The notes under the pieces: generated by a model
What the model was told of the DNA's origin: nothing
Databases searched by the model: none
The model's input: the letters and a program-made list of their open reading frames with translations, nothing else
In this document: in pieces, positions 1 to 64,000 of the stretch
Position numbering within the stretch: the stretch's first letter is position 1
How the letters are laid out: every line of letters begins with the position of its first letter
Sequence record: MT782071.1
Reading direction: 5' to 3' (one strand)
Origin: Escherichia phage JN02
Length of the DNA stretch: 64,000 bases
Made by a program: the position numbers and the translations under genes

Positions 1-287
1 ATTCCACAGGAATTAAGGGTTCTGTAAACACATTAAATACTCTTATAAATGGCACCAACCCAAATGGTTCGACTGTTGAAGAACGCGGTATATTGCCTAC
101 AGTTAAAAGTCATGATACGACAATTAATGGTTTAACTTCTAGAATTGCTACTCTTGAAACTGATTTGGCCGCTGCAGAAGCTGAAATCCAAACTCTTAAG
201 GACGCTGGATATATTGAAGATGCTCCTTCAGACGGTAAATTCTATGTTCGCAAAGATGGTGCATGGGTTGAACTTCCTACAGCTTAA
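1..287 (+). CDS. wac: fibritin (whisker), C-terminal part; 5' end lies upstream of window
   Basis: Open in frame from the window edge (frame of nt 3). C-terminus GYIEDAPSDGKFYVRKDGAWVELPTA matches the T4 fibritin foldon. Confidence 0.9.
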   Translation, partial: STGIKGSVNTLNTLINGTNPNGSTVEERGILPTVKSHDTTINGLTSRIATLETDLAAAEAEIQTLKDAGYIEDAPSDGKFYVRKDGAWVELPTA

Positions 288-293
288 TGAAAA

Positions 294-307
294 GGGCCTT
301 CGGGCCC
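294..307 (+). terminator. GGGCC-UUCG-GGCCC stem-loop after wac (weak U-run; terminator or stability hairpin)
   Basis: Perfect 5-bp GC stem with UUCG tetraloop directly after the wac stop. Confidence 0.4.
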
Positions 308-319
308 TAAAGGATTTAT

Positions 320-1246
320 ATGTCAGGTTATAATGCACAAAACCCTAAAGAATTAAAGGATGTAATATTACGTCGTTTAGGCGCTCCTATTGTAAATGTT
401 GAATTAACTACAGATCAAATTTATGATTGTATTTCACGAGCGTTAGAACTTTATGGCGAATACCATTTTGACGGGTTGAATAAAGGTTTCCATGTATTTT
501 TTGTTGATGACGAAGAAAAATACCGTCACGGCGTATTTGATATGCGTGGTTCTAACGTATTTGCTGTAACAAGAATTATAAGAACAAACGTTGGCTCTAT
601 TACTTCAATGGATGGTAATGCAACTTATCCATGGTTCACTGATTTCCTTTTAGGAATGGCCGGTGTTTCAGGTGGTATGGGTAGTAATTGCGGTAAATTC
701 TACGGTCCGAACGCTTTTGGCGCTGATCTCGGGTATTATTCTCAATTAGTATCTTATATGGGTATGCTTCAAGATATGATTGCTCCTCTTCCAGATTTTT
801 GGTTTAACTCTGCAAACGAGCAATTAAAAGTAATGGGTAACTTTAGACAGAAAGATGTCATTATCGTTGAATCGTATGTTCGCTCTTATATCGAGACCCA
901 TAAGATGGTAGGAAATACAGTAGGGTACGGTCAAGTAGGTCCTCGTGATTCATGGTCTATTTCTGAACGTTATGATAATCCGGACCATAATTTGGTCGGA
1001 CGTCGAGTTGGTGAAGATCCTGCAACTAAACAAGGCGCATATAACAACCGCTGGGTTAAAGATTATGCAACTGCATTAGCTAAAGAGCTTAATGGACAAA
1101 TTCTTGCTAAACATCAAGGTATGATGTTACCCGGTGGTGTCACTGTTGATGGTGTTCGATTAATTGAAGAAGCTCGTTTAGAGAAAGAAGCTTTACGAGA
1201 AGAGTTATATTTACTGGACCCTCCTGCAGGTATTTTGGTAGGTTAA
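320..1246 (+). CDS. 13: neck protein gp13
   Basis: 308 aa (T4 gp13 about 309 aa); position between wac and 14. Confidence 0.85.
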
Positions 1247-1247
1247 T

Positions 1248-2012
1248 ATGGCAACTTATGATAAAAATCTTTTCGCCAAACTAGAAAATCGTGGTGGGTA
1301 TTCTCAGACAAATGAGACTGAAATTCTCAATCCATTTGTCAATTTTAATAACTATGAGAATAGTCAGACATTAGCCGATGTTCTAGTGGCAGAAAGCATA
1401 CAGATGCGCGGTATTGAATGTTTTTATGTTCCACGTGAATATGTTGCCGTGGACCTTATCTTTGGTGAGGACCTTAAAAATAAATTTACTAAAGCATGGA
1501 AATTTGCTGCATATCTGAACTCTTTTGAAGGTTATGAAGGAGCGAAATCGTTCTTCAGCAACTTCGGAATGCAAGTTCAAGACGAAGTTACATTATCTAT
1601 TAACCCAGGTCTTTTCAAACACCAGGTCAACAATCAGGAGCCTAAGGAAGGTGATTTAATATACTTCCCAATGGACAACAGTTTGTTTGAGATTAACTGG
1701 GTTGAACCATATGACCCATTCTATCAAGTAGGTAAAAATGCGATTCGTAAAATTACTGCAGGCAAGTTTATTTACTCTGGTGAAGAAATCAATCCGGTGC
1801 TTCAGAAAAATGAAGGTATCAATATACCTGAATTTAGTGACTTGGAACTTAACCCTGTTAGAAATCTTGACGGTATCCATGACATTAATATCGATGAATA
1901 TTCTGAAGTTGAGCAAATCAATTCAGAGGCAAGTGAATACGTTGAGCCGTACGTAGTAGTTAACAACCGTGGTAGACAAAATTCACCATTTGACGATGGG
2001 TTTATGAATTAA
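1248..2012 (+). CDS. 14: neck protein gp14
   Basis: 254 aa; start 1 nt after the gene 13 stop; T4 synteny. Confidence 0.85.
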
Positions 2013-2061
2013 TAAATAGATAAGATAAAGCAAACACCGGTCGAAAGGCCGGTTAGGAGAA

Positions 2062-2886
2062 ATGATGTTTGGTTATTTTTACAACTCGTCGTTCAGGCGA
2101 TATATCACAATGATGGGCGATTTGTTTTCAAATATCCAAGTTAACCGTCAATTGTCTACAGGCAATAAATTAATTAGAGTTCCTATTACGTATGCATCTA
2201 AAGAGCACTTTATGATGAAACTTAATAAATGGACCTCTATAAACTCACAAGAAGATGTGGCTAAAGTCGAAACTATTCTACCACGTATAAATCTCCAAAT
2301 GGTAGATTTCGTTTATAACCCAACGTTTAAAACGAATATATTGAATAACTCTCTTTTGAGTAAATCGACTAAGGATATTGTAGACCAATACAACCCATCA
2401 CCAATTAAAATGATTTTTGAACTGAGCATCTTTACTCGTTATGAAGATGATATGTTCCAAATCGTTGAGCAAATTATTCCATATTTTCAGCCGCATTTTA
2501 ATACGACTATGATTGAGCAATATGGGCAGGATATTCCATTTGAAAGGGATATTAAAGTCGTATGGATGGCGGCCGCAATGGATGAACAAATAGACGGTGA
2601 TAATTTATCTCGTCGACGTTTAGAGTGGTCATTAACATTTGAAGTAAATGGATGGATGTATCCTCCGGTAGGCGCAGCTGAAGGCCTTATTAAAACGACT
2701 TATCTTGATTTTCATGCTAATGAACGAGACCTTCAAACAGCCGCCAGCGTTTTTGAATCAGTTGATACAGAAATTAAACCGAGAGACGTTGAAGCACAAG
2801 ATTGGAATGGTGAAGTTGAACAAACTTATACTCATGATATTCCAATCCCGACTCCACCAACCCCTCCTGGTCCTAGAAAACAATAA
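2062..2886 (+). CDS. 15: tail sheath stabiliser / tail completion protein gp15
   Basis: 274 aa (T4 gp15 about 272 aa); synteny. Confidence 0.85.
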   Translation: MMFGYFYNSSFRRYITMMGDLFSNIQVNRQLSTGNKLIRVPITYASKEHFMMKLNKWTSINSQEDVAKVETILPRINLQMVDFVYNPTFKTNILNNSLLSKSTKDIVDQYNPSPIKMIFELSIFTRYEDDMFQIVEQIIPYFQPHFNTTMIEQYGQDIPFERDIKVVWMAAAMDEQIDGDNLSRRRLEWSLTFEVNGWMYPPVGAAEGLIKTTYLDFHANERDLQTAASVFESVDTEIKPRDVEAQDWNGEVEQTYTHDIPIPTPPTPPGPRKQ

Positions 2887-5212
<2,326 letters not shown>

Positions 5213-5239
5213 AAATAAAGCAAATTAAGAGGAATTAAA

Positions 5240-7222
5240 ATGGCACTTCTCTCTCCGGGCGTTGAGCTCAAAGAAACTACCGTACAGAGTACTGTAGTTA
5301 ATAACTCCACTGGTACTGCTGCCCTGGCTGGAAAATTCCAATGGGGACCGGCATTCCAGATTAAACAAATCACTGATGAAGTTTCATTAGTTGATATGTT
5401 TGGTACTCCTAATACGGATACAGCAGATTATTTCATGTCTGCTATGAACTTCCTTCAGTATGGTAATGACCTTCGTGTTGTACGCGCAGTTGATCGTGAT
5501 ACTGCTAAGAACTCATCTCCTGTAGCAGGCAATATTGAATTCACAATCTCTGCTGCTGGTAGTAACTATGCAGTCGGTGATAAAATTATCGTTAAGTATT
5601 TGACCGAAACTGTTGAAGCAGATGGTTATGTCACTTCAGTTGATGTCGATGGTAAAATTCTTAACATTTATATCCCAACCGGTAAAATTATTGCTCGTGC
5701 AAAAGAAATTAATGAATATCCGGCATTGGGTTCTAACTGGACCGCCGAAGTTGCCAGTTCTTCTTCTGGTCTCTCTGGCGTTATTACAATTGGTTCTATC
5801 GTAACCGATTCGGGTATTCTGTTAACTGAAGTTGAAACTTCTGAAGAAGCTATTACTTCTCTAACTTTCCAAGAATCTATTAAAAAATACGGTGTCCCGG
5901 GCGTAGTTGCTCTTTATCCTGGTGAACTTGGCGACCAGATCGAAATTGAAATCGTATCTAAAGCAGACTATGACAAAGGTGCTTCAGCCCAGTTAAAAAT
6001 TTATCCTGATGGTGGTACTCGTGCATCTACGGCTAAAGCAATCTTTGGGTATGGTCCACAAACTGATGACCAATATGCAATTATCGTTCGTCGTAACGAT
6101 GCAGTAGTTCAGAGCGTAGTTCTTTCTACTAAACGTGGTGAACGCGATATCTATGGTAGTAATATCTTTATTGATGATTTCTTTGCTAAAGGCGCAAGCA
6201 ATTATATTTTCGCTACAGCACAAGGTTGGCCAAAAGGTTTCTCTGGCGTAATCAAACTGGGTGGTGGCTTATCATCTAATGAAACAGTTGACGCTGGTGA
6301 TTTAATGGAAGCTTGGGATTTGTTTGCCGACCGCGAATCTGTTAATGCGCAGTTGTTTATTGCCGGTTCTTGTGCAGGTGAATCTTTAGAAGTTGCTTCT
6401 ACAGTTCAGAAACATGTTGTAGCAATTGGTGATTCTCGCCAAGATTGTTTGGTTCTTTGCTCACCGCCACGTGCAACTATAGTCGGTATTCCTGTTAATC
6501 GTGCAGTTGATAATCTGGTTGATTGGCGTACTGCGTCAGGAACTTACACTGATAATAACTTTAATGTAAGTTCTACTTATGCTGCTATTGACGGTAACTA
6601 TAAATATCAATATGACAAATATAATGACGTGAATCGTTGGGTTCCATTAGCTGCTGATATTGCTGGTCTTTGTGCTCGCACAGACAATATTTCTCAGCCT
6701 TGGATGTCTCCTGCCGGTTATAACCGTGGACAAATTCTTAACGTTATTAAGCTTGCAATTGAAACTCGCCAAGCGCAGCGTGATCGTTTGTATCAGGAAG
6801 CTATTAACCCTGTTACTGGTACCGGTGGTGATGGGTATGTTCTGTACGGTGATAAAACTGCCACGTCTGTTCCTTCACCATTTGACCGTATTAACGTTCG
6901 TCGTTTGTTCAATATGGTTAAAACGAACATTGGATCAGCATCTAAATATCGCCTGTTTGAATTGAACAACGCATTTACCCGTTCTTCTTTCCGTACAGAG
7001 ACTTCTCAATATCTACAGGGTATTAAAGCTCTCGGTGGTGTATATAACTTTAAAGTTGTTTGTGATACTACCAATAACACCCCAGCAGTTATCGACCGTA
7101 ATGAATTTGTAGCTACTTTCTACTTACAACCTGCCCGCTCGATAAATTATATTACGTTGAACTTTGTAGCAACAGCAACTGGTGCCGATTTCGACGAACT
7201 AATTGGTGCTGTAGGTGGCTAA
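5240..7222 (+). CDS. 18: tail sheath protein
   Basis: 660 aa (T4 gp18 659 aa); synteny; preceded by a late promoter. Confidence 0.95.
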   Translation: MALLSPGVELKETTVQSTVVNNSTGTAALAGKFQWGPAFQIKQITDEVSLVDMFGTPNTDTADYFMSAMNFLQYGNDLRVVRAVDRDTAKNSSPVAGNIEFTISAAGSNYAVGDKIIVKYLTETVEADGYVTSVDVDGKILNIYIPTGKIIARAKEINEYPALGSNWTAEVASSSSGLSGVITIGSIVTDSGILLTEVETSEEAITSLTFQESIKKYGVPGVVALYPGELGDQIEIEIVSKADYDKGASAQLKIYPDGGTRASTAKAIFGYGPQTDDQYAIIVRRNDAVVQSVVLSTKRGERDIYGSNIFIDDFFAKGASNYIFATAQGWPKGFSGVIKLGGGLSSNETVDAGDLMEAWDLFADRESVNAQLFIAGSCAGESLEVASTVQKHVVAIGDSRQDCLVLCSPPRATIVGIPVNRAVDNLVDWRTASGTYTDNNFNVSSTYAAIDGNYKYQYDKYNDVNRWVPLAADIAGLCARTDNISQPWMSPAGYNRGQILNVIKLAIETRQAQRDRLYQEAINPVTGTGGDGYVLYGDKTATSVPSPFDRINVRRLFNMVKTNIGSASKYRLFELNNAFTRSSFRTETSQYLQGIKALGGVYNFKVVCDTTNNTPAVIDRNEFVATFYLQPARSINYITLNFVATATGADFDELIGAVGG

Positions 7223-7233
7223 TAAGACGCCTG

Positions 7234-7262
7234 ATGGGCTATTTCGGTAGCCCATATAAATA
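7234..7262 (+). promoter_or_regulatory. stem-loop (UGGGCUA/UAGCCCA) abutting late promoter TATAAATA for gene 19
   Basis: 7-bp inverted repeat followed immediately by TATAAATA at about 7255-7262. Confidence 0.5.
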
Positions 7263-7335
7263 TAACCATATCGTTTAAAAATTAATTCTATGGGCATCTG
7301 GTTAATCCTAAGCCCATATTACTACAGAGGCTAAT

Positions 7336-7827
7336 ATGTTTGTAGATGACGTAACTCGTGCCTTCGAATCAGGTGATTTCGCTCGCCCTAACCTGTTCGA
7401 AGTAGAAATCTCTTATCTTGGGCAAAACTTTAGCTTCCAGTGTCGTGCTACGGCTCTTCCTGCTGCGATCGTTGAAAAGGTTCCTGTTTCTTATATGAAC
7501 CGTAAAATTAACGTGGCTGGTGATCGTACATTCGATGATTGGACTATTACAGTAATGAATGATGATGCTCATAGCATTCGTCAGAAATTTGTTGATTGGC
7601 AAGGTATTGCAGCAGGACAAGGTAATGAAATTACCGGTGGTAAACCTGCCGAATATAAAAAGACCGCTATCGTTCGTCAATTTGCTCGTGATGCTAAAAC
7701 GGTCACTAAAGAAGTTGAAATTGTTGGCTTGTGGCCTACTAACGTTGGTGAAGTATCTCTTGACTGGGACAGCAATAACGAGATTGAAACGTTCGAAGTA
7801 ACTCTTGCTCTTGATTGGTGGGAATAA
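7336..7827 (+). CDS. 19: tail tube protein
   Basis: 163 aa, same length as T4 gp19; synteny. Confidence 0.95.
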   Translation: MFVDDVTRAFESGDFARPNLFEVEISYLGQNFSFQCRATALPAAIVEKVPVSYMNRKINVAGDRTFDDWTITVMNDDAHSIRQKFVDWQGIAAGQGNEITGGKPAEYKKTAIVRQFARDAKTVTKEVEIVGLWPTNVGEVSLDWDSNNEIETFEVTLALDWWE

Positions 7828-7834
7828 TCTGGTT

Positions 7835-7883
7835 GGGGAGAAATCCCCAGCTTCCCGTGATGACGGAGAAGTCCATATAAATA
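7835..7883 (+). promoter_or_regulatory. GGGGA-GAAA-UCCCC hairpin followed by late promoter TATAAATA for gene 20
   Basis: GNRA-loop hairpin at about 7835-7848; TATAAATA at about 7876-7883, 29 nt before the gene 20 ATG. Confidence 0.5.
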
Positions 7884-7911
7884 TAACTATAATTCCCATT
7901 CGGAGAATACA

Positions 7912-9483
7912 ATGAAATTTAATATCTTAAGTTTGTTTGCTCCATGGGCAAAAATGGACGAACGTGATTACAAAGACCAAGAAAAAGAAAATTTAGAATC
8001 GATCACCACACCAAAATTGGACGATGGCGCTAAAGAATACGAAGTATCTGAAAATGAAGCACAGCAAACATATAATGCTATGTTTCAGAGAATGTTCGGT
8101 AGTCAAGAACCAGGGCTCAAATCAACCCGTGAATTAATCGATACGTATCGAAATTTGATGACGAACTATGAAGTGGATAACGCGGTCTCTGAAATAGTTT
8201 CCGATGCTATCGTATATGAAGATGATACAGAAGTCGTTTCTATAAATTTAGACAACACAAAATTTAGTCCAAATATCAAATCAATGATGTTGGATGAATT
8301 TAACGAAGTGTTAAATCATTTATCTTTCCAACGTAAAGGTTCAGATCATTTTAGACGTTGGTATGTGGATTCTCGAATTTTCTTCCATAAAATTATTGAC
8401 CCTAAACGCCCTAAAGAAGGTATTAAAGAGCTTCGTCGTTTAGACCCACGTCAAGTTCAATATGTCCGTGAAGTTATTACAACCACTGAAGCCGGTGTTA
8501 AAATAGTCAAGGGTTATAAAGAATATTTCATTTATGACACATCACACGAATCTTATGCTTGTGATGGCCGCATATATGAAGCTGGCACAAAAATAAAAAT
8601 CCCTAAAGCTGCGATTGTTTATGCCCATTCCGGTTTAGTTGATTGTTGTGGTAAAAATATCATCGGTTATTTGCATCGGGCTATTAAGCCAGCGAACCAA
8701 TTAAAACTTCTTGAAGATGCCGTTGTAATTTATCGTATTACTCGTGCTCCCGATCGTCGTGTATGGTACGTTGATACAGGTAATATGCCTTCAAGAAAAG
8801 CAGCAGAACATATGCAACATGTTATGAATACGATGAAAAACCGTATTGCATATGATGCTACTACAGGCAAGATTAAAAACCAGCAGCATATTATGTCGAT
8901 GACCGAAGATTATTGGTTACAACGACGTGATGGTAAAGCAGTAACAGAAGTTGACACATTACCAGGTGCAGATAATACCGGAAATATGGAAGATGTACGT
9001 TGGTTCCGTAATGCGCTTTATATGGCTTTACGTATTCCTATTACCCGTATTCCAAGTGACCAAGGTGGTATACAGTTTGATGCTGGTACTTCTATTACAC
9101 GAGATGAATTGTCATTTGGTAAATTTATTCGTGAGCTGCAACATAAATTTGAAGAGATATTCCTAGACCCGCTTAAAACTAATTTAATTCTTAAAGGAAT
9201 TATTACAGAAGATGAGTGGAATGATGAAATAAATAATATTAAGATAAAATTTCATCGGGATAGTTATTTCTCGGAATTAAAGGATGCTGAGATTCTGGAG
9301 CGTCGCATTAATATGCTTCAGATGGCCGAACCATTTATTGGTAAATATATTTCTCACAGAACAGCTATGAAAGATATTCTTCAGATGTCTGACGAGGAAA
9401 TTGAACAAGAGGCTAAGCAAATTGAAGAAGAGTCGAAAGAGGCTCGTTTCCAAGACCCCGACCAAGAACAAGAGGATTTTTAA
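7912..9483 (+). CDS. 20: portal protein
   Basis: 523 aa (T4 gp20 524 aa); synteny. Confidence 0.95.
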
Positions 9484-9719
9484 TGGACGATTTAATTCAA
9501 GCTATTAAATCAAACGACCTCGTTGCTACTCGAAAGTTTTTTGAAAGTGCAATGGCAGAAAAAACGGTTCGTTTGATTGAAGCACGCAAAGCAGAAATCG
9601 CTTCTCAATTTTTGATTGAAGGCGAAGAACCTGAAGAAGAAAAGAAAGCTAAAGCTTCGGAAGATGACGCTGATGAAGGCGATGACGACGAAGACGAAGA
9701 TGATGAGGACGATGAATAA
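9483..9719 (+). CDS. 67: prohead core protein gp67
   Basis: 78 aa with poly-acidic C-terminus ([12 protein letters not shown]); TAATG overlap with the gene 20 stop. Confidence 0.8.
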
Positions 9720-10144
9720 TGTATCTTATCCCTGAATCTTATGAATTGGTACTCGAAAATGTCGAAGCACTTATTCCTGAAGCACAGGGCCGAATCGATG
9801 CATTGTCTTCTGCTCTCGATATTGACGATATAAATACTATTATCGAGAACATGCTTGAAACTGAAACGGATTTAGCTGTTGCAATGGCTTCCATTATTAA
9901 TGAAGAACAGTTAAATGAGTTTATCGTTAAACATGTTTCTTCTCGTGGTGAAGTCACCCGCACTAAAGACCGTAAAACTCGTGAACGTAACGCGTTCCAA
10001 ACAACTGGTCTTTCTAAAGCAAAACGTAGACAAATCGCTCGTAAGGTCGTTAAAGCTAAAAAAGCTAACCCTTCAGGCCAAGTTAAAGGCTTGCGTAAGC
10101 GTAAAAAAGCTCTTAAACGTCGTAAAGCATTAGGATTAAGCTAA
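9719..10144 (+). CDS. 68: prohead core protein gp68
   Basis: 141 aa, same as T4 gp68; TAATG coupling on both sides. Confidence 0.8.
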
Positions 10145-10785
10145 TGAATAAACCCGAGTTACTTATTGAAACTTGGGGTCAACCCGGTGAGATTATTGAT
10201 GGCGTTCCAATGTTGGAATCTCATGATGGAAAAGATTCTGGCTTAAAACCAGGGCTTTATATAGAAGGTATTTTTCTTCAGGCAGAGGTTGTTAACCGAA
10301 ATAAACGTTTATATCCTAAACGCGTTTTGGAAAAAGCAGTAAGTGACTATATTAAAGAACAAGTCGAAACCAAACAAGCCCTTGGAGAATTAAACCATCC
10401 ACCTCGTGCAAATGTTGACCCTATGCAAGCCGCTATCATTATTGAAGATATGTGGTGGAAAGGAAACGATGTATATGGACGTGCTAGAATTATTGAAGGC
10501 GACCATGGTCCCGGTGATAAATTAGCTGCTAATATACGAGCTGGTTGGATTCCAGGTGTTTCCTCTCGTGGTCTTGGTTCTTTAACCGACACCAATAAAG
10601 GGTACCGTATCGTGAACGAAGGATTTAAATTAACCGTCGGCGTAGATGCCGTATGGGGACCTTCTGCTCCAGATGCTTGGGTTACTCCTAAACAAATATC
10701 AGAATCAGAAAATTCGGTGGAAATCACCAAAAACAGTGCTGATGAAGCATTTAAAGCTCTCGCAGAGAGTTTAAAAGCATTATAA
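10144..10785 (+). CDS. 21: prohead core protease
   Basis: 213 aa (T4 gp21 212 aa); synteny. Confidence 0.9.
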   Translation: MNKPELLIETWGQPGEIIDGVPMLESHDGKDSGLKPGLYIEGIFLQAEVVNRNKRLYPKRVLEKAVSDYIKEQVETKQALGELNHPPRANVDPMQAAIIIEDMWWKGNDVYGRARIIEGDHGPGDKLAANIRAGWIPGVSSRGLGSLTDTNKGYRIVNEGFKLTVGVDAVWGPSAPDAWVTPKQISESENSVEITKNSADEAFKALAESLKAL

Positions 10786-10788
10786 ATA
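10781..10788 (+). promoter_or_regulatory. late promoter TATAAATA upstream of gene 22
   Basis: Exact TATAAATA overlapping the gene 21 stop, about 30 nt before the gene 22 ATG. Confidence 0.5.
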
Positions 10789-10818
10789 ATAATGTAATCT
10801 AAACCACAGGACACTAAA

Positions 10819-11631
10819 ATGATCAAAGAACAACTTTTGAAAGAAGCTCAGAATATCGAGACTTCAGTTGCTCTTAATAGTGTTTTCGAATCAGTAGAAC
10901 TGTCTCCGGACGTTAAAGCTAATTTCAGCACTGTATTCGAAGCCACCGTTAAGCAGGAAGCAGTCAAACTAGCTGAATCTCATATCAAAGCTATCGCCGA
11001 AAAAGCCGAAGAAGAAGTTGAAAAGGCTAAAGAAGATGCTGAAGAGAAAGCTGATAAAAAATTGGCTGAACAAGCTTCTAAATTCCTGGACCATCTTGCA
11101 AAAGAATGGCTCGCAGAAAACCAAATCGCAGTTGATAAAGGCATTAAAGCTGATTTGTTCGAATCCATGCTTGGTGGTCTGAAAGAACTGTTTGTTGAAC
11201 ATAACGTTGTTGTTCCAGAAGAATCTGTAGATGTTGTAGCAGAAATGGAAGAAGAGCTGGCCGAACATAAAGAAGAAACCGCTCGTTTGTTCGAAGAAGT
11301 TACCAAACGTGATGCATATATCAATTACGTTCAGCGTGAAACCGCTATTAATGAAAGCGTAAAAGACCTGACTGAATCTCAGAAAGAAAAAGTTATTGGC
11401 CTGGTTGAAGGTATGGATTATTCTGACGCATTTGGTACTAAGTTAACTGCTATTGTAGAAATGGTTAAAGGTTCTACTAAAGAAGAAGCCGCTATTACCG
11501 AAAGTATAAATACAGTTGACAATGACGCTGCCGGTCTTAATTTTGTTGCCGAAGCAGTTGACACTACCACAACTCAGGTAGAACAGAATTCTAATGTAAG
11601 TTTATATGCGAAAGTCGCATCTCGTTTCTAA
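10819..11631 (+). CDS. 22: prohead core scaffold protein
   Basis: 270 aa, E/K/A-rich coiled-coil composition; synteny. Confidence 0.9.
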   Translation: MIKEQLLKEAQNIETSVALNSVFESVELSPDVKANFSTVFEATVKQEAVKLAESHIKAIAEKAEEEVEKAKEDAEEKADKKLAEQASKFLDHLAKEWLAENQIAVDKGIKADLFESMLGGLKELFVEHNVVVPEESVDVVAEMEEELAEHKEETARLFEEVTKRDAYINYVQRETAINESVKDLTESQKEKVIGLVEGMDYSDAFGTKLTAIVEMVKGSTKEEAAITESINTVDNDAAGLNFVAEAVDTTTTQVEQNSNVSLYAKVASRF

Positions 11632-11648
11632 TTTAAAGGTTAACACAA

Positions 11649-13217
11649 ATGACTACTATCAAAACTAAAGCTCAGCTCGTAGACAAATGGAAAGAACTGC
11701 TGGAAGGTGAAGGCCTGCCGGAAATCGCTAATAGCAAGCAGGCTATTATCGCTAAAATCTTCGAAAACCAGGAAAAAGATTTCGAAGTATCCCCTGAATA
11801 TAAAGACGAGAAAATCGCTCAGGCATTTGGTTCTTTCTTGACCGAAGCTGAAATTGGTGGTGACCACGGTTATAATGCTCAGAACATCGCAGCAGGTCAA
11901 ACCTCTGGTGCAGTAACCCAAATTGGGCCAGCAGTTATGGGTATGGTTCGTCGTGCTATTCCTAATCTGATCGCTTTTGATATTTGTGGTGTTCAGCCTA
12001 TGAACAGCCCTACCGGTCAGGTATTTGCTCTCCGTGCAGTATATGGTAAAGACCCTATCGCTGCTGGCGCTAAAGAAGCTTTCCATCCGATGTATGCCCC
12101 AGACGCGATGTTCTCTGGTCAGGGTGCTGCTAAGAAATTCCCAGCTCTGGCTGCTGACACTACTACTGTTGTAGGTGATATCTATACTCACTTCTTCCAA
12201 GAAACTGGTACTGTATATCTGCAAGCTTCTGCTGTAGTAACACTTGATTCTGGTGCAACTGATGCAGCTAAATTAGATGCCGAAGTTAAGAAACACATGG
12301 AAGCTGGTGCACTGGTAGAAATCGCTGAAGGTATGGCTACTTCTATCGCTGAACTTCAGGAAGGCTTCAATGGTTCTACCGACAACCCGTGGAACGAAAT
12401 GGGCTTCCGTATCGACAAACAAGTTATTGAAGCTAAATCTCGCCAGCTGAAAGCTGCTTACTCCATCGAATTGGCACAAGACCTCCGTGCAGTACACGGT
12501 ATGGATGCTGATGCTGAACTGAGCGGTATTCTTGCTACTGAAATTATGCTAGAAATCAACCGTGAAGTTGTTGATTGGATTAACTACTCGGCACAGGTTG
12601 GTAAATCTGGTATGACCCTGACTCCGGGTTCTAAAGCTGGCGTATTTGACTTCCAGGACCCGATTGATATCCGTGGTGCTCGTTGGGCCGGTGAAAGCTT
12701 TAAATCTCTGTTGTTCCAGATTGATAAAGAAGCAGTTGAAATTGCTCGTCAAACCGGTCGTGGTGAAGGTAACTTCATTATCGCTTCCCGTAACGTAGTT
12801 AACGTACTGGCTTCAGTTGACACTGGTATTTCTTACGCTGCACAGGGTCTGGCTTCTGGTTTTAATACCGACACTACTAAGTCTGTATTTGCCGGTGTAC
12901 TTGGTGGTAAATACCGCGTATACATCGACCAGTATGCTAAACAGGATTACTTCACCGTTGGTTACAAAGGCGCTAACGAAATGGATGCAGGTATTTACTA
13001 TGCTCCTTACGTTGCACTTACCCCACTGCGTGGTTCCGATCCTAAGAACTTCCAGCCGGTAATGGGCTTTAAAACTCGTTACGGTATCGGTGTTAACCCG
13101 TTTGCTGAAAGTTCCCTGCAGGCTCCAGGTGCTCGCATCCAGTCCGGTATGCCGTCTATCCTGAACAGCCTTGGTAAGAACGCTTACTTCCGCCGTGTAT
13201 ATGTAAAAGGCATCTAA
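11649..13217 (+). CDS. 23: major capsid protein
   Basis: 522 aa; near-identical to T4 gp23 as recalled (MTTIKTKAQLVDKWKELLEGEGLPEIANSKQAIIAKIFENQEKDF...). Confidence 0.98.
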   Translation: MTTIKTKAQLVDKWKELLEGEGLPEIANSKQAIIAKIFENQEKDFEVSPEYKDEKIAQAFGSFLTEAEIGGDHGYNAQNIAAGQTSGAVTQIGPAVMGMVRRAIPNLIAFDICGVQPMNSPTGQVFALRAVYGKDPIAAGAKEAFHPMYAPDAMFSGQGAAKKFPALAADTTTVVGDIYTHFFQETGTVYLQASAVVTLDSGATDAAKLDAEVKKHMEAGALVEIAEGMATSIAELQEGFNGSTDNPWNEMGFRIDKQVIEAKSRQLKAAYSIELAQDLRAVHGMDADAELSGILATEIMLEINREVVDWINYSAQVGKSGMTLTPGSKAGVFDFQDPIDIRGARWAGESFKSLLFQIDKEAVEIARQTGRGEGNFIIASRNVVNVLASVDTGISYAAQGLASGFNTDTTKSVFAGVLGGKYRVYIDQYAKQDYFTVGYKGANEMDAGIYYAPYVALTPLRGSDPKNFQPVMGFKTRYGIGVNPFAESSLQAPGARIQSGMPSILNSLGKNAYFRRVYVKGI

Positions 13218-13241
13218 TCTTAATTGATTAAATCTTATTTT

Positions 13242-13267
13242 GGGAGACTTCGGTCTCCCTTTTTTGG
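13242..13267 (+). terminator. rho-independent terminator GGGAGAC-UUCG-GUCUCCC + U-run after gene 23
   Basis: Perfect 7-bp stem, UUCG tetraloop, then TTTTTTGG. Confidence 0.8.
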
Positions 13268-13269
13268 TT

Positions 13270-13539
13270 TTATTTCTGTGCAATTTCGATGTAAGTTTTC
13301 AAAATATTTTGCCAATTAGGCATACCTTCTTGGACATATGCCGGAGAGCCGTCTTTGTTTTTGAATGACGCAAGTTTATCAGTGGCCCAATAACCTTTAG
13401 CTCGAGCTTCAGAATCAACTTTCATCCATACTTTGTTGAAGGCATTACCATTAACTTTTGCACCATATTTTTCTACTAACTTAACTGCTTCAGCTTCTAG
13501 AACTTTTAAAGTATCTCGTAAGAAACGTGCTTTAGTCAT
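13270..13539 (-). CDS. hypothetical protein (89 aa), antisense to the capsid genes
   Basis: ATG preceded by GAGGAG; own sigma70-type early promoter upstream; occupies the 23-24 intergenic slot. Confidence 0.6.
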   Translation of the reverse strand: MTKARFLRDTLKVLEAEAVKLVEKYGAKVNGNAFNKVWMKVDSEARAKGYWATDKLASFKNKDGSPAYVQEGMPNWQNILKTYIEIAQK

Positions 13540-13569
13540 TTTGTTTACTCCTCTGTAGTTGATAAGTCT

Positions 13570-13600
13570 ATAGTATCACATACCAAATACGTTGTAAACA
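13570..13600 (-). promoter_or_regulatory. T4 early-type promoter (GTTTAC -35, 17-nt spacer, TGnTACTAT extended -10)
   Basis: Minus-strand tGTTTACAacgtatttggtatgTGATACTATagac; drives the 89-aa ORF. Confidence 0.6.
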
Positions 13601-13605
13601 ATCTT

Positions 13606-13613
13606 TATAAATA
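13606..13613 (+). promoter_or_regulatory. late promoter TATAAATA upstream of gene 24
   Basis: Exact TATAAATA about 27 nt before the gene 24 ATG. Confidence 0.55.
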
Positions 13614-13640
13614 ATCTATATCACATAAGGAAAAAATGCA

Positions 13641-14924
13641 ATGAGTAAAATCCAAAAATTATTGCGTGAATCTACAACGTCTACTAGCAACTCAATTGGT
13701 CGCCCAAATCTCGTTGCTTTGACTCGCGCTACGACTAAATTAATATATTCTGACATTGTAGCAACACAAAGAACTAATCAGCCTGTTGCTGCTTTTTATG
13801 GTATCAAATATCTTAACCCAGATAACGAATTCACATTTAAAACTGGTGCTACTTATGCGGGTGAAGTTGGATATGTAGACCGAGAAAAAATTACTGAGCT
13901 CACAGAAGAATCAAAAGTCACACTAAATAAAGGCGATTTTTTCAAATATAATAATATCGTCTATAAAGTGTTAGAAGATACACCATTTGCAGATATTCAA
14001 GAAAGTGATCTAGAATTAGCTCTTCAGATTGCAGTCGTTCATTTAAAGGTACGGTTATTTTCAGATGCAGCGGTAACAAGCAAATTTGAAAGCTCTGATA
14101 GCGAAATTTCTGATGCAAGATTCCAGATTAATAAATGGCAAACTTCAGTCAAATCTCGTAAACTTAAAACTGGACTCACGGTTGAATTAGCGCAAGATTT
14201 GGAAGCGAATGGATTTGATGCCCCTAACTTCTTAGAAGATTTGCTTGCTACTGAAATGGCCGATGAAATTAATAAAGATATTCTTCAGTCTTTAATTACT
14301 GTATCGAAACGTTATAAAGTTACTGGAATTACTGACACCGGATTTATTGACTTGAGCTATGCATCCGCTCCAGAAGCAGGACGTTCATTATATCGAATGG
14401 TGTGTGAAATGGTATCACACATTCAAAAAGAGACAACTTATACTGCAACGTTTTGTGTAGCCTCAGCTCGTGCAGCTGCTATTCTTGCTGCTTCTGGTTG
14501 GTTAAAACATAAGCCAGAAGATGACAAGTATCTTTCACAAAATGCTTATGGATTCTTGGCAAATGGATTACCTCTTTACTGTGATACCAACAGTCCGTTA
14601 GATTATGTTATTGTGGGTGTTGTAGAAAATATCGGCGAAAAAGAAATTGTAGGGTCCATCTTTTATGCTCCATACACTGAAGGAGTAGATTTAGATGACC
14701 CGGAACATGTTGGTGCATTTAAAGTTGTAGTTGATCCAGAAAGCTTGCAACCGTCTATCGGATTATTGGTTAGATATGCTTTATCAGCAAATCCTTACAC
14801 AGTAGCAAAAGACGAAAAAGAAGCGAGAATAATTGATGGTGGGGACATGGATAAAATGGCAGGACGTTCAGACTTGTCTGTTTTACTCGGTGTTAAATTG
14901 CCTAAAATTATTATAGATGAATAA
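13641..14924 (+). CDS. 24: capsid vertex protein
   Basis: 427 aa, same as T4 gp24; gp23-like fold signature; synteny. Confidence 0.95.
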   Translation: MSKIQKLLRESTTSTSNSIGRPNLVALTRATTKLIYSDIVATQRTNQPVAAFYGIKYLNPDNEFTFKTGATYAGEVGYVDREKITELTEESKVTLNKGDFFKYNNIVYKVLEDTPFADIQESDLELALQIAVVHLKVRLFSDAAVTSKFESSDSEISDARFQINKWQTSVKSRKLKTGLTVELAQDLEANGFDAPNFLEDLLATEMADEINKDILQSLITVSKRYKVTGITDTGFIDLSYASAPEAGRSLYRMVCEMVSHIQKETTYTATFCVASARAAAILAASGWLKHKPEDDKYLSQNAYGFLANGLPLYCDTNSPLDYVIVGVVENIGEKEIVGSIFYAPYTEGVDLDDPEHVGAFKVVVDPESLQPSIGLLVRYALSANPYTVAKDEKEARIIDGGDMDKMAGRSDLSVLLGVKLPKIIIDE

Positions 14925-14925
14925 A

Positions 14926-14959
14926 CAAAAAAAAGGGACCTTACGGTCCCTTTTTTTTT
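14926..14959. terminator. bidirectional terminator (A-run, GGGACC-UUAC-GGUCCC, T-run) between gene 24 and rnlB
   Basis: Stem-loop flanked by A9 on one side and T9 on the other; sits between convergent genes. Confidence 0.8.
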
Positions 14960-14960
14960 G

Positions 14961-15968
14961 TTATGATACTAATTCAATCCATGCAGGACGCAGAACATCT
15001 TGCACCATTCGGACTAATTCTTTCTTAACAAGATTCGGATTATCAGATGATGTTAATACAATACCTTCACGAGAAGTTTCTTCCAGAATATCTTGAACAG
15101 TCAATCCCATCACTTTACCAAAATCTTTTGGCGTTACAGTCCCAATCTTAGAAATCACATTATTAACACGATTTAATGTAACATAACAAGCTAGAACATC
15201 AAGCAGGTTTTTGTCAATTTCGGTTAATGGAACCTGAGTTTTAACAGGCTTATCAGACTTTTTCTTTTCACTGAATTTAGAGTTCTTGCACTTAATAGCT
15301 ACACGAGTACCGTTTGACAGCCATTTAGGGAAACAGGGCTTCAGAACATAACCTTCTGCTGTATTATCGCCAATAACATTAGCATCAAATACACAATTAT
15401 TTGCTTCTACAAGGTCTTCTGATGCAGTAGAATTATAAGCGGCTAAGACAGAATCAAGGTCATTTGGAATCATGATAAGAGAATCAAATGTTCCACGACC
15501 AAGCATTGGTGCCATTTTAAAACCAAACGTATTACAGAAATCTTGCATTTCGTAATCACTCATATAATAAGTATCATCACTTTCCGTGTTTATGATGATA
15601 TCGAACACATAAAAATCTTTTTCACCGTAGTCAACACCTTTCTGGATTCCACCACCAGCGAATTCACCAAAGACTTGATATGACACCGGCACTGAAGTTG
15701 AAATACTTTCCATGACTTCTTGAACGGCTTTAATAGCTTTATCATACTTCTTAAGTACGATTTCATAACCATAAAAATCTTCTGCTGGAAGAATAGGGCC
15801 TGTGCGCTTGGCGCATGTGACGTTGTCACGTTCAATTATTAACGAGAAGTTGGTCCCATGGATTTTCTCACGTGCTACCCAAACACCGGTAGTCAAACCA
15901 TTAGTGTAGAGTTTTTCAATAAACTTAGAGTTGTAGTGGTTTTCAAGACTGCTGTATTTCTTAAACAT
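14961..15968 (-). CDS. rnlB: RNA ligase 2
   Basis: 335 aa; N-terminus [21 protein letters not shown] matches T4 Rnl2; adenylation lysine in the KIHGTNFS motif (Rnl2 KxxG motif I). Confidence 0.95.
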
Positions 15969-16059
15969 AAATCACCATTATAAATAATAATATCAAAATA
16001 ATTAGCAGAGACTCTATCTCTGGCCCGATGTTTAATTTGAATGGATAGAACCTAGATTC

Positions 16060-16085
16060 ATTATACCATCAAAAAATGTAAAGCA
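16060..16085 (-). promoter_or_regulatory. candidate T4 middle promoter (MotA box TGCTTTA, 13 nt, TATAAT) upstream of rnlB
   Basis: Minus-strand aTGCTTTAcattttttgatggTATAATgaa. Confidence 0.3.
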
Positions 16086-16087
16086 TA

Positions 16088-16339
16088 CTAGAACTTGATT
16101 TCTATCCAATGCCCATCACGCTGGTCGTGATTAATTTTGTACTGAAAGCCGTTATCACGGAACCACTGCCCAATTTGCTCGGTGATAGTTAAATCATTCT
16201 TTGAGGGATAGTACGTAAATTGTGTCTGACCTTTGTCAGCGGCTTTCTCTGCCATCACAGAGAAGTTAGTAATAAAATCTTTCAACAAATTGGCTTTAGT
16301 GGCCAGGGCCCTTTCTCTTAATTCCTGTGCAAAACTCAT
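16088..16339 (-). CDS. hypothetical protein (83 aa; position of T4 24.2/24.3)
   Basis: ORF overlapping the upstream ORF by 4 nt; position only. Confidence 0.5.
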   Translation of the reverse strand: MSFAQELRERALATKANLLKDFITNFSVMAEKAADKGQTQFTYYPSKNDLTITEQIGQWFRDNGFQYKINHDQRDGHWIEIKF

Positions 16340-16542
16340 TTCTTCACCTTTTTGTTAATCAAACGTTTACGGTATACAACTTTTTCTTTTGCTTTAAACT
16401 TTGACCGAGCTGTCTCGGCTTTAGTCCATAGTAATCCAACTTCTTTAGGTTGTAAACCAATTTTTTGAGCAATTTCTACGAATGAAAATCCCGCCTCATG
16501 TAATGTATAAACTTCAACTTCAGCTCTCATAATCAATCCCAT
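16336..16542 (-). CDS. hypothetical protein (68 aa) with possible helix-turn-helix
   Basis: Segment FSFVEIAQKIGLQPKEVGLLWTKA resembles an HTH; basic C-terminus. Confidence 0.45.
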   Translation of the reverse strand: MGLIMRAEVEVYTLHEAGFSFVEIAQKIGLQPKEVGLLWTKAETARSKFKAKEKVVYRKRLINKKVKK

Positions 16543-16631
16543 ATTATTTGGTTTGTGCCATTATATACATCAATCTCAAGTTGTGTTTTGTATGCTTTAA
16601 AAACGAAGAAAGGGGCCGAAGCCCCTTACGA

Positions 16632-18050
16632 TTATGGATATGTATAGATGATACCAGTTTCTAAAGCAGTTTTATGGATGACGTATCCATTACGTGATTC
16701 TTGAACATCAACTTCCGGATAGTCTTTCATCATCTTCTGAAGTGTGTAACGATGCAAGTAGTACTTACTATCTGGATCTTCAGTTTTCCAATCTTTACCT
16801 TCTTCAGTCATTTTTTGGATTTCATCCATAACCCACCATCCGCACCAGATGTAAGCTGAAGTACGATGTGGAAGAGGATGAACATAAGGTAGTTCACCTT
16901 CTGGTTCTGGAGCAACTTTATCGGTTACCTGAACTTGACCTTCTGCTGTAATAGTTTTGCTATCGTAATCAGTTGCAGTAATAGTTGCAGTAACTTCAAT
17001 AGTTTGACTTCCAATAGATGAGGTATCAACAGTATATACATTAGTTGACCCTTCTACAGGAGAAGAATCTTTCTTCCACGAGTAAGTAATTTGTGCTGCG
17101 TCAGGTGCGCCAGTAACATTAGCAGTAAATGTAGCCGAAGCATCTTGTTGAACATTAATAGAAGGAGGAGTCAATGTAATCTGTGGATTCATTGTCTTCT
17201 TATTAACCGTTAATGATACTTCATTCGAAGTAACTTCCTTTGCATCATAATCTGTCGCTGTTACTTGGGCTACACACTTAATTTTTTTAACTCCACTTGT
17301 AGTTGGAGTATAGCTAAATGTAGAGTTAGTTTCTCCACCAACCTGTGAATCATCTACATACCACTGATACGTAGCAGACGCTCCAACCGGTTGAGAAGCT
17401 AAGGCAGCAGTAAATTGAACTTGGGTTCCAATTACTCCGGCCGAAGGACTATTGGGAGTTACTGCCAACGTAGTTGTCTGTGTCTTTTTATTAACAGTCA
17501 GTGACACTTCATTAGAAGTAACGCTTAGTGCATCATAATCTGCCGCAGTTACTTGAGCTACACACTTGATTTTTTTAACTCCGCTTGTAGAAGGAGTGTA
17601 ATTGAATGTAGCGGAAGTTGCTTCGCCAACAGGAGAATCATCTACATACCATTGATAAGTAGCGTTTGCGCCTGATGGCTGCGAAGCTAAAGCGGCAGTA
17701 AATTGAACTTGGGTTCCAATTACTCCAGCGTCAGGGCTATTAGGAGTTACAGCTAAGGTAGTCGTTTGTGTCTTGTTTTGAACTGTGATAGTTGTAGAAG
17801 CTTCTGCTGTTTCAGCTTCAGCTTCCGGAACTGTATTTGTTGCAACTACTTTAATAGTCTTTTGACCTGCAGGTCCTTTTAGTACATAACTAAAAGTTGC
17901 TTCAGCTCCATCTTGTGGAACATCATCTACAGTCCAAGCATATGTAATAGTTCCACCTCCAGTTTCACCACTGGGAGTAGCAGTAAACTGCTTAGTCTCA
18001 TCTATAACTCCAGTAGGTGTTTTAGGAGTTATATCAACTGTAAAAGCCAT
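16632..18050 (-). CDS. hoc: highly immunogenic outer capsid protein Hoc, 4 Ig-like domains + capsid-binding C-terminus
   Basis: 472 aa; C-terminus ...PYVHPLPHRTSAYIWCGWWVMDEIQ... is Hoc-like; two 93-aa repeats plus flanking Ig-like units. Confidence 0.9.
   Translation of the reverse strand: MAFTVDITPKTPTGVIDETKQFTATPSGETGGGTITYAWTVDDVPQDGAEATFSYVLKGPAGQKTIKVVATNTVPEAEAETAEASTTITVQNKTQTTTLAVTPNSPDAGVIGTQVQFTAALASQPSGANATYQWYVDDSPVGEATSATFNYTPSTSGVKKIKCVAQVTAADYDALSVTSNEVSLTVNKKTQTTTLAVTPNSPSAGVIGTQVQFTAALASQPVGASATYQWYVDDSQVGGETNSTFSYTPTTSGVKKIKCVAQVTATDYDAKEVTSNEVSLTVNKKTMNPQITLTPPSINVQQDASATFTANVTGAPDAAQITYSWKKDSSPVEGSTNVYTVDTSSIGSQTIEVTATITATDYDSKTITAEGQVQVTDKVAPEPEGELPYVHPLPHRTSAYIWCGWWVMDEIQKMTEEGKDWKTEDPDSKYYLHRYTLQKMMKDYPEVDVQESRNGYVIHKTALETGIIYTYP
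17211..17774. repeat. tandem direct repeat, 2 x about 279 bp, inside hoc (duplicated Ig-like domain)
   Basis: Copies at about 17211-17489 and 17490-17774 are near-identical; encoded 93-aa units are about 88% identical. Confidence 0.85.
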
Positions 18051-18059
18051 AAGTTATCC

Positions 18060-18728
18060 TTATTTTAATGTTACGAAAGAAGAATTACGAGTTTCACGAA
18101 TTAGAACTGATCCATCGCGATTAATATAATAAATTAAGCTAAATAATGTTTGGTGAGCAGAAGCATGCACAAAACTAGTTGGGCGAGATTTCCAATCTGG
18201 GGTTTCGGCTATCCATTGATAAATCCACCAAGGAACAGTAACATATCCTGGGCCTTTGCCTAATTTAATGAGTGTAGGACTAAAATTTTCAGGCAGAACA
18301 AATTTTACTTCTTTATTTACCTCTGCCTCAGGCTCTTTTTCAGATTCAACAACCTGAGTAATTGCTTCTTCGAATTTATCATGGTCGAATTCTTTTTCTT
18401 GTTCGACAACTTCTAATACTTCAACTTGTTCTGTTGGAGAATCAAACAACAGAATAGCTTCTTCTTTAACTTCTTCGTTGGTGAAATTAACACCGTCTAC
18501 ATCATCTGCGGCAGTAATTAAATCAGTGATAGATAATCCATCAGTTTCAGGTAATGGTTCATCAGCCAGTGCGTTAAGAGCTTCTTCGATATCAATAACA
18601 ATATTATCGAATGATTTTGATTTCTTAACACTAATGCCAAATTGTTCCGCATATTCAAACAGTTTAGCTTTGGCTTCCTTTTTATCAGAAAGAGCACGTA
18701 ACTCTTCAATATAGTCTTTATCGATCAT
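18060..18728 (-). CDS. inh: acidic protein in the position of T4 Inh (inhibitor of prohead protease)
   Basis: 222 aa (T4 Inh about 226 aa); sits between hoc and uvsW; call is by position and size only. Confidence 0.5.
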   Translation of the reverse strand: MIDKDYIEELRALSDKKEAKAKLFEYAEQFGISVKKSKSFDNIVIDIEEALNALADEPLPETDGLSITDLITAADDVDGVNFTNEEVKEEAILLFDSPTEQVEVLEVVEQEKEFDHDKFEEAITQVVESEKEPEAEVNKEVKFVLPENFSPTLIKLGKGPGYVTVPWWIYQWIAETPDWKSRPTSFVHASAHQTLFSLIYYINRDGSVLIRETRNSSFVTLK

Positions 18729-18741
18729 GATATTTCCTCAT

Positions 18742-18749
18742 TATAAATA
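18742..18749 (+). promoter_or_regulatory. late promoter TATAAATA upstream of uvsW
   Basis: Exact TATAAATA about 30 nt before the uvsW ATG; uvsW is a late gene in T4. Confidence 0.5.
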
Positions 18750-18778
18750 TAATTATATTTATTACATGGTAATTTGAC

Positions 18779-20293
18779 ATGACTGACATTAAAGTACACT
18801 TTTATGATTTTAGTCACGTGCGCATTGAATGCGACGAAAGTACGTTTTACGAACTTCGTGACTTTTTTAGCTTTGAAGCTGACGGGTATAAATTTAACCC
18901 AAAATATCGCTATGGGCAATGGGATGGTAGAATTCGACTTTTAGATTACAACCGTTTGTTACCATATGGACTTGTAGGACAAATAAAAAAGTTCTGTAAC
19001 AATATGAGTTATTCTGTATGGATTGATCCTAAAATCTTTGAGACCGAAGACCTTACCAGGGAAGATTTTGACGCATGGCTTTCTAAACAAGAAATTTATT
19101 CGGGCAACTCCAAAATCGAACCACATTGGTATCAAAAAGATGCGGTATATGAAGGTCTAGTTAATCGTCGTCGAATTTTAAACCTTCCGACATCAGCAGG
19201 TAAATCACTAATCCAAGCACTTTTAGCTCGATACTATCTAGAGAACTATGAAGGTAAAATTCTCATTATCGTCCCTACAACAGCATTGACAACCCAGATG
19301 GCTAATGATTTTGTTGATTATCGCTTGTTTAGTCATTCGATGATTAAGAAAATTGGCGGTGGTGCTGATAAAGCAGACAGAGCTAAAAACGACGCTCCAA
19401 TTATTGTTGGCACATGGCAAACGGTAGTTAAGCAGCCTAAAGAATGGTTCTCTCAGTTCGGTATGATGATGAACGATGAATGCCACTTAGCAACAGGCAA
19501 AAGTATTTCTTCAATCATCTCAGGATTAAATAATTGCATGTTTAAATTCGGTTTATCTGGCTCATTAAGAGACGGAAAAGCCAATGTAATGCAGTACGTA
19601 GGTATGTTCGGCGAAATCTTCCGTCCTGTTAGCACGTCTAAATTAATGGAAGACGGACAGGTAACTGAGCTTAAGATTAATAGTATTTTCCTTCGTTATC
19701 CGGACGAATTCACCGTTAAATTAAAAGGTAAAACATACCAAGAAGAAGTTAAAATTATTACCGGACTAAAACGACGTACAAAGTGGATTGCTCAACTTTC
19801 AGTCAAATTGGCTAAGAAAGACGAGAACGCCTTTGTAATGTTTAAACACGTTACACACGGTAAAGAAATATTTGAAGCTATTAAAGAGCTTGGATACGAA
19901 AAAGTTTATTACGTATCAGGTGAAGTTGATACTGAAACACGTAACGCGCTTAAAGTCATGGCAGAAAATGGTAAAGGCATTATTATTGTCGCATCATATG
20001 GAGTATTCTCTACTGGTATTTCAGTCAAGAATCTTCATCATGTTATTTTCGCCCATGGTGTTAAATCAAAAATTATCGTACTTCAAACCGTAGGTCGAGT
20101 GCTTCGTAAGCATGGTTCTAAAGCTGTTGCTACAGTTTGGGATCTCATCGATGACGCAGGTGTAAAACCTAAATCATTAAATACTAAAAAGAAGTATACT
20201 CATCTTAATTACTTGTTAAAACACGGTATTGATCGTATCCAACGTTACGCTGATGAGAAATTTAACTATGTAATGAAAACAATTAATTTATAA
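18779..20293 (+). CDS. uvsW: UvsW RNA-DNA / DNA helicase
   Basis: 504 aa; N-terminus MTDIKVHFYDFSHVRIECDESTFYELRDFFSFEADGYKFNP matches T4 UvsW; DECH helicase motif. Confidence 0.95.
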   Translation: MTDIKVHFYDFSHVRIECDESTFYELRDFFSFEADGYKFNPKYRYGQWDGRIRLLDYNRLLPYGLVGQIKKFCNNMSYSVWIDPKIFETEDLTREDFDAWLSKQEIYSGNSKIEPHWYQKDAVYEGLVNRRRILNLPTSAGKSLIQALLARYYLENYEGKILIIVPTTALTTQMANDFVDYRLFSHSMIKKIGGGADKADRAKNDAPIIVGTWQTVVKQPKEWFSQFGMMMNDECHLATGKSISSIISGLNNCMFKFGLSGSLRDGKANVMQYVGMFGEIFRPVSTSKLMEDGQVTELKINSIFLRYPDEFTVKLKGKTYQEEVKIITGLKRRTKWIAQLSVKLAKKDENAFVMFKHVTHGKEIFEAIKELGYEKVYYVSGEVDTETRNALKVMAENGKGIIIVASYGVFSTGISVKNLHHVIFAHGVKSKIIVLQTVGRVLRKHGSKAVATVWDLIDDAGVKPKSLNTKKKYTHLNYLLKHGIDRIQRYADEKFNYVMKTINL

Positions 20294-20318
20294 GGGCTTC
20301 GGCCCTTAGGAGATAAAA

Positions 20319-20552
20319 ATGGTACTTGAATTTAAACAATTTTTATACGAAGCATCTATTGACGAATTCATGGGTAAAATTGCTAGTTGTCATACCTTAG
20401 AAGGGCTTGAAGAGTTGGAAGCTTATTATAAGAAACGTATAAAAGAAACGGAATTAAAAGATACAGATGATATTTCTGTCAGGGATGCCTTAGCAGGTAA
20501 GCGTGCCGAACTTGAAGGCGACGATGATGAGGATGAGGAAGAAGACTTCTAA
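20319..20552 (+). CDS. uvsW.1: UvsW.1 (small acidic protein)
   Basis: 77 aa with acidic tail DDDEDEEEDF; directly downstream of uvsW. Confidence 0.8.
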   Translation: MVLEFKQFLYEASIDEFMGKIASCHTLEGLEELEAYYKKRIKETELKDTDDISVRDALAGKRAELEGDDDEDEEEDF

Positions 20553-20555
20553 TTA

Positions 20556-20590
20556 AAAAAAGGCCCGACCTTTTTGGAAGGGCCAAAACC
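20556..20590 (+). terminator. putative terminator stem-loop after uvsW.1
   Basis: A-run, GGCCC...GGGCC inverted repeat around a T-rich loop. Confidence 0.4.
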
Positions 20591-20609
20591 ATAGGCAAAA
20601 AAGGTAACA

Positions 20610-20777
20610 CTATAGTAAAAGTTGGGTTTCGTTCAATTGCTCTTCTGAACTTTCTGAAACCGGCATTTGTTGGACATAATTATAACAAGGCCCAGGATGT
20701 GCGGGACCTTTGTCTGTTTCAACAACCAATGCAGAATCGATTGGAGTTTTACAGACAACACAAATCTTATCTGACAT
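20610..20777 (-). CDS. small Cys-containing protein (55 aa), in the position of T4 uvsY.-2; not in the ORF track
   Basis: ATG preceded by AGGAGG; translation MSDKICVVCKTPIDSALVVETDKGPAHPGPCYNYVQQMPVSESSEEQLNETQLLL; below the track's 60-aa cutoff. Confidence 0.45.
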   Translation of the reverse strand: MSDKICVVCKTPIDSALVVETDKGPAHPGPCYNYVQQMPVSESSEEQLNETQLLL

Positions 20778-20809
20778 GATTGCCTCCTAAGTTGAAATTA
20801 CATATCTAT

Positions 20810-21034
20810 TTATACCACTCGCATGCACATATCGATACCCATATCTTTTGTATAAAAATACTCGTCGATGTATCCAGCAAACTTCCCTTTAATATAAAGG
20901 ACGTCTTCGCCACAAGGATGGTCTGCCAGAATACGAATGTCCTGGCGACGTAGACGATACTTTTCCATTAAGAATTTAATTTCGGTTTCAAATTCTTCAT
21001 CATTATTAAAGGCATCTTCAATTGAATAACGCAT
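20810..21034 (-). CDS. hypothetical protein (74 aa), in the position of T4 uvsY.-1
   Basis: ORF directly downstream of uvsY on the same strand. Confidence 0.5.
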   Translation of the reverse strand: MRYSIEDAFNNDEEFETEIKFLMEKYRLRRQDIRILADHPCGEDVLYIKGKFAGYIDEYFYTKDMGIDMCMRVV

Positions 21035-21447
21035 TATTGCCCCGCTTCAAATTCTCGCATATCTTGGATATGTTTAAGTGCAAAACTACGAGACTTAACT
21101 GCGTCAAGTGCACCACTACAGAACTCAAGTAAAATTCCCCAGTATTGTAAAGTGGTCTCTATTTTAAGCACGTCTTTATCTGCAGCCAGGACAGTTTTCA
21201 TTTCAGATTTCTCGTATCGGTCCATACTGAATTCATCACCGTCACCTCGTCCCGAGTAGTAGTCTAATCTTGCTTTTAGAGCAGTTTTCTTCTGAGTCTC
21301 TATACGCAACATTTCTTTACGAATAAATGAGTGCTTACGTAGCCATTTGCTGTATAACTTAACATTATTCGCCGTCTCATATTGCAACTTTGTCATATCA
21401 ATAGCTAAGTCTGCGTCTAACTCTTCCTGTAAATCTTCCAGCTTCAT
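21034..21447 (-). CDS. uvsY: UvsY recombination mediator
   Basis: 137 aa from the internal ATG (MKLEDLQEEL...), matching the T4 UvsY N-terminus; the 27 codons upstream in the ORF track look like read-through. Confidence 0.93.
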   Translation of the reverse strand: MKLEDLQEELDADLAIDMTKLQYETANNVKLYSKWLRKHSFIRKEMLRIETQKKTALKARLDYYSGRGDGDEFSMDRYEKSEMKTVLAADKDVLKIETTLQYWGILLEFCSGALDAVKSRSFALKHIQDMREFEAGQ

Positions 21448-21527
21448 AATGTTCTCTCTTTTAACTAATAATCTCCCGGCTGTATCGGAAGGACCTAAAA
21501 CCATTATACATAGGTTGCCTTGAAGCA

Positions 21528-21926
21528 TTACACTCTATTGCTTGACGCTAGCTGAAGTTTAATTTGTTCAATATCGTCAGGGTTGTCTACGACCGAAAAT
21601 CTAATCTCTACTATAACCGTATAGTCATCATATACTGGCGTTACACTCACAGAAAGTTTGTCGATGCGTGGCTCATAGTTACGAACAGCTGCCTGGATAT
21701 TACGCTCAATCGTATCGGCTGTAAGTGGTGTCATGTTCTCGAAAAGTTCATCAACCAAATCGCATCCAAATTCAGGGTCGAAGGGGCGTGAGCCTTTTCT
21801 AGTTGTCACTATGCCAAGAAGACTATTTTTAATAGAACGAAGTCCTACAGAACGAGCAACGTCCTTGTTCCAATCCATACGCATTTCTGGGTCGATATCT
21901 GAATAAAGTTTATTGATATTAGACAT
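21528..21926 (-). CDS. 25: baseplate wedge protein gp25
   Basis: 132 aa, same as T4 gp25; synteny. Confidence 0.9.
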   Translation of the reverse strand: MSNINKLYSDIDPEMRMDWNKDVARSVGLRSIKNSLLGIVTTRKGSRPFDPEFGCDLVDELFENMTPLTADTIERNIQAAVRNYEPRIDKLSVSVTPVYDDYTVIVEIRFSVVDNPDDIEQIKLQLASSNRV

Positions 21927-22552
21927 TATAGTAACTCAAAGAATTCTTTGAGGCCTCGTATTGTGTGAACGTGTGACGCCCCACATTTGGGACATTTAAT
22001 AGGGGTTGCCAGATAAATTGATGGCGATACTAAAAGATTTTTAATATTGATCATGTCATCTTCTGTTATAAGGCCGTAAAGGTCGTTTATTTCTGCTTCA
22101 GTTAAATCTTCAACAGGGATGGACTCTCCATTGACAAAAACGGCCTCAATACATGAAGCAATCATTAATGCGATATTTTTATCGTCAAATAATTTAGGTT
22201 GACGGAACTTAATTTTAATACCACTGAACGAATACCAGGGATCGGCCTGTTCATCTAATTGAGTGTGCAATAAATTCATATAGACTTGAAATGAATGCCC
22301 ACAGGAACAATTCCAGGTGTGTTCTTGATTCACTTCACCTAATGAATGTGCCCACAGATTTACCAACAATAACTCGGCTTCTTGTTTAGTCAAGTTTTTA
22401 GCGTTAGAGCAATTAGTGATAATATTGTTCACTGCTGATTCAATAGTACCAGTAGCTCGCGCACCTATGAGTCCTAAATATTCTTTTAAAGTAAAGGCTC
22501 TACAATTCACTTCTTTATCGCCTAAACGTACGGTAAACGTATATTTGTACAT
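21926..22552 (-). CDS. 26: baseplate hub protein gp26
   Basis: 208 aa, same as T4 gp26; synteny. Confidence 0.85.
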   Translation of the reverse strand: MYKYTFTVRLGDKEVNCRAFTLKEYLGLIGARATGTIESAVNNIITNCSNAKNLTKQEAELLLVNLWAHSLGEVNQEHTWNCSCGHSFQVYMNLLHTQLDEQADPWYSFSGIKIKFRQPKLFDDKNIALMIASCIEAVFVNGESIPVEDLTEAEINDLYGLITEDDMINIKNLLVSPSIYLATPIKCPKCGASHVHTIRGLKEFFELL

Positions 22553-22570
22553 GTTAACTCCTTTATTGTG

Positions 22571-22582
22571 TATTTATAAATA
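22571..22582. promoter_or_regulatory. overlapping divergent late promoters (TATAAATA on both strands) between genes 26 and 51
   Basis: tatTTATAAATAat reads as TATAAATA on plus (about 22575-22582) and minus (about 22571-22578). Confidence 0.55.
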
Positions 22583-22599
22583 ATAGAAAAGGAGTAATT

Positions 22600-23352
22600 A
22601 TGGCTAATATAATTCGTTGTAAATTACCGGATGGTGTTCATCGTTTTAAGCCGTTCACTGTGGCGGATTATAGAGACTTTTTACTAGTTAGAAATGATAT
22701 CGAACATCGTTCGCCGCAAGAACAAAAAGAAATAATTGCCGATCTGATTGATGATTATTTTGGCGAGTACCCTAAAACATGGCAACCATTTATATTCCTG
22801 CAAGTTTTTGCAGGCTCTATAGGCAAAACAAAAGTTCCTGTTATTTTCACTTGCCCTAAATGCTCTAAAGAAAAAACCGCACCATTTGAGATATATCAAA
22901 AAGAACTAGTCGAACCTGAACTTGATGTTGCTGGTATAAAAATACGTTTTTCTTTCCCTGAAAAGTTTTATGACAATAAAGCATTAATGATAAGTGAAAA
23001 CATAAAAGAAATATATTATAATGATGAATGGTACCCATGGAATGATTTGACTGAAGAGAACCAAATCCAAGTAATAGAAGCAATAGACATTGACTCGCTC
23101 GAGAAGGTTATTGCTTCTATGAACCCTATTAATTTGACCCTTAGATTAGGTTGTTGTGAACGTCATGTTAAAACATATACTGATATCTTAGAGGTTTTTA
23201 AATTGTTAGTTAACCCTGATGAGATTTTTACATTCTATCAGATAAACCATTCACTAGTAAAGAGTCAATACACATTGGATTCTATTATGCAAATGATTCC
23301 TGTTGAACGTGGTATTGCTTTAACATTAGTAGAAAAGGACCATAAAAAATGA
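22600..23352 (+). CDS. 51: baseplate hub assembly catalyst gp51
   Basis: 250 aa (T4 gp51 249 aa); synteny. Confidence 0.85.
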
Positions 23353-24521
23353 CAGTATTCCAACGTCCAGGATATCCTAACTTAAGCGTTAAATTATACC
23401 AAGATTATTCGGCTTGGCAAGAAAATAGATACGTTGAACTCGCAGCAACAATAACAACTTTAACCATGCGAGATTCGCTATATGGAAGAAATGAAGGGAT
23501 TCTTCAATTTTATGACACTAAAAACATCCACACTAAAATGGACGGTAGACAGATAGTCCAAATCTCTGTTTCAAATTCAAACACACCTCTCCAAGTTAGA
23601 ACTCGAATTTACGGATGTAGACATTATTCTGTGTCTGTGGACTCAAAAGGTGACAATATTATTGCAATTGAGCTTGGAACAATACATTCTATAGAGAACC
23701 TTAAATTTGGGCGACCATTCTTCTCAGACGCAGGAGAATCTATACGTGAAATGTTAGGTGTCATATATAAAGACCGTACGTTAATTACTCCGCCAATAAA
23801 CACTATTAACGCTTATGTTCCTGATATTCCTTGGACAAGCACATTTGATGATTATTTGGCATATGTCAGAGAATTAGGACTTGCTACAGCGAGTGATAAG
23901 TTCGTATTCGTATGGCAAGATATTTTAGGCGTAAACATGATTGACTATGATACTCTTATTGGTCAGGAAGGCATTAAGATGATTGTAGGCGAGCCAAATA
24001 CTGTAGGTCAGTATATTCAAGAGCTTGAGTATCCATTAGTATGGGATTTCACCTGGATGACTAAAGCTAACCAATTTACAAGAGACCCTATTAAAAACGC
24101 CACGATATTCGCTCATTCATTTTTAGATACATCTATTCCGGTTATTGTTACAGGTGATGGTGATAATGCTATTCTTGTGTCAAGATCTGGTGGATATTCC
24201 GAAATGACCTATCGTAATGGATTTGAAGAAGCAAGTCGTCTTCAGACAATGGCTCAATATGATGGATATGCTAAATGCACTACTACAGGTAATTTTAACA
24301 TAACGCCTGCTACTAAAATTATATTTGTTGACCAAAAGAACCAATTCAAATCCGAATTTTACGTCGATGAAGTTATTCATGAGTTATCAAATAATAACTC
24401 ACAAACTCATCTGTACATGTTTACCAACTCAATGGTGTTAGAACCTGTTAACCCAGTTAAGGTTAAAAATGAACTTAAATCTGATTCTACCTCTAAAGAA
24501 AATAATTCTACCACAGTCTAA
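23349..24521 (+). CDS. 27: baseplate hub protein gp27
   Basis: 390 aa (T4 gp27 391 aa); synteny. Confidence 0.9.
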
Positions 24522-25002
24522 TAAAAAGGTAATGATTCCTAAATTAGGGCTCAAACATTATAATCTTTTAAAGGACGTTAAAGGTCCTGACGAAAACATG
24601 AAAATCTTAGCCGATTCTATTTGTAAAAATATGAGTCCTGCAGATTTTGATTTTGCATGTCTACACATATTGGAATTTAATAACAAACTTAAGTCTGAAG
24701 TTGAAAAAGACGGATTCACTTATAAACTAGATGACGTCTATGTATGCCAACGAACAGAATTCCAATTTCAAGGTAATACTTTTTATTTTAGACCCCCAGG
24801 CAAATTTGAACAATTCGCTACAATCAGTGAAATGCTATCAAATTGCTTAATAAAAGTTAATGACGAAGAGAAAGAAATTTCTTTCCTTGAGATGCCTGCT
24901 TTTGTAATCAAATGGGCAGAAGACCTTTCGACAACTATTGCTATTCCAGGCCCTAATGGCCCTATTAAGGGTATAGCAGAAATTATTGGATTGCTTGAAT
25001 GA
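24469..25002 (+). CDS. 28: baseplate hub distal protein gp28
   Basis: 177 aa; an alternative ATG at about 24532 with its own RBS would give 156 aa and remove the overlap with gene 27. Confidence 0.8.
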
Positions 25003-26771
25003 AACCTGAAGAAATGAAATCCATGCGTAGAAATAAGGTCATTGCCGATAATAAACCACAAAAAGTAGCTGCAACAGCAGCTACTGATTCATTAGAAGCA
25101 TTGAATGACATTTCATCAAAACTAGACGATGTCCAAGCCGCGTCTGAACTCACATCACAAAGTGTAGAAGATAAAGGCAATGGAATTATTGAATCAATTG
25201 GAGACTTAAAGAATTCGACAGATAATACTGCTGAAGGCACAGAGCTTATCGCAGAAGTTATTGAAAAACAAACTGAAGTCGCTAAAAGTATAAACGAAGT
25301 TTCTAGTGCAATAAGCTCTAAGTTAGACCGATTAGCTACATTATTAGAGCAAAAATTACAAACATCTACCGCTATTCAAAATACAGGAGGCACCTCTCTT
25401 GAAGTAATTGAGAACGCAATACCTGTTAAAGTGGTTGAGAATGAAACTTCTGATGAGCTGTTTAAAGCATTACCTACACCTGAAAAGATTGATAATAAGC
25501 CAGACGAAGATTTCTTCCCAACCCCGGTTCAAGAAAGTGCTAATTCTACTTCCGATTCTAAAGGTGGAATTAGCTTTAAATTGAGCGATAAAATTGCAAT
25601 GCTCACCAAAACAGTTCAAACCGGGTTTAATAAATCAATATCAATTTCAGACAGAATTGCTGGAATGCTTTTCAAATACACTATAACGGCTGCTATTGAA
25701 GCAGCAAAAATGGCCGCACTTATTCTTGGTATTGTTATCGGTATTGATTTATTGATAGTCCATTTCAAATATTGGACAGACAAGTTCACTTCTGCCTGGG
25801 ATTTATTTGATGAAAACTTTACTAAATTCTCCGATGAAGCTAAAGAGTGGGGTAAATTCTTAAGTGATATATTCACTTCTATTGACTCGATAAAACAATT
25901 GTGGGAAGCTGGAGACTGGGGTGGTTTAACAGTTGCTATTGTCAAAGGTGTAGGAACAGCATTAATGAACTTAGGCGAACTAATTCAATTAGGAATGGCT
26001 AAACTCTCCGCGTCTATATTGCGTGCTATAGGTTTTGGTGATACCGCAGACGAAATAGAAGGACGTGCTTTAGAAGGATTCCAAGAAACTACTGGGAACA
26101 AATTAAAGAAAGAAGACCAAGAGAAAGTCGCTAAATATCAAATGAAACGTGACGATGGGGAATTAGGAACCGTTTCTAAAGGTCTTGATATGTTACAACG
26201 CGGCAAAACATTCGTTACTAACTGGGTTCGTGGTAATGACAATAAAGAAGAGTTTAGTACAAGCGATGAGCGTGCTGCGGAATCAGCAAAATTAAAAGAG
26301 TTACCTGAAGAGGAGCGTAAAGAGGCGTATATAAAAGCTAATGAAACTCGTGCGGCACTGGTTAGATTTGAGGATTATATCGATAAAATCGATATGACTA
26401 ATCCGGAAAATGCTAAAAACGTCGAGAAGTCTTATGCTGATTTAAGTAAACTTATTAAAGACCCTGAACTTAATAAAACTCCTGTTGTTAAAAAGGAATT
26501 AGATGCTAGATTTGAAAAGCTAAATAATAAAATGGCTGAAGCCAAAAAGGCTCAGACAACAGTTAAGCCTGAATCTTCGACTAAATCTCCGGAAGCAAAA
26601 CAAGTTCAGTCAATAGAGAAAGGACGTGCTTCTGAATCTAAACAACAGCAACCGGTAGCGGCGATTAGTAACACAAATAATGTCGTCAAAAAGAATACCG
26701 TAGTCCAGAATATGACCCCTGTAACAAGTACAACGGCTCCTGGAATTTTCCATGCCACCGGTGTTAATTAA
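24999..26771 (+). CDS. 29: baseplate hub / tail-length tape-measure protein gp29
   Basis: 590 aa, same as T4 gp29; synteny. Confidence 0.85.
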   Translation: MKPEEMKSMRRNKVIADNKPQKVAATAATDSLEALNDISSKLDDVQAASELTSQSVEDKGNGIIESIGDLKNSTDNTAEGTELIAEVIEKQTEVAKSINEVSSAISSKLDRLATLLEQKLQTSTAIQNTGGTSLEVIENAIPVKVVENETSDELFKALPTPEKIDNKPDEDFFPTPVQESANSTSDSKGGISFKLSDKIAMLTKTVQTGFNKSISISDRIAGMLFKYTITAAIEAAKMAALILGIVIGIDLLIVHFKYWTDKFTSAWDLFDENFTKFSDEAKEWGKFLSDIFTSIDSIKQLWEAGDWGGLTVAIVKGVGTALMNLGELIQLGMAKLSASILRAIGFGDTADEIEGRALEGFQETTGNKLKKEDQEKVAKYQMKRDDGELGTVSKGLDMLQRGKTFVTNWVRGNDNKEEFSTSDERAAESAKLKELPEEERKEAYIKANETRAALVRFEDYIDKIDMTNPENAKNVEKSYADLSKLIKDPELNKTPVVKKELDARFEKLNNKMAEAKKAQTTVKPESSTKSPEAKQVQSIEKGRASESKQQQPVAAISNTNNVVKKNTVVQNMTPVTSTTAPGIFHATGVN

Positions 26772-26779
26772 GGATTATT

Positions 26780-27889
26780 ATGATTAGTGTAAAAGAAATA
26801 GTAGTAGATGCAAAGGATTTAAATAAAGCAATCCCAGTCTCAGAAAGTGCTGGGCAAAGCACTAAAACCGAAACAACTACTAAAACTTATGTTGCTCAAT
26901 TTCCTACAGGAAGAGCAGCCGGAAATGACTCCACAGGAGACTTCCAGGTAACAGACCTTTATAAGAATGGATTATTATTTACCGCGTACAATATGTCTGC
27001 ACGCGATTCAGGATCCCTCAGGAATTTACGCCCGGCATATGCCGGCACTTCATCTAATGGTATCATATCAGATTTAACTGATAATGTGAAAGATGCAGTG
27101 ACTAAATTCTCTAATGGGTTGCTTCCTGCTGGAGCTAATAAACCTACTATAAATAAAACTCCTGTTGCTAATATACTTTTGCCACGTTCCAAATCTGATG
27201 TTGATACAACTTCACATCGTTTTAATGATATCGGCGATAGCCTTATTACTAAAGGTGGAGGTACTGCTACGGGTGTTTTAAGTAACATTGCTTCTACTGC
27301 AGTTTTTGGTGCATTAGATTCTATTACTCAAGGGCTTATGGCTGATAATAACGAACAGATTTATACGACTTCTCGTAGTATGTATGGCGGTGCTGAGAAC
27401 CGTACTAAAGTCTTTACATGGGATTTAACTCCGCGTTCAACTGAAGACCTTATGGCTATTATAAACATTTACCAGTATTTTAACTATTTCTCATATGGTG
27501 AGACCGGTAAATCACAGTACGCCCAAGAGATTAAAAGTTATTTAGACGAATGGTACCGTTCAACGTTTATTGAGCCTATGACACCAGATGATGCGGTAAA
27601 AAATAAGACATTGTTTGAAAAGATTACTGCGTCATTAACAAACGTATTAGTTGTAAGCAACCCTACAATTTGGATGGTTAAAAACTTTGGTTATACGTCT
27701 AAATTTGATGGATTAACTGACGTATTTGGCCCATGTCAAATTCAAAGCGTACGTTTTGATAAAACTCCAAATGGACAATTTAATGGTCTCGCTGTTGCTC
27801 CTAACTTACCGTCAACATTTACGTTAGAGATAACAATGCGAGAAATTATTACATTAAACCGTTCTTCACTTTATGCGGGGACTTTCTAA
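26780..27889 (+). CDS. 48: baseplate tail tube cap gp48
   Basis: 369 aa; synteny. Confidence 0.85.
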   Translation: MISVKEIVVDAKDLNKAIPVSESAGQSTKTETTTKTYVAQFPTGRAAGNDSTGDFQVTDLYKNGLLFTAYNMSARDSGSLRNLRPAYAGTSSNGIISDLTDNVKDAVTKFSNGLLPAGANKPTINKTPVANILLPRSKSDVDTTSHRFNDIGDSLITKGGGTATGVLSNIASTAVFGALDSITQGLMADNNEQIYTTSRSMYGGAENRTKVFTWDLTPRSTEDLMAIINIYQYFNYFSYGETGKSQYAQEIKSYLDEWYRSTFIEPMTPDDAVKNKTLFEKITASLTNVLVVSNPTIWMVKNFGYTSKFDGLTDVFGPCQIQSVRFDKTPNGQFNGLAVAPNLPSTFTLEITMREIITLNRSSLYAGTF

Positions 27890-28851
27890 TGTACTCTTTA
27901 GAAGAATTTAATAACCAAGCTATAAATGCAGATTTCCAACGAAACAATATGTTTAGTTGTGTATTTGCTACTACACCATCGACTAAATCATCTTCACTAA
28001 TTTCGTCAATTGGTAGTTTTGCTTATAATAACTTAGGGTTGAATTCTGATTGGTTAGGATTGACTCAAGGTGATATCAATCAGGGCGTAACAACCCTGAT
28101 TACAGCAGGAACACAGAAATTAATTCGAAAATCAGGTGTAAGTAAATATCTGATTGGAGCAATGAGTCAACGTACGGTACAAAGCTTGTTAGGTGAGTTC
28201 ACAGTAGGAGCTTATCTGATAGACTTCTTCAATATGGCATATAATAATACAGGTTTAATGATTTATTCTGTAAAAATGCCTGAGAACCGATTATCTTATG
28301 AAACGGATTTCAACTATAACTCACCGAACATCCGAATTACCGGTCGTGAAATGGACCCGTTAGTAATAAGCTTTAGAATGGATTCTGAGGCATCTAACTT
28401 TAGAGCAATGCAAGACTGGGTAAACTCAGTCCAAGACCCTGTAACAGGTCTTCGTGCTTTACCACAAGACGTCGAAGCAGATATTCAGGTTAATTTACAT
28501 GCACGAAATGGTTTACCACATACCGCTGTCATGTTCACCGGATGTATTCCTGTTAGTGTCTCTTCTCCTGAGTTAACGTATGATGGTGATAATCAGATAA
28601 CAGTTTTTGATGTAACATTTGCTTATCGCGTTATGCAATCAGGTGCTGTAAATAGACAGGCTGCTTTAGAATGGCTGGAATCAGGACTTATTAGTAGTGT
28701 TTCAGGAATGTTTGGAAATAATCAGAATGATTCTGGTCTAGGAAGCGCAGTATCAAGACTTTCTAGATTAGGTGGGACTGCTGGAGGTGTGTCTAATATA
28801 AACACATTGACAGGTGTGGTGAATTCTGCGTCAAGAGTTTTAGGACTATAA
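27889..28851 (+). CDS. 54: baseplate tail tube initiator gp54
   Basis: 320 aa, same as T4 gp54; synteny. Confidence 0.85.
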   Translation: MYSLEEFNNQAINADFQRNNMFSCVFATTPSTKSSSLISSIGSFAYNNLGLNSDWLGLTQGDINQGVTTLITAGTQKLIRKSGVSKYLIGAMSQRTVQSLLGEFTVGAYLIDFFNMAYNNTGLMIYSVKMPENRLSYETDFNYNSPNIRITGREMDPLVISFRMDSEASNFRAMQDWVNSVQDPVTGLRALPQDVEADIQVNLHARNGLPHTAVMFTGCIPVSVSSPELTYDGDNQITVFDVTFAYRVMQSGAVNRQAALEWLESGLISSVSGMFGNNQNDSGLGSAVSRLSRLGGTAGGVSNINTLTGVVNSASRVLGL

Positions 28852-28852
28852 G

Positions 28853-28880
28853 AAAAAAGGGAGACGTTGTCTCCCTTTAG
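28853..28880. terminator. terminator hairpin GGGAGAC-GUU-GUCUCCC between convergent genes
   Basis: A-run, 7-bp stem, T-rich 3' side; between the gene 54 stop and the stop of the minus-strand ORF. Confidence 0.7.
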
Positions 28881-28884
28881 GGGT

Positions 28885-29178
28885 TTATTTACGGAATGAA
28901 AGGAATGCTGGTGCTCGGAATGGAGTATCATCTTTAGAGTATTTAACTAATACGACCATTGGTACCTCTGTTTCTAAATGACCTGTCACTACACCGATAA
29001 AAATTTGATCGGTGTGTTCAGGGTCACGAAAGTTTTTAAGAGGTTCCATAGCAATATGGAATGCACCTGGGAATACTCGATTCAATTCGTCAATCACAGC
29101 TTCGTTAAAAACATCATCCGCTGGGATAGCATCTTCAACTACTAGTTCTTGACCATTAAAGCGAAGCATAGATTTCAT
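28885..29178 (-). CDS. hypothetical protein (97 aa from the internal ATG MKSML...)
   Basis: GAGGA RBS before the internal ATG; an early promoter sits inside the upstream extension, so the longer ORF is unlikely to be translated. Confidence 0.5.
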   Translation of the reverse strand: MKSMLRFNGQELVVEDAIPADDVFNEAVIDELNRVFPGAFHIAMEPLKNFRDPEHTDQIFIGVVTGHLETEVPMVVLVKYSKDDTPFRAPAFLSFRK

Positions 29179-29207
29179 AACGTTTTCCTCATGTTGTTGA
29201 TGGGATG

Positions 29208-29238
29208 ATAGTATCACACATCCATGTGTTTGTAAACT
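29208..29238 (-). promoter_or_regulatory. T4 early-type promoter (GTTTACA, 17 nt, TGaTACTAT)
   Basis: Minus-strand aGTTTACAaacacatggatgtgTGATACTATcat, overlapping the alt stop codon. Confidence 0.6.
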
Positions 29239-31324
29239 ATCCTTGGACAAATTTAAACGGAACTGATTCTAAATCCATTAAAGATGCTAACAATTTCAAT
29301 CCTTTAGGAGCACTAGTTTTTTCTACAAATGAGGAGAACGATACCGGCTCATCTGATTCGATTTCACCCGTCATAGCAACCACCTCGCCTGTTTCCATGA
29401 GAACATCACCATCGTAAATGACAGCTTCGTCCAACTGGTCCGAGGACATGACTTCAGCTTGAATAAATTTAAGGTTGGATTCTAAACCTGCACCAGTGTC
29501 AGATGACGCATCTGTAATTTTATTTATCTGCAAGAGAATGCCTCTAGGCAAAATAATTTCTTGCTCATTAGGGTGATTACTCAACTGGCCGGGATAAATC
29601 ACGTTAACTTTATGGGCGCCATCAATAGCCCATCCAACGTTAACACGGATTTGTTCTGGTGCATGCATAGCTGTTCTTACTTGGCTAGGAGAAATAGTAA
29701 CACCTTCGTCATTATTATCAATGTTAAGCTCTTTGCGAACTTCTTCAGGAGCAAGTCCAAGGGCAACGTTCTCTTTAAACCCACCGAAAATAATAGGAGC
29801 TAGTGAAGTGGAAACATAGTTTCTGAAGTAGAATACCTTATTTTTAACCATTGCTTCGTAAATAGGCATTCTGATAGACTGAGCTCTATATAACGTTAGT
29901 CCTTCAGGTAAACGATCTCCATTTAAAAACGCTGAATCAAGACCATCAATAGCGCGTTTAACTTCATCTTCATCTGCAACATCGTAAAAATCTGGTTTAT
30001 AACGACCTAACAACATATTATTAATATCGATATATGCAGAAGAGGCATATTCACGAATAGCTCGTTTTTCAGCAACAGAGTATTGTTTAGGGTCCCGATT
30101 CATTGTTATATTAAAGGTGCCTCTAGCCGATTCTCGTGCATAAGTATACATCACATTAGACAAGAACGCTGATTTACGTTGTTTCCAAGTTCTTTCAGAT
30201 ACTTCAGCTAAAACGTCGTCGGGCAGTTGGAAATTATCACGTCTAAAATCTTCAAACCATTCGTCTTTAATAGAGTCTGCAATTTCATTTGCAGCTTCAA
30301 CAAAAGCAGCTAATGCTTTAACAGATGTTGTTTTTTCTGTTTTAATTTTCTTAGCAAACTTTTCTAAAGTTGGCTTAATAACACCACCATAAGAAACTTC
30401 ATCAGCAAATCTAAAGGATTCATCAATACGATTATAAATCTTATTTTCGATATCAGCAACTAAAGTGCCTTTTGCTGTGGACGATGCTTGGGCTAGTACG
30501 ATTTCATATGCTTCAGGAAGTAATTCGGCCGTAGCTGGGCCACTAACTTCTTTAGCAGAATTTTCGTATTTCTGGAATAACTCACCTTCTTGGCGGTCAG
30601 CTTCTAAAGATTGACTTGCTGCAATAGCACGACGAGAAATTTTAGTACGAGCAATAACAGGCTTATCTTTACGTTTTTCTTCTACAGCAGCAATAGAACC
30701 AGCAATAGCCGTTTCTTTGGTGACCTTTTCGCCAGTCTTTTTACTCACATAAACTTCGCCAACATCAGAATCTACTTTCGTGTACAACTCTGTGTTAATG
30801 TTAGGGATGCCTTTAATATCTTCAATGTTGGCATTTTTACGGACCATCATCACATAGGTGTGTTTACCTGTGAATTGATACATTGCCGACAATACTTTAA
30901 AACGACCACCGGTTTTAGTAGAAACTAAACGAGCAAGAAGAGTTTGAAGTTGCTGTCCGCGTCCTTTCAATTTCTTGGTAGGGAATCGGAACAGAACTGC
31001 ATCCATACGAAGAGCTTTAACCTGCTCATATACTGTATTGAAAATGGTGTTGATTGCATCAATAGGAGCAGGACCAAGGCCATTTTTCAATTCAGCGAGA
31101 TTACCCTTTTCAGACAGACTCATAATAACAACATGAGCGTATTTGTCGCCAAGTTTAACTTGTTTTACAGCATCGCCTTCAGAAAGGTAAGAGAATAAGC
31201 GAACTACGATGTTTGTATCAACATCACCAATTTTCCAGACTTGTGGAACTTTAGCTTTAGGGTTCAAATTGACGACAGGAAGACTGCCTTCAGATTCAAA
31301 CACTTCATTTAATTGTTCGGACAT
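29237..31324 (-). CDS. alt: Alt-like ADP-ribosyltransferase (capsid-packaged)
   Basis: 695 aa (T4 Alt about 682 aa); C-terminal half carries R (LYRAQS), STS (YVSTSL) and Q/ExE (EQEIILPRG) motifs of an R-S-E ADP-ribosyltransferase. Confidence 0.8.
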   Translation of the reverse strand: MSEQLNEVFESEGSLPVVNLNPKAKVPQVWKIGDVDTNIVVRLFSYLSEGDAVKQVKLGDKYAHVVIMSLSEKGNLAELKNGLGPAPIDAINTIFNTVYEQVKALRMDAVLFRFPTKKLKGRGQQLQTLLARLVSTKTGGRFKVLSAMYQFTGKHTYVMMVRKNANIEDIKGIPNINTELYTKVDSDVGEVYVSKKTGEKVTKETAIAGSIAAVEEKRKDKPVIARTKISRRAIAASQSLEADRQEGELFQKYENSAKEVSGPATAELLPEAYEIVLAQASSTAKGTLVADIENKIYNRIDESFRFADEVSYGGVIKPTLEKFAKKIKTEKTTSVKALAAFVEAANEIADSIKDEWFEDFRRDNFQLPDDVLAEVSERTWKQRKSAFLSNVMYTYARESARGTFNITMNRDPKQYSVAEKRAIREYASSAYIDINNMLLGRYKPDFYDVADEDEVKRAIDGLDSAFLNGDRLPEGLTLYRAQSIRMPIYEAMVKNKVFYFRNYVSTSLAPIIFGGFKENVALGLAPEEVRKELNIDNNDEGVTISPSQVRTAMHAPEQIRVNVGWAIDGAHKVNVIYPGQLSNHPNEQEIILPRGILLQINKITDASSDTGAGLESNLKFIQAEVMSSDQLDEAVIYDGDVLMETGEVVAMTGEIESDEPVSFSSFVEKTSAPKGLKLLASLMDLESVPFKFVQG

Positions 31325-31379
31325 AGTGTTTTCCTTTTAGTAATAATTTATATTTATGCCAAAAAGAGCCCGAAGGCTC

Positions 31380-31568
31380 TTAATCTACAATCGGGAGCAA
31401 AGTACGATAAACTTCAAAATTAGGGCCTTTTTCGTACTTATCAAAATTGTCCATAAAAATATGATAGGAATCGTTATTAGGAAAATCTAATACAATTTGG
31501 GAACAAGAGGTGGAAACATTGCGTCCATCTTTATTAGCGACAACTACTGTTTCTAAATAAGCTTTCAT
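31380..31568 (-). CDS. hypothetical protein (about 62 aa from internal ATG)
   Basis: The track ORF starts inside gene 30; an internal ATG begins just after the ligase stop. Confidence 0.35.
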   Translation of the reverse strand: MKAYLETVVVANKDGRNVSTSCSQIVLDFPNNDSYHIFMDNFDKYEKGPNFEVYRTLLPIVD

Positions 31569-31569
31569 A

Positions 31570-33063
31570 TTATAGACCAGTTTGAGACCAATCACCAAAT
31601 ACATCTTCAAATGAATCGGCCTCTGTTTTATCGAAACGCCAACCTTTAATAGTTGGAAGGAAAATACCTACAGTGCCTTCACGTCCTTTAGAATGAACCC
31701 AACCATTGCATTCACAATCAGCAATACGTCCAATCAATTTACCTTCACGAGCTTCAGACATTAATCGTTCGCGGTCCAAATCATGACGCTCATCTAAAGG
31801 AATAAGAACCTTTACACCATCAACTGTTTTATGAGTTGTATCTTTAAACCCTGAACCACAATCAGTTGTAATACGACGACAACGTGATACGAGTTCGACA
31901 CCACCTAATTTGTTAGGGTCTTTAGAGTGTTCATAGTATCCTACAACTTCTAAAGCGATATCAATAACTTCTTTAAATTTAATTAGGTTCTTAGAGCGTT
32001 TGTTTTCCCAATATGAATCACGGTTTTTAAGGATAATACCTTCAAGACCTTGGTCAACGTATTTTTTATAAACCACTTTAGCTTCGTCAAGATTACGAAC
32101 TAACTGATTTTCAATTGGCTCAATTCGCTTAAAGCCTTCAGCCATATTTTCAAGAGCAGCAAAACGAACATCGTATTTCTGACCTTTAATTTTGCCTTCA
32201 GAATAAACTTCATCCAATGGAACATAGTCCCAGGCTTGAAGAACCATACCTTCCGCTTCTTTAGGAGAAATAGTCCCTTGAAGAGATTTATTTGCTAAAC
32301 CATTTGAAGTGCTACGGTCTGCAACTTGTACTTCTTCGGATTCTTCATTATCACCAAATAAGAACGACAGATCATTTCCTGAGCTCACAGCCTTTTTAAT
32401 ATCGAATGAATGATAAACTAATTCACCGTCGATTAAAACCCCATTAGGGTGTCTTTCACGAGCTTCTTTAGTCATTTCCATTAGTTCATCAGCTAATAGA
32501 GTAAGACCATGGTATTCGTTACCTGCGCGAGAAAAGAATTGAACACCATCATCGCGAACTTCGGCGAAACAACGAGCACCATCTGCTTTTAATTGGGCAA
32601 ATGCAGGCCATTTAATATTTTTAGTAATCAATTTCTCATCATATGCAGATGCTAACATCTGTGGTTGCAATTGAATAAGTCCAGGCCACACCTTATTCGC
32701 GATAGACACTGAAGCACCTACTTCAAGGTCGCGCATCATTACACGACGAAGGACTTCTACATCATCAGGTTTACCGTCCGCAATATAACCCATGAGCTCT
32801 TTAATTGCAGCATTACCAGTGAGTTTACGAGTAGCTAATGTGAACTCAATAAAATCCAACATGTCATCTAATTCAAGAAGTCCATACGCTTGAGACCTTT
32901 CACCCGGTCCTGGCCATTTCTTAATATAATACTGGATACCACGTGCATATGTTAAACGATACACACGTTCAAGTAATTTGTTGTCCTTATTTTTCTTAAG
33001 GATTTCTTGTTTTGTTTTAGTAGAACCGATCGCAGCTATTTGGTTTAAAATATCTAAAATCAT
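31570..33063 (-). CDS. 30: ATP-dependent DNA ligase
   Basis: 497 aa; N-terminus MILDILNQIAAIGSTKTKQEILKKNKDNKLLERVYRLTYARGIQYYIKKWPGPG matches T4 ligase; KADGAR adenylation motif. Confidence 0.97.
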   Translation of the reverse strand: MILDILNQIAAIGSTKTKQEILKKNKDNKLLERVYRLTYARGIQYYIKKWPGPGERSQAYGLLELDDMLDFIEFTLATRKLTGNAAIKELMGYIADGKPDDVEVLRRVMMRDLEVGASVSIANKVWPGLIQLQPQMLASAYDEKLITKNIKWPAFAQLKADGARCFAEVRDDGVQFFSRAGNEYHGLTLLADELMEMTKEARERHPNGVLIDGELVYHSFDIKKAVSSGNDLSFLFGDNEESEEVQVADRSTSNGLANKSLQGTISPKEAEGMVLQAWDYVPLDEVYSEGKIKGQKYDVRFAALENMAEGFKRIEPIENQLVRNLDEAKVVYKKYVDQGLEGIILKNRDSYWENKRSKNLIKFKEVIDIALEVVGYYEHSKDPNKLGGVELVSRCRRITTDCGSGFKDTTHKTVDGVKVLIPLDERHDLDRERLMSEAREGKLIGRIADCECNGWVHSKGREGTVGIFLPTIKGWRFDKTEADSFEDVFGDWSQTGL

Positions 33064-33329
33064 TTGATGTCCTCGATTTTGGTTACGGTTCTATTATAAG
33101 CCACTTCATCTAGAAGCGATTTCAGCGTTTTCTGATAAGTGGTAATCCATTTACCGAGACCTTCAACATAATATTCTGAAATGTAGATGAACCCTTGTTC
33201 AACACACTCTTTAAATATTTCTGCGTCTTTTACTGAACGAAACACTGGCCAATCTCGAAAGAACATGTTAACGTGGCCGTAGTCACGCGTTGTGTTTTTG
33301 CCATCTGTAATATCATGAACTACAAACAT
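33060..33329 (-). CDS. hypothetical protein (89 aa; 30.1 position)
   Basis: 4-nt overlap coupling with gene 30. Confidence 0.5.
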   Translation of the reverse strand: MFVVHDITDGKNTTRDYGHVNMFFRDWPVFRSVKDAEIFKECVEQGFIYISEYYVEGLGKWITTYQKTLKSLLDEVAYNRTVTKIEDIK

Positions 33330-33338
33330 AATTAACCC

Positions 33339-34154
33339 TTAACAATTTATAGACCAAGTCCATTTGGACGAATCTAAAGGAAAGTTTTGAATCGTCCACC
33401 ATGGCTGCATATCGGTTGGTCCTTGGGTTCGCCAGGTATACGGATTCGACGGAGCACCAATTTGATTAGGCCATGCGCCTGGACTTGTTGTACCAGATTC
33501 TTTAAGCAAATCTGCCAATCGTTTTAAAAGGTCTTCACGATCTGAATCTGAATTATGCTCTGGTGGAACCAAACGAGATTCAATATCATCCCACGTGTGT
33601 ACACGTTGTGCAGTACGAGGAATGGCATCACGTTCACCACGAGCCAACCAATAAATCGGTACATTAAGAATTTCTGCTGCATGGTCACAGTGATGAGCTA
33701 AATCGTCAACGTAACAAATCACGTTATATTTTGTTTTAGCTAGTTCGAATAATTGTTCCTTTGAAGAATCATGTCCACACATCATTACTTCAGAAAAGGC
33801 GCCTGGGAACAAAGCATTCAAATTAAATTGTCTATTCAATCGAGCATCAATTGAATCACCTAGCGCCGTCACGGCTACAAAATTATAGTTTTCTTTTAGT
33901 TTATTGATAACTCGAAGAGCATCCGAATAAGGCGCTAAGTAACGAATAAAATCAGAGCGATTATATTTTTCTATTAATTGTTTACCGAGATTATCGTCGG
34001 TATTGAATAGTTTACCAGGAGAAATAAATTTTTCGTCCTGAATCATTTTTAAAATATGTTCTAATGGAAGATTATATTTTTGGGCAAAATAAGGAAGTCC
34101 AGATTGCCAGCTTAAACATACACCATCAATGTCAGTCAAAATAGTAGGCTTCAT
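33339..34154 (-). CDS. HAD-superfamily hydrolase-like protein (30.2 position) with Trp-rich C-terminal extension
   Basis: N-terminal ILTDIDGV (HAD motif I, DxDG) and YVDDLAHH (motif IV DD). Confidence 0.55.
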   Translation of the reverse strand: MKPTILTDIDGVCLSWQSGLPYFAQKYNLPLEHILKMIQDEKFISPGKLFNTDDNLGKQLIEKYNRSDFIRYLAPYSDALRVINKLKENYNFVAVTALGDSIDARLNRQFNLNALFPGAFSEVMMCGHDSSKEQLFELAKTKYNVICYVDDLAHHCDHAAEILNVPIYWLARGERDAIPRTAQRVHTWDDIESRLVPPEHNSDSDREDLLKRLADLLKESGTTSPGAWPNQIGAPSNPYTWRTQGPTDMQPWWTIQNFPLDSSKWTWSINC

Positions 34155-34618
34155 AAAGAGTCTCTTAATAGGTTTAACACATCAATAAATTCAGCTTCAG
34201 TTAATATTGTATCATCTTTTGTTAGGTGGCTGGCCATGCTGTGCTTCAAAATTTTTCCTTTCGAAGCCTGTAATGCATCACGAAAGCCTTTGTTTTGGAT
34301 CGCGGCTTCAAAATATGCATTTGTATATAATTCTTTCCATGCTTCAGAGTATCTTGAAAATGGAATTCCAAGCCAGAAAAGCGTCCCACGGTCCTGAGCT
34401 CTTGCATAAGACCTTCCAGCTTGCTGGGCGGCCAATCCGGACATCCCAAATATACGTTTTTGTTGTTCAACATTTTTCACCTTACACCCTTGGAGAAATC
34501 CTTCAAGTCCTCCGAATTGAATACCATCCATAACAAAAGGCCATTGGGCGAAATTACTTAATGCGCATGACGGCCATTTGAAATTGCTTCTTATTTCTAA
34601 TTCACACATCTTTAACAC
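34151..34618 (-). CDS. NADAR / YbiA-family (DUF1768) N-glycosidase-like protein (30.3 position)
   Basis: LSNFAQWPFVMDGIQFGGLEGFLQGCKV aligns with the E. coli YbiA core FSNFAAWPIKVDGKTWPTSEHYFQAQKF; 4-nt overlap with the HAD-like gene. Confidence 0.6.
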   Translation of the reverse strand: MLKMCELEIRSNFKWPSCALSNFAQWPFVMDGIQFGGLEGFLQGCKVKNVEQQKRIFGMSGLAAQQAGRSYARAQDRGTLFWLGIPFSRYSEAWKELYTNAYFEAAIQNKGFRDALQASKGKILKHSMASHLTKDDTILTEAEFIDVLNLLRDSL

Positions 34619-34820
34619 TTATAATTTCAACATCAGCCCAATGACCGTATCCAGGTATACGGTCTTCGATAGATAAATTTCCGTCATTTTTAGGCATTTT
34701 AATTGACGTAACGTATGGTTCTAAACGGTTTTCTGCATAATATGGAAAAACGTCTGTTACACGATAAGTAACTTCGATCATTTCCGTACCAAACAATTTC
34801 TGGATTAATTTATTCAACAT
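34602..34820 (-). CDS. hypothetical protein (72 aa)
   Basis: ORF in the co-directional 30.x cluster; overlaps its neighbours. Confidence 0.45.
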   Translation of the reverse strand: MLNKLIQKLFGTEMIEVTYRVTDVFPYYAENRLEPYVTSIKMPKNDGNLSIEDRIPGYGHWADVEIISVKDV

Positions 34821-35007
34821 GTTTCAACCCTTTAATAGGAGATAACTCTTTACCCATACGTATGTCAGAAGTCCAATCAACCCATTGAACAGCATACGCT
34901 TCATTGATAATTCCAGCGGCGGTTTTAAATTCAGGGAGAACTTTAAAAATCACCCCAGGAATTCCAACACCTTTTAATTGGACTGTTTGTGCTATTAAAA
35001 ATTTCAT
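34810..35007 (-). CDS. hypothetical protein (65 aa)
   Basis: ORF in the co-directional 30.x cluster. Confidence 0.45.
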   Translation of the reverse strand: MKFLIAQTVQLKGVGIPGVIFKVLPEFKTAAGIINEAYAVQWVDWTSDIRMGKELSPIKGLKHVE

Positions 35008-35061
35008 ATTTTTCCACTTACTAAAGAAATCATTATACTCTAATCCGTCCTTGGATGTAAA

Positions 35062-35676
35062 CTACTTAACGAAATTAATTTCTACCGGATGAACAACAGG
35101 TTGAGCAGTGATATATTGAGTAATTGCTTTCATGACTAGAGCTTCAGAACCAGGATTTTTCTCAACGAATTCACGTGCTTGGTTATGGGCTTCGAGTTCA
35201 CTTAGTAAACCACTTCGTTGGCATCCACGGTCTTGAGTACCTTGTTCAGATAAAAAGACGACGATGTATTTTTCATCGTCATACGGTTTAGACGGTTGAG
35301 CAAATGTTCCTTTACTTCCAAAAGGAGAGTTATGACGCCACATCACGCCGTGAGGAGTTTCAACCTTCGTATATTCATGCGGGCCATTTTTCTTAGTTTC
35401 TTGATGTGGAACTTCGTAGACCTTAGGGTTAGGACATTCAATAAAATGCTCATCTAAATCGGTCGAGAATATTAAAGTAAAACAATGTCTGAATTTACCA
35501 ACACCTGCCTGATAAATTTTACCTTCAGAAGTTCTAATTTCACAAACTGAGCCGGCATCAGTAACTTCTAAAACTTCAAAAGGCTCAATAAGGTCATATG
35601 AGAACATGTTTTTAAGGCGTGGAGTAATATCCCCATTTTTAAAATTCATTTTATAAAAAGTATTAACTTTAAACAT
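35062..35676 (-). CDS. hypothetical protein (about 204 aa from ATG; track start is TTG)
   Basis: GAGGA RBS before the internal ATG (MFKVNTFYKMNF...). Confidence 0.5.
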   Translation of the reverse strand: MFKVNTFYKMNFKNGDITPRLKNMFSYDLIEPFEVLEVTDAGSVCEIRTSEGKIYQAGVGKFRHCFTLIFSTDLDEHFIECPNPKVYEVPHQETKKNGPHEYTKVETPHGVMWRHNSPFGSKGTFAQPSKPYDDEKYIVVFLSEQGTQDRGCQRSGLLSELEAHNQAREFVEKNPGSEALVMKAITQYITAQPVVHPVEINFVK

Positions 35677-35711
35677 AATTTCCTCAGTGGGAGCCGAAGC
35701 TCCCAATTAAT

Positions 35712-36077
35712 TTAGATATCAAATTCGTTAAGAACTACATCAAAGATTGCTTCGAGATGTTCAGGTTTAGCTCGGTTACTCAGGATATGACGAATCCAAG
35801 TTTTAACCAGAAGTTTACGATTAACACCATTCCAGCAAGGATGAGTACCTAAATCACGCTGACGGAAATCGTCATCTAATGCAATTTTAAAATTTGAACC
35901 TTCCATCGTGATTGAAACCGTGATACCATTTTCAAATCGCATATAAACGTAATTAGGAGTCATGCACTGTTCGATTTCACAAACTGTACCGTTTTCGTGT
36001 TTCCATAAGCAAATAACTTCAGAAGAACCAGCAATACCGTTAGAAACATATTTACGTTCGAAGTTGGTGTAGTTCAT
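35712..36077 (-). CDS. hypothetical protein (121 aa)
   Basis: ORF with an early-type promoter upstream. Confidence 0.5.
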   Translation of the reverse strand: MNYTNFERKYVSNGIAGSSEVICLWKHENGTVCEIEQCMTPNYVYMRFENGITVSITMEGSNFKIALDDDFRQRDLGTHPCWNGVNRKLLVKTWIRHILSNRAKPEHLEAIFDVVLNEFDI

Positions 36078-36110
36078 TTTATTCTCCAGATGTTTAAGTT
36101 GTTTGTTGGT

Positions 36111-36146
36111 ACAGGTCTATAATAACATAACCTGTACCAAAGTAAA
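36111..36146 (-). promoter_or_regulatory. T4 early-type promoter (GTTTAC, 17 nt, TATATA)
   Basis: Minus-strand aGTTTACtttggtacaggttatgtTATATAgac. Confidence 0.45.
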
Positions 36147-36151
36147 CTGTT

Positions 36152-36520
36152 TTATGCAACTTTAATCCAATTGTCTAAATTTAAAACACCTTTGGCTTTC
36201 ATTTTTTCTATCAGGTTATCTGCTGTAATGCGTCCATTTTGATACCATGTAACATCTTCAGAGTAACCAGTTTCTTCGTCAACGTATGTTTCTGAACGAA
36301 TTTTACCGGTAATAATAGTTTTTAATTCGTATGTGTCACCTGTGAAAAGGTTTGCTAACACAATTTTCCAAGAGAAATCATCAGAAGGACCTTCAGGGGT
36401 CATACAACCTACGAACTCAAATTGCTCTTTGTATAACATCCACTGGAATTCTTTAATTTCGATAGCTTTATAACCATCGTGGTCTTTACATTTGATGTAT
36501 GAGTTCAGATTGATTTTCAT
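36152..36520 (-). CDS. hypothetical protein (122 aa)
   Basis: ORF with an early promoter upstream. Confidence 0.5.
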   Translation of the reverse strand: MKINLNSYIKCKDHDGYKAIEIKEFQWMLYKEQFEFVGCMTPEGPSDDFSWKIVLANLFTGDTYELKTIITGKIRSETYVDEETGYSEDVTWYQNGRITADNLIEKMKAKGVLNLDNWIKVA

Positions 36521-36562
36521 TTTGTTCTCCAGGTGGTTTTATTGATTAGATGGTACAAGTCT

Positions 36563-36591
36563 ATAGTAACACATCCTACAGGAGAGTAAAC
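36563..36591 (-). promoter_or_regulatory. T4 early-type promoter (GTTTAC, 17 nt, TGtTACTAT)
   Basis: Minus-strand tGTTTACtctcctgtaggatgtgTTACTATagac. Confidence 0.55.
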
Positions 36592-36627
36592 ATCTTTTTA
36601 AACTTTTTCTGCCCTAAACGCACAAAA

Positions 36628-36645
36628 GGGAGACCGAAGTCTCCC
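36628..36645 (-). terminator. terminator GGGAGAC-UUCG-GUCUCCC + U-run (on the minus transcript)
   Basis: Same hairpin as after genes 23, 35 and 32; lies directly after the small basic ORF. Confidence 0.7.
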
Positions 36646-36650
36646 TAAAA

Positions 36651-36830
36651 TTATGCAGCAACCTTTCCAAAACGAGAAGCATCATCTCGAAGAACTGCAC
36701 GTGCTCTGCGCATGATCTTCTCAACTGTTTGATTAATACGAGAGTTCGACCCACGCTTGTATCCAGCGCGTTTAGAGGTACCATCAACTTTCTTTTCAAC
36801 TGCTTTCTTTGCTTTAGCTTGTTTTGCCAT
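36651..36830 (-). CDS. small basic protein (59 aa), not in the ORF track
   Basis: Translation MAKQAKAKKAVEKKVDGTSKRAGYKRGSNSRINQTVEKIMRRARAVLRDDASRFGKVAA; a terminator follows; below the 60-aa cutoff. Confidence 0.45.
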   Translation of the reverse strand: MAKQAKAKKAVEKKVDGTSKRAGYKRGSNSRINQTVEKIMRRARAVLRDDASRFGKVAA

Positions 36831-37093
36831 TATAAATTCTCTTTAAATGAAAATGCAGGACTTATTGACATTGCCTGCGCAAGCCCTCAAGGGGAACATA
36901 GGTTTTGGATATTTAACGACAGGATAACCATAAGCCCGTCATCATACCAACCACGACTTAGACAGATAACCTTTTTCTGACGCGTGATAGTACAAAATAC
37001 ATTCAAGAGGTACACCGTAAAATTGTCGGGGTCTTAAAACTATAATGATTCGCAAATCATTAATCAGACAATTCGACGGCTCCTCGATTTAAC

Positions 37094-37342
37094 TTACTTC
37101 AGGGTAATAACAAAATGACGAACTGCTTTACGTGCTGCAGAAGCCAGAGGCTTAGCATATTTCAATTCATCTTTCTGGACCAGGATATCGCGAAGATCGG
37201 CTTGTGCTGGATTCAGATGTTTGAAATACTGTAAGATTTCAAGAGCTTCGGCTTCAACATCAATAGATGCGCCGTAATTGTCATGGCCATTATTCCATGC
37301 ATGGCGTTGCAGTTCAAGAGCGTGTTGTAATTGTTTAGTCAT
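37094..37342 (-). CDS. rIII: 82-aa protein in the position and size of T4 rIII
   Basis: 82 aa, same as T4 RIII; adjacent to gene 31; call rests on size and synteny only. Confidence 0.4.
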   Translation of the reverse strand: MTKQLQHALELQRHAWNNGHDNYGASIDVEAEALEILQYFKHLNPAQADLRDILVQKDELKYAKPLASAARKAVRHFVITLK

Positions 37343-37466
37343 TTTAAATTCTCAATTCGAGATAATATTTAGTAGCCACGTTCTTCTGAATTTCACCTTC
37401 TTTCGACAAGTCTCTCAGTTGTAGGCTACTGCTTAGAAGAGTGTTCTCTTCATATAGTTATTTATA

Positions 37467-37799
37467 TCACTTATAAAGACATGGAATAGCTTTATAGTGG
37501 CATGTTACGAATTTCTGTTTAATTTCTTTAGGATGTTTAAGACCTAAAGCCACAAATGGATGTGGAACATTTCGAATTTGTCCAACTGGTAGTGAAGTCA
37601 AATCACCGACTTCAACAAAACCTTCAGGAACATCAGGACCTACAGAATGAACTACACATAGTTCAGGAACTTCACCTTGAACACGTTTACCAATCACAAG
37701 TCCTGATTCGGTAACTTCTTCATCACCTGCTTGAGCGGGTTCAGAAACCAGAATGACATATTCACCAACAGCACGAATTGGGAGTTGTACTTCAGACAT
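37467..37799 (-). CDS. 31: co-chaperonin gp31 (GroES analogue)
   Basis: 110 aa (T4 gp31 111 aa); GroES-like pattern; synteny next to cd. Confidence 0.9.
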
Positions 37800-37856
37800 C
37801 TTATTTCCTTGTTGTTTGACGATAGATTAATAATACCATACTATTCGTAAAGCATA

Positions 37857-38153
37857 TTACATAAGAAGCAAACGTTCTACCGGAGTACCATCAACCGAAA
37901 TTACTTTATCAAGGCGGAAAGAACGCCACTGACCTAACTTGGTATCGAATGCTCGAACTGATTCACGAGGTTCATAACGAACTTCTGTTGCTGGATTGTT
38001 ATTTTCGTATTTGACTTCAAGTTCATCGCGCGAAGCAAACATCGTACGAACATCACCGTTAGCCTTTTCAAATACAACACAATGAACGCCTACAGACAGA
38101 ATAGTTTTAATACGTTCACGAAGAATCATAGTTTCTTTTTCAGTTAAAATCAT
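37857..38153 (-). CDS. hypothetical protein (about 98 aa from ATG; track start is GTG)
   Basis: Internal ATG (MILTEKETM...) lies just after the cd stop. Confidence 0.45.
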   Translation of the reverse strand: MILTEKETMILRERIKTILSVGVHCVVFEKANGDVRTMFASRDELEVKYENNNPATEVRYEPRESVRAFDTKLGQWRSFRLDKVISVDGTPVERLLLM

Positions 38154-38154
38154 A

Positions 38155-38736
38155 TTATTCACCACAAAAGTTTCGGATTTGTTCCCAATTCAGAGAACGA
38201 AGATTATTACGAGAGTACTGAATTACTTCAATACCGGCTTGTTTTAGAATGTCTGCCCAATTTTCAGGAGATCGATCGTATAATTCTGCATATACAACCT
38301 TTTTAATACCTGACTGCGTAATAGCTTTAGTGCAATCAGGACATGGAGAAAGCGTCGTATATAACGTAGCGCCTTCAATAGAATTACCTTTACGAGCTGC
38401 AAACAAAATTGCATTCAGTTCCGCATGGATTTCATTATTAGCAGACCATGCACTATGAGCGGCCCGAGGTTCTTTAGCCAAAACAAAATTATCTATCCGT
38501 CCAAATGCTGTAGTGCCTTCTTTATGTCCAGCAACTATGACCGGGCTTGGTTTATTCTTCAACCAACCATTTTCGGATGCATGTTCACAACAGTTAACAC
38601 CACCGGCTGGTGAGCCATTATATCCAGTAGAGATAATGCGCCCATCTTTTTCAATGACGGCACCAACTTTCCATGAACAACATTTTGATTCTTGAGAAAT
38701 CAGATATGCAATCTGAAGGTATGTGCTAGCTTTCAT
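38155..38736 (-). CDS. cd: dCMP deaminase
   Basis: 193 aa, same as T4 Cd; zinc motifs HAELNA and PCPDC. Confidence 0.95.
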   Translation of the reverse strand: MKASTYLQIAYLISQESKCCSWKVGAVIEKDGRIISTGYNGSPAGGVNCCEHASENGWLKNKPSPVIVAGHKEGTTAFGRIDNFVLAKEPRAAHSAWSANNEIHAELNAILFAARKGNSIEGATLYTTLSPCPDCTKAITQSGIKKVVYAELYDRSPENWADILKQAGIEVIQYSRNNLRSLNWEQIRNFCGE

Positions 38737-39728
38737 TATTGAACCTTATTAATATGAGTTAACAGCTCTTTAGTTTGTTCCCAACTGATGCACGCATCGG
38801 TAACGGAAACGCCATAGGACATATTATCAGAAATTTTTTGATTTCCTTCATGTAGGAATGATTCTATCATAATTCCTTTGACCAAATCATTAGCTGCTAA
38901 ATTTTTACCAATACCAATTTGATTGCTATAATGCCCATCAGCGTTTGCATGGCTACAGTCAACCATTACATAATGATTCAGACCTACTGCCCTTGCTTTG
39001 TTAGAAGCTTCTTGAATATCAGAAGAATGATAGTTCGGGCCGTTGGTCCCGCCACGCAATACGATATGCGTATTCTGATTACCTTCAGCTTCAACAATGC
39101 CTACAGTACCATCGACGTCCATACCCATATACCGATGAGGCCAGGCGGCACTATACATCGCGTCTGTAGCTACTTTAATAGAACCATTGGTTGCGTTCTT
39201 GAAGCCTACGCACATCGGTAGACCTGAAGCAATTTCACGATGTGTCTGACTTTCAGTCGTACGGGCGCCAATAGCAACCCATGAGAAAATACCAGAAAGA
39301 TACTTAATCGTGAATGGGTCTAATACTTCAGTTGCTAATGGAAGTCCCATACGTAGAAGTTTACGACACAATGTTCGTGCAACTATAAGACCGTGGTTCA
39401 TATCAAAACTTCCGTCAAGATATGGATCATTTACAAGACCTTTCCAACCTACGGTAGTTCGAGGCTTTTCAAAATAAACGCGCATCACTAACAGAACATT
39501 AGGAAGACGAGTTTGAAGTTCAGCCAGACGTTTGCCGTATTCAACAGCAGCAATAGGGTCATGAATTGAACAAGGACCTACAACAATAAGTTTGCGTGGG
39601 TCTTCACCATTCATAATCGAATTAACTTGTTCACGATGAGAAGCCACTTGTGATGCGTAAGCTTCCGACAAAGGAATAATCTCAGCCAGTTCTTTTGGAG
39701 AAATAAGTTTTCCGACGACAGGTAACAT
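38736..39728 (-). CDS. aroG: 3-deoxy-D-arabino-heptulosonate-7-phosphate (DAHP) synthase, class I (AroG/AroF/AroH-like)
   Basis: 330 aa; conserved LIVVGPCSIHD, MRVYFEKPRTTVGWKGL, GARTTESQTHRE, HIVLRGG, ESFLHEGNQ, TDACISWE align with E. coli AroG; stop overlaps the cd start (TAATG). Confidence 0.9.
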   Translation of the reverse strand: MLPVVGKLISPKELAEIIPLSEAYASQVASHREQVNSIMNGEDPRKLIVVGPCSIHDPIAAVEYGKRLAELQTRLPNVLLVMRVYFEKPRTTVGWKGLVNDPYLDGSFDMNHGLIVARTLCRKLLRMGLPLATEVLDPFTIKYLSGIFSWVAIGARTTESQTHREIASGLPMCVGFKNATNGSIKVATDAMYSAAWPHRYMGMDVDGTVGIVEAEGNQNTHIVLRGGTNGPNYHSSDIQEASNKARAVGLNHYVMVDCSHANADGHYSNQIGIGKNLAANDLVKGIMIESFLHEGNQKISDNMSYGVSVTDACISWEQTKELLTHINKVQ

Positions 39729-39848
39729 AACAATCCTTAGGAGATATAAACAGATTCTGATTCAACAATACCTTTAACCCGATTAGACAGGCTAAGTTGG
39801 TAGTGCTCAGATTTATGACCATTCTCGATAGTAATGAGATAGCTCTCA

Positions 39849-40085
39849 TTATAGTGTTCCATATACTCGAGTTGCTTCAACAAGACCATCACTGCCTAAT
39901 TTAAGATTAGTAATTTGGTCACCATCTTTAGGATTAACGATTATGAGAAAAGAACGTGGAGATTCTTGAATAACTCGTAATGTTGCATCTTGGAAACGTT
40001 CAGACACTTTATTGATGAGTGCTTGAGCAAATTCTTTTACTTTAATCTGAAATTCGTGTACTGTAATTGGGTTTTCACTTAGCAT
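39849..40085 (-). CDS. hypothetical protein (78 aa)
   Basis: GAGGA RBS; early promoter upstream. Confidence 0.5.
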   Translation of the reverse strand: MLSENPITVHEFQIKVKEFAQALINKVSERFQDATLRVIQESPRSFLIIVNPKDGDQITNLKLGSDGLVEATRVYGTL

Positions 40086-40113
40086 TTCTATTTCCTCATT
40101 TGTTGGTAGAGTT

Positions 40114-40143
40114 ATAGTATCACAACTCCACCGTGTTGTAAAC
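40114..40143 (-). promoter_or_regulatory. T4 early-type promoter (GTTTACA, 18 nt, TGaTACTAT)
   Basis: Minus-strand aGTTTACAacacggtggagttgTGATACTATaac. Confidence 0.55.
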
Positions 40144-40145
40144 TA

Positions 40146-40421
40146 TTAAATTGCTTTGCATTCAATTTTTTGTGTACCGAAATTGATATCACATTGGATA
40201 ACTAAATCGCCGTCAAGATCAAATACCACTATGACGTGTGCAGACCCAGGGAGAAGAGTAATAGCAATAGAATCTACTTGGTCTGGGAGCAAAGCATTGA
40301 GTACATGAGTTAGTTGAGCATGAACTCTGAGTTCGGCTGCATTATCAAGCACTTCAAACATATTATTAGCAATAATCTGACTGAAGACTACCTTTACAAT
40401 TTCAGAATAAGTTGGGAACAT
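40146..40421 (-). CDS. hypothetical protein (91 aa)
   Basis: ORF in the co-directional early cluster. Confidence 0.45.
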   Translation of the reverse strand: MFPTYSEIVKVVFSQIIANNMFEVLDNAAELRVHAQLTHVLNALLPDQVDSIAITLLPGSAHVIVVFDLDGDLVIQCDINFGTQKIECKAI

Positions 40422-40428
40422 AATTACC

Positions 40429-40653
40429 TCAGTGTACAGTATTTACTTTAACTCGAACAACAAATCGCTCGGTCGGTTCACCTACAGGAACAAACTCTAC
40501 ATGATATTCACCTTTGTAACGAGTATTCAGATCATTACGAATTCCTGCGAGTTTGTTGATTAATGTAGGACTCATATTAAGTCCCACTAGTTTACGAAGC
40601 ATTTTGTATGCTTCATCTTCGATTTCATGATGTTTATCGTACATAGTTTTCAT
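40429..40653 (-). CDS. hypothetical protein (74 aa)
   Basis: ORF in the co-directional early cluster. Confidence 0.45.
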   Translation of the reverse strand: MKTMYDKHHEIEDEAYKMLRKLVGLNMSPTLINKLAGIRNDLNTRYKGEYHVEFVPVGEPTERFVVRVKVNTVH

Positions 40654-40824
40654 TTAACCATTCAATTGCCTGGTCGACGTTATCAAATATACCGCCATCC
40701 AACCATTCTTCATGTTCATAGTCCAGCACATCAATACCGAACCGTCCATTTACTAAAGGCCATACTACAAACAAATATTCTTTATGCTGTTCGATGGCCT
40801 CAATCACTTCATATAATCGTTTCA

Positions 40825-40825
<1 letters not shown>
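40634..40825 (-). CDS. hypothetical protein (63 aa)
   Basis: ATG overlaps the pseT stop (TAATG). Confidence 0.45.
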
Positions 40826-41911
<1,086 letters not shown>

Positions 41912-41912
<1 letters not shown>

Positions 41913-42211
41913 TATTTTATTCCTAAGAAAGTTTCAAGAATACGAATGTTATGCTCGCGCCGGTCTTTATTAATTTCAGCAACGTTTTTATTAATTGACT
42001 TACTTCTAACGTTTGAAGAAATAAATTTAATCATATGACTTTTGAGTTGTTGTAAATCCAACCCTTTTTCTTTAGCAGCTTTACGAAGAGCTTTACCAGC
42101 TTCATCTAGTGCCTTTGCTGCATCTTTGTCATAATTGGCAAGTGACATTCCGCGGCAGATATCAATATACTCATCAGACCGTTTGATGTAATTCTCTAGT
42201 AATGTTTTCAT
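41912..42211 (-). CDS. hypothetical protein (99 aa)
   Basis: GAGGA RBS; consensus-like early promoter upstream. Confidence 0.5.
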
Positions 42212-42239
42212 TTAGATTTCCTCAATTATCCATAGGAGC

Positions 42240-42269
42240 ATTATACTCTGCTCCCGAGAGTTTGTAAAC
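42240..42269 (-). promoter_or_regulatory. T4 early-type promoter (GTTTACA, 18 nt, TATAAT)
   Basis: Minus-strand GTTTACAaactctcgggagcagagTATAATgct. Confidence 0.6.
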
Positions 42270-42493
42270 TATTTTACTAAAGATTCAATATACTCATGAA
42301 GAGCTTTAGTAGCTACTGCCCACTTATTCTGATATTCATTTTTCAGATTAGCACGAGACTGAACTAACAAGCGGTCATTAGTTGGAGGCAAAGATTCTAA
42401 TCGTTGAATCTGGCGCCCATAAATCATAGCCGCCATTTCAGATTCATAGATAAGCCCTTTAATGTATTCATGCTGTTCTTTAGTCATTGGCAT
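42269..42493 (-). CDS. hypothetical protein (74 aa)
   Basis: ORF between the early promoter and the spanin pair. Confidence 0.45.
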   Translation of the reverse strand: MPMTKEQHEYIKGLIYESEMAAMIYGRQIQRLESLPPTNDRLLVQSRANLKNEYQNKWAVATKALHEYIESLVK

Positions 42494-42774
42494 TTTTCCT
42501 CTTTTAAACCACTACGATAATAACATAACATAGTCTTCTGGTCATGTATATATCTTTTTACGTCGTTTAACCAGATACGAAATTCTTGAGAGTCTTCAAA
42601 CGGCATTCCAACCCACGGATTACCATCAATAACCTTTACTTGCCATTTCTGGTTATATTCAACAATAGATTCAGGCCAAGGTGGATGTAAAGTTTCTTTA
42701 GGGCTTAAGGGCACATCCTGGGCACATCCGGCCAAAATGCCAATAGATAATACAACTGCGGTTAATTTAATCAT
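42484..42774 (-). CDS. outer-membrane spanin (o-spanin) lipoprotein, PseT.2-like
   Basis: Signal peptide with lipobox LAGC; 96 aa; directly downstream of and overlapping the i-spanin-like gene. Confidence 0.65.
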   Translation of the reverse strand: MIKLTAVVLSIGILAGCAQDVPLSPKETLHPPWPESIVEYNQKWQVKVIDGNPWVGMPFEDSQEFRIWLNDVKRYIHDQKTMLCYYRSGLKEEKCQ

Positions 42775-43127
42775 TCTGAGAGCTTCCTGAGGTCTTCTGC
42801 GAAGGAATCGAAGGACCTGTTGATTTGTTTTTCGACCAATCCTGGTTTACTTGCCACCACGTTCTTCTTCTTCGAATCCTTACGGAGCTTTTCATTTTCG
42901 GCCTTAAGTTGGTCAACTAAAACACGGTTCTTATAAGTCATTTCTTCGATTGACTGATATTGAGCCTTGAAGTCGTCTAATACTTTAGCATTGTTTTTAG
43001 CAGTCTCTTTGACAGAAGCTAATTCAGTATTCAACGAATCAACTTTGTTGTTTAAGACAACTATTGTTACCGTAGAAACTAGAGCAAAAGCTGCTACTAT
43101 AACATAAATCGGATTTACTTTAAGCAT
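42771..43127 (-). CDS. inner-membrane spanin (i-spanin), PseT.3-like
   Basis: N-terminal transmembrane helix (IYVIVAAFALVSTVTIVVL) followed by coiled-coil-like sequence; 118 aa. Confidence 0.6.
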   Translation of the reverse strand: MLKVNPIYVIVAAFALVSTVTIVVLNNKVDSLNTELASVKETAKNNAKVLDDFKAQYQSIEEMTYKNRVLVDQLKAENEKLRKDSKKKNVVASKPGLVEKQINRSFDSFAEDLRKLSE

Positions 43128-43615
43128 GTTTTAATAATCTCAATGATTTCATCTCTGGATAATCCATTGATAAGAACGGTTTTCGGACCATCACACTGGA
43201 TTTTGTACGATTCAAACAATACACACAACTCTTCTGCTGTATGATATGGACTTGAGATTCCGAGGCGGTTGAATTTGTCTGTAAGAGGGTCGCAAATAAT
43301 GTAGAATTTTATACCTGAGATATGTACGTTTGGTTGACTAATATTAATGAACACATTAGCGTCATATTTAGTCAAATTGTTTTGAAGAAATTCTACCATG
43401 GCATTAACCGCTTCTGGCATCGCTTCGCGTTTCTCTTCAGCGTATCGGGTGGAATACTCTTTTTGTTTTACTTTCTTTTTAAGATTTTTGGCCAGTGTAA
43501 CACGTAGGTCAGTAAGATAACCAACTGGACGTCCTTTCTTAAAGACCCGGATTCCGTCAGTTGTGTCTCCAAAAGCGGTTACGACCATATCGTTAGTAAT
43601 CAATTGCATATTCAT
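43115..43615 (-). CDS. alc: Alc-like protein (inhibitor of host transcription), from internal ATG
   Basis: About 166 aa from MNMQLITNDM (T4 Alc about 167 aa); GAGGAGA RBS; the early promoter sits inside the longer track ORF; position between spanins and rnlA. Confidence 0.5.
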   Translation of the reverse strand: MNMQLITNDMVVTAFGDTTDGIRVFKKGRPVGYLTDLRVTLAKNLKKKVKQKEYSTRYAEEKREAMPEAVNAMVEFLQNNLTKYDANVFINISQPNVHISGIKFYIICDPLTDKFNRLGISSPYHTAEELCVLFESYKIQCDGPKTVLINGLSRDEIIEIIKTCLK

Positions 43616-43645
43616 AATTTTCTCCTCGTGTTGTTGATAAAAGCC

Positions 43646-43675
43646 ATAGTAACACCTTCCTTGGTGTTTGTAAAC
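43646..43675 (-). promoter_or_regulatory. T4 early-type promoter (GTTTACA, 18 nt, TGtTACTAT)
   Basis: Minus-strand GTTTACAaacaccaaggaaggtgTTACTATggc. Confidence 0.55.
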
Positions 43676-43677
43676 CA

Positions 43678-44811
<1,134 letters not shown>

Positions 44812-44857
44812 TCAGTTAGTTTTTTTAAATTGTACCACAATCCTTGTGGTATGTAAA

Positions 44858-45268
44858 CTACTTTTTCTTATGTTGGATATTCCAAGGCGGGTTGAACTTT
44901 TTGATAAAAAGCGGTTCTTCAAGGTCCATTGTTGCGATGGTCATTGAACCAAGTTCGTTGGTGACTGAAAGGTCAAAACATTGGCGGGCCCAGAATTCAA
45001 CCTTTTTGCCTTGCATTAAGGCATCCAAAATCATAAGTGATTTTCTTGAATCTGAAGTCTGGTCTTTTCGATTTATGGCTGTTCGATAATAGTTAATGCG
45101 TTTCTTTAAATTCTTGGTTTTACCAATATACACAAGTTCGTCATCTATAGCAATAGCGTATATGACATTTTTCTTATTAGGGACATCAACTGTTTTAATT
45201 GTTGCATCTTCTAATAGCTCCAATTCTGTATATTTAATAAAGGAATATTCGGCGGCAATATCTTTCAT
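44858..45268 (-). CDS. denA: endonuclease II (GIY-YIG family)
   Basis: 136 aa, same as T4 EndoII; GIY-YIG-like VIYAIAIDDELVYIGKT; position between rnlA and nrdB. Confidence 0.7.
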   Translation of the reverse strand: MKDIAAEYSFIKYTELELLEDATIKTVDVPNKKNVIYAIAIDDELVYIGKTKNLKKRINYYRTAINRKDQTSDSRKSLMILDALMQGKKVEFWARQCFDLSVTNELGSMTIATMDLEEPLFIKKFNPPWNIQHKKK

Positions 45269-45272
45269 AATA

Positions 45273-45290
45273 AAGTGGGACCGAAGTCCC
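45273..45290 (-). terminator. stem-loop GGGAC-UUCG-GUCCC between nrdB and denA
   Basis: 5-bp GC stem with UUCG loop on the minus transcript. Confidence 0.4.
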
Positions 45291-45294
45291 GTCC

Positions 45295-46473
45295 TTAGAA
45301 ATATTTTTTGTACGAATTGATTACATTTTGGTCTACATCATTATCAATTTGTGCGACAAGATAAGAACTGATTTCAACTTCCTGAGGAGCTGCTTGAACT
45401 AAATCGGAGTTCAGATATTCACGAATCCAAGGATACGGATGCTTGGTCGGAGCATCAGTGATTGGGCATGGCAAACCACACTGTTTCATACGAGACACAG
45501 TCAAGTAATCAACAAAAGCACACATACTCTGCGTATTGATACCTGGACATGTACCATCTTTAAAGAGGTGTGCAGCCCATTCCTTCTCTTGGCTATTTAC
45601 TTCCATAAAAATGTCAACTGCTTCTTGTTCACATTCTTTAGCAATTTGAACCCACTCATCACCATCAGTACCAGATTGAAGTTGACGGATAATGTACTGA
45701 GTACCCTTGAGGTGGAGTTGTTCGTCACGAGCAATGAACTTCATAATCTTTGCATTACCTTCCATAATTTCCATATTTTTATGGAAGTTGAAAGTACATG
45801 CAAATGATACGTAAAAACGAATAGCTTCCAAGGCGTTAATTACATGAAGGCAAAGATAAAGAGATTTCATTAGCTCACGCTTCCAATATGTCTCATGCTC
45901 AATAGCATCTTCAATAACGTCTTTGTCTGCATTAATTTCTTTTTGGTATTCGATATCAGCTTTAGCGTTTTCCCAATAACGAGTTTTAACCAGAACATCA
46001 TCGTAATATTTACCTATTGATTCAGCTCGTTTCATGATTGCTTCGTCTAATACAATCTCATCAAATACTTTGGATGGATCGGTATAAAGATTTCGCATAA
46101 TATGAGTATATGAACGAGAGTGAATAGTTTCACTGAATGTCCATGTTGCAACCCATGTATCTAATGAAGGGTCGGAAATCAGTGCCATAAGTACCGCAGA
46201 TGGGGCTCTGCCTTGGATAGAATCTAATAATGATTGATACTTAAGATTGTTTGTAAAGATGTCCTGTTGGAACTGAGGAAGCTTATTGAACTGCGCAGAG
46301 TCCAACATCAAGTTTACCTCTTCAGGGCGCCAGAAAAACGACAATTGCTTTTCAATAAGTTCTTCAAAAACTTTATGACGCTGAATATCATAACGTGCGA
46401 GGCCAAGACCAGAACCAAAGAACATCGGTTCATTCAAAACATCAACTTGTTGTGTGTTAAAAACTGTACTCAT
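45295..46473 (-). CDS. nrdB: ribonucleotide reductase small subunit (class Ia), intronless
   Basis: 392 aa continuous ORF (T4 NrdB about 388 aa after splicing); diiron and tyrosyl-radical family features; synteny. Confidence 0.93.
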   Translation of the reverse strand: MSTVFNTQQVDVLNEPMFFGSGLGLARYDIQRHKVFEELIEKQLSFFWRPEEVNLMLDSAQFNKLPQFQQDIFTNNLKYQSLLDSIQGRAPSAVLMALISDPSLDTWVATWTFSETIHSRSYTHIMRNLYTDPSKVFDEIVLDEAIMKRAESIGKYYDDVLVKTRYWENAKADIEYQKEINADKDVIEDAIEHETYWKRELMKSLYLCLHVINALEAIRFYVSFACTFNFHKNMEIMEGNAKIMKFIARDEQLHLKGTQYIIRQLQSGTDGDEWVQIAKECEQEAVDIFMEVNSQEKEWAAHLFKDGTCPGINTQSMCAFVDYLTVSRMKQCGLPCPITDAPTKHPYPWIREYLNSDLVQAAPQEVEISSYLVAQIDNDVDQNVINSYKKYF

Positions 46474-46526
46474 TATATTTTCTCACTTAGTTTAACTCAT
46501 CCATGAGTAAATTATAATCAAAAGTC

Positions 46527-48782
46527 TTAAAGCTTACAAGCAGAACAATCTTCAGCTTTAGGTGTTTCTAATTCATAGTCATCTGTACCAGACCCATCAC
46601 GAGTGTTATGATAGTAGAGGTTTTTTCCACCAAAGTACCAGAAGTAAAGTAGATCGTCAAGCATTACTGACATTGGCACTTTACCTTTCTCAAATACTGC
46701 AGGGTCATAGTAAGTATTAGCAGAAGCAGATTGGCACACCCATTTCAACATGATAGCAACTTGGGTCAAATAAGGTTTATTACCTTTCTTAGCAAGTTTC
46801 CACGCGTAGTCGTAAAGACCCATGTTATGTTCTATATTAGGAACAACCTGACGGAAGTTGCCTTCTTTAGATTCTTTAATACTCACTGGACCACGCGGCG
46901 GTTCAATCCCGTTTGTAGAGTTTGATACTTGACTGCTTGACTCACAAGGCATGAGTGCAGACAACGTTGAGTTACGAATTCCATGTTCTTTGAGTTCAGC
47001 TCGAAGTTCTTCCCAATCACATACGTAGTTCGGGGCTGCGATTTGGTCAATCTTTTTATTGTACCAGTCGATAGGTAATTCGCCTCTAGACCATTTAGTG
47101 TCTGAATAATACTCGCAACATCCTTTTTCTTTGGCGAGTTTGATTGAAGCTTTGATAAGGCCATATTGCAATCTCTCAAACAATTCATGAGTCAAATCGT
47201 TAGCGTCTTCATATGAAGCGAAGTTAGAAGCTAACCATGCAGCATAGTTCGTAACACCAACACCAAGATTACGACGCTTTTTGGCTTTTAAAGCTTCTGG
47301 AACCGGATAATCTTGATAGTCTAACAGATTATCAAGTGCACGTACTTGTACTTCAGCAAGTTCATTAATTTTATCTTGGTCTTGCCAATCAAATTTATCT
47401 AATACAAAAGCAGATAATGTGCATAAACCAATTTCAGCATCAGGACCATTCACATCATTAGTTGGAATAGCGATTTCACAACATAAGTTACTCTGACGAA
47501 TTGGAGCTTTTTCACGAATAAACGGAGTGTAGTTATTCGTGTTATCAACAAACTGTGGATAAATTCGAGCAGTACCAGAGCGTTCAGTCATGAACAATTC
47601 AAAGAGTTCTAGTGCTTTGATTCTTTTCTTTCTGATTGTTGGGTCTTTTTCAGCTTTCTCATAAAGCTCACGGAATTTATCTTGATCTTCAAAGAACGAG
47701 TAATATAGTTCGCCTGACATTTCGTGAGGGCTAAATAAAGTAATATAATCATTTTTGCCAAGGCGTTCCATCATGAGGTCATTAATCTGAATTCCATAGT
47801 CCATATGTCGAATACGGTTTTCATCCACGCCTTTGTTATTTTTCAGAACTAATAGGTTCTCTACTTCTAAGTGCCACATCGGATAATACGCTGTAGCAGC
47901 ACCACCACGAATACCACCTTGAGAACAAGATTTTACTGCAGTTTGGAAATGTTTCCAGAATGGAATAACACCCGTATGTCGAACTTCACCCATACCGATC
48001 TTAGAACCTTCTGCACGAAGCATACCAACGTTGATACCAATACCAGCTCGTTTAGAAATATATTCAATAATTGATGCTGAAGTTTTGTTAATAGATTTTA
48101 ACGAATCACCGGCTTCAATAACTACACAACTAGAGAACTGGCGAGTTGGAGTACGAGCACCTGCCATAATTGGGGTTGGCAATGAAACTTGATGAGTAGA
48201 AACGGCATCATAAAAACGAATAATATGTTTCAAACGGTCATGAGTTTCGTTTTGGTGTAAGGCCATGCCAATAGCCATGATAGCAAACTGGGGAGTTTCA
48301 TAAATCTTCCCAGTTGTTTTATCTTTAACTAGATATTTTTCTTTAAGCTGCATAGCACCAGCATAAGTCAGGTCAAAGTCTCGTTCATGTTTAATCTGTG
48401 AATCGAGATAAATGATTTCTTCTGCTGAATATTGAGACAACAGCTCAGGGTCATATTTGCCTTCATTAACACAATAAGAAATATGGTCGATAAAAGCAGG
48501 CGGTTCAAACTGCCCATATACATCTTTACGAAGTGCAAACATTAGCCCTTTGGCGGCGACATACTGATAATCAGGTTCTTCGACAGAAATCGAGTTAGCT
48601 GCAACTTTAATACAAATCTTCTGGATATCTTTGGTGCTCATCCCGTCAACAAGATGGGTCTTAATTTCTTCGTACAATTCATATGGGTCAATTTGTGTTC
48701 CTTCACATTGCCAGGTCAGAACTTGGATAATTTTCTGTGCATCAAAATTTTGGGATACGCCACTGCTCTTAGTTACTTGCAT
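46527..48782 (-). CDS. nrdA: ribonucleotide reductase large subunit (class Ia)
   Basis: 751 aa (T4 NrdA 754 aa); C-terminal CSACKL-type tail; synteny. Confidence 0.95.
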   Translation of the reverse strand: MQVTKSSGVSQNFDAQKIIQVLTWQCEGTQIDPYELYEEIKTHLVDGMSTKDIQKICIKVAANSISVEEPDYQYVAAKGLMFALRKDVYGQFEPPAFIDHISYCVNEGKYDPELLSQYSAEEIIYLDSQIKHERDFDLTYAGAMQLKEKYLVKDKTTGKIYETPQFAIMAIGMALHQNETHDRLKHIIRFYDAVSTHQVSLPTPIMAGARTPTRQFSSCVVIEAGDSLKSINKTSASIIEYISKRAGIGINVGMLRAEGSKIGMGEVRHTGVIPFWKHFQTAVKSCSQGGIRGGAATAYYPMWHLEVENLLVLKNNKGVDENRIRHMDYGIQINDLMMERLGKNDYITLFSPHEMSGELYYSFFEDQDKFRELYEKAEKDPTIRKKRIKALELFELFMTERSGTARIYPQFVDNTNNYTPFIREKAPIRQSNLCCEIAIPTNDVNGPDAEIGLCTLSAFVLDKFDWQDQDKINELAEVQVRALDNLLDYQDYPVPEALKAKKRRNLGVGVTNYAAWLASNFASYEDANDLTHELFERLQYGLIKASIKLAKEKGCCEYYSDTKWSRGELPIDWYNKKIDQIAAPNYVCDWEELRAELKEHGIRNSTLSALMPCESSSQVSNSTNGIEPPRGPVSIKESKEGNFRQVVPNIEHNMGLYDYAWKLAKKGNKPYLTQVAIMLKWVCQSASANTYYDPAVFEKGKVPMSVMLDDLLYFWYFGGKNLYYHNTRDGSGTDDYELETPKAEDCSACKL

Positions 48783-49078
48783 ATGTCCTCTATATTAAAT
48801 TCGTCTTTAAAAAGTTTATTAACCACTAGAGCTATTATATCACCATGACAGGCTTTTGGTTTACATGTGCATCCCAGACGCATACCACGTAAAGGTTCTA
48901 GATGAGCTTTTGTGATTTCTCCACACTTAATTCTCTTAATAAAATCCTTTTTGAAAAGCTCAATAGCTTCTTCTCGGGAAGAGGCATCCTTGCCTACATA
49001 ATTTCCCCAGAATGTGCCACGATGAATATTAACATCAAAATCGGATTTATATTTATTCACAACGCGGCACATTTTCAT
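48773..49078 (-). CDS. hypothetical Cys-rich protein (101 aa; nrdA.1 position)
   Basis: CGE...GCTCKPKACHGD motif; 10-nt overlap with the nrdA start. Confidence 0.5.
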   Translation of the reverse strand: MKMCRVVNKYKSDFDVNIHRGTFWGNYVGKDASSREEAIELFKKDFIKRIKCGEITKAHLEPLRGMRLGCTCKPKACHGDIIALVVNKLFKDEFNIEDICK

Positions 49079-49332
49079 TACATGTCCTCTGCAATAATTT
49101 CTTCGTATTCTTTAGGAGTCAAGACCGTGATATTAAAATAAACCAACGGTTCTTTTTCTATACCGAATCCACCACAGAATTCACGGTATTCATAAATTCG
49201 TTCATGTGAATAACAAATGAATCGTTCACCTTTAACTGTGATTTCACTATTTGGTGAAGGGATATCCAGTTCACTTGGATTTTTCATTTCAAAAATTGTG
49301 GTGCCATATGAATTAATAAAACGTAAAATCAT
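49078..49332 (-). CDS. hypothetical protein (84 aa)
   Basis: ORF coupled between td and the upstream gene. Confidence 0.45.
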   Translation of the reverse strand: MILRFINSYGTTIFEMKNPSELDIPSPNSEITVKGERFICYSHERIYEYREFCGGFGIEKEPLVYFNITVLTPKEYEEIIAEDM

Positions 49333-49333
49333 T

Positions 49334-50194
49334 TTATACCGCCATTTTAGCTTTGATAGCTGGATGAGATTCGTAATTTTTAAGAACGAAATCAGAATGT
49401 GTCATCGTTCCAGTAACCCAGTCCATTTGGATTTTTGTAGGCCAATTCTCAAAATTACTAGGCCAATTAATTTCAAGAGAACACAACTCTTTAGGTTCAC
49501 GACGAAGAACTTCTTTGCATTGTTCTACATGATTGCTGTAGATATGCGTGTTGCCGCCTGAGAACACTAAATCACCCGGGATAAGGTTACACATCTTCGC
49601 TACAATATGCGTCAAGGCAGCGTACGAGGCAATGTTGAACGGCAAACCCAAGAAAACATCAACACTTCTCTGGTACCATTGTAAATCAAGATGTCCATTA
49701 CGCACATTGAACTGATAGAACATATGGCAAGGAGGAAGAGCCATTTGATTTATTTCAGCTGGATTCCAGGCAGAAACAATTTGACGACGATCAGTTGGTA
49801 ATTTTTTAATACGGTCGATTGTTTCAACTAATTGGTCTACACCACCAAAATCACGCCATTGTTTACCATATATAGGACCAAGTTCACCGCTATGGTACCC
49901 AAGGTCTTTTGCCTGATTTTCGTAATTATCGTCCCAAATAGTTTTACCTTCAATTAGACTACCATGGGTACGAAGACGTAATTCGTTAACATTAGTAGAA
50001 CCGGACATGAACCACAGTAGTTCGGCAATACAAGCTTTCCATGCTAATTTCTTAGTTGTTACCGCAGGGAATCCTTTAGTCAGATCCCAACGTAATTTAG
50101 TTCCGAACAGGGCAATAGTGCCGGTACCTGTACGGTCGTCTGTTTCGTAGCCATTTTCTAAGATATCTTTAATCAGGTATTGGTATTGTTTCAT
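49334..50194 (-). CDS. td: thymidylate synthase, intronless
   Basis: 286 aa continuous, same as spliced T4 TS; active-site region ALPPCH. Confidence 0.97.
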   Translation of the reverse strand: MKQYQYLIKDILENGYETDDRTGTGTIALFGTKLRWDLTKGFPAVTTKKLAWKACIAELLWFMSGSTNVNELRLRTHGSLIEGKTIWDDNYENQAKDLGYHSGELGPIYGKQWRDFGGVDQLVETIDRIKKLPTDRRQIVSAWNPAEINQMALPPCHMFYQFNVRNGHLDLQWYQRSVDVFLGLPFNIASYAALTHIVAKMCNLIPGDLVFSGGNTHIYSNHVEQCKEVLRREPKELCSLEINWPSNFENWPTKIQMDWVTGTMTHSDFVLKNYESHPAIKAKMAV

Positions 50195-50778
50195 TTATAA
50201 ACGCTCTCGGTAATTTCGGTGAGTTCATCGATTCTGTAGTAATGAGATTCTACCATAGAACGTTGAAGCATAATATCTTGGACGAAATCTTTATCAAGTT
50301 GAACATCGGAATTAACACGAGATTTCTTAATGATTTTAGTCATCACGATTTCATCGGCATAAGGCAGTGCTTGTTTTAATAATGCAGGACCGCCAATAAC
50401 CGAGACATCAACATGTTCAGTAGAAAGTTTAAACGGTACATCAGTTGCAGGGCTAAACAGGTTAATTTCACCACCTGTTACCAAGGTAATAAATTCAGAT
50501 TGGGTGATATAGAACCGTGCAAGTTCGTTGGTTTTAGTCCTAGGCAGTTTTCTGGCCATATCAGTGACAACCACATGAGTACGATCTGGGAGTAGACGAG
50601 GTAATGATGCAAAAGTCTTAGCACCCATAACCATTACAGTGTTTTTAGTGCGAGCAACAAAGTTACTCATATCTTGTTTGATATGCTTCCATGGAAGTCC
50701 ATCACCTAATCCAAAAGCATATTCCAGTTTATCATCAACTGTTTTAGACGGTGCGCATGCGAATACTAATTTAAGCAT
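50191..50778 (-). CDS. frd: dihydrofolate reductase
   Basis: 195 aa; LEYAFGLGDGLPW and VIGGPALL motifs; 4-nt overlap with td. Confidence 0.95.
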   Translation of the reverse strand: MLKLVFACAPSKTVDDKLEYAFGLGDGLPWKHIKQDMSNFVARTKNTVMVMGAKTFASLPRLLPDRTHVVVTDMARKLPRTKTNELARFYITQSEFITLVTGGEINLFSPATDVPFKLSTEHVDVSVIGGPALLKQALPYADEIVMTKIIKKSRVNSDVQLDKDFVQDIMLQRSMVESHYYRIDELTEITESVYK

Positions 50779-50780
50779 TT

Positions 50781-51044
50781 TTATTTCCTCAGATTTTTCT
50801 TAACAACTTTCCAATCAGCTTTAAATGATTCAACATCAGAGTGGTGAATCCAGAATCCTGCGCTTTCACCATCTTCGTAGAGTGGACATCCATCACATTC
50901 TTCGTTCCAACCCATTTCACGTAAAGCTTCTTCAGCTTGTTCAAGGAGTTCAGCGTCTTTACCGACGATGTTGAAGTACCATTTACCTCTAACTTCAGAA
51001 TCTTTGATGCTCTGGCGTTGCAATCTCATTTTATTCTCCTTCAC
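50781..51044 (-). CDS. hypothetical protein (87 aa; frd.1 position)
   Basis: AAGGAGAA RBS; early-like promoter upstream. Confidence 0.5.
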   Translation of the reverse strand: MKENKMRLQRQSIKDSEVRGKWYFNIVGKDAELLEQAEEALREMGWNEECDGCPLYEDGESAGFWIHHSDVESFKADWKVVKKNLRK

Positions 51045-51090
51045 TTTTATTTGATAGGGCTACTATAACATAACCCTATCTTGTTATAAA

Positions 51091-51484
51091 CTACTTTTTA
51101 AAAGTTTTTTGCAAAAGTTCGATGATTTCGTCGACGTTGGTTTCATCTACGATACAATGGATTTTTGTTACACCTAAAGTTACACCTTCGTTAGTAGGTT
51201 GAGGCTTTACTAAATCTACCTCAGTAAAGTATTTGAACTCATCATAATAAATCTCAAAATAAGTTTCAATTTCACCACCGGCAGAACATACAGTACCGTC
51301 TTCCATAGTTACACTTACTACGTTTGGCGTATCGCTGTCATAATCAGGTTCCATTCCATTTACAACAAAACTAGGCCCATGGAGTTCAATCAATTTTAAC
51401 ATCTTAGCGTTATTGTGTGGTGCTTCTTGAACAAAGTCGTCTTTAAATAAAGGGTTAATGATATAAGATTTTCCGATTTTCATT
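51091..51484 (-). CDS. hypothetical protein (about 131 aa from internal ATG; frd.2 position)
   Basis: GAGGA RBS before MKIGKSYIINPLF; the longer track ORF would overlap the upstream gene by 89 nt. Confidence 0.5.
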
Positions 51485-51493
51485 TTGATTTCC

Positions 51494-51745
51494 TCATTTG
51501 TTGATGTGTTGTAATAAAGATTCTGCAAACGTCTCATATGATTCCAGGTGTTCTTCTTTAATGCGAACTGCATGATTATCACCCGAAGAATAGAACATCT
51601 GTACGATAAGAGCTTCGTAATCAGACGAAATACATGCTACGTTTTCCGGCTTCAGGCATTCATTGTATGTCGCAAGTGGGTCAGTGAAAGCTGCAACGTT
51701 TTTGCTACCGCAGTAATCCATACTTCTTTGAATAATAAAAATCAT
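51494..51745 (-). CDS. hypothetical protein (83 aa; frd.3 position)
   Basis: GAGAGGAAA RBS; early promoter upstream. Confidence 0.5.
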   Translation of the reverse strand: MIFIIQRSMDYCGSKNVAAFTDPLATYNECLKPENVACISSDYEALIVQMFYSSGDNHAVRIKEEHLESYETFAESLLQHINK

Positions 51746-51775
51746 TTTATTTTCCTCTCATTTGTTGATAAGTCT

Positions 51776-51804
51776 ATAGTATCATGTTTAAAGGAAAAGT
51801 AAAC
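51776..51804 (-). promoter_or_regulatory. T4 early-type promoter (GTTTAC, 17 nt, TGaTACTAT)
   Basis: Minus-strand tGTTTACttttcctttaaacatgaTACTATagac. Confidence 0.55.
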
Positions 51805-51835
51805 AACTTTTTTGGCAATTTACAGATACTCAAAA

Positions 51836-51853
51836 GGGAGACCGAAGTCTCCC
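51836..51853 (-). terminator. gene 32 terminator GGGAGAC-UUCG-GUCUCCC + U-run
   Basis: Perfect hairpin about 7 nt after the gene 32 stop on the minus transcript. Confidence 0.75.
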
Positions 51854-51859
51854 GATTTA

Positions 51860-52762
51860 TTATAGACCAGCTAACAGGTCATCTAGGTCGCCATCATCAG
51901 AGGATGAGGTAGAGCTCATGAAGTCATCTTCAGTTTTTGCAGAACTAAAGGCTTCCATGTCTTTATCAAAATCGTCGAGGTCAGAAGCAACTTTATCTGC
52001 AACAGAAGCTGCGGCAGCTGCTGCACCGCCCAGAGCGGCAGTACCAAGAACCTTAGCGAAAGATTCATTTAATTTTTCAAAGGATTTGAACTGGTCTTTA
52101 GCCGTCAAAGTAGTAAGGTCTACCATCTGGTCATATAGTTCTTTCTGGAATGCTTCGTCATTAATACGAGGAATTTCAGATTGACCCAAGAATTTAGATT
52201 CGTCATAGTTGCTAAAACCGGAAACCTGCTTAGCTTTCAGAACGAAGTTAGCACCTTCAAACGGGCAAGTAACATCAACCGGAGTTTCACCCATTTCGGT
52301 ATCAACTGCAATCATTGCATTGATTTTGTCCCAAATCTTTTTACCGAAACGATATTTAAATACTTTACCTTCGTTATCTGGAGCTTGAGGATCTTTAACA
52401 ACCAGAATATTAGCCCAATAAGAAGTTTTACGTTTCAGTTGAGAATATTCAGTTTTGTTGGTATTGTACAGGTCATTTTTGATAATGTACTGACATACAG
52501 GACAAGAGTCATAATCACCATGTGTAGAAGAGCAATTTTCAATATACCATTTACCATTTTTCTTGAAACCGTGGTTAACAAGAATTGCAAATGGTAGTGC
52601 ATCATCAGTTTTTGCTGGCAAGAAACGAATTACCGCTTGACCATTACCAGATGCATCTAGCTTCAGCTTCCATTCGCCTTTATCTTCTGAAGAGAAACCT
52701 TTGTTACCATTCAGTTTAGCCATTTGAGCAGCGAGGTCAGCAGTAGATTTACGTTTAAACAT
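51860..52762 (-). CDS. 32: single-stranded DNA-binding protein gp32
   Basis: 300 aa (T4 gp32 301 aa); N-terminus [36 protein letters not shown] matches T4; zinc-binding Cys/His cluster (C...H...CPVC); acidic C-terminus. Confidence 0.97.
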
Positions 52763-52851
52763 GGATTATTACCTTTTATTTAGATTATTTAATTTATTTA
52801 CAGTTGGTTGCTACGACACTTATACCTCGTAGCTGGTATGATTTATTTATA
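52763..52851 (-). promoter_or_regulatory. gene 32 leader: late promoter TATAAATA, 7-bp hairpin (candidate pseudoknot), then about 45-nt A/U-rich tract (translational operator)
   Basis: Minus-strand TATAAATA at about 52844-52851; GCUACGA...UCGUAGC stem at about 52810-52833; AU-only stretch up to the ATG. Confidence 0.5.
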
Positions 52852-52880
52852 AAGTAATTTTAACACACAAGAAATAAAGC

Positions 52881-53534
52881 TTAATACTTACATGATTTGA
52901 TTGTTTCTATGAACAATTTCTTAGCAGCATTTCCATCGATTTGAAGTATTTTTCGATATGCCTTTAATTTGGTAGAATAATTTTGCCAGACTAAATTGTC
53001 AGTAAGTTCATCATGCTTATCTATAATATTCAAAAATGAGTCCAACAATAAGAAAGTCTCAAATGAAATTATATTGCTTTGTAGCAATTTGAATATGTAG
53101 CTCGACTGAACGTTGTTATTATAATCAAATATCTCTTGAAGCGCACTAACTTCAACTTTCTTACTGAAATAGTAGATGTTACGTACATCTTCAGCAAACG
53201 TCTCCTTGGCTTGTTTGAGACGTCCAATATATTCCCTATAGAAAACTAATGCATCAGCGTCTGATATCTCACCAATCCATGCGTCTTGGTTAGCAACTAA
53301 GTTGCTTATGAATATCAAGGTGAGTTCCTTCAATTTATATTTCTCTGCTAGTTTTTCAAAGAAATATTTATCTCGGCGTTTTTGATACGCATTATCCGAA
53401 ACACGCATGCACCAGTTATATTTGATTACGTCATACCGACCATTAAAATGTTGTTTGCACATCAAGTATAGTTTGTATACCGATTTTCCGTTAATATAAC
53501 GTTCTCCATCAGGAGGCATGCGTATTTTAATCAT
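52881..53534 (-). CDS. 59: helicase loader gp59
   Basis: 217 aa, same as T4 gp59; synteny. Confidence 0.93.
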   Translation of the reverse strand: MIKIRMPPDGERYINGKSVYKLYLMCKQHFNGRYDVIKYNWCMRVSDNAYQKRRDKYFFEKLAEKYKLKELTLIFISNLVANQDAWIGEISDADALVFYREYIGRLKQAKETFAEDVRNIYYFSKKVEVSALQEIFDYNNNVQSSYIFKLLQSNIISFETFLLLDSFLNIIDKHDELTDNLVWQNYSTKLKAYRKILQIDGNAAKKLFIETIKSCKY

Positions 53535-53869
53535 AATAAGAAATCTAACGTATTAGTTTTTTCACCACGAGCAACTGATGGACGAAGCATGTTTTCGTCA
53601 ATTGCTTCGCTTGTAATTTTTTCAACAATTCCGGTAGGAATAAATTTAGCAAATTGTGTTTCTGGAATAGAATTTTCTTCCAAGAAAGCAGTTGTTGCTT
53701 CTAAATAAGACATACCAAATTGTTCAACCATGGATTCGATAATGAATCCATTTTCTTGTCGGTCAAGCAATTTAGCGATATCATCTTTATCGTGTTTTAC
53801 TGCTAATTCTTGTTCAGATAAACCGGCCTCATCAACCGGTTTAATATCACTTAGTGAAAACTGTGTCAT
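53531..53869 (-). CDS. 33: late transcription accessory protein gp33
   Basis: 112 aa, same as T4 gp33; synteny. Confidence 0.93.
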   Translation of the reverse strand: MTQFSLSDIKPVDEAGLSEQELAVKHDKDDIAKLLDRQENGFIIESMVEQFGMSYLEATTAFLEENSIPETQFAKFIPTGIVEKITSEAIDENMLRPSVARGEKTNTLDFLL

Positions 53870-54116
53870 AAAGCTCGACTACCTCTTCGTTTTCAGCTTC
53901 AAATTGGTCACGAGCGTCTTTATGATAAAGAGCTAACAAACGATTAAACATTTTTCCATCGACGCCAAGCTCTTCTTTAGCACGAGTACGAATGTCTTTA
54001 ATCAGTTCATTATAACCAGAAATTTTAAGTTTGTTATCGGAAGCTTCCTTGACTAGTTTAGCCAGTTCTTCACCATGCACATCTTGATTAAATTCAACTG
54101 CTTCTTTCTTAGCCAT
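53847..54116 (-). CDS. dsbA: double-stranded DNA-binding protein DsbA (from internal ATG)
   Basis: 89 aa from MAKKEAVEF..., same as T4 DsbA; position between rnh and 33. Confidence 0.8.
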   Translation of the reverse strand: MAKKEAVEFNQDVHGEELAKLVKEASDNKLKISGYNELIKDIRTRAKEELGVDGKMFNRLLALYHKDARDQFEAENEEVVELYDTVFTK

Positions 54117-54123
54117 GTTTACC

Positions 54124-55041
54124 TCAGAATTCATTAATTACACTTGTTAATTTAGAAAGACCGGATTTTACAAAGTATGAATAAATCTTGCCTTTAGGTT
54201 GTGGTTTATATGAGTTATAATACTCTATAATGGTTGAAGCAATATTATCAGGGATATAATCAAAATCAATGAGAACCAAATTTTCTTGATACCGTTTATA
54301 TTCTTCAGCACTTAATAATACTTCAGCTTGAGAACGGTCGTTAGCAATTGCTTCAATAATTGATGTTTTCATGCTCGGAGTTCGTTCACCATCAACTCTG
54401 GTAAACCAGAAGTCGCCACGAACTCGAACAGATGCAACACCATCCTTACGGTCACCTTTAAGAATTTTAGTCATGCAATCAATTTCGGCAGAACCGTTCT
54501 TAATTTTAACCCATTTTTTCTGTGGTGGTGACCACTGTTTAACGTTAGGATATTTATGTAATTGTGTAAAGTCACCATCTGATGCAACAATACATACCTT
54601 ATGTCCAGCTAATGACAAATATTTGGTTAATACACCGATATGGTCATCCGCTTCATACTTGTCAATATCCATTACAACGTATGGCATGTATTTCTTAATC
54701 TCATCAACAACTTGACGGAGTGCAGTAAAATATCCTTCCCAATCCCACTTTGAAGCTTCACGATCGGTTTTACGATTTTTCTTGTAATAGTAAGCAAAGT
54801 CACGTCGCCAATAACCTGAAGTAGCATTATCCATACACAATACAAATTTTGTATAGCCTTGCTTACGGAACATCACTACGTTTTTACGAATTGAATTCAA
54901 GATTACATGGCGAACCATCGGAACAGTAATTTTATCGCCGTCTTCAAAGTTGTTTAATGCGGCTGCCAATGCAATGTTACTAAAGTCGGCAAGTGCAATA
55001 CCTTCTTTGTAATCTTCATCCAACATCATTTCTAAATCCAT
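54124..55041 (-). CDS. rnh: RNase H (5'-3' exonuclease / flap endonuclease)
   Basis: 305 aa, same as T4 RNase H; FEN-family acidic motifs; synteny. Confidence 0.95.
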   Translation of the reverse strand: MDLEMMLDEDYKEGIALADFSNIALAAALNNFEDGDKITVPMVRHVILNSIRKNVVMFRKQGYTKFVLCMDNATSGYWRRDFAYYYKKNRKTDREASKWDWEGYFTALRQVVDEIKKYMPYVVMDIDKYEADDHIGVLTKYLSLAGHKVCIVASDGDFTQLHKYPNVKQWSPPQKKWVKIKNGSAEIDCMTKILKGDRKDGVASVRVRGDFWFTRVDGERTPSMKTSIIEAIANDRSQAEVLLSAEEYKRYQENLVLIDFDYIPDNIASTIIEYYNSYKPQPKGKIYSYFVKSGLSKLTSVINEF

Positions 55042-55073
55042 ATGAACCTCTTGTTCAGTTAGTCAACTTGTCT

Positions 55074-55103
55074 ATAGTAACATACTCATTTGAAAGCGTA
55101 AAC
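55074..55103 (-). promoter_or_regulatory. T4 early-type promoter for rnh (GTTTAC, 18 nt, TGtTACTAT)
   Basis: Minus-strand aGTTTACgctttcaaatgagtatgTTACTATagac. Confidence 0.55.
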
Positions 55104-55106
55104 TGG

Positions 55107-55114
55107 TATAAATA
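55107..55114 (+). promoter_or_regulatory. late promoter TATAAATA for gene 34
   Basis: Exact TATAAATA about 30 nt before the gene 34 ATG; abuts the divergent early -35 element. Confidence 0.55.
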
Positions 55115-55144
55115 AGTATTATTGAAACAATAAAGGAAAAACGA

Positions 55145-58100
55145 ATGGCCGACATCAAACGTAAGTTCAGAGCCGAAGACGGTCTGGACGCCGGTGGCGA
55201 CAAGATTGTTAACGTAGCATTAGCCGACCGTACAGTAGGTACTGATGGCGTAAACGTTGACTTCCTGGTACAAGAAAACACCGTTCAAGTATATGATTCT
55301 ACGCGTGGATATAACAAAGGATTTGTTGTTCTTTATGACAACCGTTTATATCAAGCAATAAATGATATTGTGTCTCCTTCCGGGGCATTTAACCTTTTAC
55401 AATGGCGCGCAGTTCGTACTGATGCACAATGGATAACTGTCGCTTCTGGGACTTATCAACTTTCTTCAGGTGAATCGATTTCGGTTAACACTGGTGCCGG
55501 CAATGATATGGTTTTCACGTTGCCAAATGCGCCGGTTGATGGTGATACTGTTGTTTTGGCTGATATTGGTGGAAGAACCGGTACAGTTAAAGTACAGATT
55601 AACGCGTCTGTGCAGAGTATTTTAAACTTTAGAGGTGAACAAGTTCGTACAGTTTTAATGACGCGCCCCCGTTCACAACTATTGTTTGTGTTTAGTAATC
55701 GTTTGTGGCAGATGTATATTACCGATTATGGTAAAGAATCAATCACTGTTACACCTGCGACACCATATCAAGCACAAGCAAATGATTTTATCGTTCGTCG
55801 TTTTACTAGTGCAGCACCAATCAACATTACACTTCCACGTAATGCTAACAATGGTGATATAATCAGCCTAGTCGATTTAGATGGATTAAACCCACTGTAT
55901 CATACAATTGTTAAAACATTTGATGATACAACGTCTATTGGCGAAGTCGGGACTCATATTGCCGAAGGCAGAAATGACTCTGACGCGTTTTTTGTTTTTG
56001 ATGCTGCAAGTAGTTTATGGCGTATATGGGAAGGCGACCAGAAATCACGTCTTCGTATTATCCGTGCGGATTCAAATATTCGTCCAAATGAAGAAGTTCT
56101 TATTTTTGGCACAAATAACGCTACAGCCGGAACTATTAATCTTACGCTGCCTTCCGGAATTTTGAGTGGTGACACTGTTAAAATTTCAATGAACTACATG
56201 CGTAAAGGCCAAACAGTAAAAATTAAAGCTGCCGAAGGTGATACAATTGCTTCTTCTGTTGCGTTGCTTCAGTTCCCTAAACGTTCTGAATATCCACCTG
56301 ATGCTCAATGGGTCTCTGTTACTGAACTAGAATTCAATGGCACTACTTCATATGTTCCTGTATTAGAATTAGCGTATATCGAAGACACCGTTGCTGGTAC
56401 ACGTTATTGGGTTGTGCAACAGAATGTCCCTACGGTAGAACGTGTTGATGCTGGATCCGATACAACTAGAGCTCGTGTAGGTGTTATTGCTCTTGCTACT
56501 CAAGCGCAAGCAAATGTTGATTTTGAAAATTCTCCAGCTAAAGAAGTGGCTATTACTCCTGAAACGTTGGCAAATCGTACAGCAACTGAAGCTCGACGTG
56601 GTATCGCTAAAATTGCTACAACAGCACAAGTTAACCAGAATTCCACAGCATCATTTGTGGACGATACTATTGTTACGCCTAAAAAACTAAATGAGCGTAC
56701 AGCAACTGAAACTCGTCGCGGTCTTGCTGAAATTGCTACTCAGACTGAAACCGATGCTGGTCTTGATGACACAACGATTATTACACCTAAGAAATTGCAG
56801 GCACGTCAGGGCTCTGAAACGCTGTCTGGTATAGTTAAATATGTATCGACTACTTCTGCTACTCCTGCTGAAACTCGTGGGGCTGCAGGCACTAACGTTT
56901 ATAATAAAACCGTAAATAATTTAACTATTTCTCCTAAAGCCCTTGACCAATATAAAGCAACTTATGCTCAACAAGGTGCAGTAATTTTAGCTGTTGATAG
57001 TGAAGTAATTGCTGGTCAATCACAAGCAGGTTATTCTCACGCTGTAGTAACTCCTGAAACACTACATAAGAAAACTTCTACTGATGGACGTATTGGTTTA
57101 ATTGAAATTGCTACGCAAGCAGAAACTAATGCTGGGACTGATTATACACGTGCAGTAACGCCTAAGACGTTAAATGATAGGAAAGCGACGGAAGGATTAT
57201 CCGGCATAGCCGAAATTGCTACGCAAGTTGAATTTGATACTGGAACTGATGATACTCGTATCTCGACTCCACTTAAAATTAAAACTCATTTTGATTCTTC
57301 TGACCGTACCGGTGTTAATTCTGATTCCGGACTTATTGAAGAAGGAACCTTGTGGAACCATTATACTCTTGATATTTCTAAAGCAAATGAAACACAACGT
57401 GGTACACTTCGCGTAGCGACCCAGGCAGAATCTAATGCAGGAACTTTAGATGATGTTCTTATTACTCCTAAAAAGCTTTTAGGGACTAAGTCCACTGAAA
57501 CGTCTGAAGGCGTAATTAAGGTTGCTACTCAGGCTGAAACTGTAACAGGAACTTCTGCTAATACTGCTGTATCTCCTAAGAATTTAAAATGGATTGTGCA
57601 GAGTGAACCAACATGGGCTGCTACTACAGCAATTCGTGGATTCGTTAAAACTTCATCCGGTTCTATTACATTCGTTGGTAATGATACAGTCGGTTCTACA
57701 CAGAACTTAGAGCTATACGAGAAAAATAGCTATGCAGTATCACCATATGAATTAAACCGTGTATTAGCAAATTATTTGCCATTAAAAGCAAAAGCTGCTG
57801 ACGCAAATTTATTGGATGGTCTAGATTCATCTCAGTTCATTCGTAGGGACATTGCACAGACGGTTAATGGTTCACTAACCTTAACCCAACAAACGAATCT
57901 GAGTGCCCCTCTTGTATCATCTAGTACTGCTACGTTTGGTGGTTCAGTTTCGGCAAATAGTACATTAACTATTTCTAATACTGGAACGGCAACTCGTCTG
58001 ATTTTTGAGAAAGGACCTCAAACTGGAACTAACCCAGCACAGTCAATGAGCATCCGTGTATGGGGAAATGAATTTGGTGGCGGTTCAGATACAACACGTT

Positions 58101-59020
58101 CTACTGTATTTGAAGTTGGTGATGAAACATCTAATCACTTTTATTCTCAGCGTAATAAAGCTGGGAATATAGCGTTTAGCATTAATGGTACTGTAATGCC
58201 AATAAACATTAATGCTTCCGGTTTGATGAATGTTAATGGCGTTGCAACGTTCGGTCGTTCAGTTACAGCCAATGGCGAATTCATCAGCAAGTCTGCAAAT
58301 GCTTTCAGAGCAATAAACGGTGATTATGGATTCTTTATTCGTAATGATGCTACTAACACCTATTTTATGCTTACTGCATCAGGTGATCAGACTGGTGGAT
58401 TTAATGGATTACGTCCTTTAGCTATTAGCAATACATCTGGTCAAGTAACGATTGGTGAAAGCTTAATCATTGCCAAAGGTGCTACTATAAATTCAGGCGG
58501 TTTAACTGTTAACTCGAGAATTCGTTCTCAGGGTACTAAAACATCTGATTTATATACCCGTGCACCAACATCTGATACTGTAGGATTCTGGTCAATTGAC
58601 ATTAATGATTCAGCTACTTATAACCAATTCCCAGGTTATTTTAAAATGGTTGAAAAAACTAATGAAGTGACTGGACTTCCATACTTAGAACGTGGTGAAG
58701 AAGTTAAATCTCCTGGTACATTGACTCAGTTTGGTAACACACTTGATTCGCTTTACCAAGATTGGATTACTTATCCAACAACTCCAGAAGCACGTACAAC
58801 CCGTTGGACACGTACATGGCAGAAAACTAAAAATTCTTGGTCAAGTTTTGTTCAGGTATTTGATGGTGGAAACCCTCCTCAACCTTCTGATATTGGCGCT
58901 TTACCTTCTGATAATGCAACAATCGGAAACTTGACAATAAGGGATTTCTTAAGGATTGGTAATGTCCGCATTATTCCAGACCCTGTGAATAAATCTGTTA
59001 AATTCGAGTGGATTGAATAA
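55145..59020 (+). CDS. 34: long tail fibre proximal subunit
   Basis: 1291 aa (T4 gp34 1289 aa); N-terminus MADIKRKFRAEDGLDAGGDKIVNVALADRTVGTDGVNVDFL; internal TPKxL...TExxRG repeats. Confidence 0.95.
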   Translation: MADIKRKFRAEDGLDAGGDKIVNVALADRTVGTDGVNVDFLVQENTVQVYDSTRGYNKGFVVLYDNRLYQAINDIVSPSGAFNLLQWRAVRTDAQWITVASGTYQLSSGESISVNTGAGNDMVFTLPNAPVDGDTVVLADIGGRTGTVKVQINASVQSILNFRGEQVRTVLMTRPRSQLLFVFSNRLWQMYITDYGKESITVTPATPYQAQANDFIVRRFTSAAPINITLPRNANNGDIISLVDLDGLNPLYHTIVKTFDDTTSIGEVGTHIAEGRNDSDAFFVFDAASSLWRIWEGDQKSRLRIIRADSNIRPNEEVLIFGTNNATAGTINLTLPSGILSGDTVKISMNYMRKGQTVKIKAAEGDTIASSVALLQFPKRSEYPPDAQWVSVTELEFNGTTSYVPVLELAYIEDTVAGTRYWVVQQNVPTVERVDAGSDTTRARVGVIALATQAQANVDFENSPAKEVAITPETLANRTATEARRGIAKIATTAQVNQNSTASFVDDTIVTPKKLNERTATETRRGLAEIATQTETDAGLDDTTIITPKKLQARQGSETLSGIVKYVSTTSATPAETRGAAGTNVYNKTVNNLTISPKALDQYKATYAQQGAVILAVDSEVIAGQSQAGYSHAVVTPETLHKKTSTDGRIGLIEIATQAETNAGTDYTRAVTPKTLNDRKATEGLSGIAEIATQVEFDTGTDDTRISTPLKIKTHFDSSDRTGVNSDSGLIEEGTLWNHYTLDISKANETQRGTLRVATQAESNAGTLDDVLITPKKLLGTKSTETSEGVIKVATQAETVTGTSANTAVSPKNLKWIVQSEPTWAATTAIRGFVKTSSGSITFVGNDTVGSTQNLELYEKNSYAVSPYELNRVLANYLPLKAKAADANLLDGLDSSQFIRRDIAQTVNGSLTLTQQTNLSAPLVSSSTATFGGSVSANSTLTISNTGTATRLIFEKGPQTGTNPAQSMSIRVWGNEFGGGSDTTRSTVFEVGDETSNHFYSQRNKAGNIAFSINGTVMPININASGLMNVNGVATFGRSVTANGEFISKSANAFRAINGDYGFFIRNDATNTYFMLTASGDQTGGFNGLRPLAISNTSGQVTIGESLIIAKGATINSGGLTVNSRIRSQGTKTSDLYTRAPTSDTVGFWSIDINDSATYNQFPGYFKMVEKTNEVTGLPYLERGEEVKSPGTLTQFGNTLDSLYQDWITYPTTPEARTTRWTRTWQKTKNSWSSFVQVFDGGNPPQPSDIGALPSDNATIGNLTIRDFLRIGNVRIIPDPVNKSVKFEWIE

Positions 59021-59028
59021 GAGGTATT

Positions 59029-60156
59029 ATGGAAAAATTTATGGCTAAGTTTGGACAAGGATACGTCCAAACGCCATTTTTATCGGAAAGCAATTCAGTA
59101 CGATTTAAATTAAGCATAGCGGGATCTTGCCCGCTATCAACATCTCCTGCTTATATTAAGTTCCAAGATAATCCACTTGGGTCCCAGGTTTTTTCCGTTG
59201 GATTAAACGTTCGTGTAATAAATCCTACAACAGGTGCAGTAGTTGAATCTAAGTCATATAATTTCTCTACTGAAAACGACGCCACATCAAGTGCATTTGT
59301 TACTTACATGGACACATATGCTTCAAATTTTATATTTGCTCTTGTTACTAACGCTAAAACAAACTTTCCGCCAGAAGTTCTTGCATGGTTTACTAAAGCT
59401 GGGAGTTCTGTTATTCCATTAGCTCAACAAGTTTTAAATATAGTGGACATTTCCTATTCGGCATTTTATATTTCTGGTAAGAATGCTATAGCACTAGAAC
59501 ATATTAAGTATAGTAATAAGAAAACTTCAACCGACTATAGTACACCACTTGATGTTGTGTACGACACGATTGATGATATTGGTGCTACCGGCTTCCCTAG
59601 ACGTACGTACGAATCGACAGACACATTTTTATCTGCCATTGGAGGTACTAATAATGAAATTAAAAGGATGCCTACAACATCCATTATTACACCTCTCGCT
59701 GGGTATAAATTGAAGCCTGGAGATTTCCTTTATATGAAATTCCAACTAATGGCTGATGCTGATTTGTTAGCACAAGGGACGACACGACTTTCTATTCGTT
59801 TCTTTAAATCTCCTTCTACTTCACCTATTTCATTTAAGGATATAAACTTTGATGGAGGCGCAGGTGAATGGAAGATATATGAAGACTACATAGAAATTCC
59901 TGCTGGTGCTGACGGGTTCACGATTTATTGTTATCGTACAGCTCCAGTCGGGCAAGGTGGATTAAGAAACGTTATATTCACTGAAGTATCATGTAATGGA
60001 AGCGTTTCAAAACCTGCGGAGTTTGGTATAAATGGTATTCGTGTAAATTATGTTTCAGAATCTTTAAGTGCTCCAGACATAATGACATTACCTACTCAAT
60101 CTTCAACTGATACCGGTAAGGTATTTGGACAAGAATTTAAAGAAGCATCAGAATAA
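59029..60156 (+). CDS. 35: long tail fibre hinge (knee) protein
   Basis: 375 aa (T4 gp35 372 aa); synteny. Confidence 0.9.
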   Translation: MEKFMAKFGQGYVQTPFLSESNSVRFKLSIAGSCPLSTSPAYIKFQDNPLGSQVFSVGLNVRVINPTTGAVVESKSYNFSTENDATSSAFVTYMDTYASNFIFALVTNAKTNFPPEVLAWFTKAGSSVIPLAQQVLNIVDISYSAFYISGKNAIALEHIKYSNKKTSTDYSTPLDVVYDTIDDIGATGFPRRTYESTDTFLSAIGGTNNEIKRMPTTSIITPLAGYKLKPGDFLYMKFQLMADADLLAQGTTRLSIRFFKSPSTSPISFKDINFDGGAGEWKIYEDYIEIPAGADGFTIYCYRTAPVGQGGLRNVIFTEVSCNGSVSKPAEFGINGIRVNYVSESLSAPDIMTLPTQSSTDTGKVFGQEFKEASE

Positions 60157-60161
60157 ATTTA

Positions 60162-60194
60162 GGGAGACTTCGGTCTCCCATTTTTGTATAAATA
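60162..60194 (+). promoter_or_regulatory. terminator GGGAGAC-UUCG-GUCUCCC + U-run followed by late promoter TATAAATA for gene 36
   Basis: Hairpin at about 60162-60179, TTTTTG, then TATAAATA at about 60187-60194. Confidence 0.7.
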
Positions 60195-60218
60195 TGGTAT
60201 ACATATAAGGAGACAACT

Positions 60219-60884
60219 ATGGCCGATTTAAAAGCTGGTAGTACAACTGGCGGTGCCGTTATATGGCATCAAGGTAATTTCCCTTTAATGCCAGCAGGTG
60301 ATGACGTCCTGTATAAAACGTTTAAACTCTATTCAGAATATAATAAACCACAAGCTGCTGATAACGATTTCGTTTCTAAAGCTAATGGTGGTACGTATGC
60401 CGCTCGAGTAACATTTAATAATGGTGTGCAAGTACCTTATGCCGTAAATAACACAAATCAAAGCGGTATTTATCCTGGCAATGGTGATGCTGCTACTTTT
60501 GATACAGCAAATATTGATATTGTTTCATGGTATGGCATTGGTTTTAAATCATCACAAGGATCTGCAGGTAGAACTGTTGTTGTTAACACTCGTACCGGTG
60601 ATATCAGCACTAAGGGTGGTATTTATGCAAATGGACCCGTCCGTTCTAACGCTACCGCTCCAGTTGCAGCAAATGATCTCACAAGAAAAGATTATGTTGA
60701 TGGACGAATAAATATTGTTACGGATAACGCAAATTCCCGTGTATTGCGTTCTGGCGATACCATGGCTGGTACTTTAACAGCACCAAACTTTTTCTCACAG
60801 AATCCGGCGTCTGAGGCTAATCATGTTCCTCGTTTCGACCAGATTGTAATTAAAGATTCTGTTCAAGATTTCGGCTATTATTAA
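60219..60884 (+). CDS. 36: long tail fibre distal small subunit
   Basis: 221 aa, same as T4 gp36; synteny. Confidence 0.93.
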
Positions 60885-60892
60885 GAGGACTT

Positions 60893-63800
60893 ATGGCTAC
60901 ATTAAAACAGATACAATTTAAAAGAAGCAAAGTGGCAGGAGTTAATCCTACTGCAGCACAATTAGCCGAAGGCGAATTAGCGATAAACTTAAAAGATCGA
61001 ACTCTTTTTACTAAAGATGACCTCGGTAATATTATTAGCCTAGGCTTTGCTAAGGGCGGGGATATTAACGGTAATGTAACTCAAAATGGTGATTATTTAC
61101 AAAACGGCACATATAATCTTAATGGAACCCAGTTTGTTTATGCAGGAAAGTATATTGAATTCTTGCCAAAAACTGCTGGAAATGGCGCTTGGGCTAACCA
61201 ACATCAGAATAAAGCCCCTATCTTTACAGATTTGAGTTCAACTACTTCAACTTCTGAATACCACCCTTTGATTAAGCAACGTTATAAAGATGGTACTTTT
61301 TCAGTAGGTACATTAGTAAGCGAAGGCTCATTTAGAGTCCATTATATTGATTCTACAGCTCCAGACAATTCTAAACACTGGGTCTTTAACCGTAATGGTA
61401 ATTTTATTGTAGATTCTGGTAGTATTGAGGTCCGCACAGGTAATATTTCTGCGTCCGGAAATATTAACTCCGCTAATGGTATAGTTTCTGCTCCACAAGT
61501 TAATACGAAAACCATTGTTTTGGACACAAAAGCATTCGGACAATATGATTCGCAATCATTAGTTCAATATGTTTATCCTGGAACAGGTGAAGAAAATGGT
61601 ATAAACTATCTTCGTAAAGTTCGAGCTAAATCGGGCGGAACTATTTACCATGAAATCGCTTCAGCTCAAACTGGTAAGAATGATGAAATTTCTTGGTGGA
61701 CCGGAAATACACTTACTACTAAATTAATGGGTCTTCGTAATGATGGCGCAATGGTATTACGTCGTTCACTTGCTATTGGCACAATTACCACTGATGAAAA
61801 TACTAACAACTATGGCTCTCCTACTCCAATGGGAGAAAGATATATTGCTTTGGGCGATGCTGCAACTGGTTTAAAATATATTAAGCAAGGCGTTTATGAT
61901 TTAGTAGGTAATTGGAATTCTGTTGCTTCTATTACTCCTGATAGTTTCCGTAGTACTCGTAAAGCATTATTTGGACGCTCAGAAGACCAAGGCGGAACCT
62001 GGACAATGCCTGGAACCAACGCCGCGCTTTTATCGGTTCAAACCCAGGCTGATACAAACAATGCAGGTGATGGTCAAACCCACATTGGATATAATTCTGG
62101 CGGTAAATTTTCTCATTATTTCCGTGGTACAGGTCAGATGAATATCAATACCCAACAAGGTATGGAACTTAACCCAGGTATTCTTAAACTGGTAACCGGC
62201 GCAAATAATATACAGTTTTATGCCGACGGAACTATTTCTTCCATTCAACCTATTAAATTAGATAACGAGATATTTTTAACTAAATCTGATAATAGTGCAG
62301 GTCTTAAATTCGGAGCCCCTAGCCAAGTTGATGGCACAAGGGTTATCCAGTGGAATGGCGGCACTCGCGCTGGTCAGAATAAGAGTTATGTAACTGTAAA
62401 GGCTTGGGGTAATTCATTTAACGCATCCGGCGATCGTACTCGTGAAACAGTTTTTGAAGTAGCTGACGGGCAGGGATATTATTTTTATTCTCAGCGCGTA
62501 GCTCCAACCGGTTCAGAAACTGTGGGACCTGTTGTAACCCAGTTCAATGGACAAGTTAATGCTAGAGGGAGCATTATCACCGATGGAAGTCTTAGAGTTA
62601 ATGGATTAAGTGCATTATCCGGACAAGTTACTATGGATAACGGGCTTGTTTTATCCGGTGGTGGTTCTATTACCGGCCAAGTTAAAATCGGTAATACCGT
62701 AGATGCTTTCCGTATTTACAATGCTGAATATGGAGCTATTTTCCGTCGTTCTGAAGCGTCTTTGCATATTATACCTACACTTAAAGATGCAGGTGAAAGT
62801 GGTGGAATAAGTAATCTCCGTCCACTAAGTATTAGTCTTAATAATGGTATGGTTCAAATGCGCCATTCTGTTACGTTAGGTGATGATGGTGCTGGCGGTA
62901 ATATGGTGACCGTTGATAATGATAATAAACTTGTTGTTATAACTAGCCATAGTCGCATTTCTCCTAATTACCGTATGCAGTTAGGTCAGTCGGCATACAT
63001 TGATGCAGAATGTACTGATACTGCACGACCTGCTGGAGCCGGTTCTTTTGCTTCACAAAATAATGAAAACGTTCGTGCTCCGTTCTATATGAATATTGAT
63101 AGAACAGATACAAGCACTTATGTTCCTATTGTGAAACAAAGATACGTTCAAAATAATAGTTGCTATTCTATTGGTACTTTAATTAATGGTGGTAACTTTA
63201 GAGTTCATTATCACGAAGGTGGTGACGGCGTTTCTACTGGTGCTGTTATAAAGGATCTTGGATGGGAATTTAATAAAAACGGTGATTTTTATTCTCCTGG
63301 TAAATTAGGCGCTGGTAATGTTCGTATTGGTACTGATGGTAATATCACTGGCGGTTCTGGTAATTTTGCTAACTTGAATACCACAATAAATAACCTTAAG
63401 ACGGATATTGTCTCAAGTTATCCAATTGGTGCTCCGATTCCTTGGCCTACTGATACACCTCCTGAAGGTTACGCCATAATGGAAGGTCAAACATTTGATG
63501 CTGAGTTGTATCCTAAGTTAGCTGCTGTGTATCCTTCCGGCTCTCTGCCTGATATGCGTGGTCAAACTATCAAGGGTAAACCATCTGGGCGTGCTGTATT
63601 AAGTACAGAAGCAGACGGTGTTAAGTCACATAGCCATAGTGCAAGTGCATCAAGCACAGATTTGGGTACTAAAAATACGTCAAGTTTTGATTATGGTAGC
63701 AAAACGACTTCAAGCTTTGATTATGGTACTAAGACCAGTAATACCACTGGCAACCATAACCATACAGTAAGTGGTAATACTAGTTCCGCTGGTGCTCACC

Positions 63801-64000
63801 AACACGCGCGTTCAGGCCCTCAGATACAAGCCGGCATACCCAATAACATATTCTATGACGGATATAATAGTGTAGGTGCAAACGCCAACGCTAAATTCAC
63901 TGGATCCGTGAATGGTGCTACTGCAGGGTCGAATATAGCCAAAACTTCTTCAGATGGTGCTCATACTCATAGTTGGTCAGGTACTACAAGTACCACAGGT
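60893..64000 (+). CDS. 37: long tail fibre distal (receptor-binding) subunit, 5' part; runs off the window
   Basis: AAGAGGA RBS; N-terminus [37 protein letters not shown] matches T4 gp37; frame appeared open to the window edge where checked (first ~750 nt and C-terminal stretch); His-rich HxH region at the end. Confidence 0.93.

Follow-up and report, generated by a model that had tools for sequence, protein, structure and literature searches.

Hairpins of the CUUCGG type are a classic intercistronic feature of bacteriophage T4 (Tuerk et al., 1988, as cited in PMC8948821). T4-type phages also contain promoter-early stem-loop (PeSL) regulatory cassettes (Arbiol et al., 2010, PMC2839356; Comeau et al., 2014, PMC4122927), in which a terminator stem-loop stands directly before an early sigma70-like promoter, a Shine-Dalgarno (SD) sequence and an ATG, and which are found as genome-wide repeats beside variable small ORFs. 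Also pertinent here are three public records of Mosigvirus and T-even phages, PhAPEC2 (KF562341), WFL6982 (MK373774) and TuIa (AJ621579), which carry the same hairpins at the same sites, already labelled either as terminators (by ARNold) or as stem_loop features. The sites were annotated one by one in these records, and the sequence identity between them was not remarked upon. Thus, the hairpins are already known, being marked as terminators in public records, and their repetition reflects a stem favored in a phage group and no new element.

We analyzed a 64,000-nt stretch of Escherichia phage JN02 (MT782071.1; hereafter the window, to which all coordinates refer). The phage is a Mosigvirus, i.e., an RB69-like T4-type phage. 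A pattern search of both strands of the window revealed four exact occurrences of GGGAGACTTCGGTCTCCC, with 0 expected by chance, at 13242(+), 36628(-), 51836(-) and 60162(+), which agreed in coordinates and strands with the four perfect hairpins reported in the initial annotation. No variants of the 18-mer with one to three mismatches were present in the window. Repeat search and flank alignment showed that the identity common to the copies covers approximately 22-35 nt, consisting of the hairpin, A/T-rich flanks and the U-tract; extended homology of the flanks, which had been raised earlier, was not found in the alignment past this length. A mobile interspersed repeat (REP/MITE-like) was rejected because the likeness between copies stops at these 22-35 nt of hairpin and A/T runs.

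The first copy (13242-13259, plus strand; GGGAGAC-UUCG-GUCUCCC, followed by UUUUUU at 13260-13265) lies 24 nt past the stop codon of gp23 (11649-13217) and faces a convergent 89-aa ORF at 13270-13539(-). Its fold was calculated at -14.1 kcal/mol (z -3.7), its 80-nt context was present at full length in 104 phage records, and an ARNold terminator is annotated there in the PhAPEC2 record. The second copy (36628-36645, minus strand) is located 5 nt past the stop codon of a gp30.9 homolog, a small basic gene of 59 aa (36651-36830, minus strand), and is followed by UUUUGUG (from 36627); with its flanks it folds at -19.2 kcal/mol, and it is marked as a terminator in the PhAPEC2 record and as a stem_loop in the TuIa record AJ621579. 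The small basic gene previously noted upstream of this copy is real, but the ORF listed for it, 36614-36799(-), is spurious: its frame is not that of the gene, and it runs on across the hairpin. The third copy (51836-51853, minus strand), 6 nt past the stop codon of gp32 (51860-52762, minus strand), continues into UUUUGAG (from 51835) and folds at -13.4 kcal/mol; its context was present in 152 phage records, and PhAPEC2 again has an annotated terminator. The fourth copy (60162-60179, plus strand; -14.4 kcal/mol) follows the stop codon of gp35 (59029-60156, plus strand) by 5 nt and leads into AUUUUUG (from 60180). At this site the PhAPEC2 record contains a variant, AAAGGAGAC-TTCG-GTCTCCTTT, also annotated as a terminator, and relative to the window the base of its stem shows a compensatory change from G-C to A-T.

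All four exact copies are on the coding strand, 3-24 nt past the stop codon of gp23, gp30.9, gp32 or gp35, with the UUCG in the orientation of the upstream gene, a C-G pair closing the loop (...GAC-UUCG-GUC...) and a U-tract 3' of the stem. The 7-bp stem contains five G-C pairs, and the hairpin by itself has a calculated energy of -12.0 kcal/mol. When the copies were folded in context, the energies ranged between -13.4 and -19.2 kcal/mol, with z-scores between -2.7 and -4.4. Under a stricter terminator scan only the copy at 13242 passed, and the U-tracts of the two minus-strand copies (36628 and 51836) are short (UUUUG). These two copies are probably leaky because they have only four U's each; copies with such short U-tracts may terminate weakly or act mainly as 3' stabilizers.

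A fifth copy of the stem, previously described as a loop variant after gene 54, proved to be real (GGGAGAC-GTT-GTCTCCC, 28859-28875). With the extended arms AAAGGGAGAC and GTCTCCCTTT it occupies 28856-28878 (RNA form AAAGGGAGAC-GUU-GUCUCCCUUU); its GUU/AAC loop places it outside the C(UUCG)G tetraloop class. It is situated between the convergent genes gp54(+) and alt.-3(-), and the better U-tract is on the minus strand. Because it is flanked by an A-run and, on the opposite side, by a T-run, it is likely a bidirectional terminator, and at this site PhAPEC2 has terminators annotated on both strands. Related hairpins with UUCG loops were also found where they had been reported, after wac (293-308, plus strand), hoc (16610-16627, minus strand) and uvsW (20291-20308, plus strand). 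The one assigned to denA was misplaced: this hairpin (45277-45290, minus strand), which has no U-tract, lies downstream of nrdB and upstream of denA.

The copies in the window resemble the C(UUCG)G hairpins of T4 in having a C-G-closed G+C stem, a UUCG cap, an intergenic position just past stop codons and a U-tract. At each of the orthologous sites, after genes 8, 23, 30.9, 32 and 35, a terminator is present in T4 as well, with a different stem in each case; those after genes 23 and 32 are Rho-independent, and hairpins of the UUCG type are present after genes 23, 30.9 and 35. In contrast, none of the sites has the same stem in the window as in T4, where GGAGAC stems are absent. The single stem of this lineage occupies five sites in the window and seven genome-wide in PhAPEC2, whereas no stem is used more than twice in T4 (AAGGGGC for both regA and hoc; AGGACTCC for both soc and 30.9, in each case after the gene). 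Across T4-like phages, a G+C hairpin was almost always found at the gp23 loci (n=52), with U-rich tails in 45 and TTCG loops in 28, and likewise at the gp32 loci (n=30; U-rich tails in 27, TTCG loops in 20), and the stems varied at both. For gp35, the two orthologous loci in IMG/VR were too few for comparison.

The sequence gives good support to the prediction that the exact copies, with their cUUCGg tetraloop, act as Rho-independent (intrinsic) terminators of transcription, because the hairpins stand just past stop codons with matching UUCG orientation and a U-tract, because a hairpin is kept at orthologous sites of T4-like phages despite sequence change, and because the PhAPEC2 record already lists ARNold terminators there. 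A literature search for published 3'-end maps of T4-like phages returned nothing usable. In the proposed mechanism, the G+C-rich 7-bp stem with its very stable C(UUCG)G cap, followed by the U-tract, would cause RNA polymerase to release the transcript, and the hairpin remaining at the mRNA 3' end would also shield it against 3' exonucleases. The plus-strand copies would stop late transcription of the gp23 and gp35 units and the minus-strand copies early/middle transcription of the gp30.9 and gp32 units, while the fifth stem, with its GUU/AAC loop, would serve the convergent gp54 and alt.-3.

Since early or late promoters come next, the hairpins can be viewed as the upstream half of terminator-promoter cassettes. 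Downstream of the second copy is a T4-type early promoter (GTTTAC ... TATAGA; 36557-36599, minus strand; repeat family D4), and the TuIa record has annotated -35/-10 signals at the corresponding position. The third copy is followed by an early promoter at 51770-51812 (minus strand; GTTTAC-N17-TACTAT; repeat families D4 and D10) and then by an inserted 83-aa ORF (51494-51745, minus strand); no homology was found between this ORF and the one at 13270-13539, the two having a common promoter/leader. Directly past the fourth copy is a late-promoter box, TATAAATA, for gene 36 (60187-60194, plus strand), and together they form a terminator and late-promoter cassette with a layout also seen in Klebsiella phage F48 and, in T4, downstream of genes 8 and 35. 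At 36628 and 51836, GTTTAC...TATAGA or GTTTAC...TACTAT follows within approximately 45-65 nt, and these two copies thus fit the PeSL layout. The layout is absent at 13242, where no downstream promoter on the same strand was seen, and at 60162, which has a late promoter instead. Unlike PeSLs, the copies after gp23 and gp35 belong to conserved stretches of late genes and are paired either with no promoter or with a late one, and the published PeSL stems, GGGG...CCCC in RB49 or the variable AGNA...TCNT in T4/PST, are unlike the stem of the window.

With regard to why one stem recurs, we consider it probable that the repeats as a whole are Rho-independent terminators whose shared stem arose by takeover within the lineage, a takeover that we infer from comparison between genomes. 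Terminator stems of T4-like phages would be drawn from a narrow purine-rich repertoire (GGAGAC, GGAGCC, GGGACC and GGAACC), and one stem would tend to take over several sites in each lineage, most likely via short-patch recombination or gene conversion between similar cassettes. A core common to the gp23 and gp32 terminators was found in 10 of 22 distinct genome types, the shared state being one of three (permutation P ~0.0006, uncorrected for phylogeny and from small samples). Paralogous late cassettes within a genome are 85-91% alike and orthologs between genomes 77-80%, although functional constraints on the hairpin, U-tract and promoter boxes alone inflate the former values. Such sharing within genomes hints at concerted evolution or a lineage-specific preference. 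A somewhat doubtful alternative is pure convergence, with no copying between sites, each site having independently reached one of a few near-optimal hairpins (a C-G-closed UUCG loop, a GGG/CCC base beside the U-tract and a purine-rich 5' arm). Indeed, the exact 18-mer is in generic use as a terminator, with unrelated flanks, in at least 120 unrelated phage stretches from IMG/VR and in at least 120 stretches from bacteria of many phyla, followed by a T-run in 107 of 122 and 103 of 126, respectively, among the matches listed. A control with internal pairs flipped was also common (85 stretches, versus at least 120 for the target, a lower bound for which no target/control ratio is given). Moreover, the majority of the gp23 and gp32 terminators of T4-like phages fall into only about five stem cores, GGAGAC accounting for approximately 20%, and the flanks of the four copies have nothing in common past A/T-rich runs. 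On the other hand, convergence does not readily explain the strong lineage specificity of the GGAGAC core, which is found at 7 of ~26 annotated terminator sites in PhAPEC2 and 0 of ~35 T4 terminators, nor the excess of gp23/gp32 matches within genomes over the prediction from random pairing. Nor is the hairpin especially stable: of the 4096 equivalent stems (7-bp, C-G-closed, UUCG), 592 (14%) are more stable. With a rank of 593 by energy, being the most stable hairpin was rejected as a sufficient cause, and the earlier suggestion of selection for one very stable hairpin falls short as far as stability alone is concerned, given also that T4 uses different stems at the same sites.

The spread of copies by recombination, or their use as exchange sites, as put forward in the initial annotation, is plausible and corresponds to an idea published for PeSLs, supported here by early promoters, variable ORFs and shared stems; copying between sites falls short of proof, as this 18-mer turns up across many phages and bacteria that are unrelated. 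It seems rather unlikely that the repeats are mainly PeSL-type recombination linkers, whose short homology at the hairpin/promoter modules would bring about insertion, deletion and exchange of small ORF modules and for which termination would be secondary. The early promoters after 36628 and 51836 are arranged as in published PeSLs, the 83-aa ORF next to the gp32 cassette, on its downstream side, is an insertion when compared with PhAPEC2, L123 and L148, and the gp23-gp24 spacer beside 13242, empty in some relatives, is occupied by segD in T4 and by a variable ORF in the window. In addition, Klebsiella phage F48 has a 35-nt identical hairpin and late-promoter cassette at a non-orthologous site. 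However, the insertion after gp32 is bounded by an mRNA-leader repeat (ATCAACAAATGAG) and not by the hairpin, crossovers in the PeSL studies mapped to the promoter/SD part and not to the stem-loop, and the gp23 and gp35 copies have no early promoters in their conserved late regions. An identity of 18-23 nt is also short for homologous exchange, and the sites are stable across 100-150 sequenced relatives. Far less probable still is that the specific sequence is recognized by a factor acting in trans (an RNA-binding protein of the phage or a nuclease, e.g., RegB), which would make the hairpins RNA-processing or regulatory sites. Apart from lineage-specific stem usage, what points to such a factor is the GGAG in the 5' arm, a RegB target, together with the regB gene encoded by the close relative PhAPEC2. 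RegB needs accessible GGAG motifs, and here the motif is buried in the stem of a -12 kcal/mol hairpin, for which reason the idea was judged unlikely; the motifs on which RegB acts are described in PMC1702504 as lying in Shine-Dalgarno regions. The compensatory change at the gp35 site between close relatives argues for a constraint on structure and not on sequence, bacteria of many phyla use this hairpin as a terminator although they have no such phage factors, and no family reached the gathering score in an Rfam scan of the whole window. The RNA-processing role suggested earlier for the copies found no support.

As standard intrinsic terminators that are annotated in close relatives and belong to a hairpin type first described in T4, these hairpins carry little weight as a discovery. 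Their practical use is in annotation: they delimit the gp23, gp30.9, gp32 and gp35 transcription units on the 3' side and expose ORF 36614-36799(-) as spurious. It is mildly interesting that in a T4-like genome terminators at unlinked sites tend to have a stem in common, which differs between lineages. A more speculative extension, to which we give only limited credence, is that T4-like phages have genome-specific terminator 'dialects', in which many unlinked stems are homogenized per lineage (GGAGAC here; GGAGCC or GGGACC elsewhere), perhaps through frequent short-patch gene conversion between cassettes or through co-evolution with a lineage-specific stem-reading factor. If true, such dialects would make terminators a small, multigene-like family evolving in concert within phage genomes. 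If confirmed with phylogenetic controls, stem sharing would extend the PeSL idea of cassette exchange to late-gene terminators.

A pattern search of both strands of the window revealed four exact copies of the 18-mer GGGAGACTTCGGTCTCCC, at 13242-13259(+), 36628-36645(-), 51836-51853(-) and 60162-60179(+), in agreement with the initial annotation of the same perfect hairpin at four loci on both strands. Dinucleotide-preserving shuffles of the window contained no copies, and permitting 1-3 mismatches in the window search added none. The window shares ~99% identity with Mosigvirus (RB69-like) coliphages, among them GADS24 and PhAPEC2. The upstream genes were assigned by mapping onto the annotated PhAPEC2 record: gp23 (11649-13217, +), a gp30.9 homolog encoding a basic 59-aa protein (36651-36830, -), gp32 (51860-52762, -) and gp35 (59029-60156, +). 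The small basic gene noted initially was thus real, as the gp30.9 homolog; the mechanically listed ORF 36614-36799(-) was spurious and crosses the hairpin in another frame. All four copies lie 3-24 nt past the stop codon, are oriented so that the upstream gene's mRNA has UUCG in the loop, and have 3' U-tracts of UUUUUU (gp23), UUUUGUG (gp30.9), UUUUGAG (gp32) and AUUUUUG (gp35); their in-context folds ranged from -13.4 to -19.2 kcal/mol (z-scores -2.7 to -4.4). At each of these sites the PhAPEC2 record (KF562341) has an ARNold 'terminator' feature, the WFL6982 record annotates a terminator at the gp30.9 site, and the short TuIa record AJ621579 shows the gp30.9 hairpin as a stem_loop followed by -35/-10 signals. 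The 80-nt contexts occurred at full length in 104 (gp23), 150 (gp30.9), 152 (gp32) and 108 (gp35) GenBank phage records. Sequence and comparison therefore agree in supporting the prediction that the four copies are Rho-independent terminators with a C(UUCG)G tetraloop. Such hairpins are already annotated publicly as terminators and the feature is ordinary, which makes it of low interest in itself.

The loop variant reported near gene 54 was recovered as a fifth copy with identical 7-bp arms and a GTT loop (28859-28875), whose arms lengthen to AAAGGGAGAC/GTCTCCCTTT (28856-28878). Convergent gp54 and alt.-3 flank it, an A-run borders one side and a T-run the other, and it looks like a bidirectional terminator. 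Related UUCG hairpins were indeed found 3' of wac (293-308, +), hoc (16610-16627, -) and uvsW (20291-20308, +), but the one attributed to denA (45277-45290, -) follows nrdB, precedes denA and lacks a U-tract. This hairpin (GGGAC-UUCG-GUCCC) abuts the next gene's Shine-Dalgarno sequence, as does UGGGAGC-UUCG-GCUCCCA after 30.7 (35688-35705, -), which also lacks a U-tract and carries a stem_loop annotation in TuIa; both are more probably intercistronic elements with a stabilising or translational role than terminators. Separately, a long symmetric hairpin, AAAAAAAAGGGACC-GTAA-GGTCCCTTTTTTTT (14927-14958), between convergent gp24(+) and rnlB(-), where PhAPEC2 annotates terminators on both strands, looks like a textbook bidirectional terminator.

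Comparison with other phages also favours a structural role. Every orthologous site in T4 carries a terminator, with a different stem each time: AGGGAACC-UUCG after 23, GGGGACC-CUAGA after 32, GAGGACUCC-UUCG after 30.9, GGGACCC-UUCG after 35 and AGGGAGCC-CAUG after 8. Among IMG/VR loci, a G+C hairpin and its U-rich tail were present downstream of gp23 in 45/52 and of gp32 in 27/30; stems varied, and the loop was TTCG in 28/52 and 20/30, respectively. At the gp35 site, a compensatory G-C to A-T change at the stem base distinguishes the window from PhAPEC2. T4 intergenic regions have been known to be rich in CUUCGG hairpins since Tuerk et al. (1988), as cited in PMC8948821. The proposed RNA-processing role found no evidence: the GGAG of the 5' arm is buried inside the stem, and an Rfam scan of the window gave no family at gathering score.

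Why one sequence is reused had been attributed to selection for one very stable hairpin or to spread by recombination. Stability alone is insufficient, since this hairpin (-12.0 kcal/mol) is surpassed in stability by 592 of the 4096 possible 7-bp C-G-closed UUCG stems. Matches to the exact 18-mer came from at least 120 IMG/VR stretches, whose flanks were unrelated and whose G+C spanned 30-63%, and from at least 120 bacterial genome stretches covering many phyla; among the matches listed, a T-run followed 107/122 and 103/126 occurrences, respectively. A control hairpin with three internal pairs flipped was likewise common (85 stretches). Because the 18-mer is widespread in unrelated phages and bacteria and the control is common too, it is a generic, repeatedly arising terminator sequence. 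Several iron-oxidising betaproteobacterial genomes contain it twice within a few kb (database loci L397, L414, L453, L456, L460 and L471; Gallionellaceae, Sideroxydans and Nitrosomonadales MAG contigs), and thus it may be a favoured, reused terminator there too.

Spread by recombination is plausible and already in the literature: repeated terminator stem-loops coupled to promoters have been proposed as recombination linkers (PeSLs) in T4-type phages (Arbiol 2010, PMC2839356; Comeau 2014, PMC4122927). The copies at 36628 and 51836 show the PeSL layout, each with a downstream T4-type early promoter, GTTTAC...TATAGA/TACTAT (repeat family D4); the gp35 copy is directly followed by the gene 36 late-promoter box TATAAATA. 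The four copies share only 22-35 nt, comprising the hairpin and A/T-rich flanks, and no extended flank homology was found beyond this. In the PeSL studies, crossovers lay at the promoter/SD part (PMC2839356, PMC4122927). An 83-aa ORF (51494-51745, -; no Pfam match) is inserted in the window between the gp32 terminator/early-promoter cassette and a frd.2-like gene, and is absent from PhAPEC2 and the IMG/VR relatives L123 and L148; the insertion is flanked, near 51762 and 51510, by the mRNA leader ATCAACAAATGAG(A/G) as a direct repeat of ~14 nt, not by the hairpin. The gp23-gp24 spacer also varies: in the window it holds an 89-aa ORF convergent on the gp23 copy, in T4 it holds segD, and in some relatives it is empty. 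A 35-nt sequence, GGGAGACTTCGGTCTCCCATTTTTGTATAAATATG, is identical between the window gp35/36 spacer and the Klebsiella phage F48 wac/gp13 spacer, which is weak evidence of transfer because most of its bases are functionally fixed.

Other repeats were observed in the window. Similar early promoters and leaders of several families are read on the minus strand (13536-13606, 36113-36155, 36557-36599, 51742-51812, 29208-29240, 40114-40146 and 43646-43678). Over 43 nt of promoter, leader and SD, ORFs 13270-13539(-) and 51494-51745(-) show 84% identity, and comparison of their proteins showed no similarity. The outer capsid decoration gene hoc (16632-18050, -) contains a 288-nt tandem duplication (17193-17768, 80% identity) and encodes 472 aa; the PhAPEC2 and T4 genes measure 1131 nt (about 376 aa), a difference of one extra ~96-aa domain. 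The proximal long-tail-fibre gene gp34 carries diverged 44-48-nt repeats of two families (D2 and D3) in 4-5 copies (56489-57420, +; 60-86% identity).

Stem usage was nevertheless lineage-specific. Of the ~26 terminator sites annotated across the PhAPEC2 genome, 7 have the 6-bp core GGAGAC (those after gp41, gp8, gp23, gp54, gp30.9, gp32 and gp35), four of them as the exact 18-mer; none of the T4 terminators has this core. T4 uses AAGGGGC twice (after regA and hoc) and AGGACUCC twice (after soc and 30.9), and in another T4-like group each genome has the extended form ATGGGAGAC-TTCG-GTCTCCCAT in 2-3 copies. Of 22 distinct combinations of gp23 and gp32 terminators in T4-like genomes, 10 had the same 6-bp core at both sites (permutation P = 0.0006, without phylogenetic correction), in three different states, GGAGCC, GGGACC and GGAGAC. 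For spacers containing a terminator and a late promoter, identity between the 8/9 and 35/36 paralogs was 91% within T4 and 85% within PhAPEC2, above the 77-80% between orthologs of different genomes. These small samples of strongly constrained sequence hint, short of proof of copying, at either concerted evolution, by short-patch recombination of similar cassettes, or lineage-specific preference. The remaining interest lies in a possible tendency of T4-like genomes to homogenise their terminator stems.

Follow-up and report, generated by a model that had tools for sequence, protein, structure and literature searches.

Organization of the Gene 23/Gene 24 Intergenic Region

The stretch of DNA analyzed here, 64,000 nucleotides of Escherichia phage JN02 (MT782071.1) and referred to below as the window, comes from a Mosigvirus, an RB69-like T-even phage, and the 551 bases around the feature under study are at least 99% identical to many Mosigvirus genomes. 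In the intergenic slot between the genes for the major capsid protein and the capsid vertex protein lies a self-contained minus-strand cassette, in which an 89-aa ORF is bounded on one side by an early promoter-leader-Shine-Dalgarno (SD) module and on the other by the gene 23 terminator hairpin (Table 1). All elements of the original prediction were recovered at this locus: the minus-strand ORF with its GAGGAG ribosome-binding site in the interval from the gene 23 terminator to the gene 24 late promoter, and an early promoter said to lie back-to-back with that late promoter within about 6 nt, the gap between the G of the early -35 element and TATAAATA being 6 nt. The observation is confirmed, its interpretation is partly supported, and the feature itself was already known as an annotated hypothetical gene. 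As a gene call it adds nothing to public annotation: the record of phage vB_EcoM_SA79RD (OL960576.1) already has the ORF, the late promoter TATAAATA and terminators on each strand, along with a site labelled "T4 early promoter-like."

Table 1. Features of the gene 23/gene 24 intergenic slot and its flanks (window coordinates).
Feature	Position	Strand	Remarks
Gene 23 (major capsid protein)	11649..13217	+	Left flank of slot; 94.6% identity to T4 gp23
Gene 23 intrinsic terminator	13242..13265	+	7-bp hairpin GGGAGAC-UUCG-GUCUCCC (13242-13259), then TTTTTT; terminator scan
89-aa ORF, including stop	13270..13539	-	ATG 13539, stop 13270-13272; RB69ORF188c orthologue, PHROG 6003; 10.1 kDa, pI 9.6
Shine-Dalgarno GAGGAG	13548..13553	-	8 nt upstream of ORF ATG; read from sequence
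T4-type early (sigma-70) promoter	13570..13599	-	-35 (G)TTTACA 13599..13593, 17-nt spacer, TG-extended -10 TACTAT 13575..13570
Gene 24 late promoter TATAAATA	13606..13613	+	Read from sequence; invariant across lineages; annotated in OL960576.1
Gene 24 (capsid vertex protein)	13641..14924	+	Right flank of slot; ATG 13641; 95.3% identity to T4 gp24

The terminator hairpin forms a conserved 3' boundary of the minus-strand cassette, with one and the same sequence in four of the five phages compared: the window, WG01 and the metagenomic T4-like phages L010 and L011. Read on the minus strand, the same hairpin folds at -14.1 kcal/mol without a U-tract after it, and the next terminator-like site past the ORF on that strand, according to the terminator scan, lies only at about 12157. 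An Rfam search of the locus returned no family above its gathering score.

The Early Promoter and Its Relatives

The ORF had been predicted to have its own sigma70-type early promoter, and as a sequence element this promoter (GTTTACA-N17-TG-TACTAT) is present. It has the full set of features of early promoters, namely a GTTTAC -35, a 17-nt spacer, a TAnnAT -10 with an upstream TG, and A/T-rich DNA upstream (91% A+T in the 22 nt before it). It also fits the T4/PST early consensus TTTACW-N17-TAYWAT, which is followed by an SD and a start codon (PMC4122927). The minus (early) strand of the 64-kb window contains seven copies of the composite GTTTACA-N17-TA[CT][AT]AT and the plus strand none, against 0.045 copies expected from shuffles for both strands together. 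A generic sigma-70 scan alone gave no significant excess (3 sites vs. 3.7 expected), and it is the phage-specific consensus, together with conservation across lineages, that supports the promoter. The element stands in register in Mosigvirus, Dhakavirus, Gaprivervirus, L010 and L011, as well as upstream of T4 segD. In VR20, WG01, L010, L011 and the window the late promoter, -35, spacing, -10, SD and AAAATG start all align without a gap, and the SD core, GGAG or GAGG, is kept in five lineages. Transcription is predicted to start near 13563, and TATAAATA probably shares sequence with the A/T-rich stretch preceding the early -35, the usual place of an UP element.

Further GTTTACA-N17/18-TA..AT copies were located on the minus strand at window positions 16428-16457, 29208-29237, 35032-35062, 40114-40143, 42240-42269, 43646-43675 and 44829-44858, with none on the plus strand. 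Several of them carry the same leader and SD (..ATCAACAAC..GAGGA..; ATCAAC...GAGGA) as the ORF promoter. Given this common leader, the ORF promoter is one of the phage's stereotyped early promoter-leader-SD units.

If these elements act as their sequences suggest, unmodified host sigma-70 RNA polymerase would transcribe the ORF in the first minutes of infection, in the direction opposite to the late capsid genes, and the TATAAATA late promoter would later take over the shared A/T-rich DNA in the other direction. Such an arrangement could also mean that the antisense promoter is what matters and that the ORF is incidental: an "anti-late" RNA would run into the 3' end of gene 23, and early transcription from a promoter only 6 nt from TATAAATA may also occupy DNA beside that late promoter, helping to keep capsid expression off early. 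Transcription could plausibly continue into gene 23, since the minus-strand hairpin lacks a U-tract and no terminator-like site follows until about 12157. Moreover, the promoter module is kept even in T4, where segD replaces the ORF, and T4 records annotate minus-direction primer RNAs opposite late genes at oriE and oriG. We nevertheless regard this explanation as improbable. Selection on the protein is evident from dN/dS values of 0.04-0.32 and from a conserved, confidently modeled fold, and the non-T4 homologues are nowhere near capsid genes. In addition, the early promoter is missing from most Tequatrovirus and Jiaodavirus phages, which shows that genes 23 and 24 can be controlled without it.

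A Conserved Accessory Gene

The ORF represents, in Mosigvirus, the conserved accessory gene RB69ORF188c, which codes for a protein. Its product matches PHROG 6003, a family of unknown function, over its full length (residues 1-89 against positions 1-90 of the 90-position profile; E 2.1e-45). The divergent members P0017, P0019, P0025, P0029 and P0012 match the family too, and the record of phage PhAPEC2 labels its orthologue "similar to RB69ORF188c" (RB69ORF188c = NP_861878.1). The exact window protein is encoded on 262 contigs, each time under the name "hypothetical protein," and a literature search found no mention of RB69ORF188c or phrog_6003. One 90-aa member (P0006) is named "NADPH-dependent curcumin reductase CurA" in a JGI record, evidently a mis-transferred annotation.

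By tblastn the ORF was detected in 239 phage records, which fall into two allele classes: 120 records at 80% identity or more, and 119 at 30-38%. The latter are mainly Dhakavirus and Gaprivervirus, with the same slot and orientation in the loci examined. Antisense placement between genes 23 and 24 was seen in PhAPEC2, VR20 (Gaprivervirus), WG01 (Dhakavirus), L010, L011 and AV110, and a sampled listing contained no Mosigvirus-like record with an empty slot. Profile searches yielded about 25 distinct full-length family members. Those outside the T-evens lie within runs of small genes, mostly without Pfam matches, in the Vequintavirinae phage ABPH49, a 141-kb contig and a 35-kb contig; we read these runs as probable early-gene arrays. 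Another member, in a 50-kb contig, adjoins primase-polymerase, NinX and Ead/Ea22-type genes.

The gene is also missing from some phages. It is absent from T4 and from the empty-slot phages RB3 and JD18, and a profile search of ORFs, covering the window and T4 outside positions 100001-102999 and 166001-168903, found no T4 homologue or paralogue and no second copy elsewhere in the window. On the question of homology to a conserved known T4 ORF, on which the original prediction hung, the outcome was therefore split: T4 itself has no homologue, but the ORF is a conserved, catalogued T-even ORF. Two scans of representative bacterial genomes gave no bacterial or prophage copies. In phage mogra (MN850579.1, 65653-65918) the ORF is split into two annotated hypothetical proteins, one of them (mogra_95, P0007) a 51-aa fragment. 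Either a sequencing error or a frameshift or pseudogene lies behind the split, which, if real, makes the gene dispensable for propagation. Taken together, the absence from T4, the split in mogra and the scattered non-T-even members, with none in bacterial genomes, mark PHROG 6003 as a probably horizontally mobile, dispensable accessory gene, and the ORF appears to be dispensable for the core lytic cycle.

Occupants of the Slot

The original prediction described the 23/24 interval as an apparent insertion hotspot, occupied by segD in T4 and by different cargo here. T4 does hold segD there, also antisense, as do T6 and about 50 more records (53 in all). In RB3 and in the Jiaodavirus JD18 the slot is empty (about 14 nt separate the terminator from TATAAATA, and there is no early promoter), and most Tequatrovirus records likewise have an empty slot, judged from a short match span like that of RB3. 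The Pseudotevenvirus IME-CF2 has a third type of occupant, a homing endonuclease gene on the plus strand like the capsid genes (L014 3247-3885), and the Mosigvirus LF82-4 carries the ORF together with a segD-like endonuclease. The slot is thus variable among T-even phages, as predicted, and the ORF is a long-standing occupant of it rather than a novelty: the part of the claim that implied a novel or recent insertion was not supported, given a catalogued family (PHROG 6003), about 120 records and conserved synteny.

A recent insertion of foreign cargo specific to JN02 can accordingly be regarded as extremely unlikely. The slot does vary among T-even phages, and the GC content of the ORF (36%) differs from that of gene 23 (46%), but it matches gene 24 (37%) and the window (38%), and the gene occurs throughout Mosigvirus and is syntenic in two more genera with its promoter in register. 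No flanking target-site duplication and no convincing terminal repeats were found around the cassette. The sole candidate for transposon-like ends, a 26-nt A/T-rich inverted pair at window 13261-13286 and 13633-13658 (73% complementary), was judged to be due to chance because its right arm sits in the gene 24 RBS/start region.

The T4 version of the slot resembles that of JN02 beyond position and orientation. Upstream of segD lies TTTACA-17-TG-TATTAT, with 10 matches out of 12 (L002 4254-4282; T4 NC_000866 about 107253-107281, minus strand), and this promoter, GGAG and AAAATG line up, in register, with promoter, SD and start codon in the ORF family, so that the two loci share a homologous promoter-RBS-ATG module. 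Their cargo is unrelated: SegD is a 223-aa GIY-YIG endonuclease and the ORF product an 89-aa helical protein without a nuclease motif, no PHROG 6003 member being present in T4. The simplest reading of the alignment would be that segD took the place of the ORF while the early promoter was retained. A 2010 review of T4 mobile elements reported that a segD-specific promoter could not be found and that the segD transcript is probably vanishingly low (PMC2988022). With a promoter homologue upstream of it, the "promoter-less" segD may instead be early-transcribed.

On the other flank of the slot, Dhakavirus, Gaprivervirus and the two metagenomic T4-like phages have two tandem gene 24 (vertex protein) paralogues (L003 830-3394, L004 836-3399, L010 1337-3901, L011 1338-3897), while the window and T4 have one copy.

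Exchange of Alleles Through the Slot

Divergence within the cassette is out of step with that of its neighbors. Between the window and Dhakavirus WG01, identity is 84% for gp23 and 70% for gp24, and 33% for the ORF. Looser constraint, rather than an arms race, could account for the low ORF identity relative to gp23. In L010, Dhaka-like flanks (gp23 and gp24 92% and 93% identical to those of WG01) enclose a Mosig-type ORF (4001-4273; 62% identity to the window, 27% to WG01), showing an ORF allele decoupled from its capsid-gene flanks. LF82-4 presents the reciprocal combination (PV660448.1; L027 2076-3060). It carries the window's promoter up to GAGGAG and then a Dhaka-type ORF, 94% identical to that of WG01 and about 31% to that of the window, followed 3 nt later by a separate ORF for a 219-aa GIY-YIG protein (57% identity to T4 SegD). 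Past the endonuclease gene come a terminator and a gene 23 3' end resembling the Dhaka/Gapriver versions. A Dhaka-type ORF behind a Mosigvirus promoter shows that, within one genetic background, either allele class can take the place of the other.

ORF alleles, these comparisons show, have been swapped between lineages. LF82-4 would be the product expected if a homing endonuclease had driven co-conversion of the ORF together with the 3' end of gene 23, and the apparent junction can be mapped to the RBS. The conserved cassette boundaries could serve as homology arms for the exchange of ORF alleles and other cargo between T-even lineages, and homing, where a segD-like endonuclease gene directly follows the ORF, may also drive such exchange. 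The slot provides a clean natural example of cassette and allele exchange within an otherwise vertically inherited capsid module.

The proximity of the two genes in LF82-4 might suggest a closer tie, in which the ORF is a helper, regulator or protection factor of a SegD-type homing endonuclease and persists as a remnant where the endonuclease has been lost. In LF82-4 the ORF and the SegD-like GIY-YIG gene form one operon behind the same promoter; the T4 segD start falls at the exact position of the expected ORF start; and in one contig (L006) a family member is preceded, two genes upstream, by a gene with a T5orf172/MUG113 domain. Against this, no endonuclease occupies the slot at the Mosig-type, Dhakavirus and Gaprivervirus loci examined, T4 possesses segD but lacks the ORF, and a requirement for partners is not known among free-standing homing endonucleases (PMC2988022). 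We consider such a tie very unlikely.

The cassette also invites comparison with the promoter-early stem-loop (PeSL) modules of T4-type phages (PMC2839356; PMC4122927). Like them, it combines a promoter fitting TTTACW-N17-TAYWAT, A/T-rich DNA upstream, and an SD and start codon 3' of the promoter (PMC4122927), and PeSL cassettes are linked to gene replacement between related phages, as seen at the 23/24 slot. The ORF promoter differs in having no stem-loop directly upstream, the 70 nt upstream folding like shuffled sequence (z -0.26); the only strong hairpin at the locus is the gene 23 terminator, downstream of the ORF. Further, the locus has a single module rather than a tandem pair, and its place is within the structural core, a region reported to contain fewer PeSL groupings.

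The Encoded Protein

The ORF is under purifying selection, with pairwise dN/dS of 0.04-0.07 in two unsaturated pairs and 0.12-0.32 in deeper pairs. AlphaFold2, supplied with a 24-sequence alignment, modeled the window protein at a pLDDT of 94.3 with helices at residues 3-25, 31-48 and 76-88 and a beta-hairpin at 52-60/66-70, and the model of the Dhaka-type allele has an identical topology (pLDDT 94.7). The product is thus confidently predicted to be a compact 10-kDa three-helix bundle with a beta-hairpin. Basic charge is conserved, with a pI of 9.2-9.9 in 23 of 24 members. Residues M1, K3, F6, G31, N32, N35 and Q70 are invariant, and N30 and L14 nearly so; K3, G31-N32, N35 and Q70, with N30 nearly invariant, make up the invariant polar set. 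The protein has no catalytic motif, and conservation of the Asn, Gly and Gln residues could stem from a purely structural role as helix caps.

The original prediction had recognized no motif in the protein, and Pfam, NCBIfam, PADLOC, PDB and Foldseek searches agreed with it in giving no informative relative. Pfam and NCBIfam returned no family for the ORF protein, and the PADLOC-DB defence profiles matched none of five diverse members. A sequence profile search of the PDB gave a best E of 0.22, Foldseek against the PDB a best E no lower than 0.6, and Foldseek against BFVD a family member only. No helix-turn-helix or other nucleic-acid-binding family was detected, and the GIY-YIG catalytic domain is absent from the 89-aa protein (no Pfam or NCBIfam match; helical bundle and hairpin in the model).

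Several candidate relatives were discarded. Pfam DUF4859 (PF16151) scored 17.9 bits against a gathering cut-off of 22.6 and gave any match at all in two of 24 members; being both sub-threshold and so restricted, it was taken as noise. Two repeat proteins came out of a HMMER scan of 1.8 billion representatives. In one, of 2191 aa (P0009, 10 matched stretches), the similarity proved short, weak and repeat-amplified on pairwise alignment; in the other, of 655 aa (P0011, four matched stretches), it was of the same short, weak and repeat-amplified kind, and the matched motif is not conserved in the Dhaka/Gapriver alleles. T4 DsbA (PF11126), annotated as a dsDNA-binding protein, reached an hhalign probability of 1.1% over 18 columns, in a register unlike that of the single-sequence matches. 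The Mosigvirus DsbA orthologue is itself an 89-aa PF11126 protein encoded at window 53850-54116 on the minus strand. This orthologue (V-D-G-K-M-F-N) and the ORF family (V-N-G-N-A-F-N) have in common the V-[DN]-G-x-x-F-N motif that T4 DsbA also shares, without profile-profile homology.

Possible Functions

The explanation that we favor, at odds slightly better than even (about 0.55), is that the locus holds a conserved RB69ORF188c cassette that is transcribed early, is exchanged through the 23/24 slot, and encodes a stoichiometric binder. Its functional component is the more tentative part: with a likelihood somewhat short of even, the product would bind a host protein or nucleic acid in the service of host takeover or counter-defence. 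This suggestion draws on the early promoter, the small size of the protein, the lack of a catalytic motif, the conserved basic charge, the accessory distribution, and the company of small early genes. Parallels can be found among the small early T4 proteins Arn, Dmd, AsiA and Srd, which resemble the ORF product in size class, predicted early timing and accessory distribution, in part according to T4 annotation. The ORF protein differs in being basic, unlike the acidic Arn-type DNA mimics, and resembles no T4 ORF in sequence. A role in capsid assembly, which the location might bring to mind, was considered unlikely because homologues in non-T4 phages are not beside capsid genes.

Conserved basic charge would fit a phage-directed regulator of nucleic acids equally well, and the target may accordingly lie on the phage side: a small basic DNA- or RNA-binding protein acting on phage transcription or translation rather than on the host. 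That the basic pI is kept in 23 of 24 members across about 30% sequence identity speaks for such a regulator, as does a small, helical, predicted early protein with no catalytic motif. The searches for a helix-turn-helix or other nucleic-acid-binding family came back empty, though, the weak motif match to DsbA fell to 1% probability in an inconsistent register on profile-profile comparison, and the family is also found in unrelated phage types whose regulation differs. We judge a phage-directed regulator to be unlikely, and a host-directed binder remains our preferred, if tentative, reading.

A bolder and rather doubtful version of the host-directed reading joins several of these threads. PHROG 6003 would be an orphan-fold early effector of which two allele classes, at about 30% identity, circulate through the slot, partly by SegD-like co-conversion, with segD itself early-transcribed. 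Were this so, the choice of allele might affect host range, and T4 segD, far from being transcriptionally silent, would owe its expression to an inherited early promoter.

Among sampled listings, every Mosigvirus-like record contains this well-conserved, predicted early gene with a confidently modeled orphan fold, and several Mosigviruses among the matches are described as biocontrol candidates, which makes the gene a reasonable target for deletion and interaction screens. A 2026 preprint reportedly presents a screen of early-expressed proteins of Mosigvirus AV110 ("Emp"). AV110 carries a homologue of the ORF, hypothetical protein WPK33856.1, in the same slot.

Follow-up and report, generated by a model that had tools for sequence, protein, structure and literature searches.

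How did the Hoc protein of Escherichia phage JN02 come to carry one more domain than that of phage T4, and is the event recent? T4-type Hoc is a non-essential capsid decoration protein, one copy of which is located at the centre of each gp23* hexamer. A sequence-only reading of the JN02 DNA had described its hoc gene as lengthened by a recent tandem duplication of an Ig-like domain. We analyzed the 64,000-nucleotide stretch of sequence record MT782071.1 that contains the gene (hereafter, the window) and compared the gene with its counterparts in related phages.

Identification and genomic context of hoc

The gene is a single ORF encoding 472 aa followed by a stop codon; T4 Hoc (highly immunogenic outer capsid protein) has 376 aa. 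PHROG 1149 ("Hoc-like head decoration") matched the ORF with an E value of 1.6e-141, and a phmmer search against the PDB gave T4 Hoc (5vf3_Z, 376 aa, from the capsid cryo-EM entries) as a full-length homologue with an E value of 9e-236. The latter match was split into query residues 1–135 and 189–472, which bracket the extra segment of the window Hoc. Two small 24.3/24.2-like ORFs and an RNA ligase gene (rnlB) were found downstream. The position of the gene between inh and 24.3/24.2/rnlB is the T4-type order, and the neighbors are annotated likewise in NHEP10, moskry, and JS09. On the basis of homology and synteny, we assigned the ORF to hoc, in agreement with the identity and the lengths (472 against 376 aa) given by the earlier reading. 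The window was 98–98.8% identical over 22 kb to the JS09-like Mosigvirus genomes Ec3-ASingh, NHEP10, TU01, JS09, and moskry, and we assigned it to this group by nucleotide identity. The coordinates of the features are summarized in Table 1.

Table 1. Features of the hoc locus in the window.
Feature	Position	Strand	Remarks
Intrinsic-terminator-like hairpin and T-run	16600–16627	−	Directly 3' of hoc: AAGGGGCTTCGGCCCCTT then TCTTCGTTTT
hoc CDS	16632–18050	−	Order D1, unit 1 (alpha), unit 2 (beta), D3, C-terminal capsid-binding domain
C-terminal capsid-binding domain	16635–16904	−	Residues 383–472; phrog_21694 on 408–472, E 2.2e-41
Ig-like D3	16905–17192	−	Residues 287–382; Pfam Ig_3 and I-set at 289–373
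Repeat unit 2 (beta)	17193–17480	−	Residues 191–286; orthologue of the single D2 of T4; aligns from T4 Hoc residue 93 on
Second SLT copy (unit 2)	17208–17216	−	S279-L280-T281; SLT motif
Partner tract in unit 2	17407–17438	−	Probable gene conversion
Exact 288-nt stretch missing from JS09	17463–17750	−	Closest one-unit allele; global alignment
Repeat unit 1 (alpha)	17481–17768	−	Residues 95–190; extra domain relative to T4; Pfam PKD best stretch 99–158
SLT motif, last strand of unit 1	17496–17504	−	S183-L184-T185
32-nt tract in unit 1	17695–17726	−	Unit positions 43–74; identical to unit 2 tract; probable gene conversion
Ig-like D1	17769–18050	−	Residues 1–94, with E29 and G33; AF2 beta-sandwich, pLDDT about 82–93
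inh-like ORF	18060–18728	−	Neighbor of hoc
uvsW	18779–20293	+	Beyond inh

A search of 18051–20806 for a minus-strand T4 late promoter (TATAAATA) immediately upstream of hoc or inh found none, and the nearest minus-strand copy upstream of the two genes was at 20807–20814. A scan for sigma-70-type promoters gave results no better than those for shuffled sequence, and the hoc promoter was not located. Across the whole window, TATAAATA occurred 18 times against 7.1 expected, a number reached in 0 of 100 shuffles; most were + strand copies at 5.2–18.7 kb, in keeping with a late structural-gene region. Two + strand ORFs inside hoc (16701–16859 and 17913–18068) run antisense to this conserved gene and were taken as chance ORFs.

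Size and similarity of the repeat units

Self-comparison of the gene confirmed that a duplication is present. TRF reported a repeat at 17193–17774 with a period of 288, 2.0 copies, 80% matches, no indels, and a score of 763, and a separate repeat search gave the two units listed in Table 1 with 80% identity. The best self-offset of the protein was 96 residues, with 112 matches versus 22–58 at the neighboring offsets tested. These results indicate that hoc contains a tandem repeat far beyond chance, with an in-frame unit of 288 nt (96 aa). Two adjacent copies of an Ig-like domain had been proposed and were found by TRF, the repeat search, Pfam, and AF2, but the proposed unit of 279 nt (93 aa) was too short and the proposed borders (17211–17489 and 17490–17774) were off by up to 18 nt. 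Two weaker families of short repeats, one with 4 copies and the other with 3, were spaced at 282–288 nt across the Ig-like domains; they reflect the descent of D1, the D2 units, and D3 from a common source at a much earlier time.

The two units were identical at 230 of 288 nucleotides (79.9%) and at 83 of 96 residues (86.5%), and the longest exact run common to both was 32 nt. The protein identity of about 88% given previously was therefore close to the measured value, whereas the descriptions of the DNA copies as near-identical and as long perfect repeats did not hold.

Domain organization

Pfam PKD matched the window Hoc with 44.8 bits (cut-off, 23.5) in two stretches located in the repeat units, and Ig_3, Ig_2, and I-set all matched D3 above their cut-offs. 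The AF2 model, which was built on a 40-sequence alignment, had a mean pLDDT of 83.9, with blocks of 80–96 up to residue 380. It contained four beta-sandwich domains, and both repeat units had the same strand pattern. In unit 1, the pLDDT was 80 in one 10-residue block and 90–96 elsewhere. In D3, the beta strands extended to residue 376 and the pLDDT was 80–94 to residue 380; residues 381–382 were in a low-confidence segment. In regards to the C-terminal domain, nearly every column (residues 382–472) was invariant among the 40 aligned Hoc proteins, and the AF2 confidence was low (pLDDT 34–65).

The best PDB fold matches in Foldseek were four-Ig-domain fragments (Dscam1, Sidekick-2, and ICAM-5 D1–D4), together with bacterial adhesins. 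The whole-model TM-scores were low (0.17–0.31), because the domain orientation in a beads-on-a-string model is arbitrary, and they support the fold class only. Domain prediction and structure modelling thus agreed on Ig/PKD-like domains in four beta-sandwiches, and the extra 96 aa relative to T4 are supported as one additional Ig/PKD-like domain in tandem with its paralogue.

Age of the alpha/beta split

We calculated synonymous and non-synonymous divergence by the Nei-Gojobori method. Between units 1 and 2 of the window, dS was 0.88 and dN was 0.10 (dN/dS 0.12), with 31 synonymous and 13 non-synonymous differing codons; the synonymous divergence is near saturation. The corresponding pair of paralogues in eight other two- to four-unit phages gave dS values of 0.86–1.49. 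Across 16 phages, the flanking D1, D3, and C-terminal domain gave mean dS values of 0.22–0.27 with a maximum of 0.55. The low dN/dS indicates that both units have been maintained by purifying selection.

Unit 1 of the window was 85–92% identical in nucleotide sequence to the first units of other phages (dS 0.20–0.50), versus 80% to its own partner. The values were 89–92% (dS 0.20–0.35) for the first units of moskry, teqskov, mobillu, teqsoen, YUEEL01, and UGKSEcP1, and the nearest relatives were those of moskry, teqskov, and mobillu (90.6–92%, dS 0.20–0.24). In regards to unit 2, the identities were 96.9% to unit 2 of moskry (dS 0.10), 96.5% to the sole unit of mogra (dS 0.09), 95.8% to that of JS09 (dS 0.16), and 90.6% to that of T4 (D2; dS 0.27). 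For 30 of the 31 two-unit Hoc proteins, both units were nearer to the same-position units elsewhere than to each other. Because each unit is closer to the same-position units of other phages, the alpha/beta split predates the spread of these alleles and their diversification.

The reading first proposed, in which the D2 Ig-like domain was recently duplicated in tandem in the lineage of the window phage, is consistent with two adjacent units of equal length in frame, and the window had the highest unit-unit protein identity among the 31 two-unit Hoc proteins (86.5% against a median of 79%). However, young copies would be nearly identical, also at synonymous sites, and each other's closest relatives, whereas 58 of the 288 nucleotides differed at near-saturated dS and each unit had closer orthologues elsewhere. 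The architecture was also found in many independent genomes of two genera and in about a third of the related phages, and the slightly raised unit identity is explained by a 32-nt conversion tract (see below). We consider a recent duplication very unlikely.

Prevalence and length forms of Hoc

A megablast search with the hoc gene of the window gave 656 matching phage records, from which an even-step sample (n = 60) was taken. The two-unit form (1416–1425 bp; 1419 bp in the window) was present in 19 of the 60 sampled records and the one-unit form (roughly 1131 bp) in 33, while 2 records had longer forms and 6 were partial or distant. Among the best 120 protein clusters, 80 were of 376 aa and 1 of 377 aa, 29 were of 472 aa and 1 of 468 aa, and 7 were of 568 aa with one each of 567 and 570 aa. 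At least 17 distinct GenBank phage genomes encoded a Hoc that was ≥84% identical over its full length to a three-unit Hoc. Ranking just below these matches was the 664-aa Hoc of Escherichia phage slur03 (L032, 10–2004), which has four diverged 96-aa D2-type units and six Ig-like domains and is the longest form seen here. The IMG/VR loci included four close hoc genes, and the DNA comparisons therefore used the GenBank phage records.

One- and two-unit forms were found within the same genera. Tequatrovirus included one-unit T4 and teqdroes versus two-unit teqskov, teqsoen, and CAM-21, and Mosigvirus included one-unit JS09 and mogra versus two-unit moskry and mobillu. Both forms occurred among the roughly 98%-identical relatives of the window (22 kb), and the GenBank record of moskry already has a repeat_region annotated inside hoc. 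The comparison across T4-like phages thus confirmed the length difference and placed it in a series of 376-, 472-, 568-, and 664-aa classes. These results indicate that the 472-aa Hoc is a common and already deposited allele, a real and ordinary feature.

An expansion of the repeat by the assembler was also considered, since the sequence-only reading had warned of assembly error. Tandem repeats can be mis-assembled, and some related records, such as that of NHEP10, contain hoc frameshifts. However, the copies differ at 20% of positions and have no exact run longer than 32 nt, so that ordinary reads can distinguish them; the reading frame is intact, the selection on both units is purifying, and the two-unit gene is present in many independently sequenced phages. 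The probability that the repeat is an assembly artefact is negligible.

A distant clade of Hoc on IMG/VR contigs (L006–L012, about 48% identity) had proteins of 282, 377, and 471–472 aa, in which a D3-type domain was doubled or D2 was missing. The number of domains therefore changed independently in this clade, at a different position, and domain-number variation in Hoc is a family-wide trait with independent origins.

We also examined a scheme of four unit types (alpha, beta, delta, and gamma) in which every architecture would be an ordered subset of alpha-beta-delta-gamma. With a signature taken from the central motif, this pattern was followed by all those multi-unit proteins in which no unit type was unclassified or repeated. 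Classification of whole units by the nearest reference had small margins and gave 9 delta-beta and 1 beta-beta architectures, against the ordered subset. The pattern was not relied on because the units are mosaic.

Several individual records were recorded in the course of the survey. Escherichia phage T4_ev151 (LR597660.1) encodes a three-unit Hoc of the 568-aa type that is 93% identical to that of UGKSEcP1, versus 376 aa in T4, which suggests that its hoc region was acquired by recombination with another phage. The hoc match in vB_EcoM-RPN187 (OL770074.2) spans only 852 bp in three pieces, and this phage may have a shorter Hoc without a domain, like the PNJ-9 type (PMC11853027). Many database entries for Hoc bear bacterial names, such as "PKD domain-containing protein [Escherichia coli]" and "endonuclease [Shigella sonnei]" (P0009, P0014, P0021, P0036, and others); because these entries lie on contigs of 130–170 kb, they are phage genomes inside bacterial assemblies and the names are misleading.

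Recombination between the units

We aligned the hoc gene of the window globally with that of JS09 (L027, 301–1431). The alignment contained one 288-nt gap (CDS 301–588) and 17 substitutions in the other 1131 nt, corresponding to 98.5% identity outside the indel, with D1 and D3 being 99.3% and 99.0% identical, respectively. The sole unit of JS09 had five alpha-specific synonymous bases (unit positions 3, 6, 12, 15, and 18) and was beta at every later diagnostic site, being alpha-like over positions 1–18 and beta-like from 27. An unequal crossover between the two units of a gene like that of the window would leave this pattern. Because an alpha-head/beta-body chimera fits such a crossover, we favor the loss of a unit in JS09 over a gain in the window lineage as the likely direction, on the basis of the five-site signature. 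The comparison shows that copy number at hoc still changes between very close relatives, by unit-precise recombination.

The 32-nt run shared by the two units is a probable short intragenic gene conversion. Other alpha units differ from beta at unit positions 51, 57–61, and 64, at which unit 1 of the window reads beta-like. The tract contains a window-specific change of CCA to CAA (Pro to Gln) in both units, and the CAA codon is present in neither unit of NHEP10, the nearest relative. This tract accounts for the highest unit-unit identity among the 31 proteins.

Both units of the window also contain an A7 run (GTT AAA AAA AT; 17570–17576 and 17282–17288, minus strand), which in most other phages compared is broken by AAA AGA (Lys-Arg) in at least one unit. 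In NHEP10 (L001, 3001–4420), the unit-2 run is longer by one A, and the record gives hoc as two overlapping CDSs. Several further two-unit records span 1418 or 1420 bp or have a split annotation (172859UKE1, SHFML-11, UFV09, and FriedrichMiescher, the latter with "Hoc part 1/part 2"). These differences could be homopolymer sequencing errors or real slippage.

Recombination could also have built the two-unit gene. Alpha and beta might be divergent D2 alleles of different phage lineages that unequal recombination during co-infection brought together in tandem, after which the two-unit state spread by recombination; in principle, the duplication event could then be younger than the alpha/beta divergence. 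One-unit Hoc proteins with alpha only (teqdroes and IMGVR L005) and with beta only (T4 and mogra) exist, the hoc alleles are mosaic with tail motifs that assort independently of the central signature, and both forms are found in both Tequatrovirus and Mosigvirus. However, the D1, D3, and C-terminal flanks of alpha-only versus beta-only phages gave dS values of 0.06–0.39, far below the values of about 0.9–1.5 between alpha and beta. The two unit types therefore have not simply diverged in step with the remainder of the gene, a signal that recombination could have erased. Deletion from a two-unit gene, of the kind that the JS09 chimera suggests, accounts equally well for the alpha-only and beta-only genes. 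We regard the joining of divergent alleles as improbable, if less so than a recent duplication.

Discussion

The best explanation, which we hold with high confidence, is that the window gene is the two-unit (472-aa) hoc allele of a JS09-like Mosigvirus, in which the extra unit 1 (alpha) is an old paralogue of D2 and not a fresh copy, and that the copy number of the unit is polymorphic between 1 and 4 among closely related phages via recombination. By homology with T4 Hoc, the protein would be anchored by its invariant C-terminal domain at the centre of the major-capsid-protein hexamers and would project a string of four Ig/PKD-like domains, versus three in T4. Homologous recombination between the diverged repeats adds and removes units and makes them partly alike: JS09 hoc looks like a window-type gene that lost exactly one unit, with the crossover near the start of the units, and in the window the 32-nt tract has probably been copied between the two units. 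The predicted consequence is a Hoc fibre about one Ig domain longer on which the D2 surface, SLT motif included, occurs twice, and the longer fibre and doubled surface may alter its reach or glycan avidity.

The residues reported for binding to MUC2 and fucose were present in the window Hoc (E29, G33, and SLT at 183–185), and the SLT motif was found in 166 of the 167 units surveyed. Binding to mucin and fucose has been attributed to Hoc's Ig-like domains (PMC11853027; PMC13435897). In PNJ-9 Hoc, mutation of S183, L184, or T185 in D2 abolished MUC2 binding (PMC11853027). In PNJ-6 Hoc, E29 and G33 in D1 were needed for MUC2 binding and the isolated D2 did not bind MUC2 (PMC11150434). Because of this last result, a gain in adhesion from the second D2 is uncertain.

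A broader and rather doubtful reading is that the D2 module acts as a cassette of variable length (1–4 diverged units), driven by recombination, whose copy number switches even within species-level lineages, and that the switching tunes how far the capsid fibre reaches and its avidity for glycans. If this reading were true, the window allele would capture the process in action, with its gene-conversion tract and the A7 runs in both units. If adherence to mucus or cell surfaces measurably depended on copy number, hoc would provide phages with a natural length polymorphism on which selection for retention in the gut could act.

These results correct the earlier picture of the repeat, which is old and under purifying selection and is neither an assembly problem nor a fresh duplication. 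Natural Hoc fibres, in which the Ig-like domains number 3, 4, 5, or 6, are a ready series for testing the effects of fibre length and of a doubled D2 on adherence, and the series is relevant to the engineering of T4-like phages for display or mucosal retention.

Comparison with known Hoc proteins

T4 Hoc binds the capsid through its C-terminal domain and its Ig-like string projects outward (PMC9958956). T4 Hoc (376 aa; PDB 5VF3 chain Z) shares with the window the order inh, hoc, 24.3, 24.2, rnlB, and its D2 is orthologous to unit 2. In the window gene, an additional alpha 96-aa unit follows D1 and precedes the D2 orthologue, so that the Ig-like domains are four in number versus three.

Among the two-unit proteins, the Hoc of NHEP10, Ec3-ASingh, vB_Eco_F31, moskry, mobillu, teqskov, and CAM-21 has the same 1419-bp gene and alpha-beta layout with 89–97.5% nucleotide identity. 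The window allele is identical to none of them (best, 97.5%) and has its private Pro to Gln change in both units. JS09 Hoc (376 aa) is without exactly one 288-nt unit, and its sole unit is the alpha-head/beta-body chimera. The three-unit (568 aa; UGKSEcP1, YUEEL01, and EC101) and four-unit (664 aa; slur03) proteins use the same 96-aa module with an alpha first unit, and differ from the window Hoc by one or two further diverged units with "delta" and "gamma" signatures.

The number of Hoc domains is known to vary among T4-like phages (PMC11150434; PMC13435897), so that both this variation and the two-unit allele had already been published or deposited. The domain-number variants described previously (PMC11853027; PMC13435897) are built on the same scaffold as the window Hoc, and the domain that they lost or gained differs from that of the window.

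Follow-up and report, generated by a model that had tools for sequence, protein, structure and literature searches.

Two overlapping open reading frames (ORFs) in the early region of a T4-like phage raise the question of whether they encode one counter-defense module or are consecutive genes with separate jobs. The window that we analyzed is a 64,000-nucleotide stretch of DNA from Escherichia phage JN02 (MT782071.1). An earlier note, made from the letters of this DNA, had described the two ORFs as a HAD-like hydrolase and a YbiA-family NADAR protein that are translationally coupled near alt, and had proposed that the pair could act against DarT-like DNA toxins or in nucleotide damage control. 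The window is a segment of a Tequatrovirus (T4-like) genome; the 2.1 kb around both ORFs match 740 phage records in a nucleotide search, and the best matches are Tequatrovirus genomes, such as that of Shigella phage SSE1, at approximately 97% identity. On the minus strand, we found the order alt, alt.1-like, 30 (DNA ligase), 30.1, 30.2, 30.3, 30.4 and 30.5, which is the order of the annotated T4 map. The features of the region are:

29237-31324, minus strand: alt, approximately 2 kb from the 30.2/30.3 ORF pair, with alt.1, the ligase gene and 30.1 between.
31570..33063, minus strand: gene 30, ATP-dependent DNA ligase, an ORF assigned by positional alignment with T4 gene 30; the downstream neighbor of 30.2.
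33339..34154, minus strand: gene 30.2, HAD-superfamily phosphatase of 271 aa (PHROG 420, 69% identity to T4 gp30.2, HAD motifs).
34151..34154, minus strand: ATGA junction of the adfN stop and the 30.2 start, read from the sequence (plus strand, 'tcat').
34151..34609, minus strand: adfN (gene 30.3), phage-type NADAR of 152 aa (PF08010, 94% identity to T4 gp30.3).
34602-34820, minus strand: gene 30.4, the 3' end of which contains 34610..34618.
34610..34618, minus strand: GTG-TTA-AAG, three extra codons of the mechanical ORF call, within the 3' end of gene 30.4.
35032..35061, minus strand: sigma-70-like promoter match, TTTACA-18-TATAAT (11/12), in the intergenic gap upstream of 30.5.

The two ORFs lie at 33339-34618, as the earlier note had it: one of 271 aa (33339-34154) and one of 155 aa when read from a GTG (34151-34618). 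Chance ORFs are ruled out by homolog searches, in which the two have homologs at E 1e-88 and 4e-178. The 4-nt overlap that had been reported is present as ATGA on the minus strand at 34151-34154, and the nearness to alt was confirmed too. The order of the genes had been reversed, however: with both encoded on the minus strand, it is the NADAR gene that comes first and the HAD gene that follows downstream. The length given for the NADAR protein, 155 aa, also had to be changed. Translation almost certainly begins at the ATG at 34609 and not at the GTG, giving 152 aa, because T4 gp30.3 and all full-length homologs start there and because the published residue numbering (E36, K43) fits that start only. 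The codons at 34610..34618 are probably not translated. From alt, adfN is approximately 2.8 kb away, in the same early region.

The junction between adfN and 30.2 is one of several overlaps in this run of genes, since 30 and 30.1 overlap by 4 nt, 30.3 and 30.4 by 8 nt, and 30.4 and 30.5 by 11 nt. The sigma-70-like sequence at 35032..35061 is the best such match within 7 kb; it is a consensus match only, and the region as a whole has no more sigma-70-like matches than shuffled sequence. As a candidate early promoter, it would serve the run 30.5-30.4-adfN-30.2-30.1-30, and its position would fit a single early transcript.

We found that the short ORF carries the core motif that had been described for it, with S18-N-F-A-Q-W-P24, D28-G29 and E36-G-F38 all present. 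In a Pfam search at E ≤ 0.1, the only match was PF08010 (Phage_30_3; score 230.9 bits, cut-off 36; E 4.8e-69; covering all 138 positions of the profile), and the general NADAR family was not found. The protein is identical to T4 gp30.3 at 143/152 residues (94%) in a gapless alignment that covers 152/152 aa; there are nine substitutions, none at a catalytic residue and none among the last 27 residues. E36, K43 and H123 are all present, and the active-site Glu (E36) and H123 are invariant in the homolog alignment. In the AF2 model (pLDDT 83, pTM 0.81), the protein has the NADAR fold, the last strand (120-123) contains H123, and a C-terminal helix spans residues 138-151. When we compared the model with the PDB using Foldseek, the only matches with probability > 0.9 were NADAR proteins: 2B3W (YbiA), 8BAU (PnNADAR, a Phytophthora NADAR-ADP-ribose complex) and 8BAT (the Geobacter lovleyi DarT1-associated NADAR). 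The phage NADAR family profile aligned with E. coli YbiA at E 2.9e-6 in hhalign, with 29% identity over 90 aligned columns. By comparison, single-sequence searches against PDB chains were weak, with E 1.5 (to YbiA) for the NADAR protein and E 0.38 (to cdN) for gp30.2, and homology detection for both proteins needed profiles and models. NCBIfam returned nothing usable for either protein, and PADLOC returned no match.

These results bear on how the protein should be named. The earlier note had called it a NADAR of the YbiA family, and the first half of that name stands while the second does not: PF08010 is its sole Pfam match, and the residue in its last strand is His123 and not Glu. In published work, this residue is His in phage NADARs, Glu in YbiA and Asp in DarG1 (PMC11543638, PMC11125620). 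E. coli YbiA (2B3W) is the best structural match of the window protein (TM 0.63/0.58); it differs in having the Glu in its last strand, its gene shares a LexA-controlled operon with dinG and ybiB, and it gives no protection against DarT1 in vivo (PMC11125620). The correct label is 'phage NADAR (gp30.3) family'.

The activity of phage NADARs on guanine-ADPr was established for the T4 ortholog in 2023-2025. NADARs were defined as guanine-ADP-ribose glycohydrolases by Schuller et al. 2023 (PMC11543638), the T4 protein hydrolyzes guanine-ADPr DNA in vitro (Toxins 2024, PMC11125620), and the summary table of a 2026 paper lists phage NADAR for guanine-ADPr and not for cytidine-ADPr. Johannesman, Carlson & LeRoux mapped the ability of T-even phages to resist DarTG1 to gene 30.3, which they renamed adfN; its product is AdfN, the 'anti-DarT factor NADAR' (PMC11257639). 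In that work, deletion of adfN in T4 and T2 cost four logs of plaquing on DarTG1 hosts, plasmid-borne adfN rescued RB69 on DarTG1, and adfN was found to be both necessary and sufficient in T4/T2 to overcome DarTG1 (PMC11257639). The alanine mutants E36A and K43A of T4 AdfN are inactive, and so is the natural RB69 copy, which is without the last 15 C-terminal residues; AdfN is an orphan antitoxin that does not bind the toxin, and DarG1 proteins are the closest non-phage relatives of phage NADARs (PMC11257639). In uninfected E. coli, T4 AdfN gives no protection against DarT1, and it is apparently adapted to hmC DNA (PMC11257639, PMC11125620). The function of the T4 ortholog is also supported by PMC12945103. 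In a T4 transposon screen (HIDEN-SEQ preprint), insertions in 30.3 were lost specifically on DarTG1 hosts and 30.3 was non-essential on K-12; the text of its DarTG1 results names 30.3 only and does not mention 30.2. RB69 in the published rescue experiment still had its own 30.2, so the rescue does not directly exclude a helper role for 30.2.

The window protein closely resembles T4 AdfN in length (152 aa), in sequence, in the position of its gene between 30.4 and 30.2, in E36/K43/H123 and in its intact C-terminal helix, and it differs from T4 AdfN in its nine non-catalytic substitutions. With DarG1 (from the DarTG1 systems of E. coli C7 and Geobacter lovleyi; 8BAT), it shares the fold and the chemistry, guanine-ADPr hydrolysis; in contrast to DarG1, the phage protein is a bare core domain with His and not Asp in the last strand, and its gene has no neighboring cognate toxin gene. 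We found no DarT1 ADP-ribosyltransferase gene adjacent to adfN, where the neighbors are 30.4 and 30.2. Because it is 94% identical to the T4 ortholog and all of its catalytic residues are intact, the window NADAR is predicted to be a functional AdfN, that is, an orphan DarG1-like antitoxin. The note's proposal that this protein reverses guanine ADP-ribosylation by DarT-type toxins is correct, given this identity to a proven DNA guanine-ADPr glycohydrolase and the NADAR-only fold matches, but it is already published: that a phage NADAR undoes this modification is known from the T4 ortholog. What the window adds is a further natural AdfN variant; since its active site is intact, the phage would be expected to resist DarTG1.

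The 271-aa product of gene 30.2 belongs to PHROG 420 (function unknown; E 5.6e-78). Its identity to T4 gp30.2 is 69%; the two proteins are near-identical over residues 1-195, and the tail is unalignable. HAD motifs I and IV, which had been noted before, are present at D8/D10 and D150/D151, and T96 (motif II) and K132 (motif III) complete all four. Over 76 sequences, down to 22% identity, D8, D10, R108, K132 and D151 are invariant; in the closer homolog set, D150 is invariant too and T96 is conserved in more than 90%. The family comprises 97 clusters in a word-indexed search and 443 representatives at E ≤ 0.001 in an exhaustive search. The HAD_2 Pfam score of the window protein itself is 16.5 bits against a cut-off of 23.8. 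The HAD assignment of this ORF is supported by the model, the Foldseek matches, the family profile and the NT5C matches of its relatives.

In the AF2 model of gp30.2, pLDDT is 84 overall and > 90 across most of residues 1-190, and the model is confident for residues 1-220, while residues 230-271 have pLDDT < 50 and are disordered. The model has a Rossmann-like core with a helical C1 cap insert (residues 16-86) after motif I. The protein comprises a capped core (1-~195), a helix (~203-220) and a disordered tail (~225-271). The Trp-rich C-terminal extension that the note had reported is this tail, with 6 Trp and 7 Pro within the last 47 residues, and it is hypervariable among homologs. A frameshift as the origin of this tail from one of the T4 type was rejected, because neither of the other two reading frames contains a T4-like motif. 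We also considered longer family members as informative fusions, and the ten such proteins from both homolog searches (258-660 aa) have no Pfam domain except for HAD in one.

To place gp30.2 among HAD enzymes, we compared its model and its family profile with known structures. The top Foldseek matches are mouse cdN (2JAO) and the S. epidermidis protein 3BWV (E ~2e-8), with mdN also among the top structural neighbors, followed by other capped HAD enzymes; of 130 PDB matches at E ≤ 0.001, the best 50 are all HAD-fold. The family profile spans 3BWV end to end (E 4.4e-6). Pfam NT5C (PF06941) is matched by 23/76 members of the gp30.2 family (best E 1.5e-9) and not by the window protein itself. Beyond its own family, several of the viral fold neighbors are labeled 5' nucleotidase, among many unnamed ones. 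Like NT5C-type 5'(3')-deoxyribonucleotidases (PF06941; human/mouse cdN and mdN, and 3BWV), gp30.2 has a capped HAD fold, the four motifs and an aromatic residue six positions past the second Asp; this is W16, which lines up with Phe in the DGVLADF motif of cdN. Unlike them, it has an extra helix and the 47-residue disordered, hypervariable Trp/Pro-rich tail, and it is below every Pfam threshold; at 15-17% identity to the nucleotidase structures and TM ~0.6, its substrate class is a guess. We therefore class gp30.2 as NT5C-like, a capped HAD phosphatase by fold and motifs whose most likely substrate would be a nucleotide monophosphate. Our literature search found no paper that mentions gp30.2 and no published function for it.

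To determine whether adfN and 30.2 travel together, we gathered 78 related viral loci, to which protein look-ups added six. Genes in them were recognized with HMMs of 30.2 and 30.3 and with the ligase, 30.1 and alt proteins of the window, and the counts are for the 76 loci whose flanks were long enough. DNA ligase is downstream of 30.2 in 71/76 loci. In contrast, 30.3 is found ≤ 5 kb upstream of 30.2 in 37/76 loci. It is directly adjacent to 30.2 in 22/76, distant Acinetobacter phages included, and in the 15 further loci 30.2 and 30.3 are within 5 kb of each other and separated by other genes. In the remaining 39/76 loci, there is no 30.3 ≤ 5 kb upstream of 30.2, and 30.3 may lie elsewhere in those genomes. 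In Shewanella phage Thanatos-1, and also in several T4-like phages of the Klebsiella and Enterobacter type, 30.2 and the ligase gene are present without a nearby 30.3. A 25%-identical gp30.2 homolog is encoded on a non-T4-like 43-kb contig with an ATP-dependent ligase gene 600 nt downstream, and other distant homologs lie amid replication genes (clamp loader, UvsX, dCMP deaminase). Because T4-like phages largely inherit their gene order, the linkage of 30.2 to the ligase gene is weak evidence for a functional tie and is suggestive only.

The earlier note had treated the two genes as a functional pair. We found no support for the module idea, since 30.3 is nearby in only 37/76 loci and adjacent in 22/76, against 71/76 for DNA ligase. 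On the synteny counts and the overlaps that are widespread in the operon, we also rejected the 4-nt overlap as a mark of a functional pair. Taken together, the synteny counts, the sufficiency of adfN in trans, where it alone rescues RB69, and the mention of 30.3 but not of 30.2 in the DarTG1 text of the transposon screen argue that 30.2 and adfN act independently.

The mechanism that we propose is as follows. The two ORFs would follow one another in a single, compact early transcription unit of a T4-type phage. When host DarT1 puts ADP-ribose on N2 of guanine in phage DNA, AdfN, as a minimal NADAR domain, would hydrolyze the bond between ribose and guanine, so that ADP-ribose is released and replicable DNA is restored. 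In this it would behave as an 'orphan antitoxin' that does not bind the toxin. The step has been shown for the T4 ortholog, and we infer it in the window phage. Most likely, gp30.2 would dephosphorylate a small nucleotide, for example a (deoxy)nucleoside monophosphate, by an aspartyl-phosphate mechanism in which D8 is the predicted nucleophile, D10 the predicted acid/base, and D150/D151 would bind Mg2+. The constant genomic partners of 30.2 are the DNA ligase gene and genes of replication and nucleotide metabolism and not adfN, and the ATGA overlap would reflect dense packing and possibly translational coupling, with no sign of a shared pathway. We consider it likely that this explanation is right as a whole, with the role of AdfN, a nucleotidase-type phosphatase activity of gp30.2 and the independence of the two all included: consecutive genes with separate jobs.

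Two other readings of gp30.2 give it a different substrate. If the two genes formed one ADP-ribose clean-up module, AdfN would free ADP-ribose and gp30.2 would dephosphorylate ADP-ribose or a product of it (AMP, ribose-5-phosphate or ADPr-phosphate), removing a reactive or signaling metabolite. Adjacency, the ATGA overlap and a common operon speak for this reading, as does the directly adjacent arrangement that reaches to Acinetobacter phages, and a small-molecule-type capped HAD near nucleotidases would suit the chemistry. Yet more than half of the loci (39/76) are without 30.3 ≤ 5 kb of 30.2 and 15 more have intervening genes, overlapping junctions are the rule in the operon, adfN alone in trans restores RB69 plaquing, and 30.3 is the only gene that the text on the T4 transposon screen links to DarTG1; we regard such a module as quite unlikely. 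Alternatively, gp30.2 could be a DNA-end phosphatase that strips 3'-phosphates at nicks for the DNA ligase encoded downstream. The position of the ligase gene in 71/76 loci and on the non-T4-like contig with the 25%-identical homolog fits this idea, and one family member weakly matches Pfam HAD_PNKP. In the HAD superfamily, however, C1-type caps suit small substrates and polynucleotide phosphatases are capless, whereas the gp30.2 model has a helical C1 cap (16-86) between motifs I and II; its top structural and profile matches are mononucleotidases, T4-type phages already encode a 3'-phosphatase, PseT, and the inherited gene order of T4-like phages weighs against reading much into the linkage. 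A role at DNA ends is therefore unlikely. Our preferred reading of gp30.2 is still the nucleotidase-type phosphatase.

The NADAR protein, too, could be assigned another task. It might repair off-target nucleic-acid ADP-ribosylation by the phage's own Alt, ModA and ModB instead of damage from a host toxin, which would be in keeping with the location of adfN ~2.8 kb from alt in the early region and with a survey in which T4-like NADAR genes are expressed early along with ARTs (PMC9503650). Against this, deletion of adfN has a phenotype only with DarTG1 and 30.3 is non-essential on K-12, the activities of the T4 enzyme reported in the literature that we found are all on ADP-ribosylated guanine, and T4 Alt is annotated as an RNA polymerase (protein) ADP-ribosyltransferase, all of which makes repair of self-inflicted damage highly improbable. 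The damage-control function in the YbiA/riboflavin sense that the note had offered as its second option found no support. It would make the protein a metabolite-repair N-glycosidase acting on intermediates of the riboflavin pathway, as the fold and the SNF...E..Q..K motif common to the window NADAR and E. coli YbiA might suggest, but the window protein belongs to the gp30.3 subfamily, in which His replaces the YbiA-defining Glu, and the genetics and biochemistry of the ortholog point to DNA guanine-ADPr. We found no report in the literature of a riboflavin-pathway glycosidase activity for phage NADARs, and this function is barely credible for the window protein. Removal of ADP-ribose from guanine in DNA remains the reading that we prefer for AdfN.

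Gene 30.2 encodes an uncharacterized member of a known enzyme class: a well-conserved capped HAD whose gene neighbors that of DNA ligase across the T4-like phages and whose disordered tail evolves fast. Finding its substrate would close a gap in the T4 gene map, and nothing points to an unusual mechanism. It is doubtful, but conceivable, that gp30.2, instead of being a housekeeping nucleotidase, is a conserved partner of the phage ligase and replisome that is recruited through the hypervariable tail and dephosphorylates a specific nucleotide-derived molecule, such as a host immune signal, a breakdown product of ADP-ribose or a ligase by-product. If so, it would be a new kind of phage counter-defense or pool-control enzyme.

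We compared gp30.2, the HAD-superfamily phosphatase encoded next to the NADAR gene adfN, and the surrounding 30.x block with their T4 counterparts, and the following features of the window are relevant here:

33339-33570, minus strand: C-terminal tail of gp30.2 (residues ~196-271), unalignable with the T4 tail
35062-35706, minus strand: 214-aa ORF (phrog_17531) at the T4 gene 30.6 position
35032-35061, minus strand: TTTACA-18-TATAAT, close to the sigma-70 promoter consensus, within the 54 nt that separate gene 30.5 from the 214-aa ORF
34246-34473, minus strand: 75-aa ORF within adfN in a different frame, putative counterpart of T4 annotated gene 30.3'
31380-31610, minus strand: alt.1-like small ORF between alt and the ligase gene, called as 76 aa from TTG

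The core of gp30.2 is almost identical to that of T4 gp30.2; in contrast, the C-terminal tails cannot be aligned, which marks the junction as a mosaic boundary. About half of the gp30.2 family members have no tail at all, and an [IL]E[YW]xYNxP-like motif seen close to the C-terminus of many homologues is absent from the window variant. We rejected a frameshift origin of the tail, of which the other reading frames give no sign. The 214-aa ORF, for which we found no Pfam match, takes the position of the 95-aa gene 30.6 of T4; this looks like a gene replacement within the hypervariable 30.x block. Judged by its sequence, the adjacent sigma-70 match is a likely early promoter of the operon containing adfN and 30.2.

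The ORF nested in adfN, a putative gene, matches T4 gene 30.3', which is annotated as translated internally in another frame. The 76-codon open stretch is retained in 13 of 14 close relatives; across distant 30.3 genes it ranges from 22 to 91 codons. The alt.1-like ORF overlaps the ligase stop region and, because the call is longer than T4 alt.1 (76 versus 62 aa), its true start is probably downstream of the called TTG.

Outside the T4-like phages, we found a 30.2 homologue together with a ligase at one locus:

L081 (IMG/VR contig 3300022074_000105, 43 kb, non-T4-like phage), 4977-7288: 30.2 homologue and ligase

The homologue is 25% identical, and 600 nt downstream of it the contig encodes an ATP-dependent DNA ligase of 372 aa (Pfam DNA_ligase_A_M and OB_2), making this a second HAD-ligase neighbourhood that appears to be independent.

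Follow-up and report, generated by a model that had tools for sequence, protein, structure and literature searches.

An apparently undescribed pseudoknot RNA and other covarying RNA modules between rIII and 30.9 in Escherichia phage JN02 and other T4-like phages

ToxIN is a defence system that acts on T4-like phages. In the tRNA gene cluster of T4, the lytic phage that has been studied best, lie rnaC and rnaD (the species 1 and 2 RNAs), two stable small RNAs that are released by tRNA processing. T4 gene 32 has a 5' leader pseudoknot that nucleates autoregulatory binding of gp32 (reviewed in PMC3014915), and the same 2010 review credited T4 with no characterised riboswitch or trans-acting regulatory RNA (PMC3014915). 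Elsewhere, Pectobacterium phage PhiTE carries pseudo-ToxI, an RNA that mimics ToxI (the antitoxin of the type III toxin-antitoxin system ToxIN); pseudo-ToxI is transcribed during infection, and more than 1.5 repeats of it are needed for escape from ToxIN (PMC3475682). T4-type phages also contain promoter-early stem-loop (PeSL) cassettes, short conserved non-coding sequences that serve as exchange sites and bear the signature of a circular intermediate (PMC2839356, PMC4122927), and the phage-associated pistol ribozyme (RF02679; PMC4604425) folds as a 5' hairpin whose loop is pseudoknotted downstream. Here we compare these systems with the spacer between rIII and 30.9 in T4-like phages.

The DNA analysed, which we call the window, is a 64,000-nt stretch of Escherichia phage JN02 (MT782071.1), a T4-like phage of the genus Mosigvirus (RB69 group). 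On the minus strand, 263 bp, hereafter the gap, lie between the stop codon of rIII (37094-37096) and the start codon of 30.9 (36828-36830; Table 1). T4 has the identical gene layout, with a rIII-30.9 gap of 244 bp (130541-130784), and a 901-bp query around the JN02 gap is 95-97% identical to Shigella phage SSE1, Escherichia phages PhAPEC2 and ATK47, and others. An earlier note on this DNA had singled the gap out as unusual, and indeed only four stretches of at least 150 bp in the window are without an ATG-initiated ORF of at least 50 aa; two of these touch the window ends, which leaves 60885-61341 and the gap as the only internal ones. The accompanying claim that no ORF exceeds roughly 25 codons holds for ATG starts and fails for GTG and TTG starts, with which mechanical ORFs of 42 aa (36887-37015, minus), 37 aa (36942-37055, minus) and 83 aa (36729-36980, plus) cover the gap.

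Table 1 Features of the rIII-30.9 region of JN02 (positions in the window)
Feature	Position	Strand	Description
cd	38155-38736	-	
31.1	37857-38165	-	
gene 31	37467-37799	-	
rIII	37094-37342	-	upstream gene, 82 aa; ORF list; PHROG 1457, lysis inhibition accessory protein, E 8e-42; annotated in relatives
rIII-30.9 gap	36831-37093	-	263 bp
M1	37085-37007	-	long branched hairpin; GAGG..CCUC / CCGU..ACGG / AAUUGUC..GACAAUU; apical hairpin UAAUGAUU-UGCG-AAUCAUUA
M2	36986-36952	-	hairpin; CACG..CGUG around CAGA-AAAAGGUUA-UCUG
PK	36946-36894	-	H-type pseudoknot, ~50 nt; stem 1 = AUGACGGG/CCUGUCGU
G	36897-36880	-	motif GUUCCCCUUGAGGGCUUG; 3-4 bp mini-hairpin and invariant CUUG
H	36878-36855	-	hairpin; 5-bp stem GCAGG/CCUGC, conserved 14-nt loop CAAUGUCAAUAAGU
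SD hairpin	36854-36836	-	AUUUUC-AUUUAAA-GAGAAU; pairs the Shine-Dalgarno region of 30.9 (AAGAG)
30.9	36651-36830	-	59 aa; ORF list and annotation in relatives
Intrinsic terminator	36621-36645	-	GGGAGAC-TTCG-GTCTCCC, then TTTTGTG; closes the rIII-30.9 unit
Early-type promoter of 30.8	36563-36591	-	GTTTAC-N17-TACTAT; read from sequence
30.8	36152-36520	-	

The gap sequence is present in 773 phage records, T4 included. Over the 118 nt that precede the 30.9 ATG it shares 87-99% identity with the loci L011-L024 and L031 (L numbers are our own locus labels), where rIII DNA is 80-84%, third codon positions of rIII about 63-72%, and 30.9 DNA 65-99% identical. The gap is thus conserved above the flanking coding DNA and beyond the neutral rate, the opposite of the unconserved spacer that the earlier note had named as the outcome that would dispose of its proposal. 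In an alignment of 19 sequences (A1) the 118-nt stretch is mostly invariant, yet it contains 1-nt indels, seen among close relatives as GACG-GG/GACGAGG, CCT-GTCG/CCTGGTCG and CC-AAAACC/CCAAAAACC. An old T4 entry extends 30.9 to 97 aa, and some records annotate ORFs in the gap. These annotations, together with the mechanical GTG/TTG ORFs of 37-83 codons, are what one could cite for a small protein-coding gene or a decayed gene hidden in the gap. We found no conserved reading frame, however, and since 1-nt indels in a nearly invariant stretch, as well as whole modules that come and go without regard to reading frame, break every frame, the ORFs in the gap cannot be conserved coding sequence. Moreover, substitutions follow base pairing and not codon position, which makes a hidden gene hardly credible; the gap is non-coding.

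No sigma-70-like, late (TATAAATA) or MotA-box promoter was found inside the gap, nor any terminator. A weak early-like match at 37021-36994 contains mismatches and is not conserved in T4, and the only late-type match in 36601-37480 is the TATAAATA at 37459-37466 (minus), before rIII. The promoter and terminator that would mark an independent small-RNA gene are thus absent from the gap, so it is presumably made by read-through from the rIII promoters in a transcript that ends at the terminator after 30.9, and a small RNA would have to be released from it by processing. That terminator hairpin had been noticed before, and it is indeed there: a simple terminator scan missed it, an ARNold terminator is annotated at the same site in ATK47 and PhAPEC2, and the 50-nt stretch 36611-36660 (minus) that includes it folds at -19.4 kcal/mol. 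The promoter of 30.8 fits the T4/PST PeSL consensus TTTACW-N17-TAYWAT (PMC4122927), and terminator and early promoter together make the 30.9/30.8 junction (36563-36645) a typical PeSL cassette.

The Lys/Arg-rich ORF of 59 aa between gap and terminator, which the earlier note had presented as unlisted, is real but not new: it is the annotated gene 30.9 (T4 NP_049823, and in ATK47 and PhAPEC2). Its product belongs to PHROG 1427. The family comprises 65 clusters, none of which has a function, and every cluster that has a source name or lies on a long contig comes from a T4-like phage. It has no informative Pfam match, one 570-bp fragment (P0038) bearing an unrelated Pfam tag, and a PDB sequence search gave no meaningful match. 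The AlphaFold2 model (mean pLDDT 68) has a disordered Lys-rich N-terminus followed by helices at residues 20-26 and 30-54, in essence one long helix, and such a small, basic, helical protein with a disordered Lys-rich tail would be compatible with nucleic-acid binding.

Compensatory changes, for which an alignment with other T4-like genomes had been suggested, are found in both M1 and PK, above shuffled and slid controls. Scored over the whole drawn structure, alignment A1 contains 9 pairs that are changed on both sides, compared to 2.3 ± 1.0 in shuffled alignments (0/500) and at most 2 in slid controls, with 98% of cells paired. Most of this signal stems from M1, where 5 of the 13 pairs of helix 2 and 2 of the 8 pairs of helix 3 are changed on both sides. 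At seven helix positions the minus-strand RNA has a G-U pair where the opposite strand would have a C-A mismatch, and the structure therefore belongs to the sense RNA. For PK we used a separate alignment (A2), with 23 distinct sequences drawn from several genera; its covariation score is 0.318, against 0.123 ± 0.018 in shuffles (0/500) and at most 0.151 in slid controls. Eight PK pairs are changed on both sides; pairs of stem 1 switch between U-A, A-U and G-C or between C-G, G-C and U-A, and those of stem 2 between G-C, U-A, G-U and C-G. PK, and M1 with the rest of the drawn structure, are thus conserved structured RNA elements by the evidence of compensatory change, which bears out the earlier suggestion that the gap might hold a structured leader, a small RNA or a cis-regulatory element.

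Structure prediction gave a divided answer. The modules fold independently (M1 with an RNAfold energy of -24.2 kcal/mol), but the minimum free energy of the whole gap is no better than that of shuffled sequences (z -0.75), and this holds on either strand, so that the signal lies in covariation and not in stability. A covariance model of PK (R1) finds a single copy in the window (66.3 bits, E 6e-16). When the gap, a 151-nt core, 1.1 kb and six relatives were searched with Rfam (4227 models), no family matched and only sub-threshold chance matches were returned; a genuine ToxI array likewise went unrecognised by Rfam, and absence from it is therefore not proof of novelty. The literature on 30.9, T4 small RNAs, pseudo-ToxI and T4 omics does not describe the region, the 2003 paper by Driukas and Nivinskas on rIII/30.9 expression (Biologija) lying outside this search. 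PK apparently represents an undescribed pseudoknot RNA family, and the gap lies in a hotspot for small structured RNAs, among them an antitoxin mimic in T4 itself.

In PK the stem-1 loop AUGGUU pairs with a downstream AACC(U)AU to form stem 2, the A-rich linker GUUAAAUAUCCAAA lying between. Stem 2 comprises 7-10 bp in KMB19, L033, L035, L026, L027 and L025 and is weak in JN02's own lineage, with 4+2 bp and a bulge. The sequence AUGAUG before stem 1 could be taken for the start of a leader peptide, which we rejected because it is not universal and its frame is broken by indels; its conservation is explained by an extension of stem 1 (AUG/CGU). A stimulator of readthrough or frameshifting for rIII was rejected as well, the distance to the rIII stop codon ranging from 5 to 150 nt. 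The CAGA/UCUG of M2 becomes CAGC/GCUG in L014 and L029, and in L029 the M2 hairpin stands directly before the 30.9 ribosome-binding site. G, with one copy in the window, occurs in all the rIII-30.9 gaps that we examined; it stands behind PK or right behind the rIII stop codon, and a further hairpin always adjoins it on the 3' side. In L032 and L035 the stem of H is swapped for GAACUGG/CCAGUUC while its loop (CAGUGUCAAUAAGA / CGAUGCCAAUAAGA) is retained. The SD hairpin (helix 13) has 93% of cells paired, with changes from U-G to C-G and U-A, and an equivalent CUCC/GGAAG hairpin occupies the same place in other lineages and is also found upstream of rIII in JN02. A 10-bp 'ori type 2 repeat' is annotated by the 30.9 start in ATK47; we found no other support for a replication origin, and no T4 origin is known to map to the rIII-30.9 region.

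The env25 pistol sequence has an A-rich linker of the GUUAAAUA type after P1. PK contains a similar linker and is likewise phage-associated, and its 5' hairpin with a loop that pairs downstream is laid out like pistol P1, in a ribozyme class that is frequent near phage genes (PMC4604425). One could therefore ask whether PK and G form a pistol-type self-cleaving ribozyme, or a small pseudoknot riboswitch. The Rfam Pistol model is defined by P1, P2, P3, a pseudoknot and ten conserved nucleotides; neither it nor any riboswitch model matches the 151-nt core at E<=10, and the Pistol model finds nothing in 1.1 kb either. PK has no P2 or P3 arrangement, and we could draw no P2 helix; what follows the G hairpin is not the fixed 2-nt junction of pistol, and in several lineages G is not even adjacent to PK. 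We consider this reading very improbable. The combination of hairpin, pseudoknot and A-rich linker also brought a preQ1-like riboswitch to mind, an idea that was discarded as there was no Rfam match and no P2.

The modularity of the gap was surveyed in 40 IMG/VR rIII loci and in annotated phages. Common to all rIII-30.9 gaps are PK and G together with a terminal hairpin and the ribosome-binding site, and these elements make up the smallest gaps (HY01, 119 nt; L026, 120 nt). M1 and M2 are optional, and M2 is missing in T4 and RB51. In other phages M2 is replaced by X, a GC-rich module of ~150 nt for which 44 pairs are predicted; 17 of these show compensatory changes, and no Rfam family matches X. 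A long hairpin (TACAAC..GUCGAAAGAAG.UGAAA..GAAGAACGUG) lies before rIII in JN02 (37372-37429) and before 30.9 in nine other loci. The order changes too: G follows PK in JN02, precedes it directly after the rIII stop codon in KMB19, L026, L029 and L050, and is separated from it by ~200 nt in L033. The gap is a mosaic of autonomous modules and not the one long leader that the earlier note had offered as a possibility, and only the last hairpin resembles a classical translation-control element.

A purely cis-acting 5' leader of 30.9, in which PK, G, H and the SD hairpin would set translation or stability, nevertheless has to be weighed. All 32 IMG/VR rIII loci in which 30.9 has a clear homologue carry PK upstream of it, and R1 detects one PK in each locus with a 30.9 homologue and none in the six loci without a clear one (L042-L047); taken alone, this co-occurrence in T4-like loci suggests a 30.9 leader. 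Furthermore, even the smallest gaps invariably run up to the ribosome-binding site of 30.9, both sequence families have the Shine-Dalgarno region paired, and the predicted properties of gp30.9 are compatible with nucleic-acid binding. Such a leader could serve autoregulation by gp30.9, or it could be a 5' stabiliser after upstream cleavage. The leader of T4 gene 32 offers the natural parallel, likewise an H-type pseudoknot upstream of a T4 gene with an occludable ribosome-binding site, but the two are unrelated in sequence and PK also exists apart from 30.9. Indeed, a changing module order is hard to square with one integrated 30.9 leader, the long-hairpin module precedes rIII in some phages and 30.9 in others, and L045 has a 30.9-like gene just 9 nt after rIII and no PK. 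Together with the occurrences of PK away from 30.9 described below, these observations make the leader rather unlikely as the whole explanation, although it is the main rival of the reading preferred below.

Outside the rIII-30.9 gap, PK was found in L091 by a pattern scan of IMG/VR and then by R1 (54.8 bits, E 1.5e-12). This unrelated phage has no rIII, 30.9, 31 or 30.8 homologue; its terminase, portal and HNH endonuclease genes stand beside an array of 12 tRNA genes, in which PK, on the same strand as the tRNAs, exactly fills the tRNA-Asp/tRNA-Pro spacer. A metagenome scan for PK returned 14 T4-type loci and one other, L129, which also has no rIII, 30.9, 31 or 30.8 homologue. There a diverged ToxI-like module (17/22 bases) lies upstream of PK, ~190 nt apart, in a non-coding stretch, part of which matches the tRNA-Gln/tRNA-Asn spacer of the T4-like phage STP4-a. 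PK is thus autonomous, and since it is found without 30.9 inside tRNA arrays, 'small RNA' describes it better than 'leader'. Its being kept alone where tRNA processing would release it likewise argues that PK works apart from 30.9. This position, as well as that of a whole cassette among the tRNA genes of phage phi92, recalls rnaC and rnaD, from which PK differs in that in T4-like phages it is situated in an mRNA between two protein genes and not in a tRNA cluster; blastn with word size 7 revealed only chance matches of 9-16 nt between rnaC/rnaD and the gap.

In phi92, in muut and in two IMG/VR contigs, a whole T4-type cassette is inserted between tRNA-Gly and tRNA-Gln. Its order (gap, ATG, the last 26 rIII codons, TAA) is circularly permuted and it has TTTAT at both ends, the arrangement that a circular intermediate or a tandem duplication would leave. 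These copies are 98.8-100% identical to Tequatrovirus sequence and are therefore recent transfers, which say little about selection. They do raise the question whether the modules are simply selfish or neutral recombination cassettes, stem-loops spread in the way of PeSLs through illegitimate or mini-circle recombination and conserved by recent transfer. Modules are gained, lost and shuffled, the phi92 insert has its permuted ends, and PeSL mini-circles are documented in T4-type phages (PMC2839356, PMC4122927); like PeSLs, the gap consists of short conserved non-coding cassettes with module exchange and a circular-intermediate signature. Unlike PeSLs, however, the gap modules lack a promoter, the half that defines these cassettes, and a terminator, and they contain covarying structures other than terminators. 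Helices are kept by compensatory changes, and loops and linkers are conserved across genera; helix-keeping compensatory changes indicate selection on the RNA structure and not recent copying alone, so that purely selfish or neutral spread appears distinctly improbable.

Sister phages hold a further module in the gap, M0, which matches tandem arrays on small enterobacterial plasmids. M0 directly follows the rIII stop codon in ATK47, VR7, T4, RB51 and L032 and lies further inside the gap in L033, L096 and KMB19. Its identity to the 36-nt repeat AGGTGATTTGCTACCTTTAAGTGCAGCTAGAAATTC is 31/36 in ATK47, 32/36 in VR7 and 30/33 in both L033 and L096, and the differences keep the stem, two of them being compensatory (UUGC/GCAG to UCGC/GCGG); the T4 copy, as read from alignment A1, is more diverged (~70%). 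On the E. coli plasmid pNMEC-O75B, 5.6 copies of AGGTGATTTGCTACCTTTAAGTGCAGCTAGAAATTC stand directly upstream of an annotated ToxN/AbiQ toxin, and this array is a ToxI antitoxin. Such arrays occur in 52 of 5,426 complete E. coli genomes (~1%). The JN02 window has no match to the ToxI-like consensus at up to 3 mismatches, and in alignment A1 JN02 is gapped where ATK47, VR7 and T4 carry M0. We found no report of an M0-type ToxI copy in T4-like phages in the literature; the work on ToxIN and T4 that we consulted, including the TifA study (PMC10853763), describes only a protein inhibitor and leaves the M0 copy unmentioned.

Only M0 has bacterial matches. The JN02 gap has no match in E. coli genomes, and blastn searches of E. 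coli genomes and of plasmids returned nothing that matches PK, M1, M2, G, H or X. A search for the PK pattern in 185,579 GTDB species genomes gave 35 scattered single matches, approximately the number estimated to arise by chance, and no tandem array. Hence PK is not a recognisable copy of a bacterial antitoxin. A ToxN cleavage motif, AAAU, in the PK linker was considered and dropped, as it is not conserved (AAAC in L033 and L038). The comparison with PhiTE pseudo-ToxI is mixed. PK, like pseudo-ToxI, is a short pseudoknot RNA encoded in a phage intergenic region, and the gaps of sister phages (ATK47, VR7, L033, L096 and, diverged, T4) hold one ToxI-like repeat. JN02, on the other hand, is without a ToxI-like module, and its PK is longer (~50 nt), of other sequence and lacks a detectable bacterial counterpart; furthermore, T4-like phages carry a single ToxI-like repeat, fewer than PhiTE requires.

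The explanation that we tentatively prefer is that the gap is an island of small RNAs read through from rIII, in which PK acts in trans; judged from its genomic context, this may quite possibly be correct. The gap would be the non-coding intercistronic part of the rIII-30.9 transcript; it is built of independently folding modules, which T4-like phages keep, lose and re-order as cassettes. PK would be cut from this precursor as a small RNA of ~50 nt, and in tRNA arrays it would be released by the tRNA-processing enzymes. The SD hairpin may still act in cis, by occluding the ribosome-binding site of 30.9 and thereby tuning its translation. The most likely job of PK would be to bind a protein, and the leading candidate role is that of a decoy or inhibitor of a host RNA-targeting defence nuclease. 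PK is a candidate for such a role because a ToxI mimic resides in the same gap of sister phages and because L129 pairs a ToxI-like module with PK; this company, and the tRNA arrays too, suggests that PK may counter host defences that target RNA. Taken by itself, and likewise judged from context, an anti-defence function appears unlikely, and more doubtful than the small-RNA island. One could also speculate that the gap is an RNA-only anti-defence island, in which PK, the ToxI mimic, X, M1 and M2 are each directed, as decoy or inhibitor, against a different host RNA-targeting nuclease and circulate between phage families via tRNA arrays, and in this strong form the idea is, in our estimate, improbable.

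For T4 and many of its relatives, the gap would supply a conserved pseudoknot supported by covariation as well as a copy of ToxI. If PK acts in trans, small phage RNAs of its kind would form a class that travels between mRNA spacers and tRNA arrays, and screens for phage anti-defence factors, which consider only proteins, would be missing a layer. Should the anti-defence island prove true, PK would be the first of a new class of phage anti-defence RNAs without a bacterial template.

Many T4-like phages carry one ToxI-like (pseudo-ToxI) repeat inside the rIII-30.9 gap, placed either next to rIII or further into the gap. When set against the ToxI repeat found 5' of toxN on the E. coli plasmid pNMEC-O75B (L088 1428-1627), the phage repeat shows 31/36 to 32/36 identity, and its stem is preserved despite the base differences. 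The repeat is missing from this window, and no mention of it in T4-like rIII-30.9 gaps was found in the literature reachable here. The gap in a number of relatives also holds a GC-rich structured RNA of ~150 nt, module X (CGGCAAGUGCAUGC...GCUAACGGUGUGCAACAGAUAAGAG), which has a covarying closing stem and compensatory changes in 17 of its 44 predicted pairs. This module has no match in Rfam, nor in E. coli genomes or plasmids, and this window lacks it.

Features of the window and of loci fetched from other phages and metagenomes (L-handles; positions within each locus)
Feature	Position	Strand	Setting
PeSL (promoter-early stem-loop) cassette	window 36563-36645	-	30.9 terminator + early promoter GTTTAC-N17-TACTAT for 30.8
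Long hairpin GUAGCC UACAACUGAGAGACUUGUCGAAAGAAGGUGAAAUUCAGAAGAACGU GGCUAC	window 37372-37429	-	gene 31-rIII spacer
ToxI-like repeat	L001 (ATK47) 2087-2120	-	rIII-30.9 gap, directly 3' of rIII stop
ToxI-like repeat	L007 (VR7) 855-889	-	rIII-30.9 gap, directly 3' of rIII stop
ToxI-like repeat	L003 (T4) about 1749-1779 (T4 genome about 130748-130778)	-	directly 3' of rIII stop
ToxI-like repeat	L033 1834-1864	+	deeper inside rIII-30.9 gap
ToxI-like repeat	L096 11891-11922	-	deeper inside rIII-30.9 gap
Module X	example: about L039 1855-2010		rIII-30.9 gap of L012, L023-L025, L027, L028, L030, L033, L034, L036-L041, L008 (ESh24)
Pseudoknot module alone	L091 6795-6850	-	tRNA-Asp/tRNA-Pro spacer, filled by the module
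Pseudoknot + ToxI-like module	L129 42-97 and 285-306	both -	non-coding stretch, 1.7-kb metagenome contig
T4-type gap cassette	L004 (phi92) 2409-2839; also L005 (muut), L048, L049		between tRNA-Gly and tRNA-Gln
tRNA-Gln/tRNA-Asn spacer, 308 nt	L139 (Salmonella phage STP4-a, T4-like) 1396-1703

Upstream of rIII, the long hairpin of the window is homologous to a hairpin lying 5' of 30.9 in nine other loci, with covariation in both the outer and the inner stems; among the loci examined it precedes rIII or 30.9, never both. At the other end of 30.9, the terminator of this gene and the early promoter of 30.8 form a typical PeSL cassette, neither half of which was detected by simple promoter and terminator scans. 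Elsewhere in the window, the only internal stretch of at least 150 bp besides the rIII-30.9 gap that lacks an ATG-initiated ORF of at least 50 aa is 60885-61341 (457 bp).

A number of phage records, as well as a UniRef entry, give the gp30.9 homologue (59-68 aa) the name '1,4-alpha-glucan (glycogen) branching enzyme, GH-13-type', evidently an annotation error that is still propagating. Some public records lengthen 30.9 upstream into the non-coding gap, giving versions of 72-102 aa.

Parts of the gap also occur outside their usual gene context. The pseudoknot module alone sits within an array of 12 tRNAs on a contig from an unrelated phage (L091); this contig encodes a terminase, a portal protein and an HNH endonuclease, and it lacks rIII and 30.9. 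On the metagenome contig L129, where rIII, 30.9, 31 and 30.8 are all absent, ~190 nt separate the ToxI-like module from the pseudoknot, and the small ORFs near these modules have no PHROG match. The cassette inserted between the tRNA genes of phi92, muut, L048 and L049 is a circular permutation, in which the gap is followed by the 30.9 ATG, joined in turn to the final 26 codons of rIII; it is flanked by TTTAT on both sides and is 98.8-100% identical to Tequatrovirus sequence. The phi92 product annotated 'putative rIII', gp113, is a fragment from this inserted cassette. Finally, the spacer in the tRNA cluster of STP4-a contains a 60-nt element with 85% identity to the L129 sequence that separates the ToxI-like module from the pseudoknot; this element is a further non-coding module common to tRNA clusters and such RNA islands.
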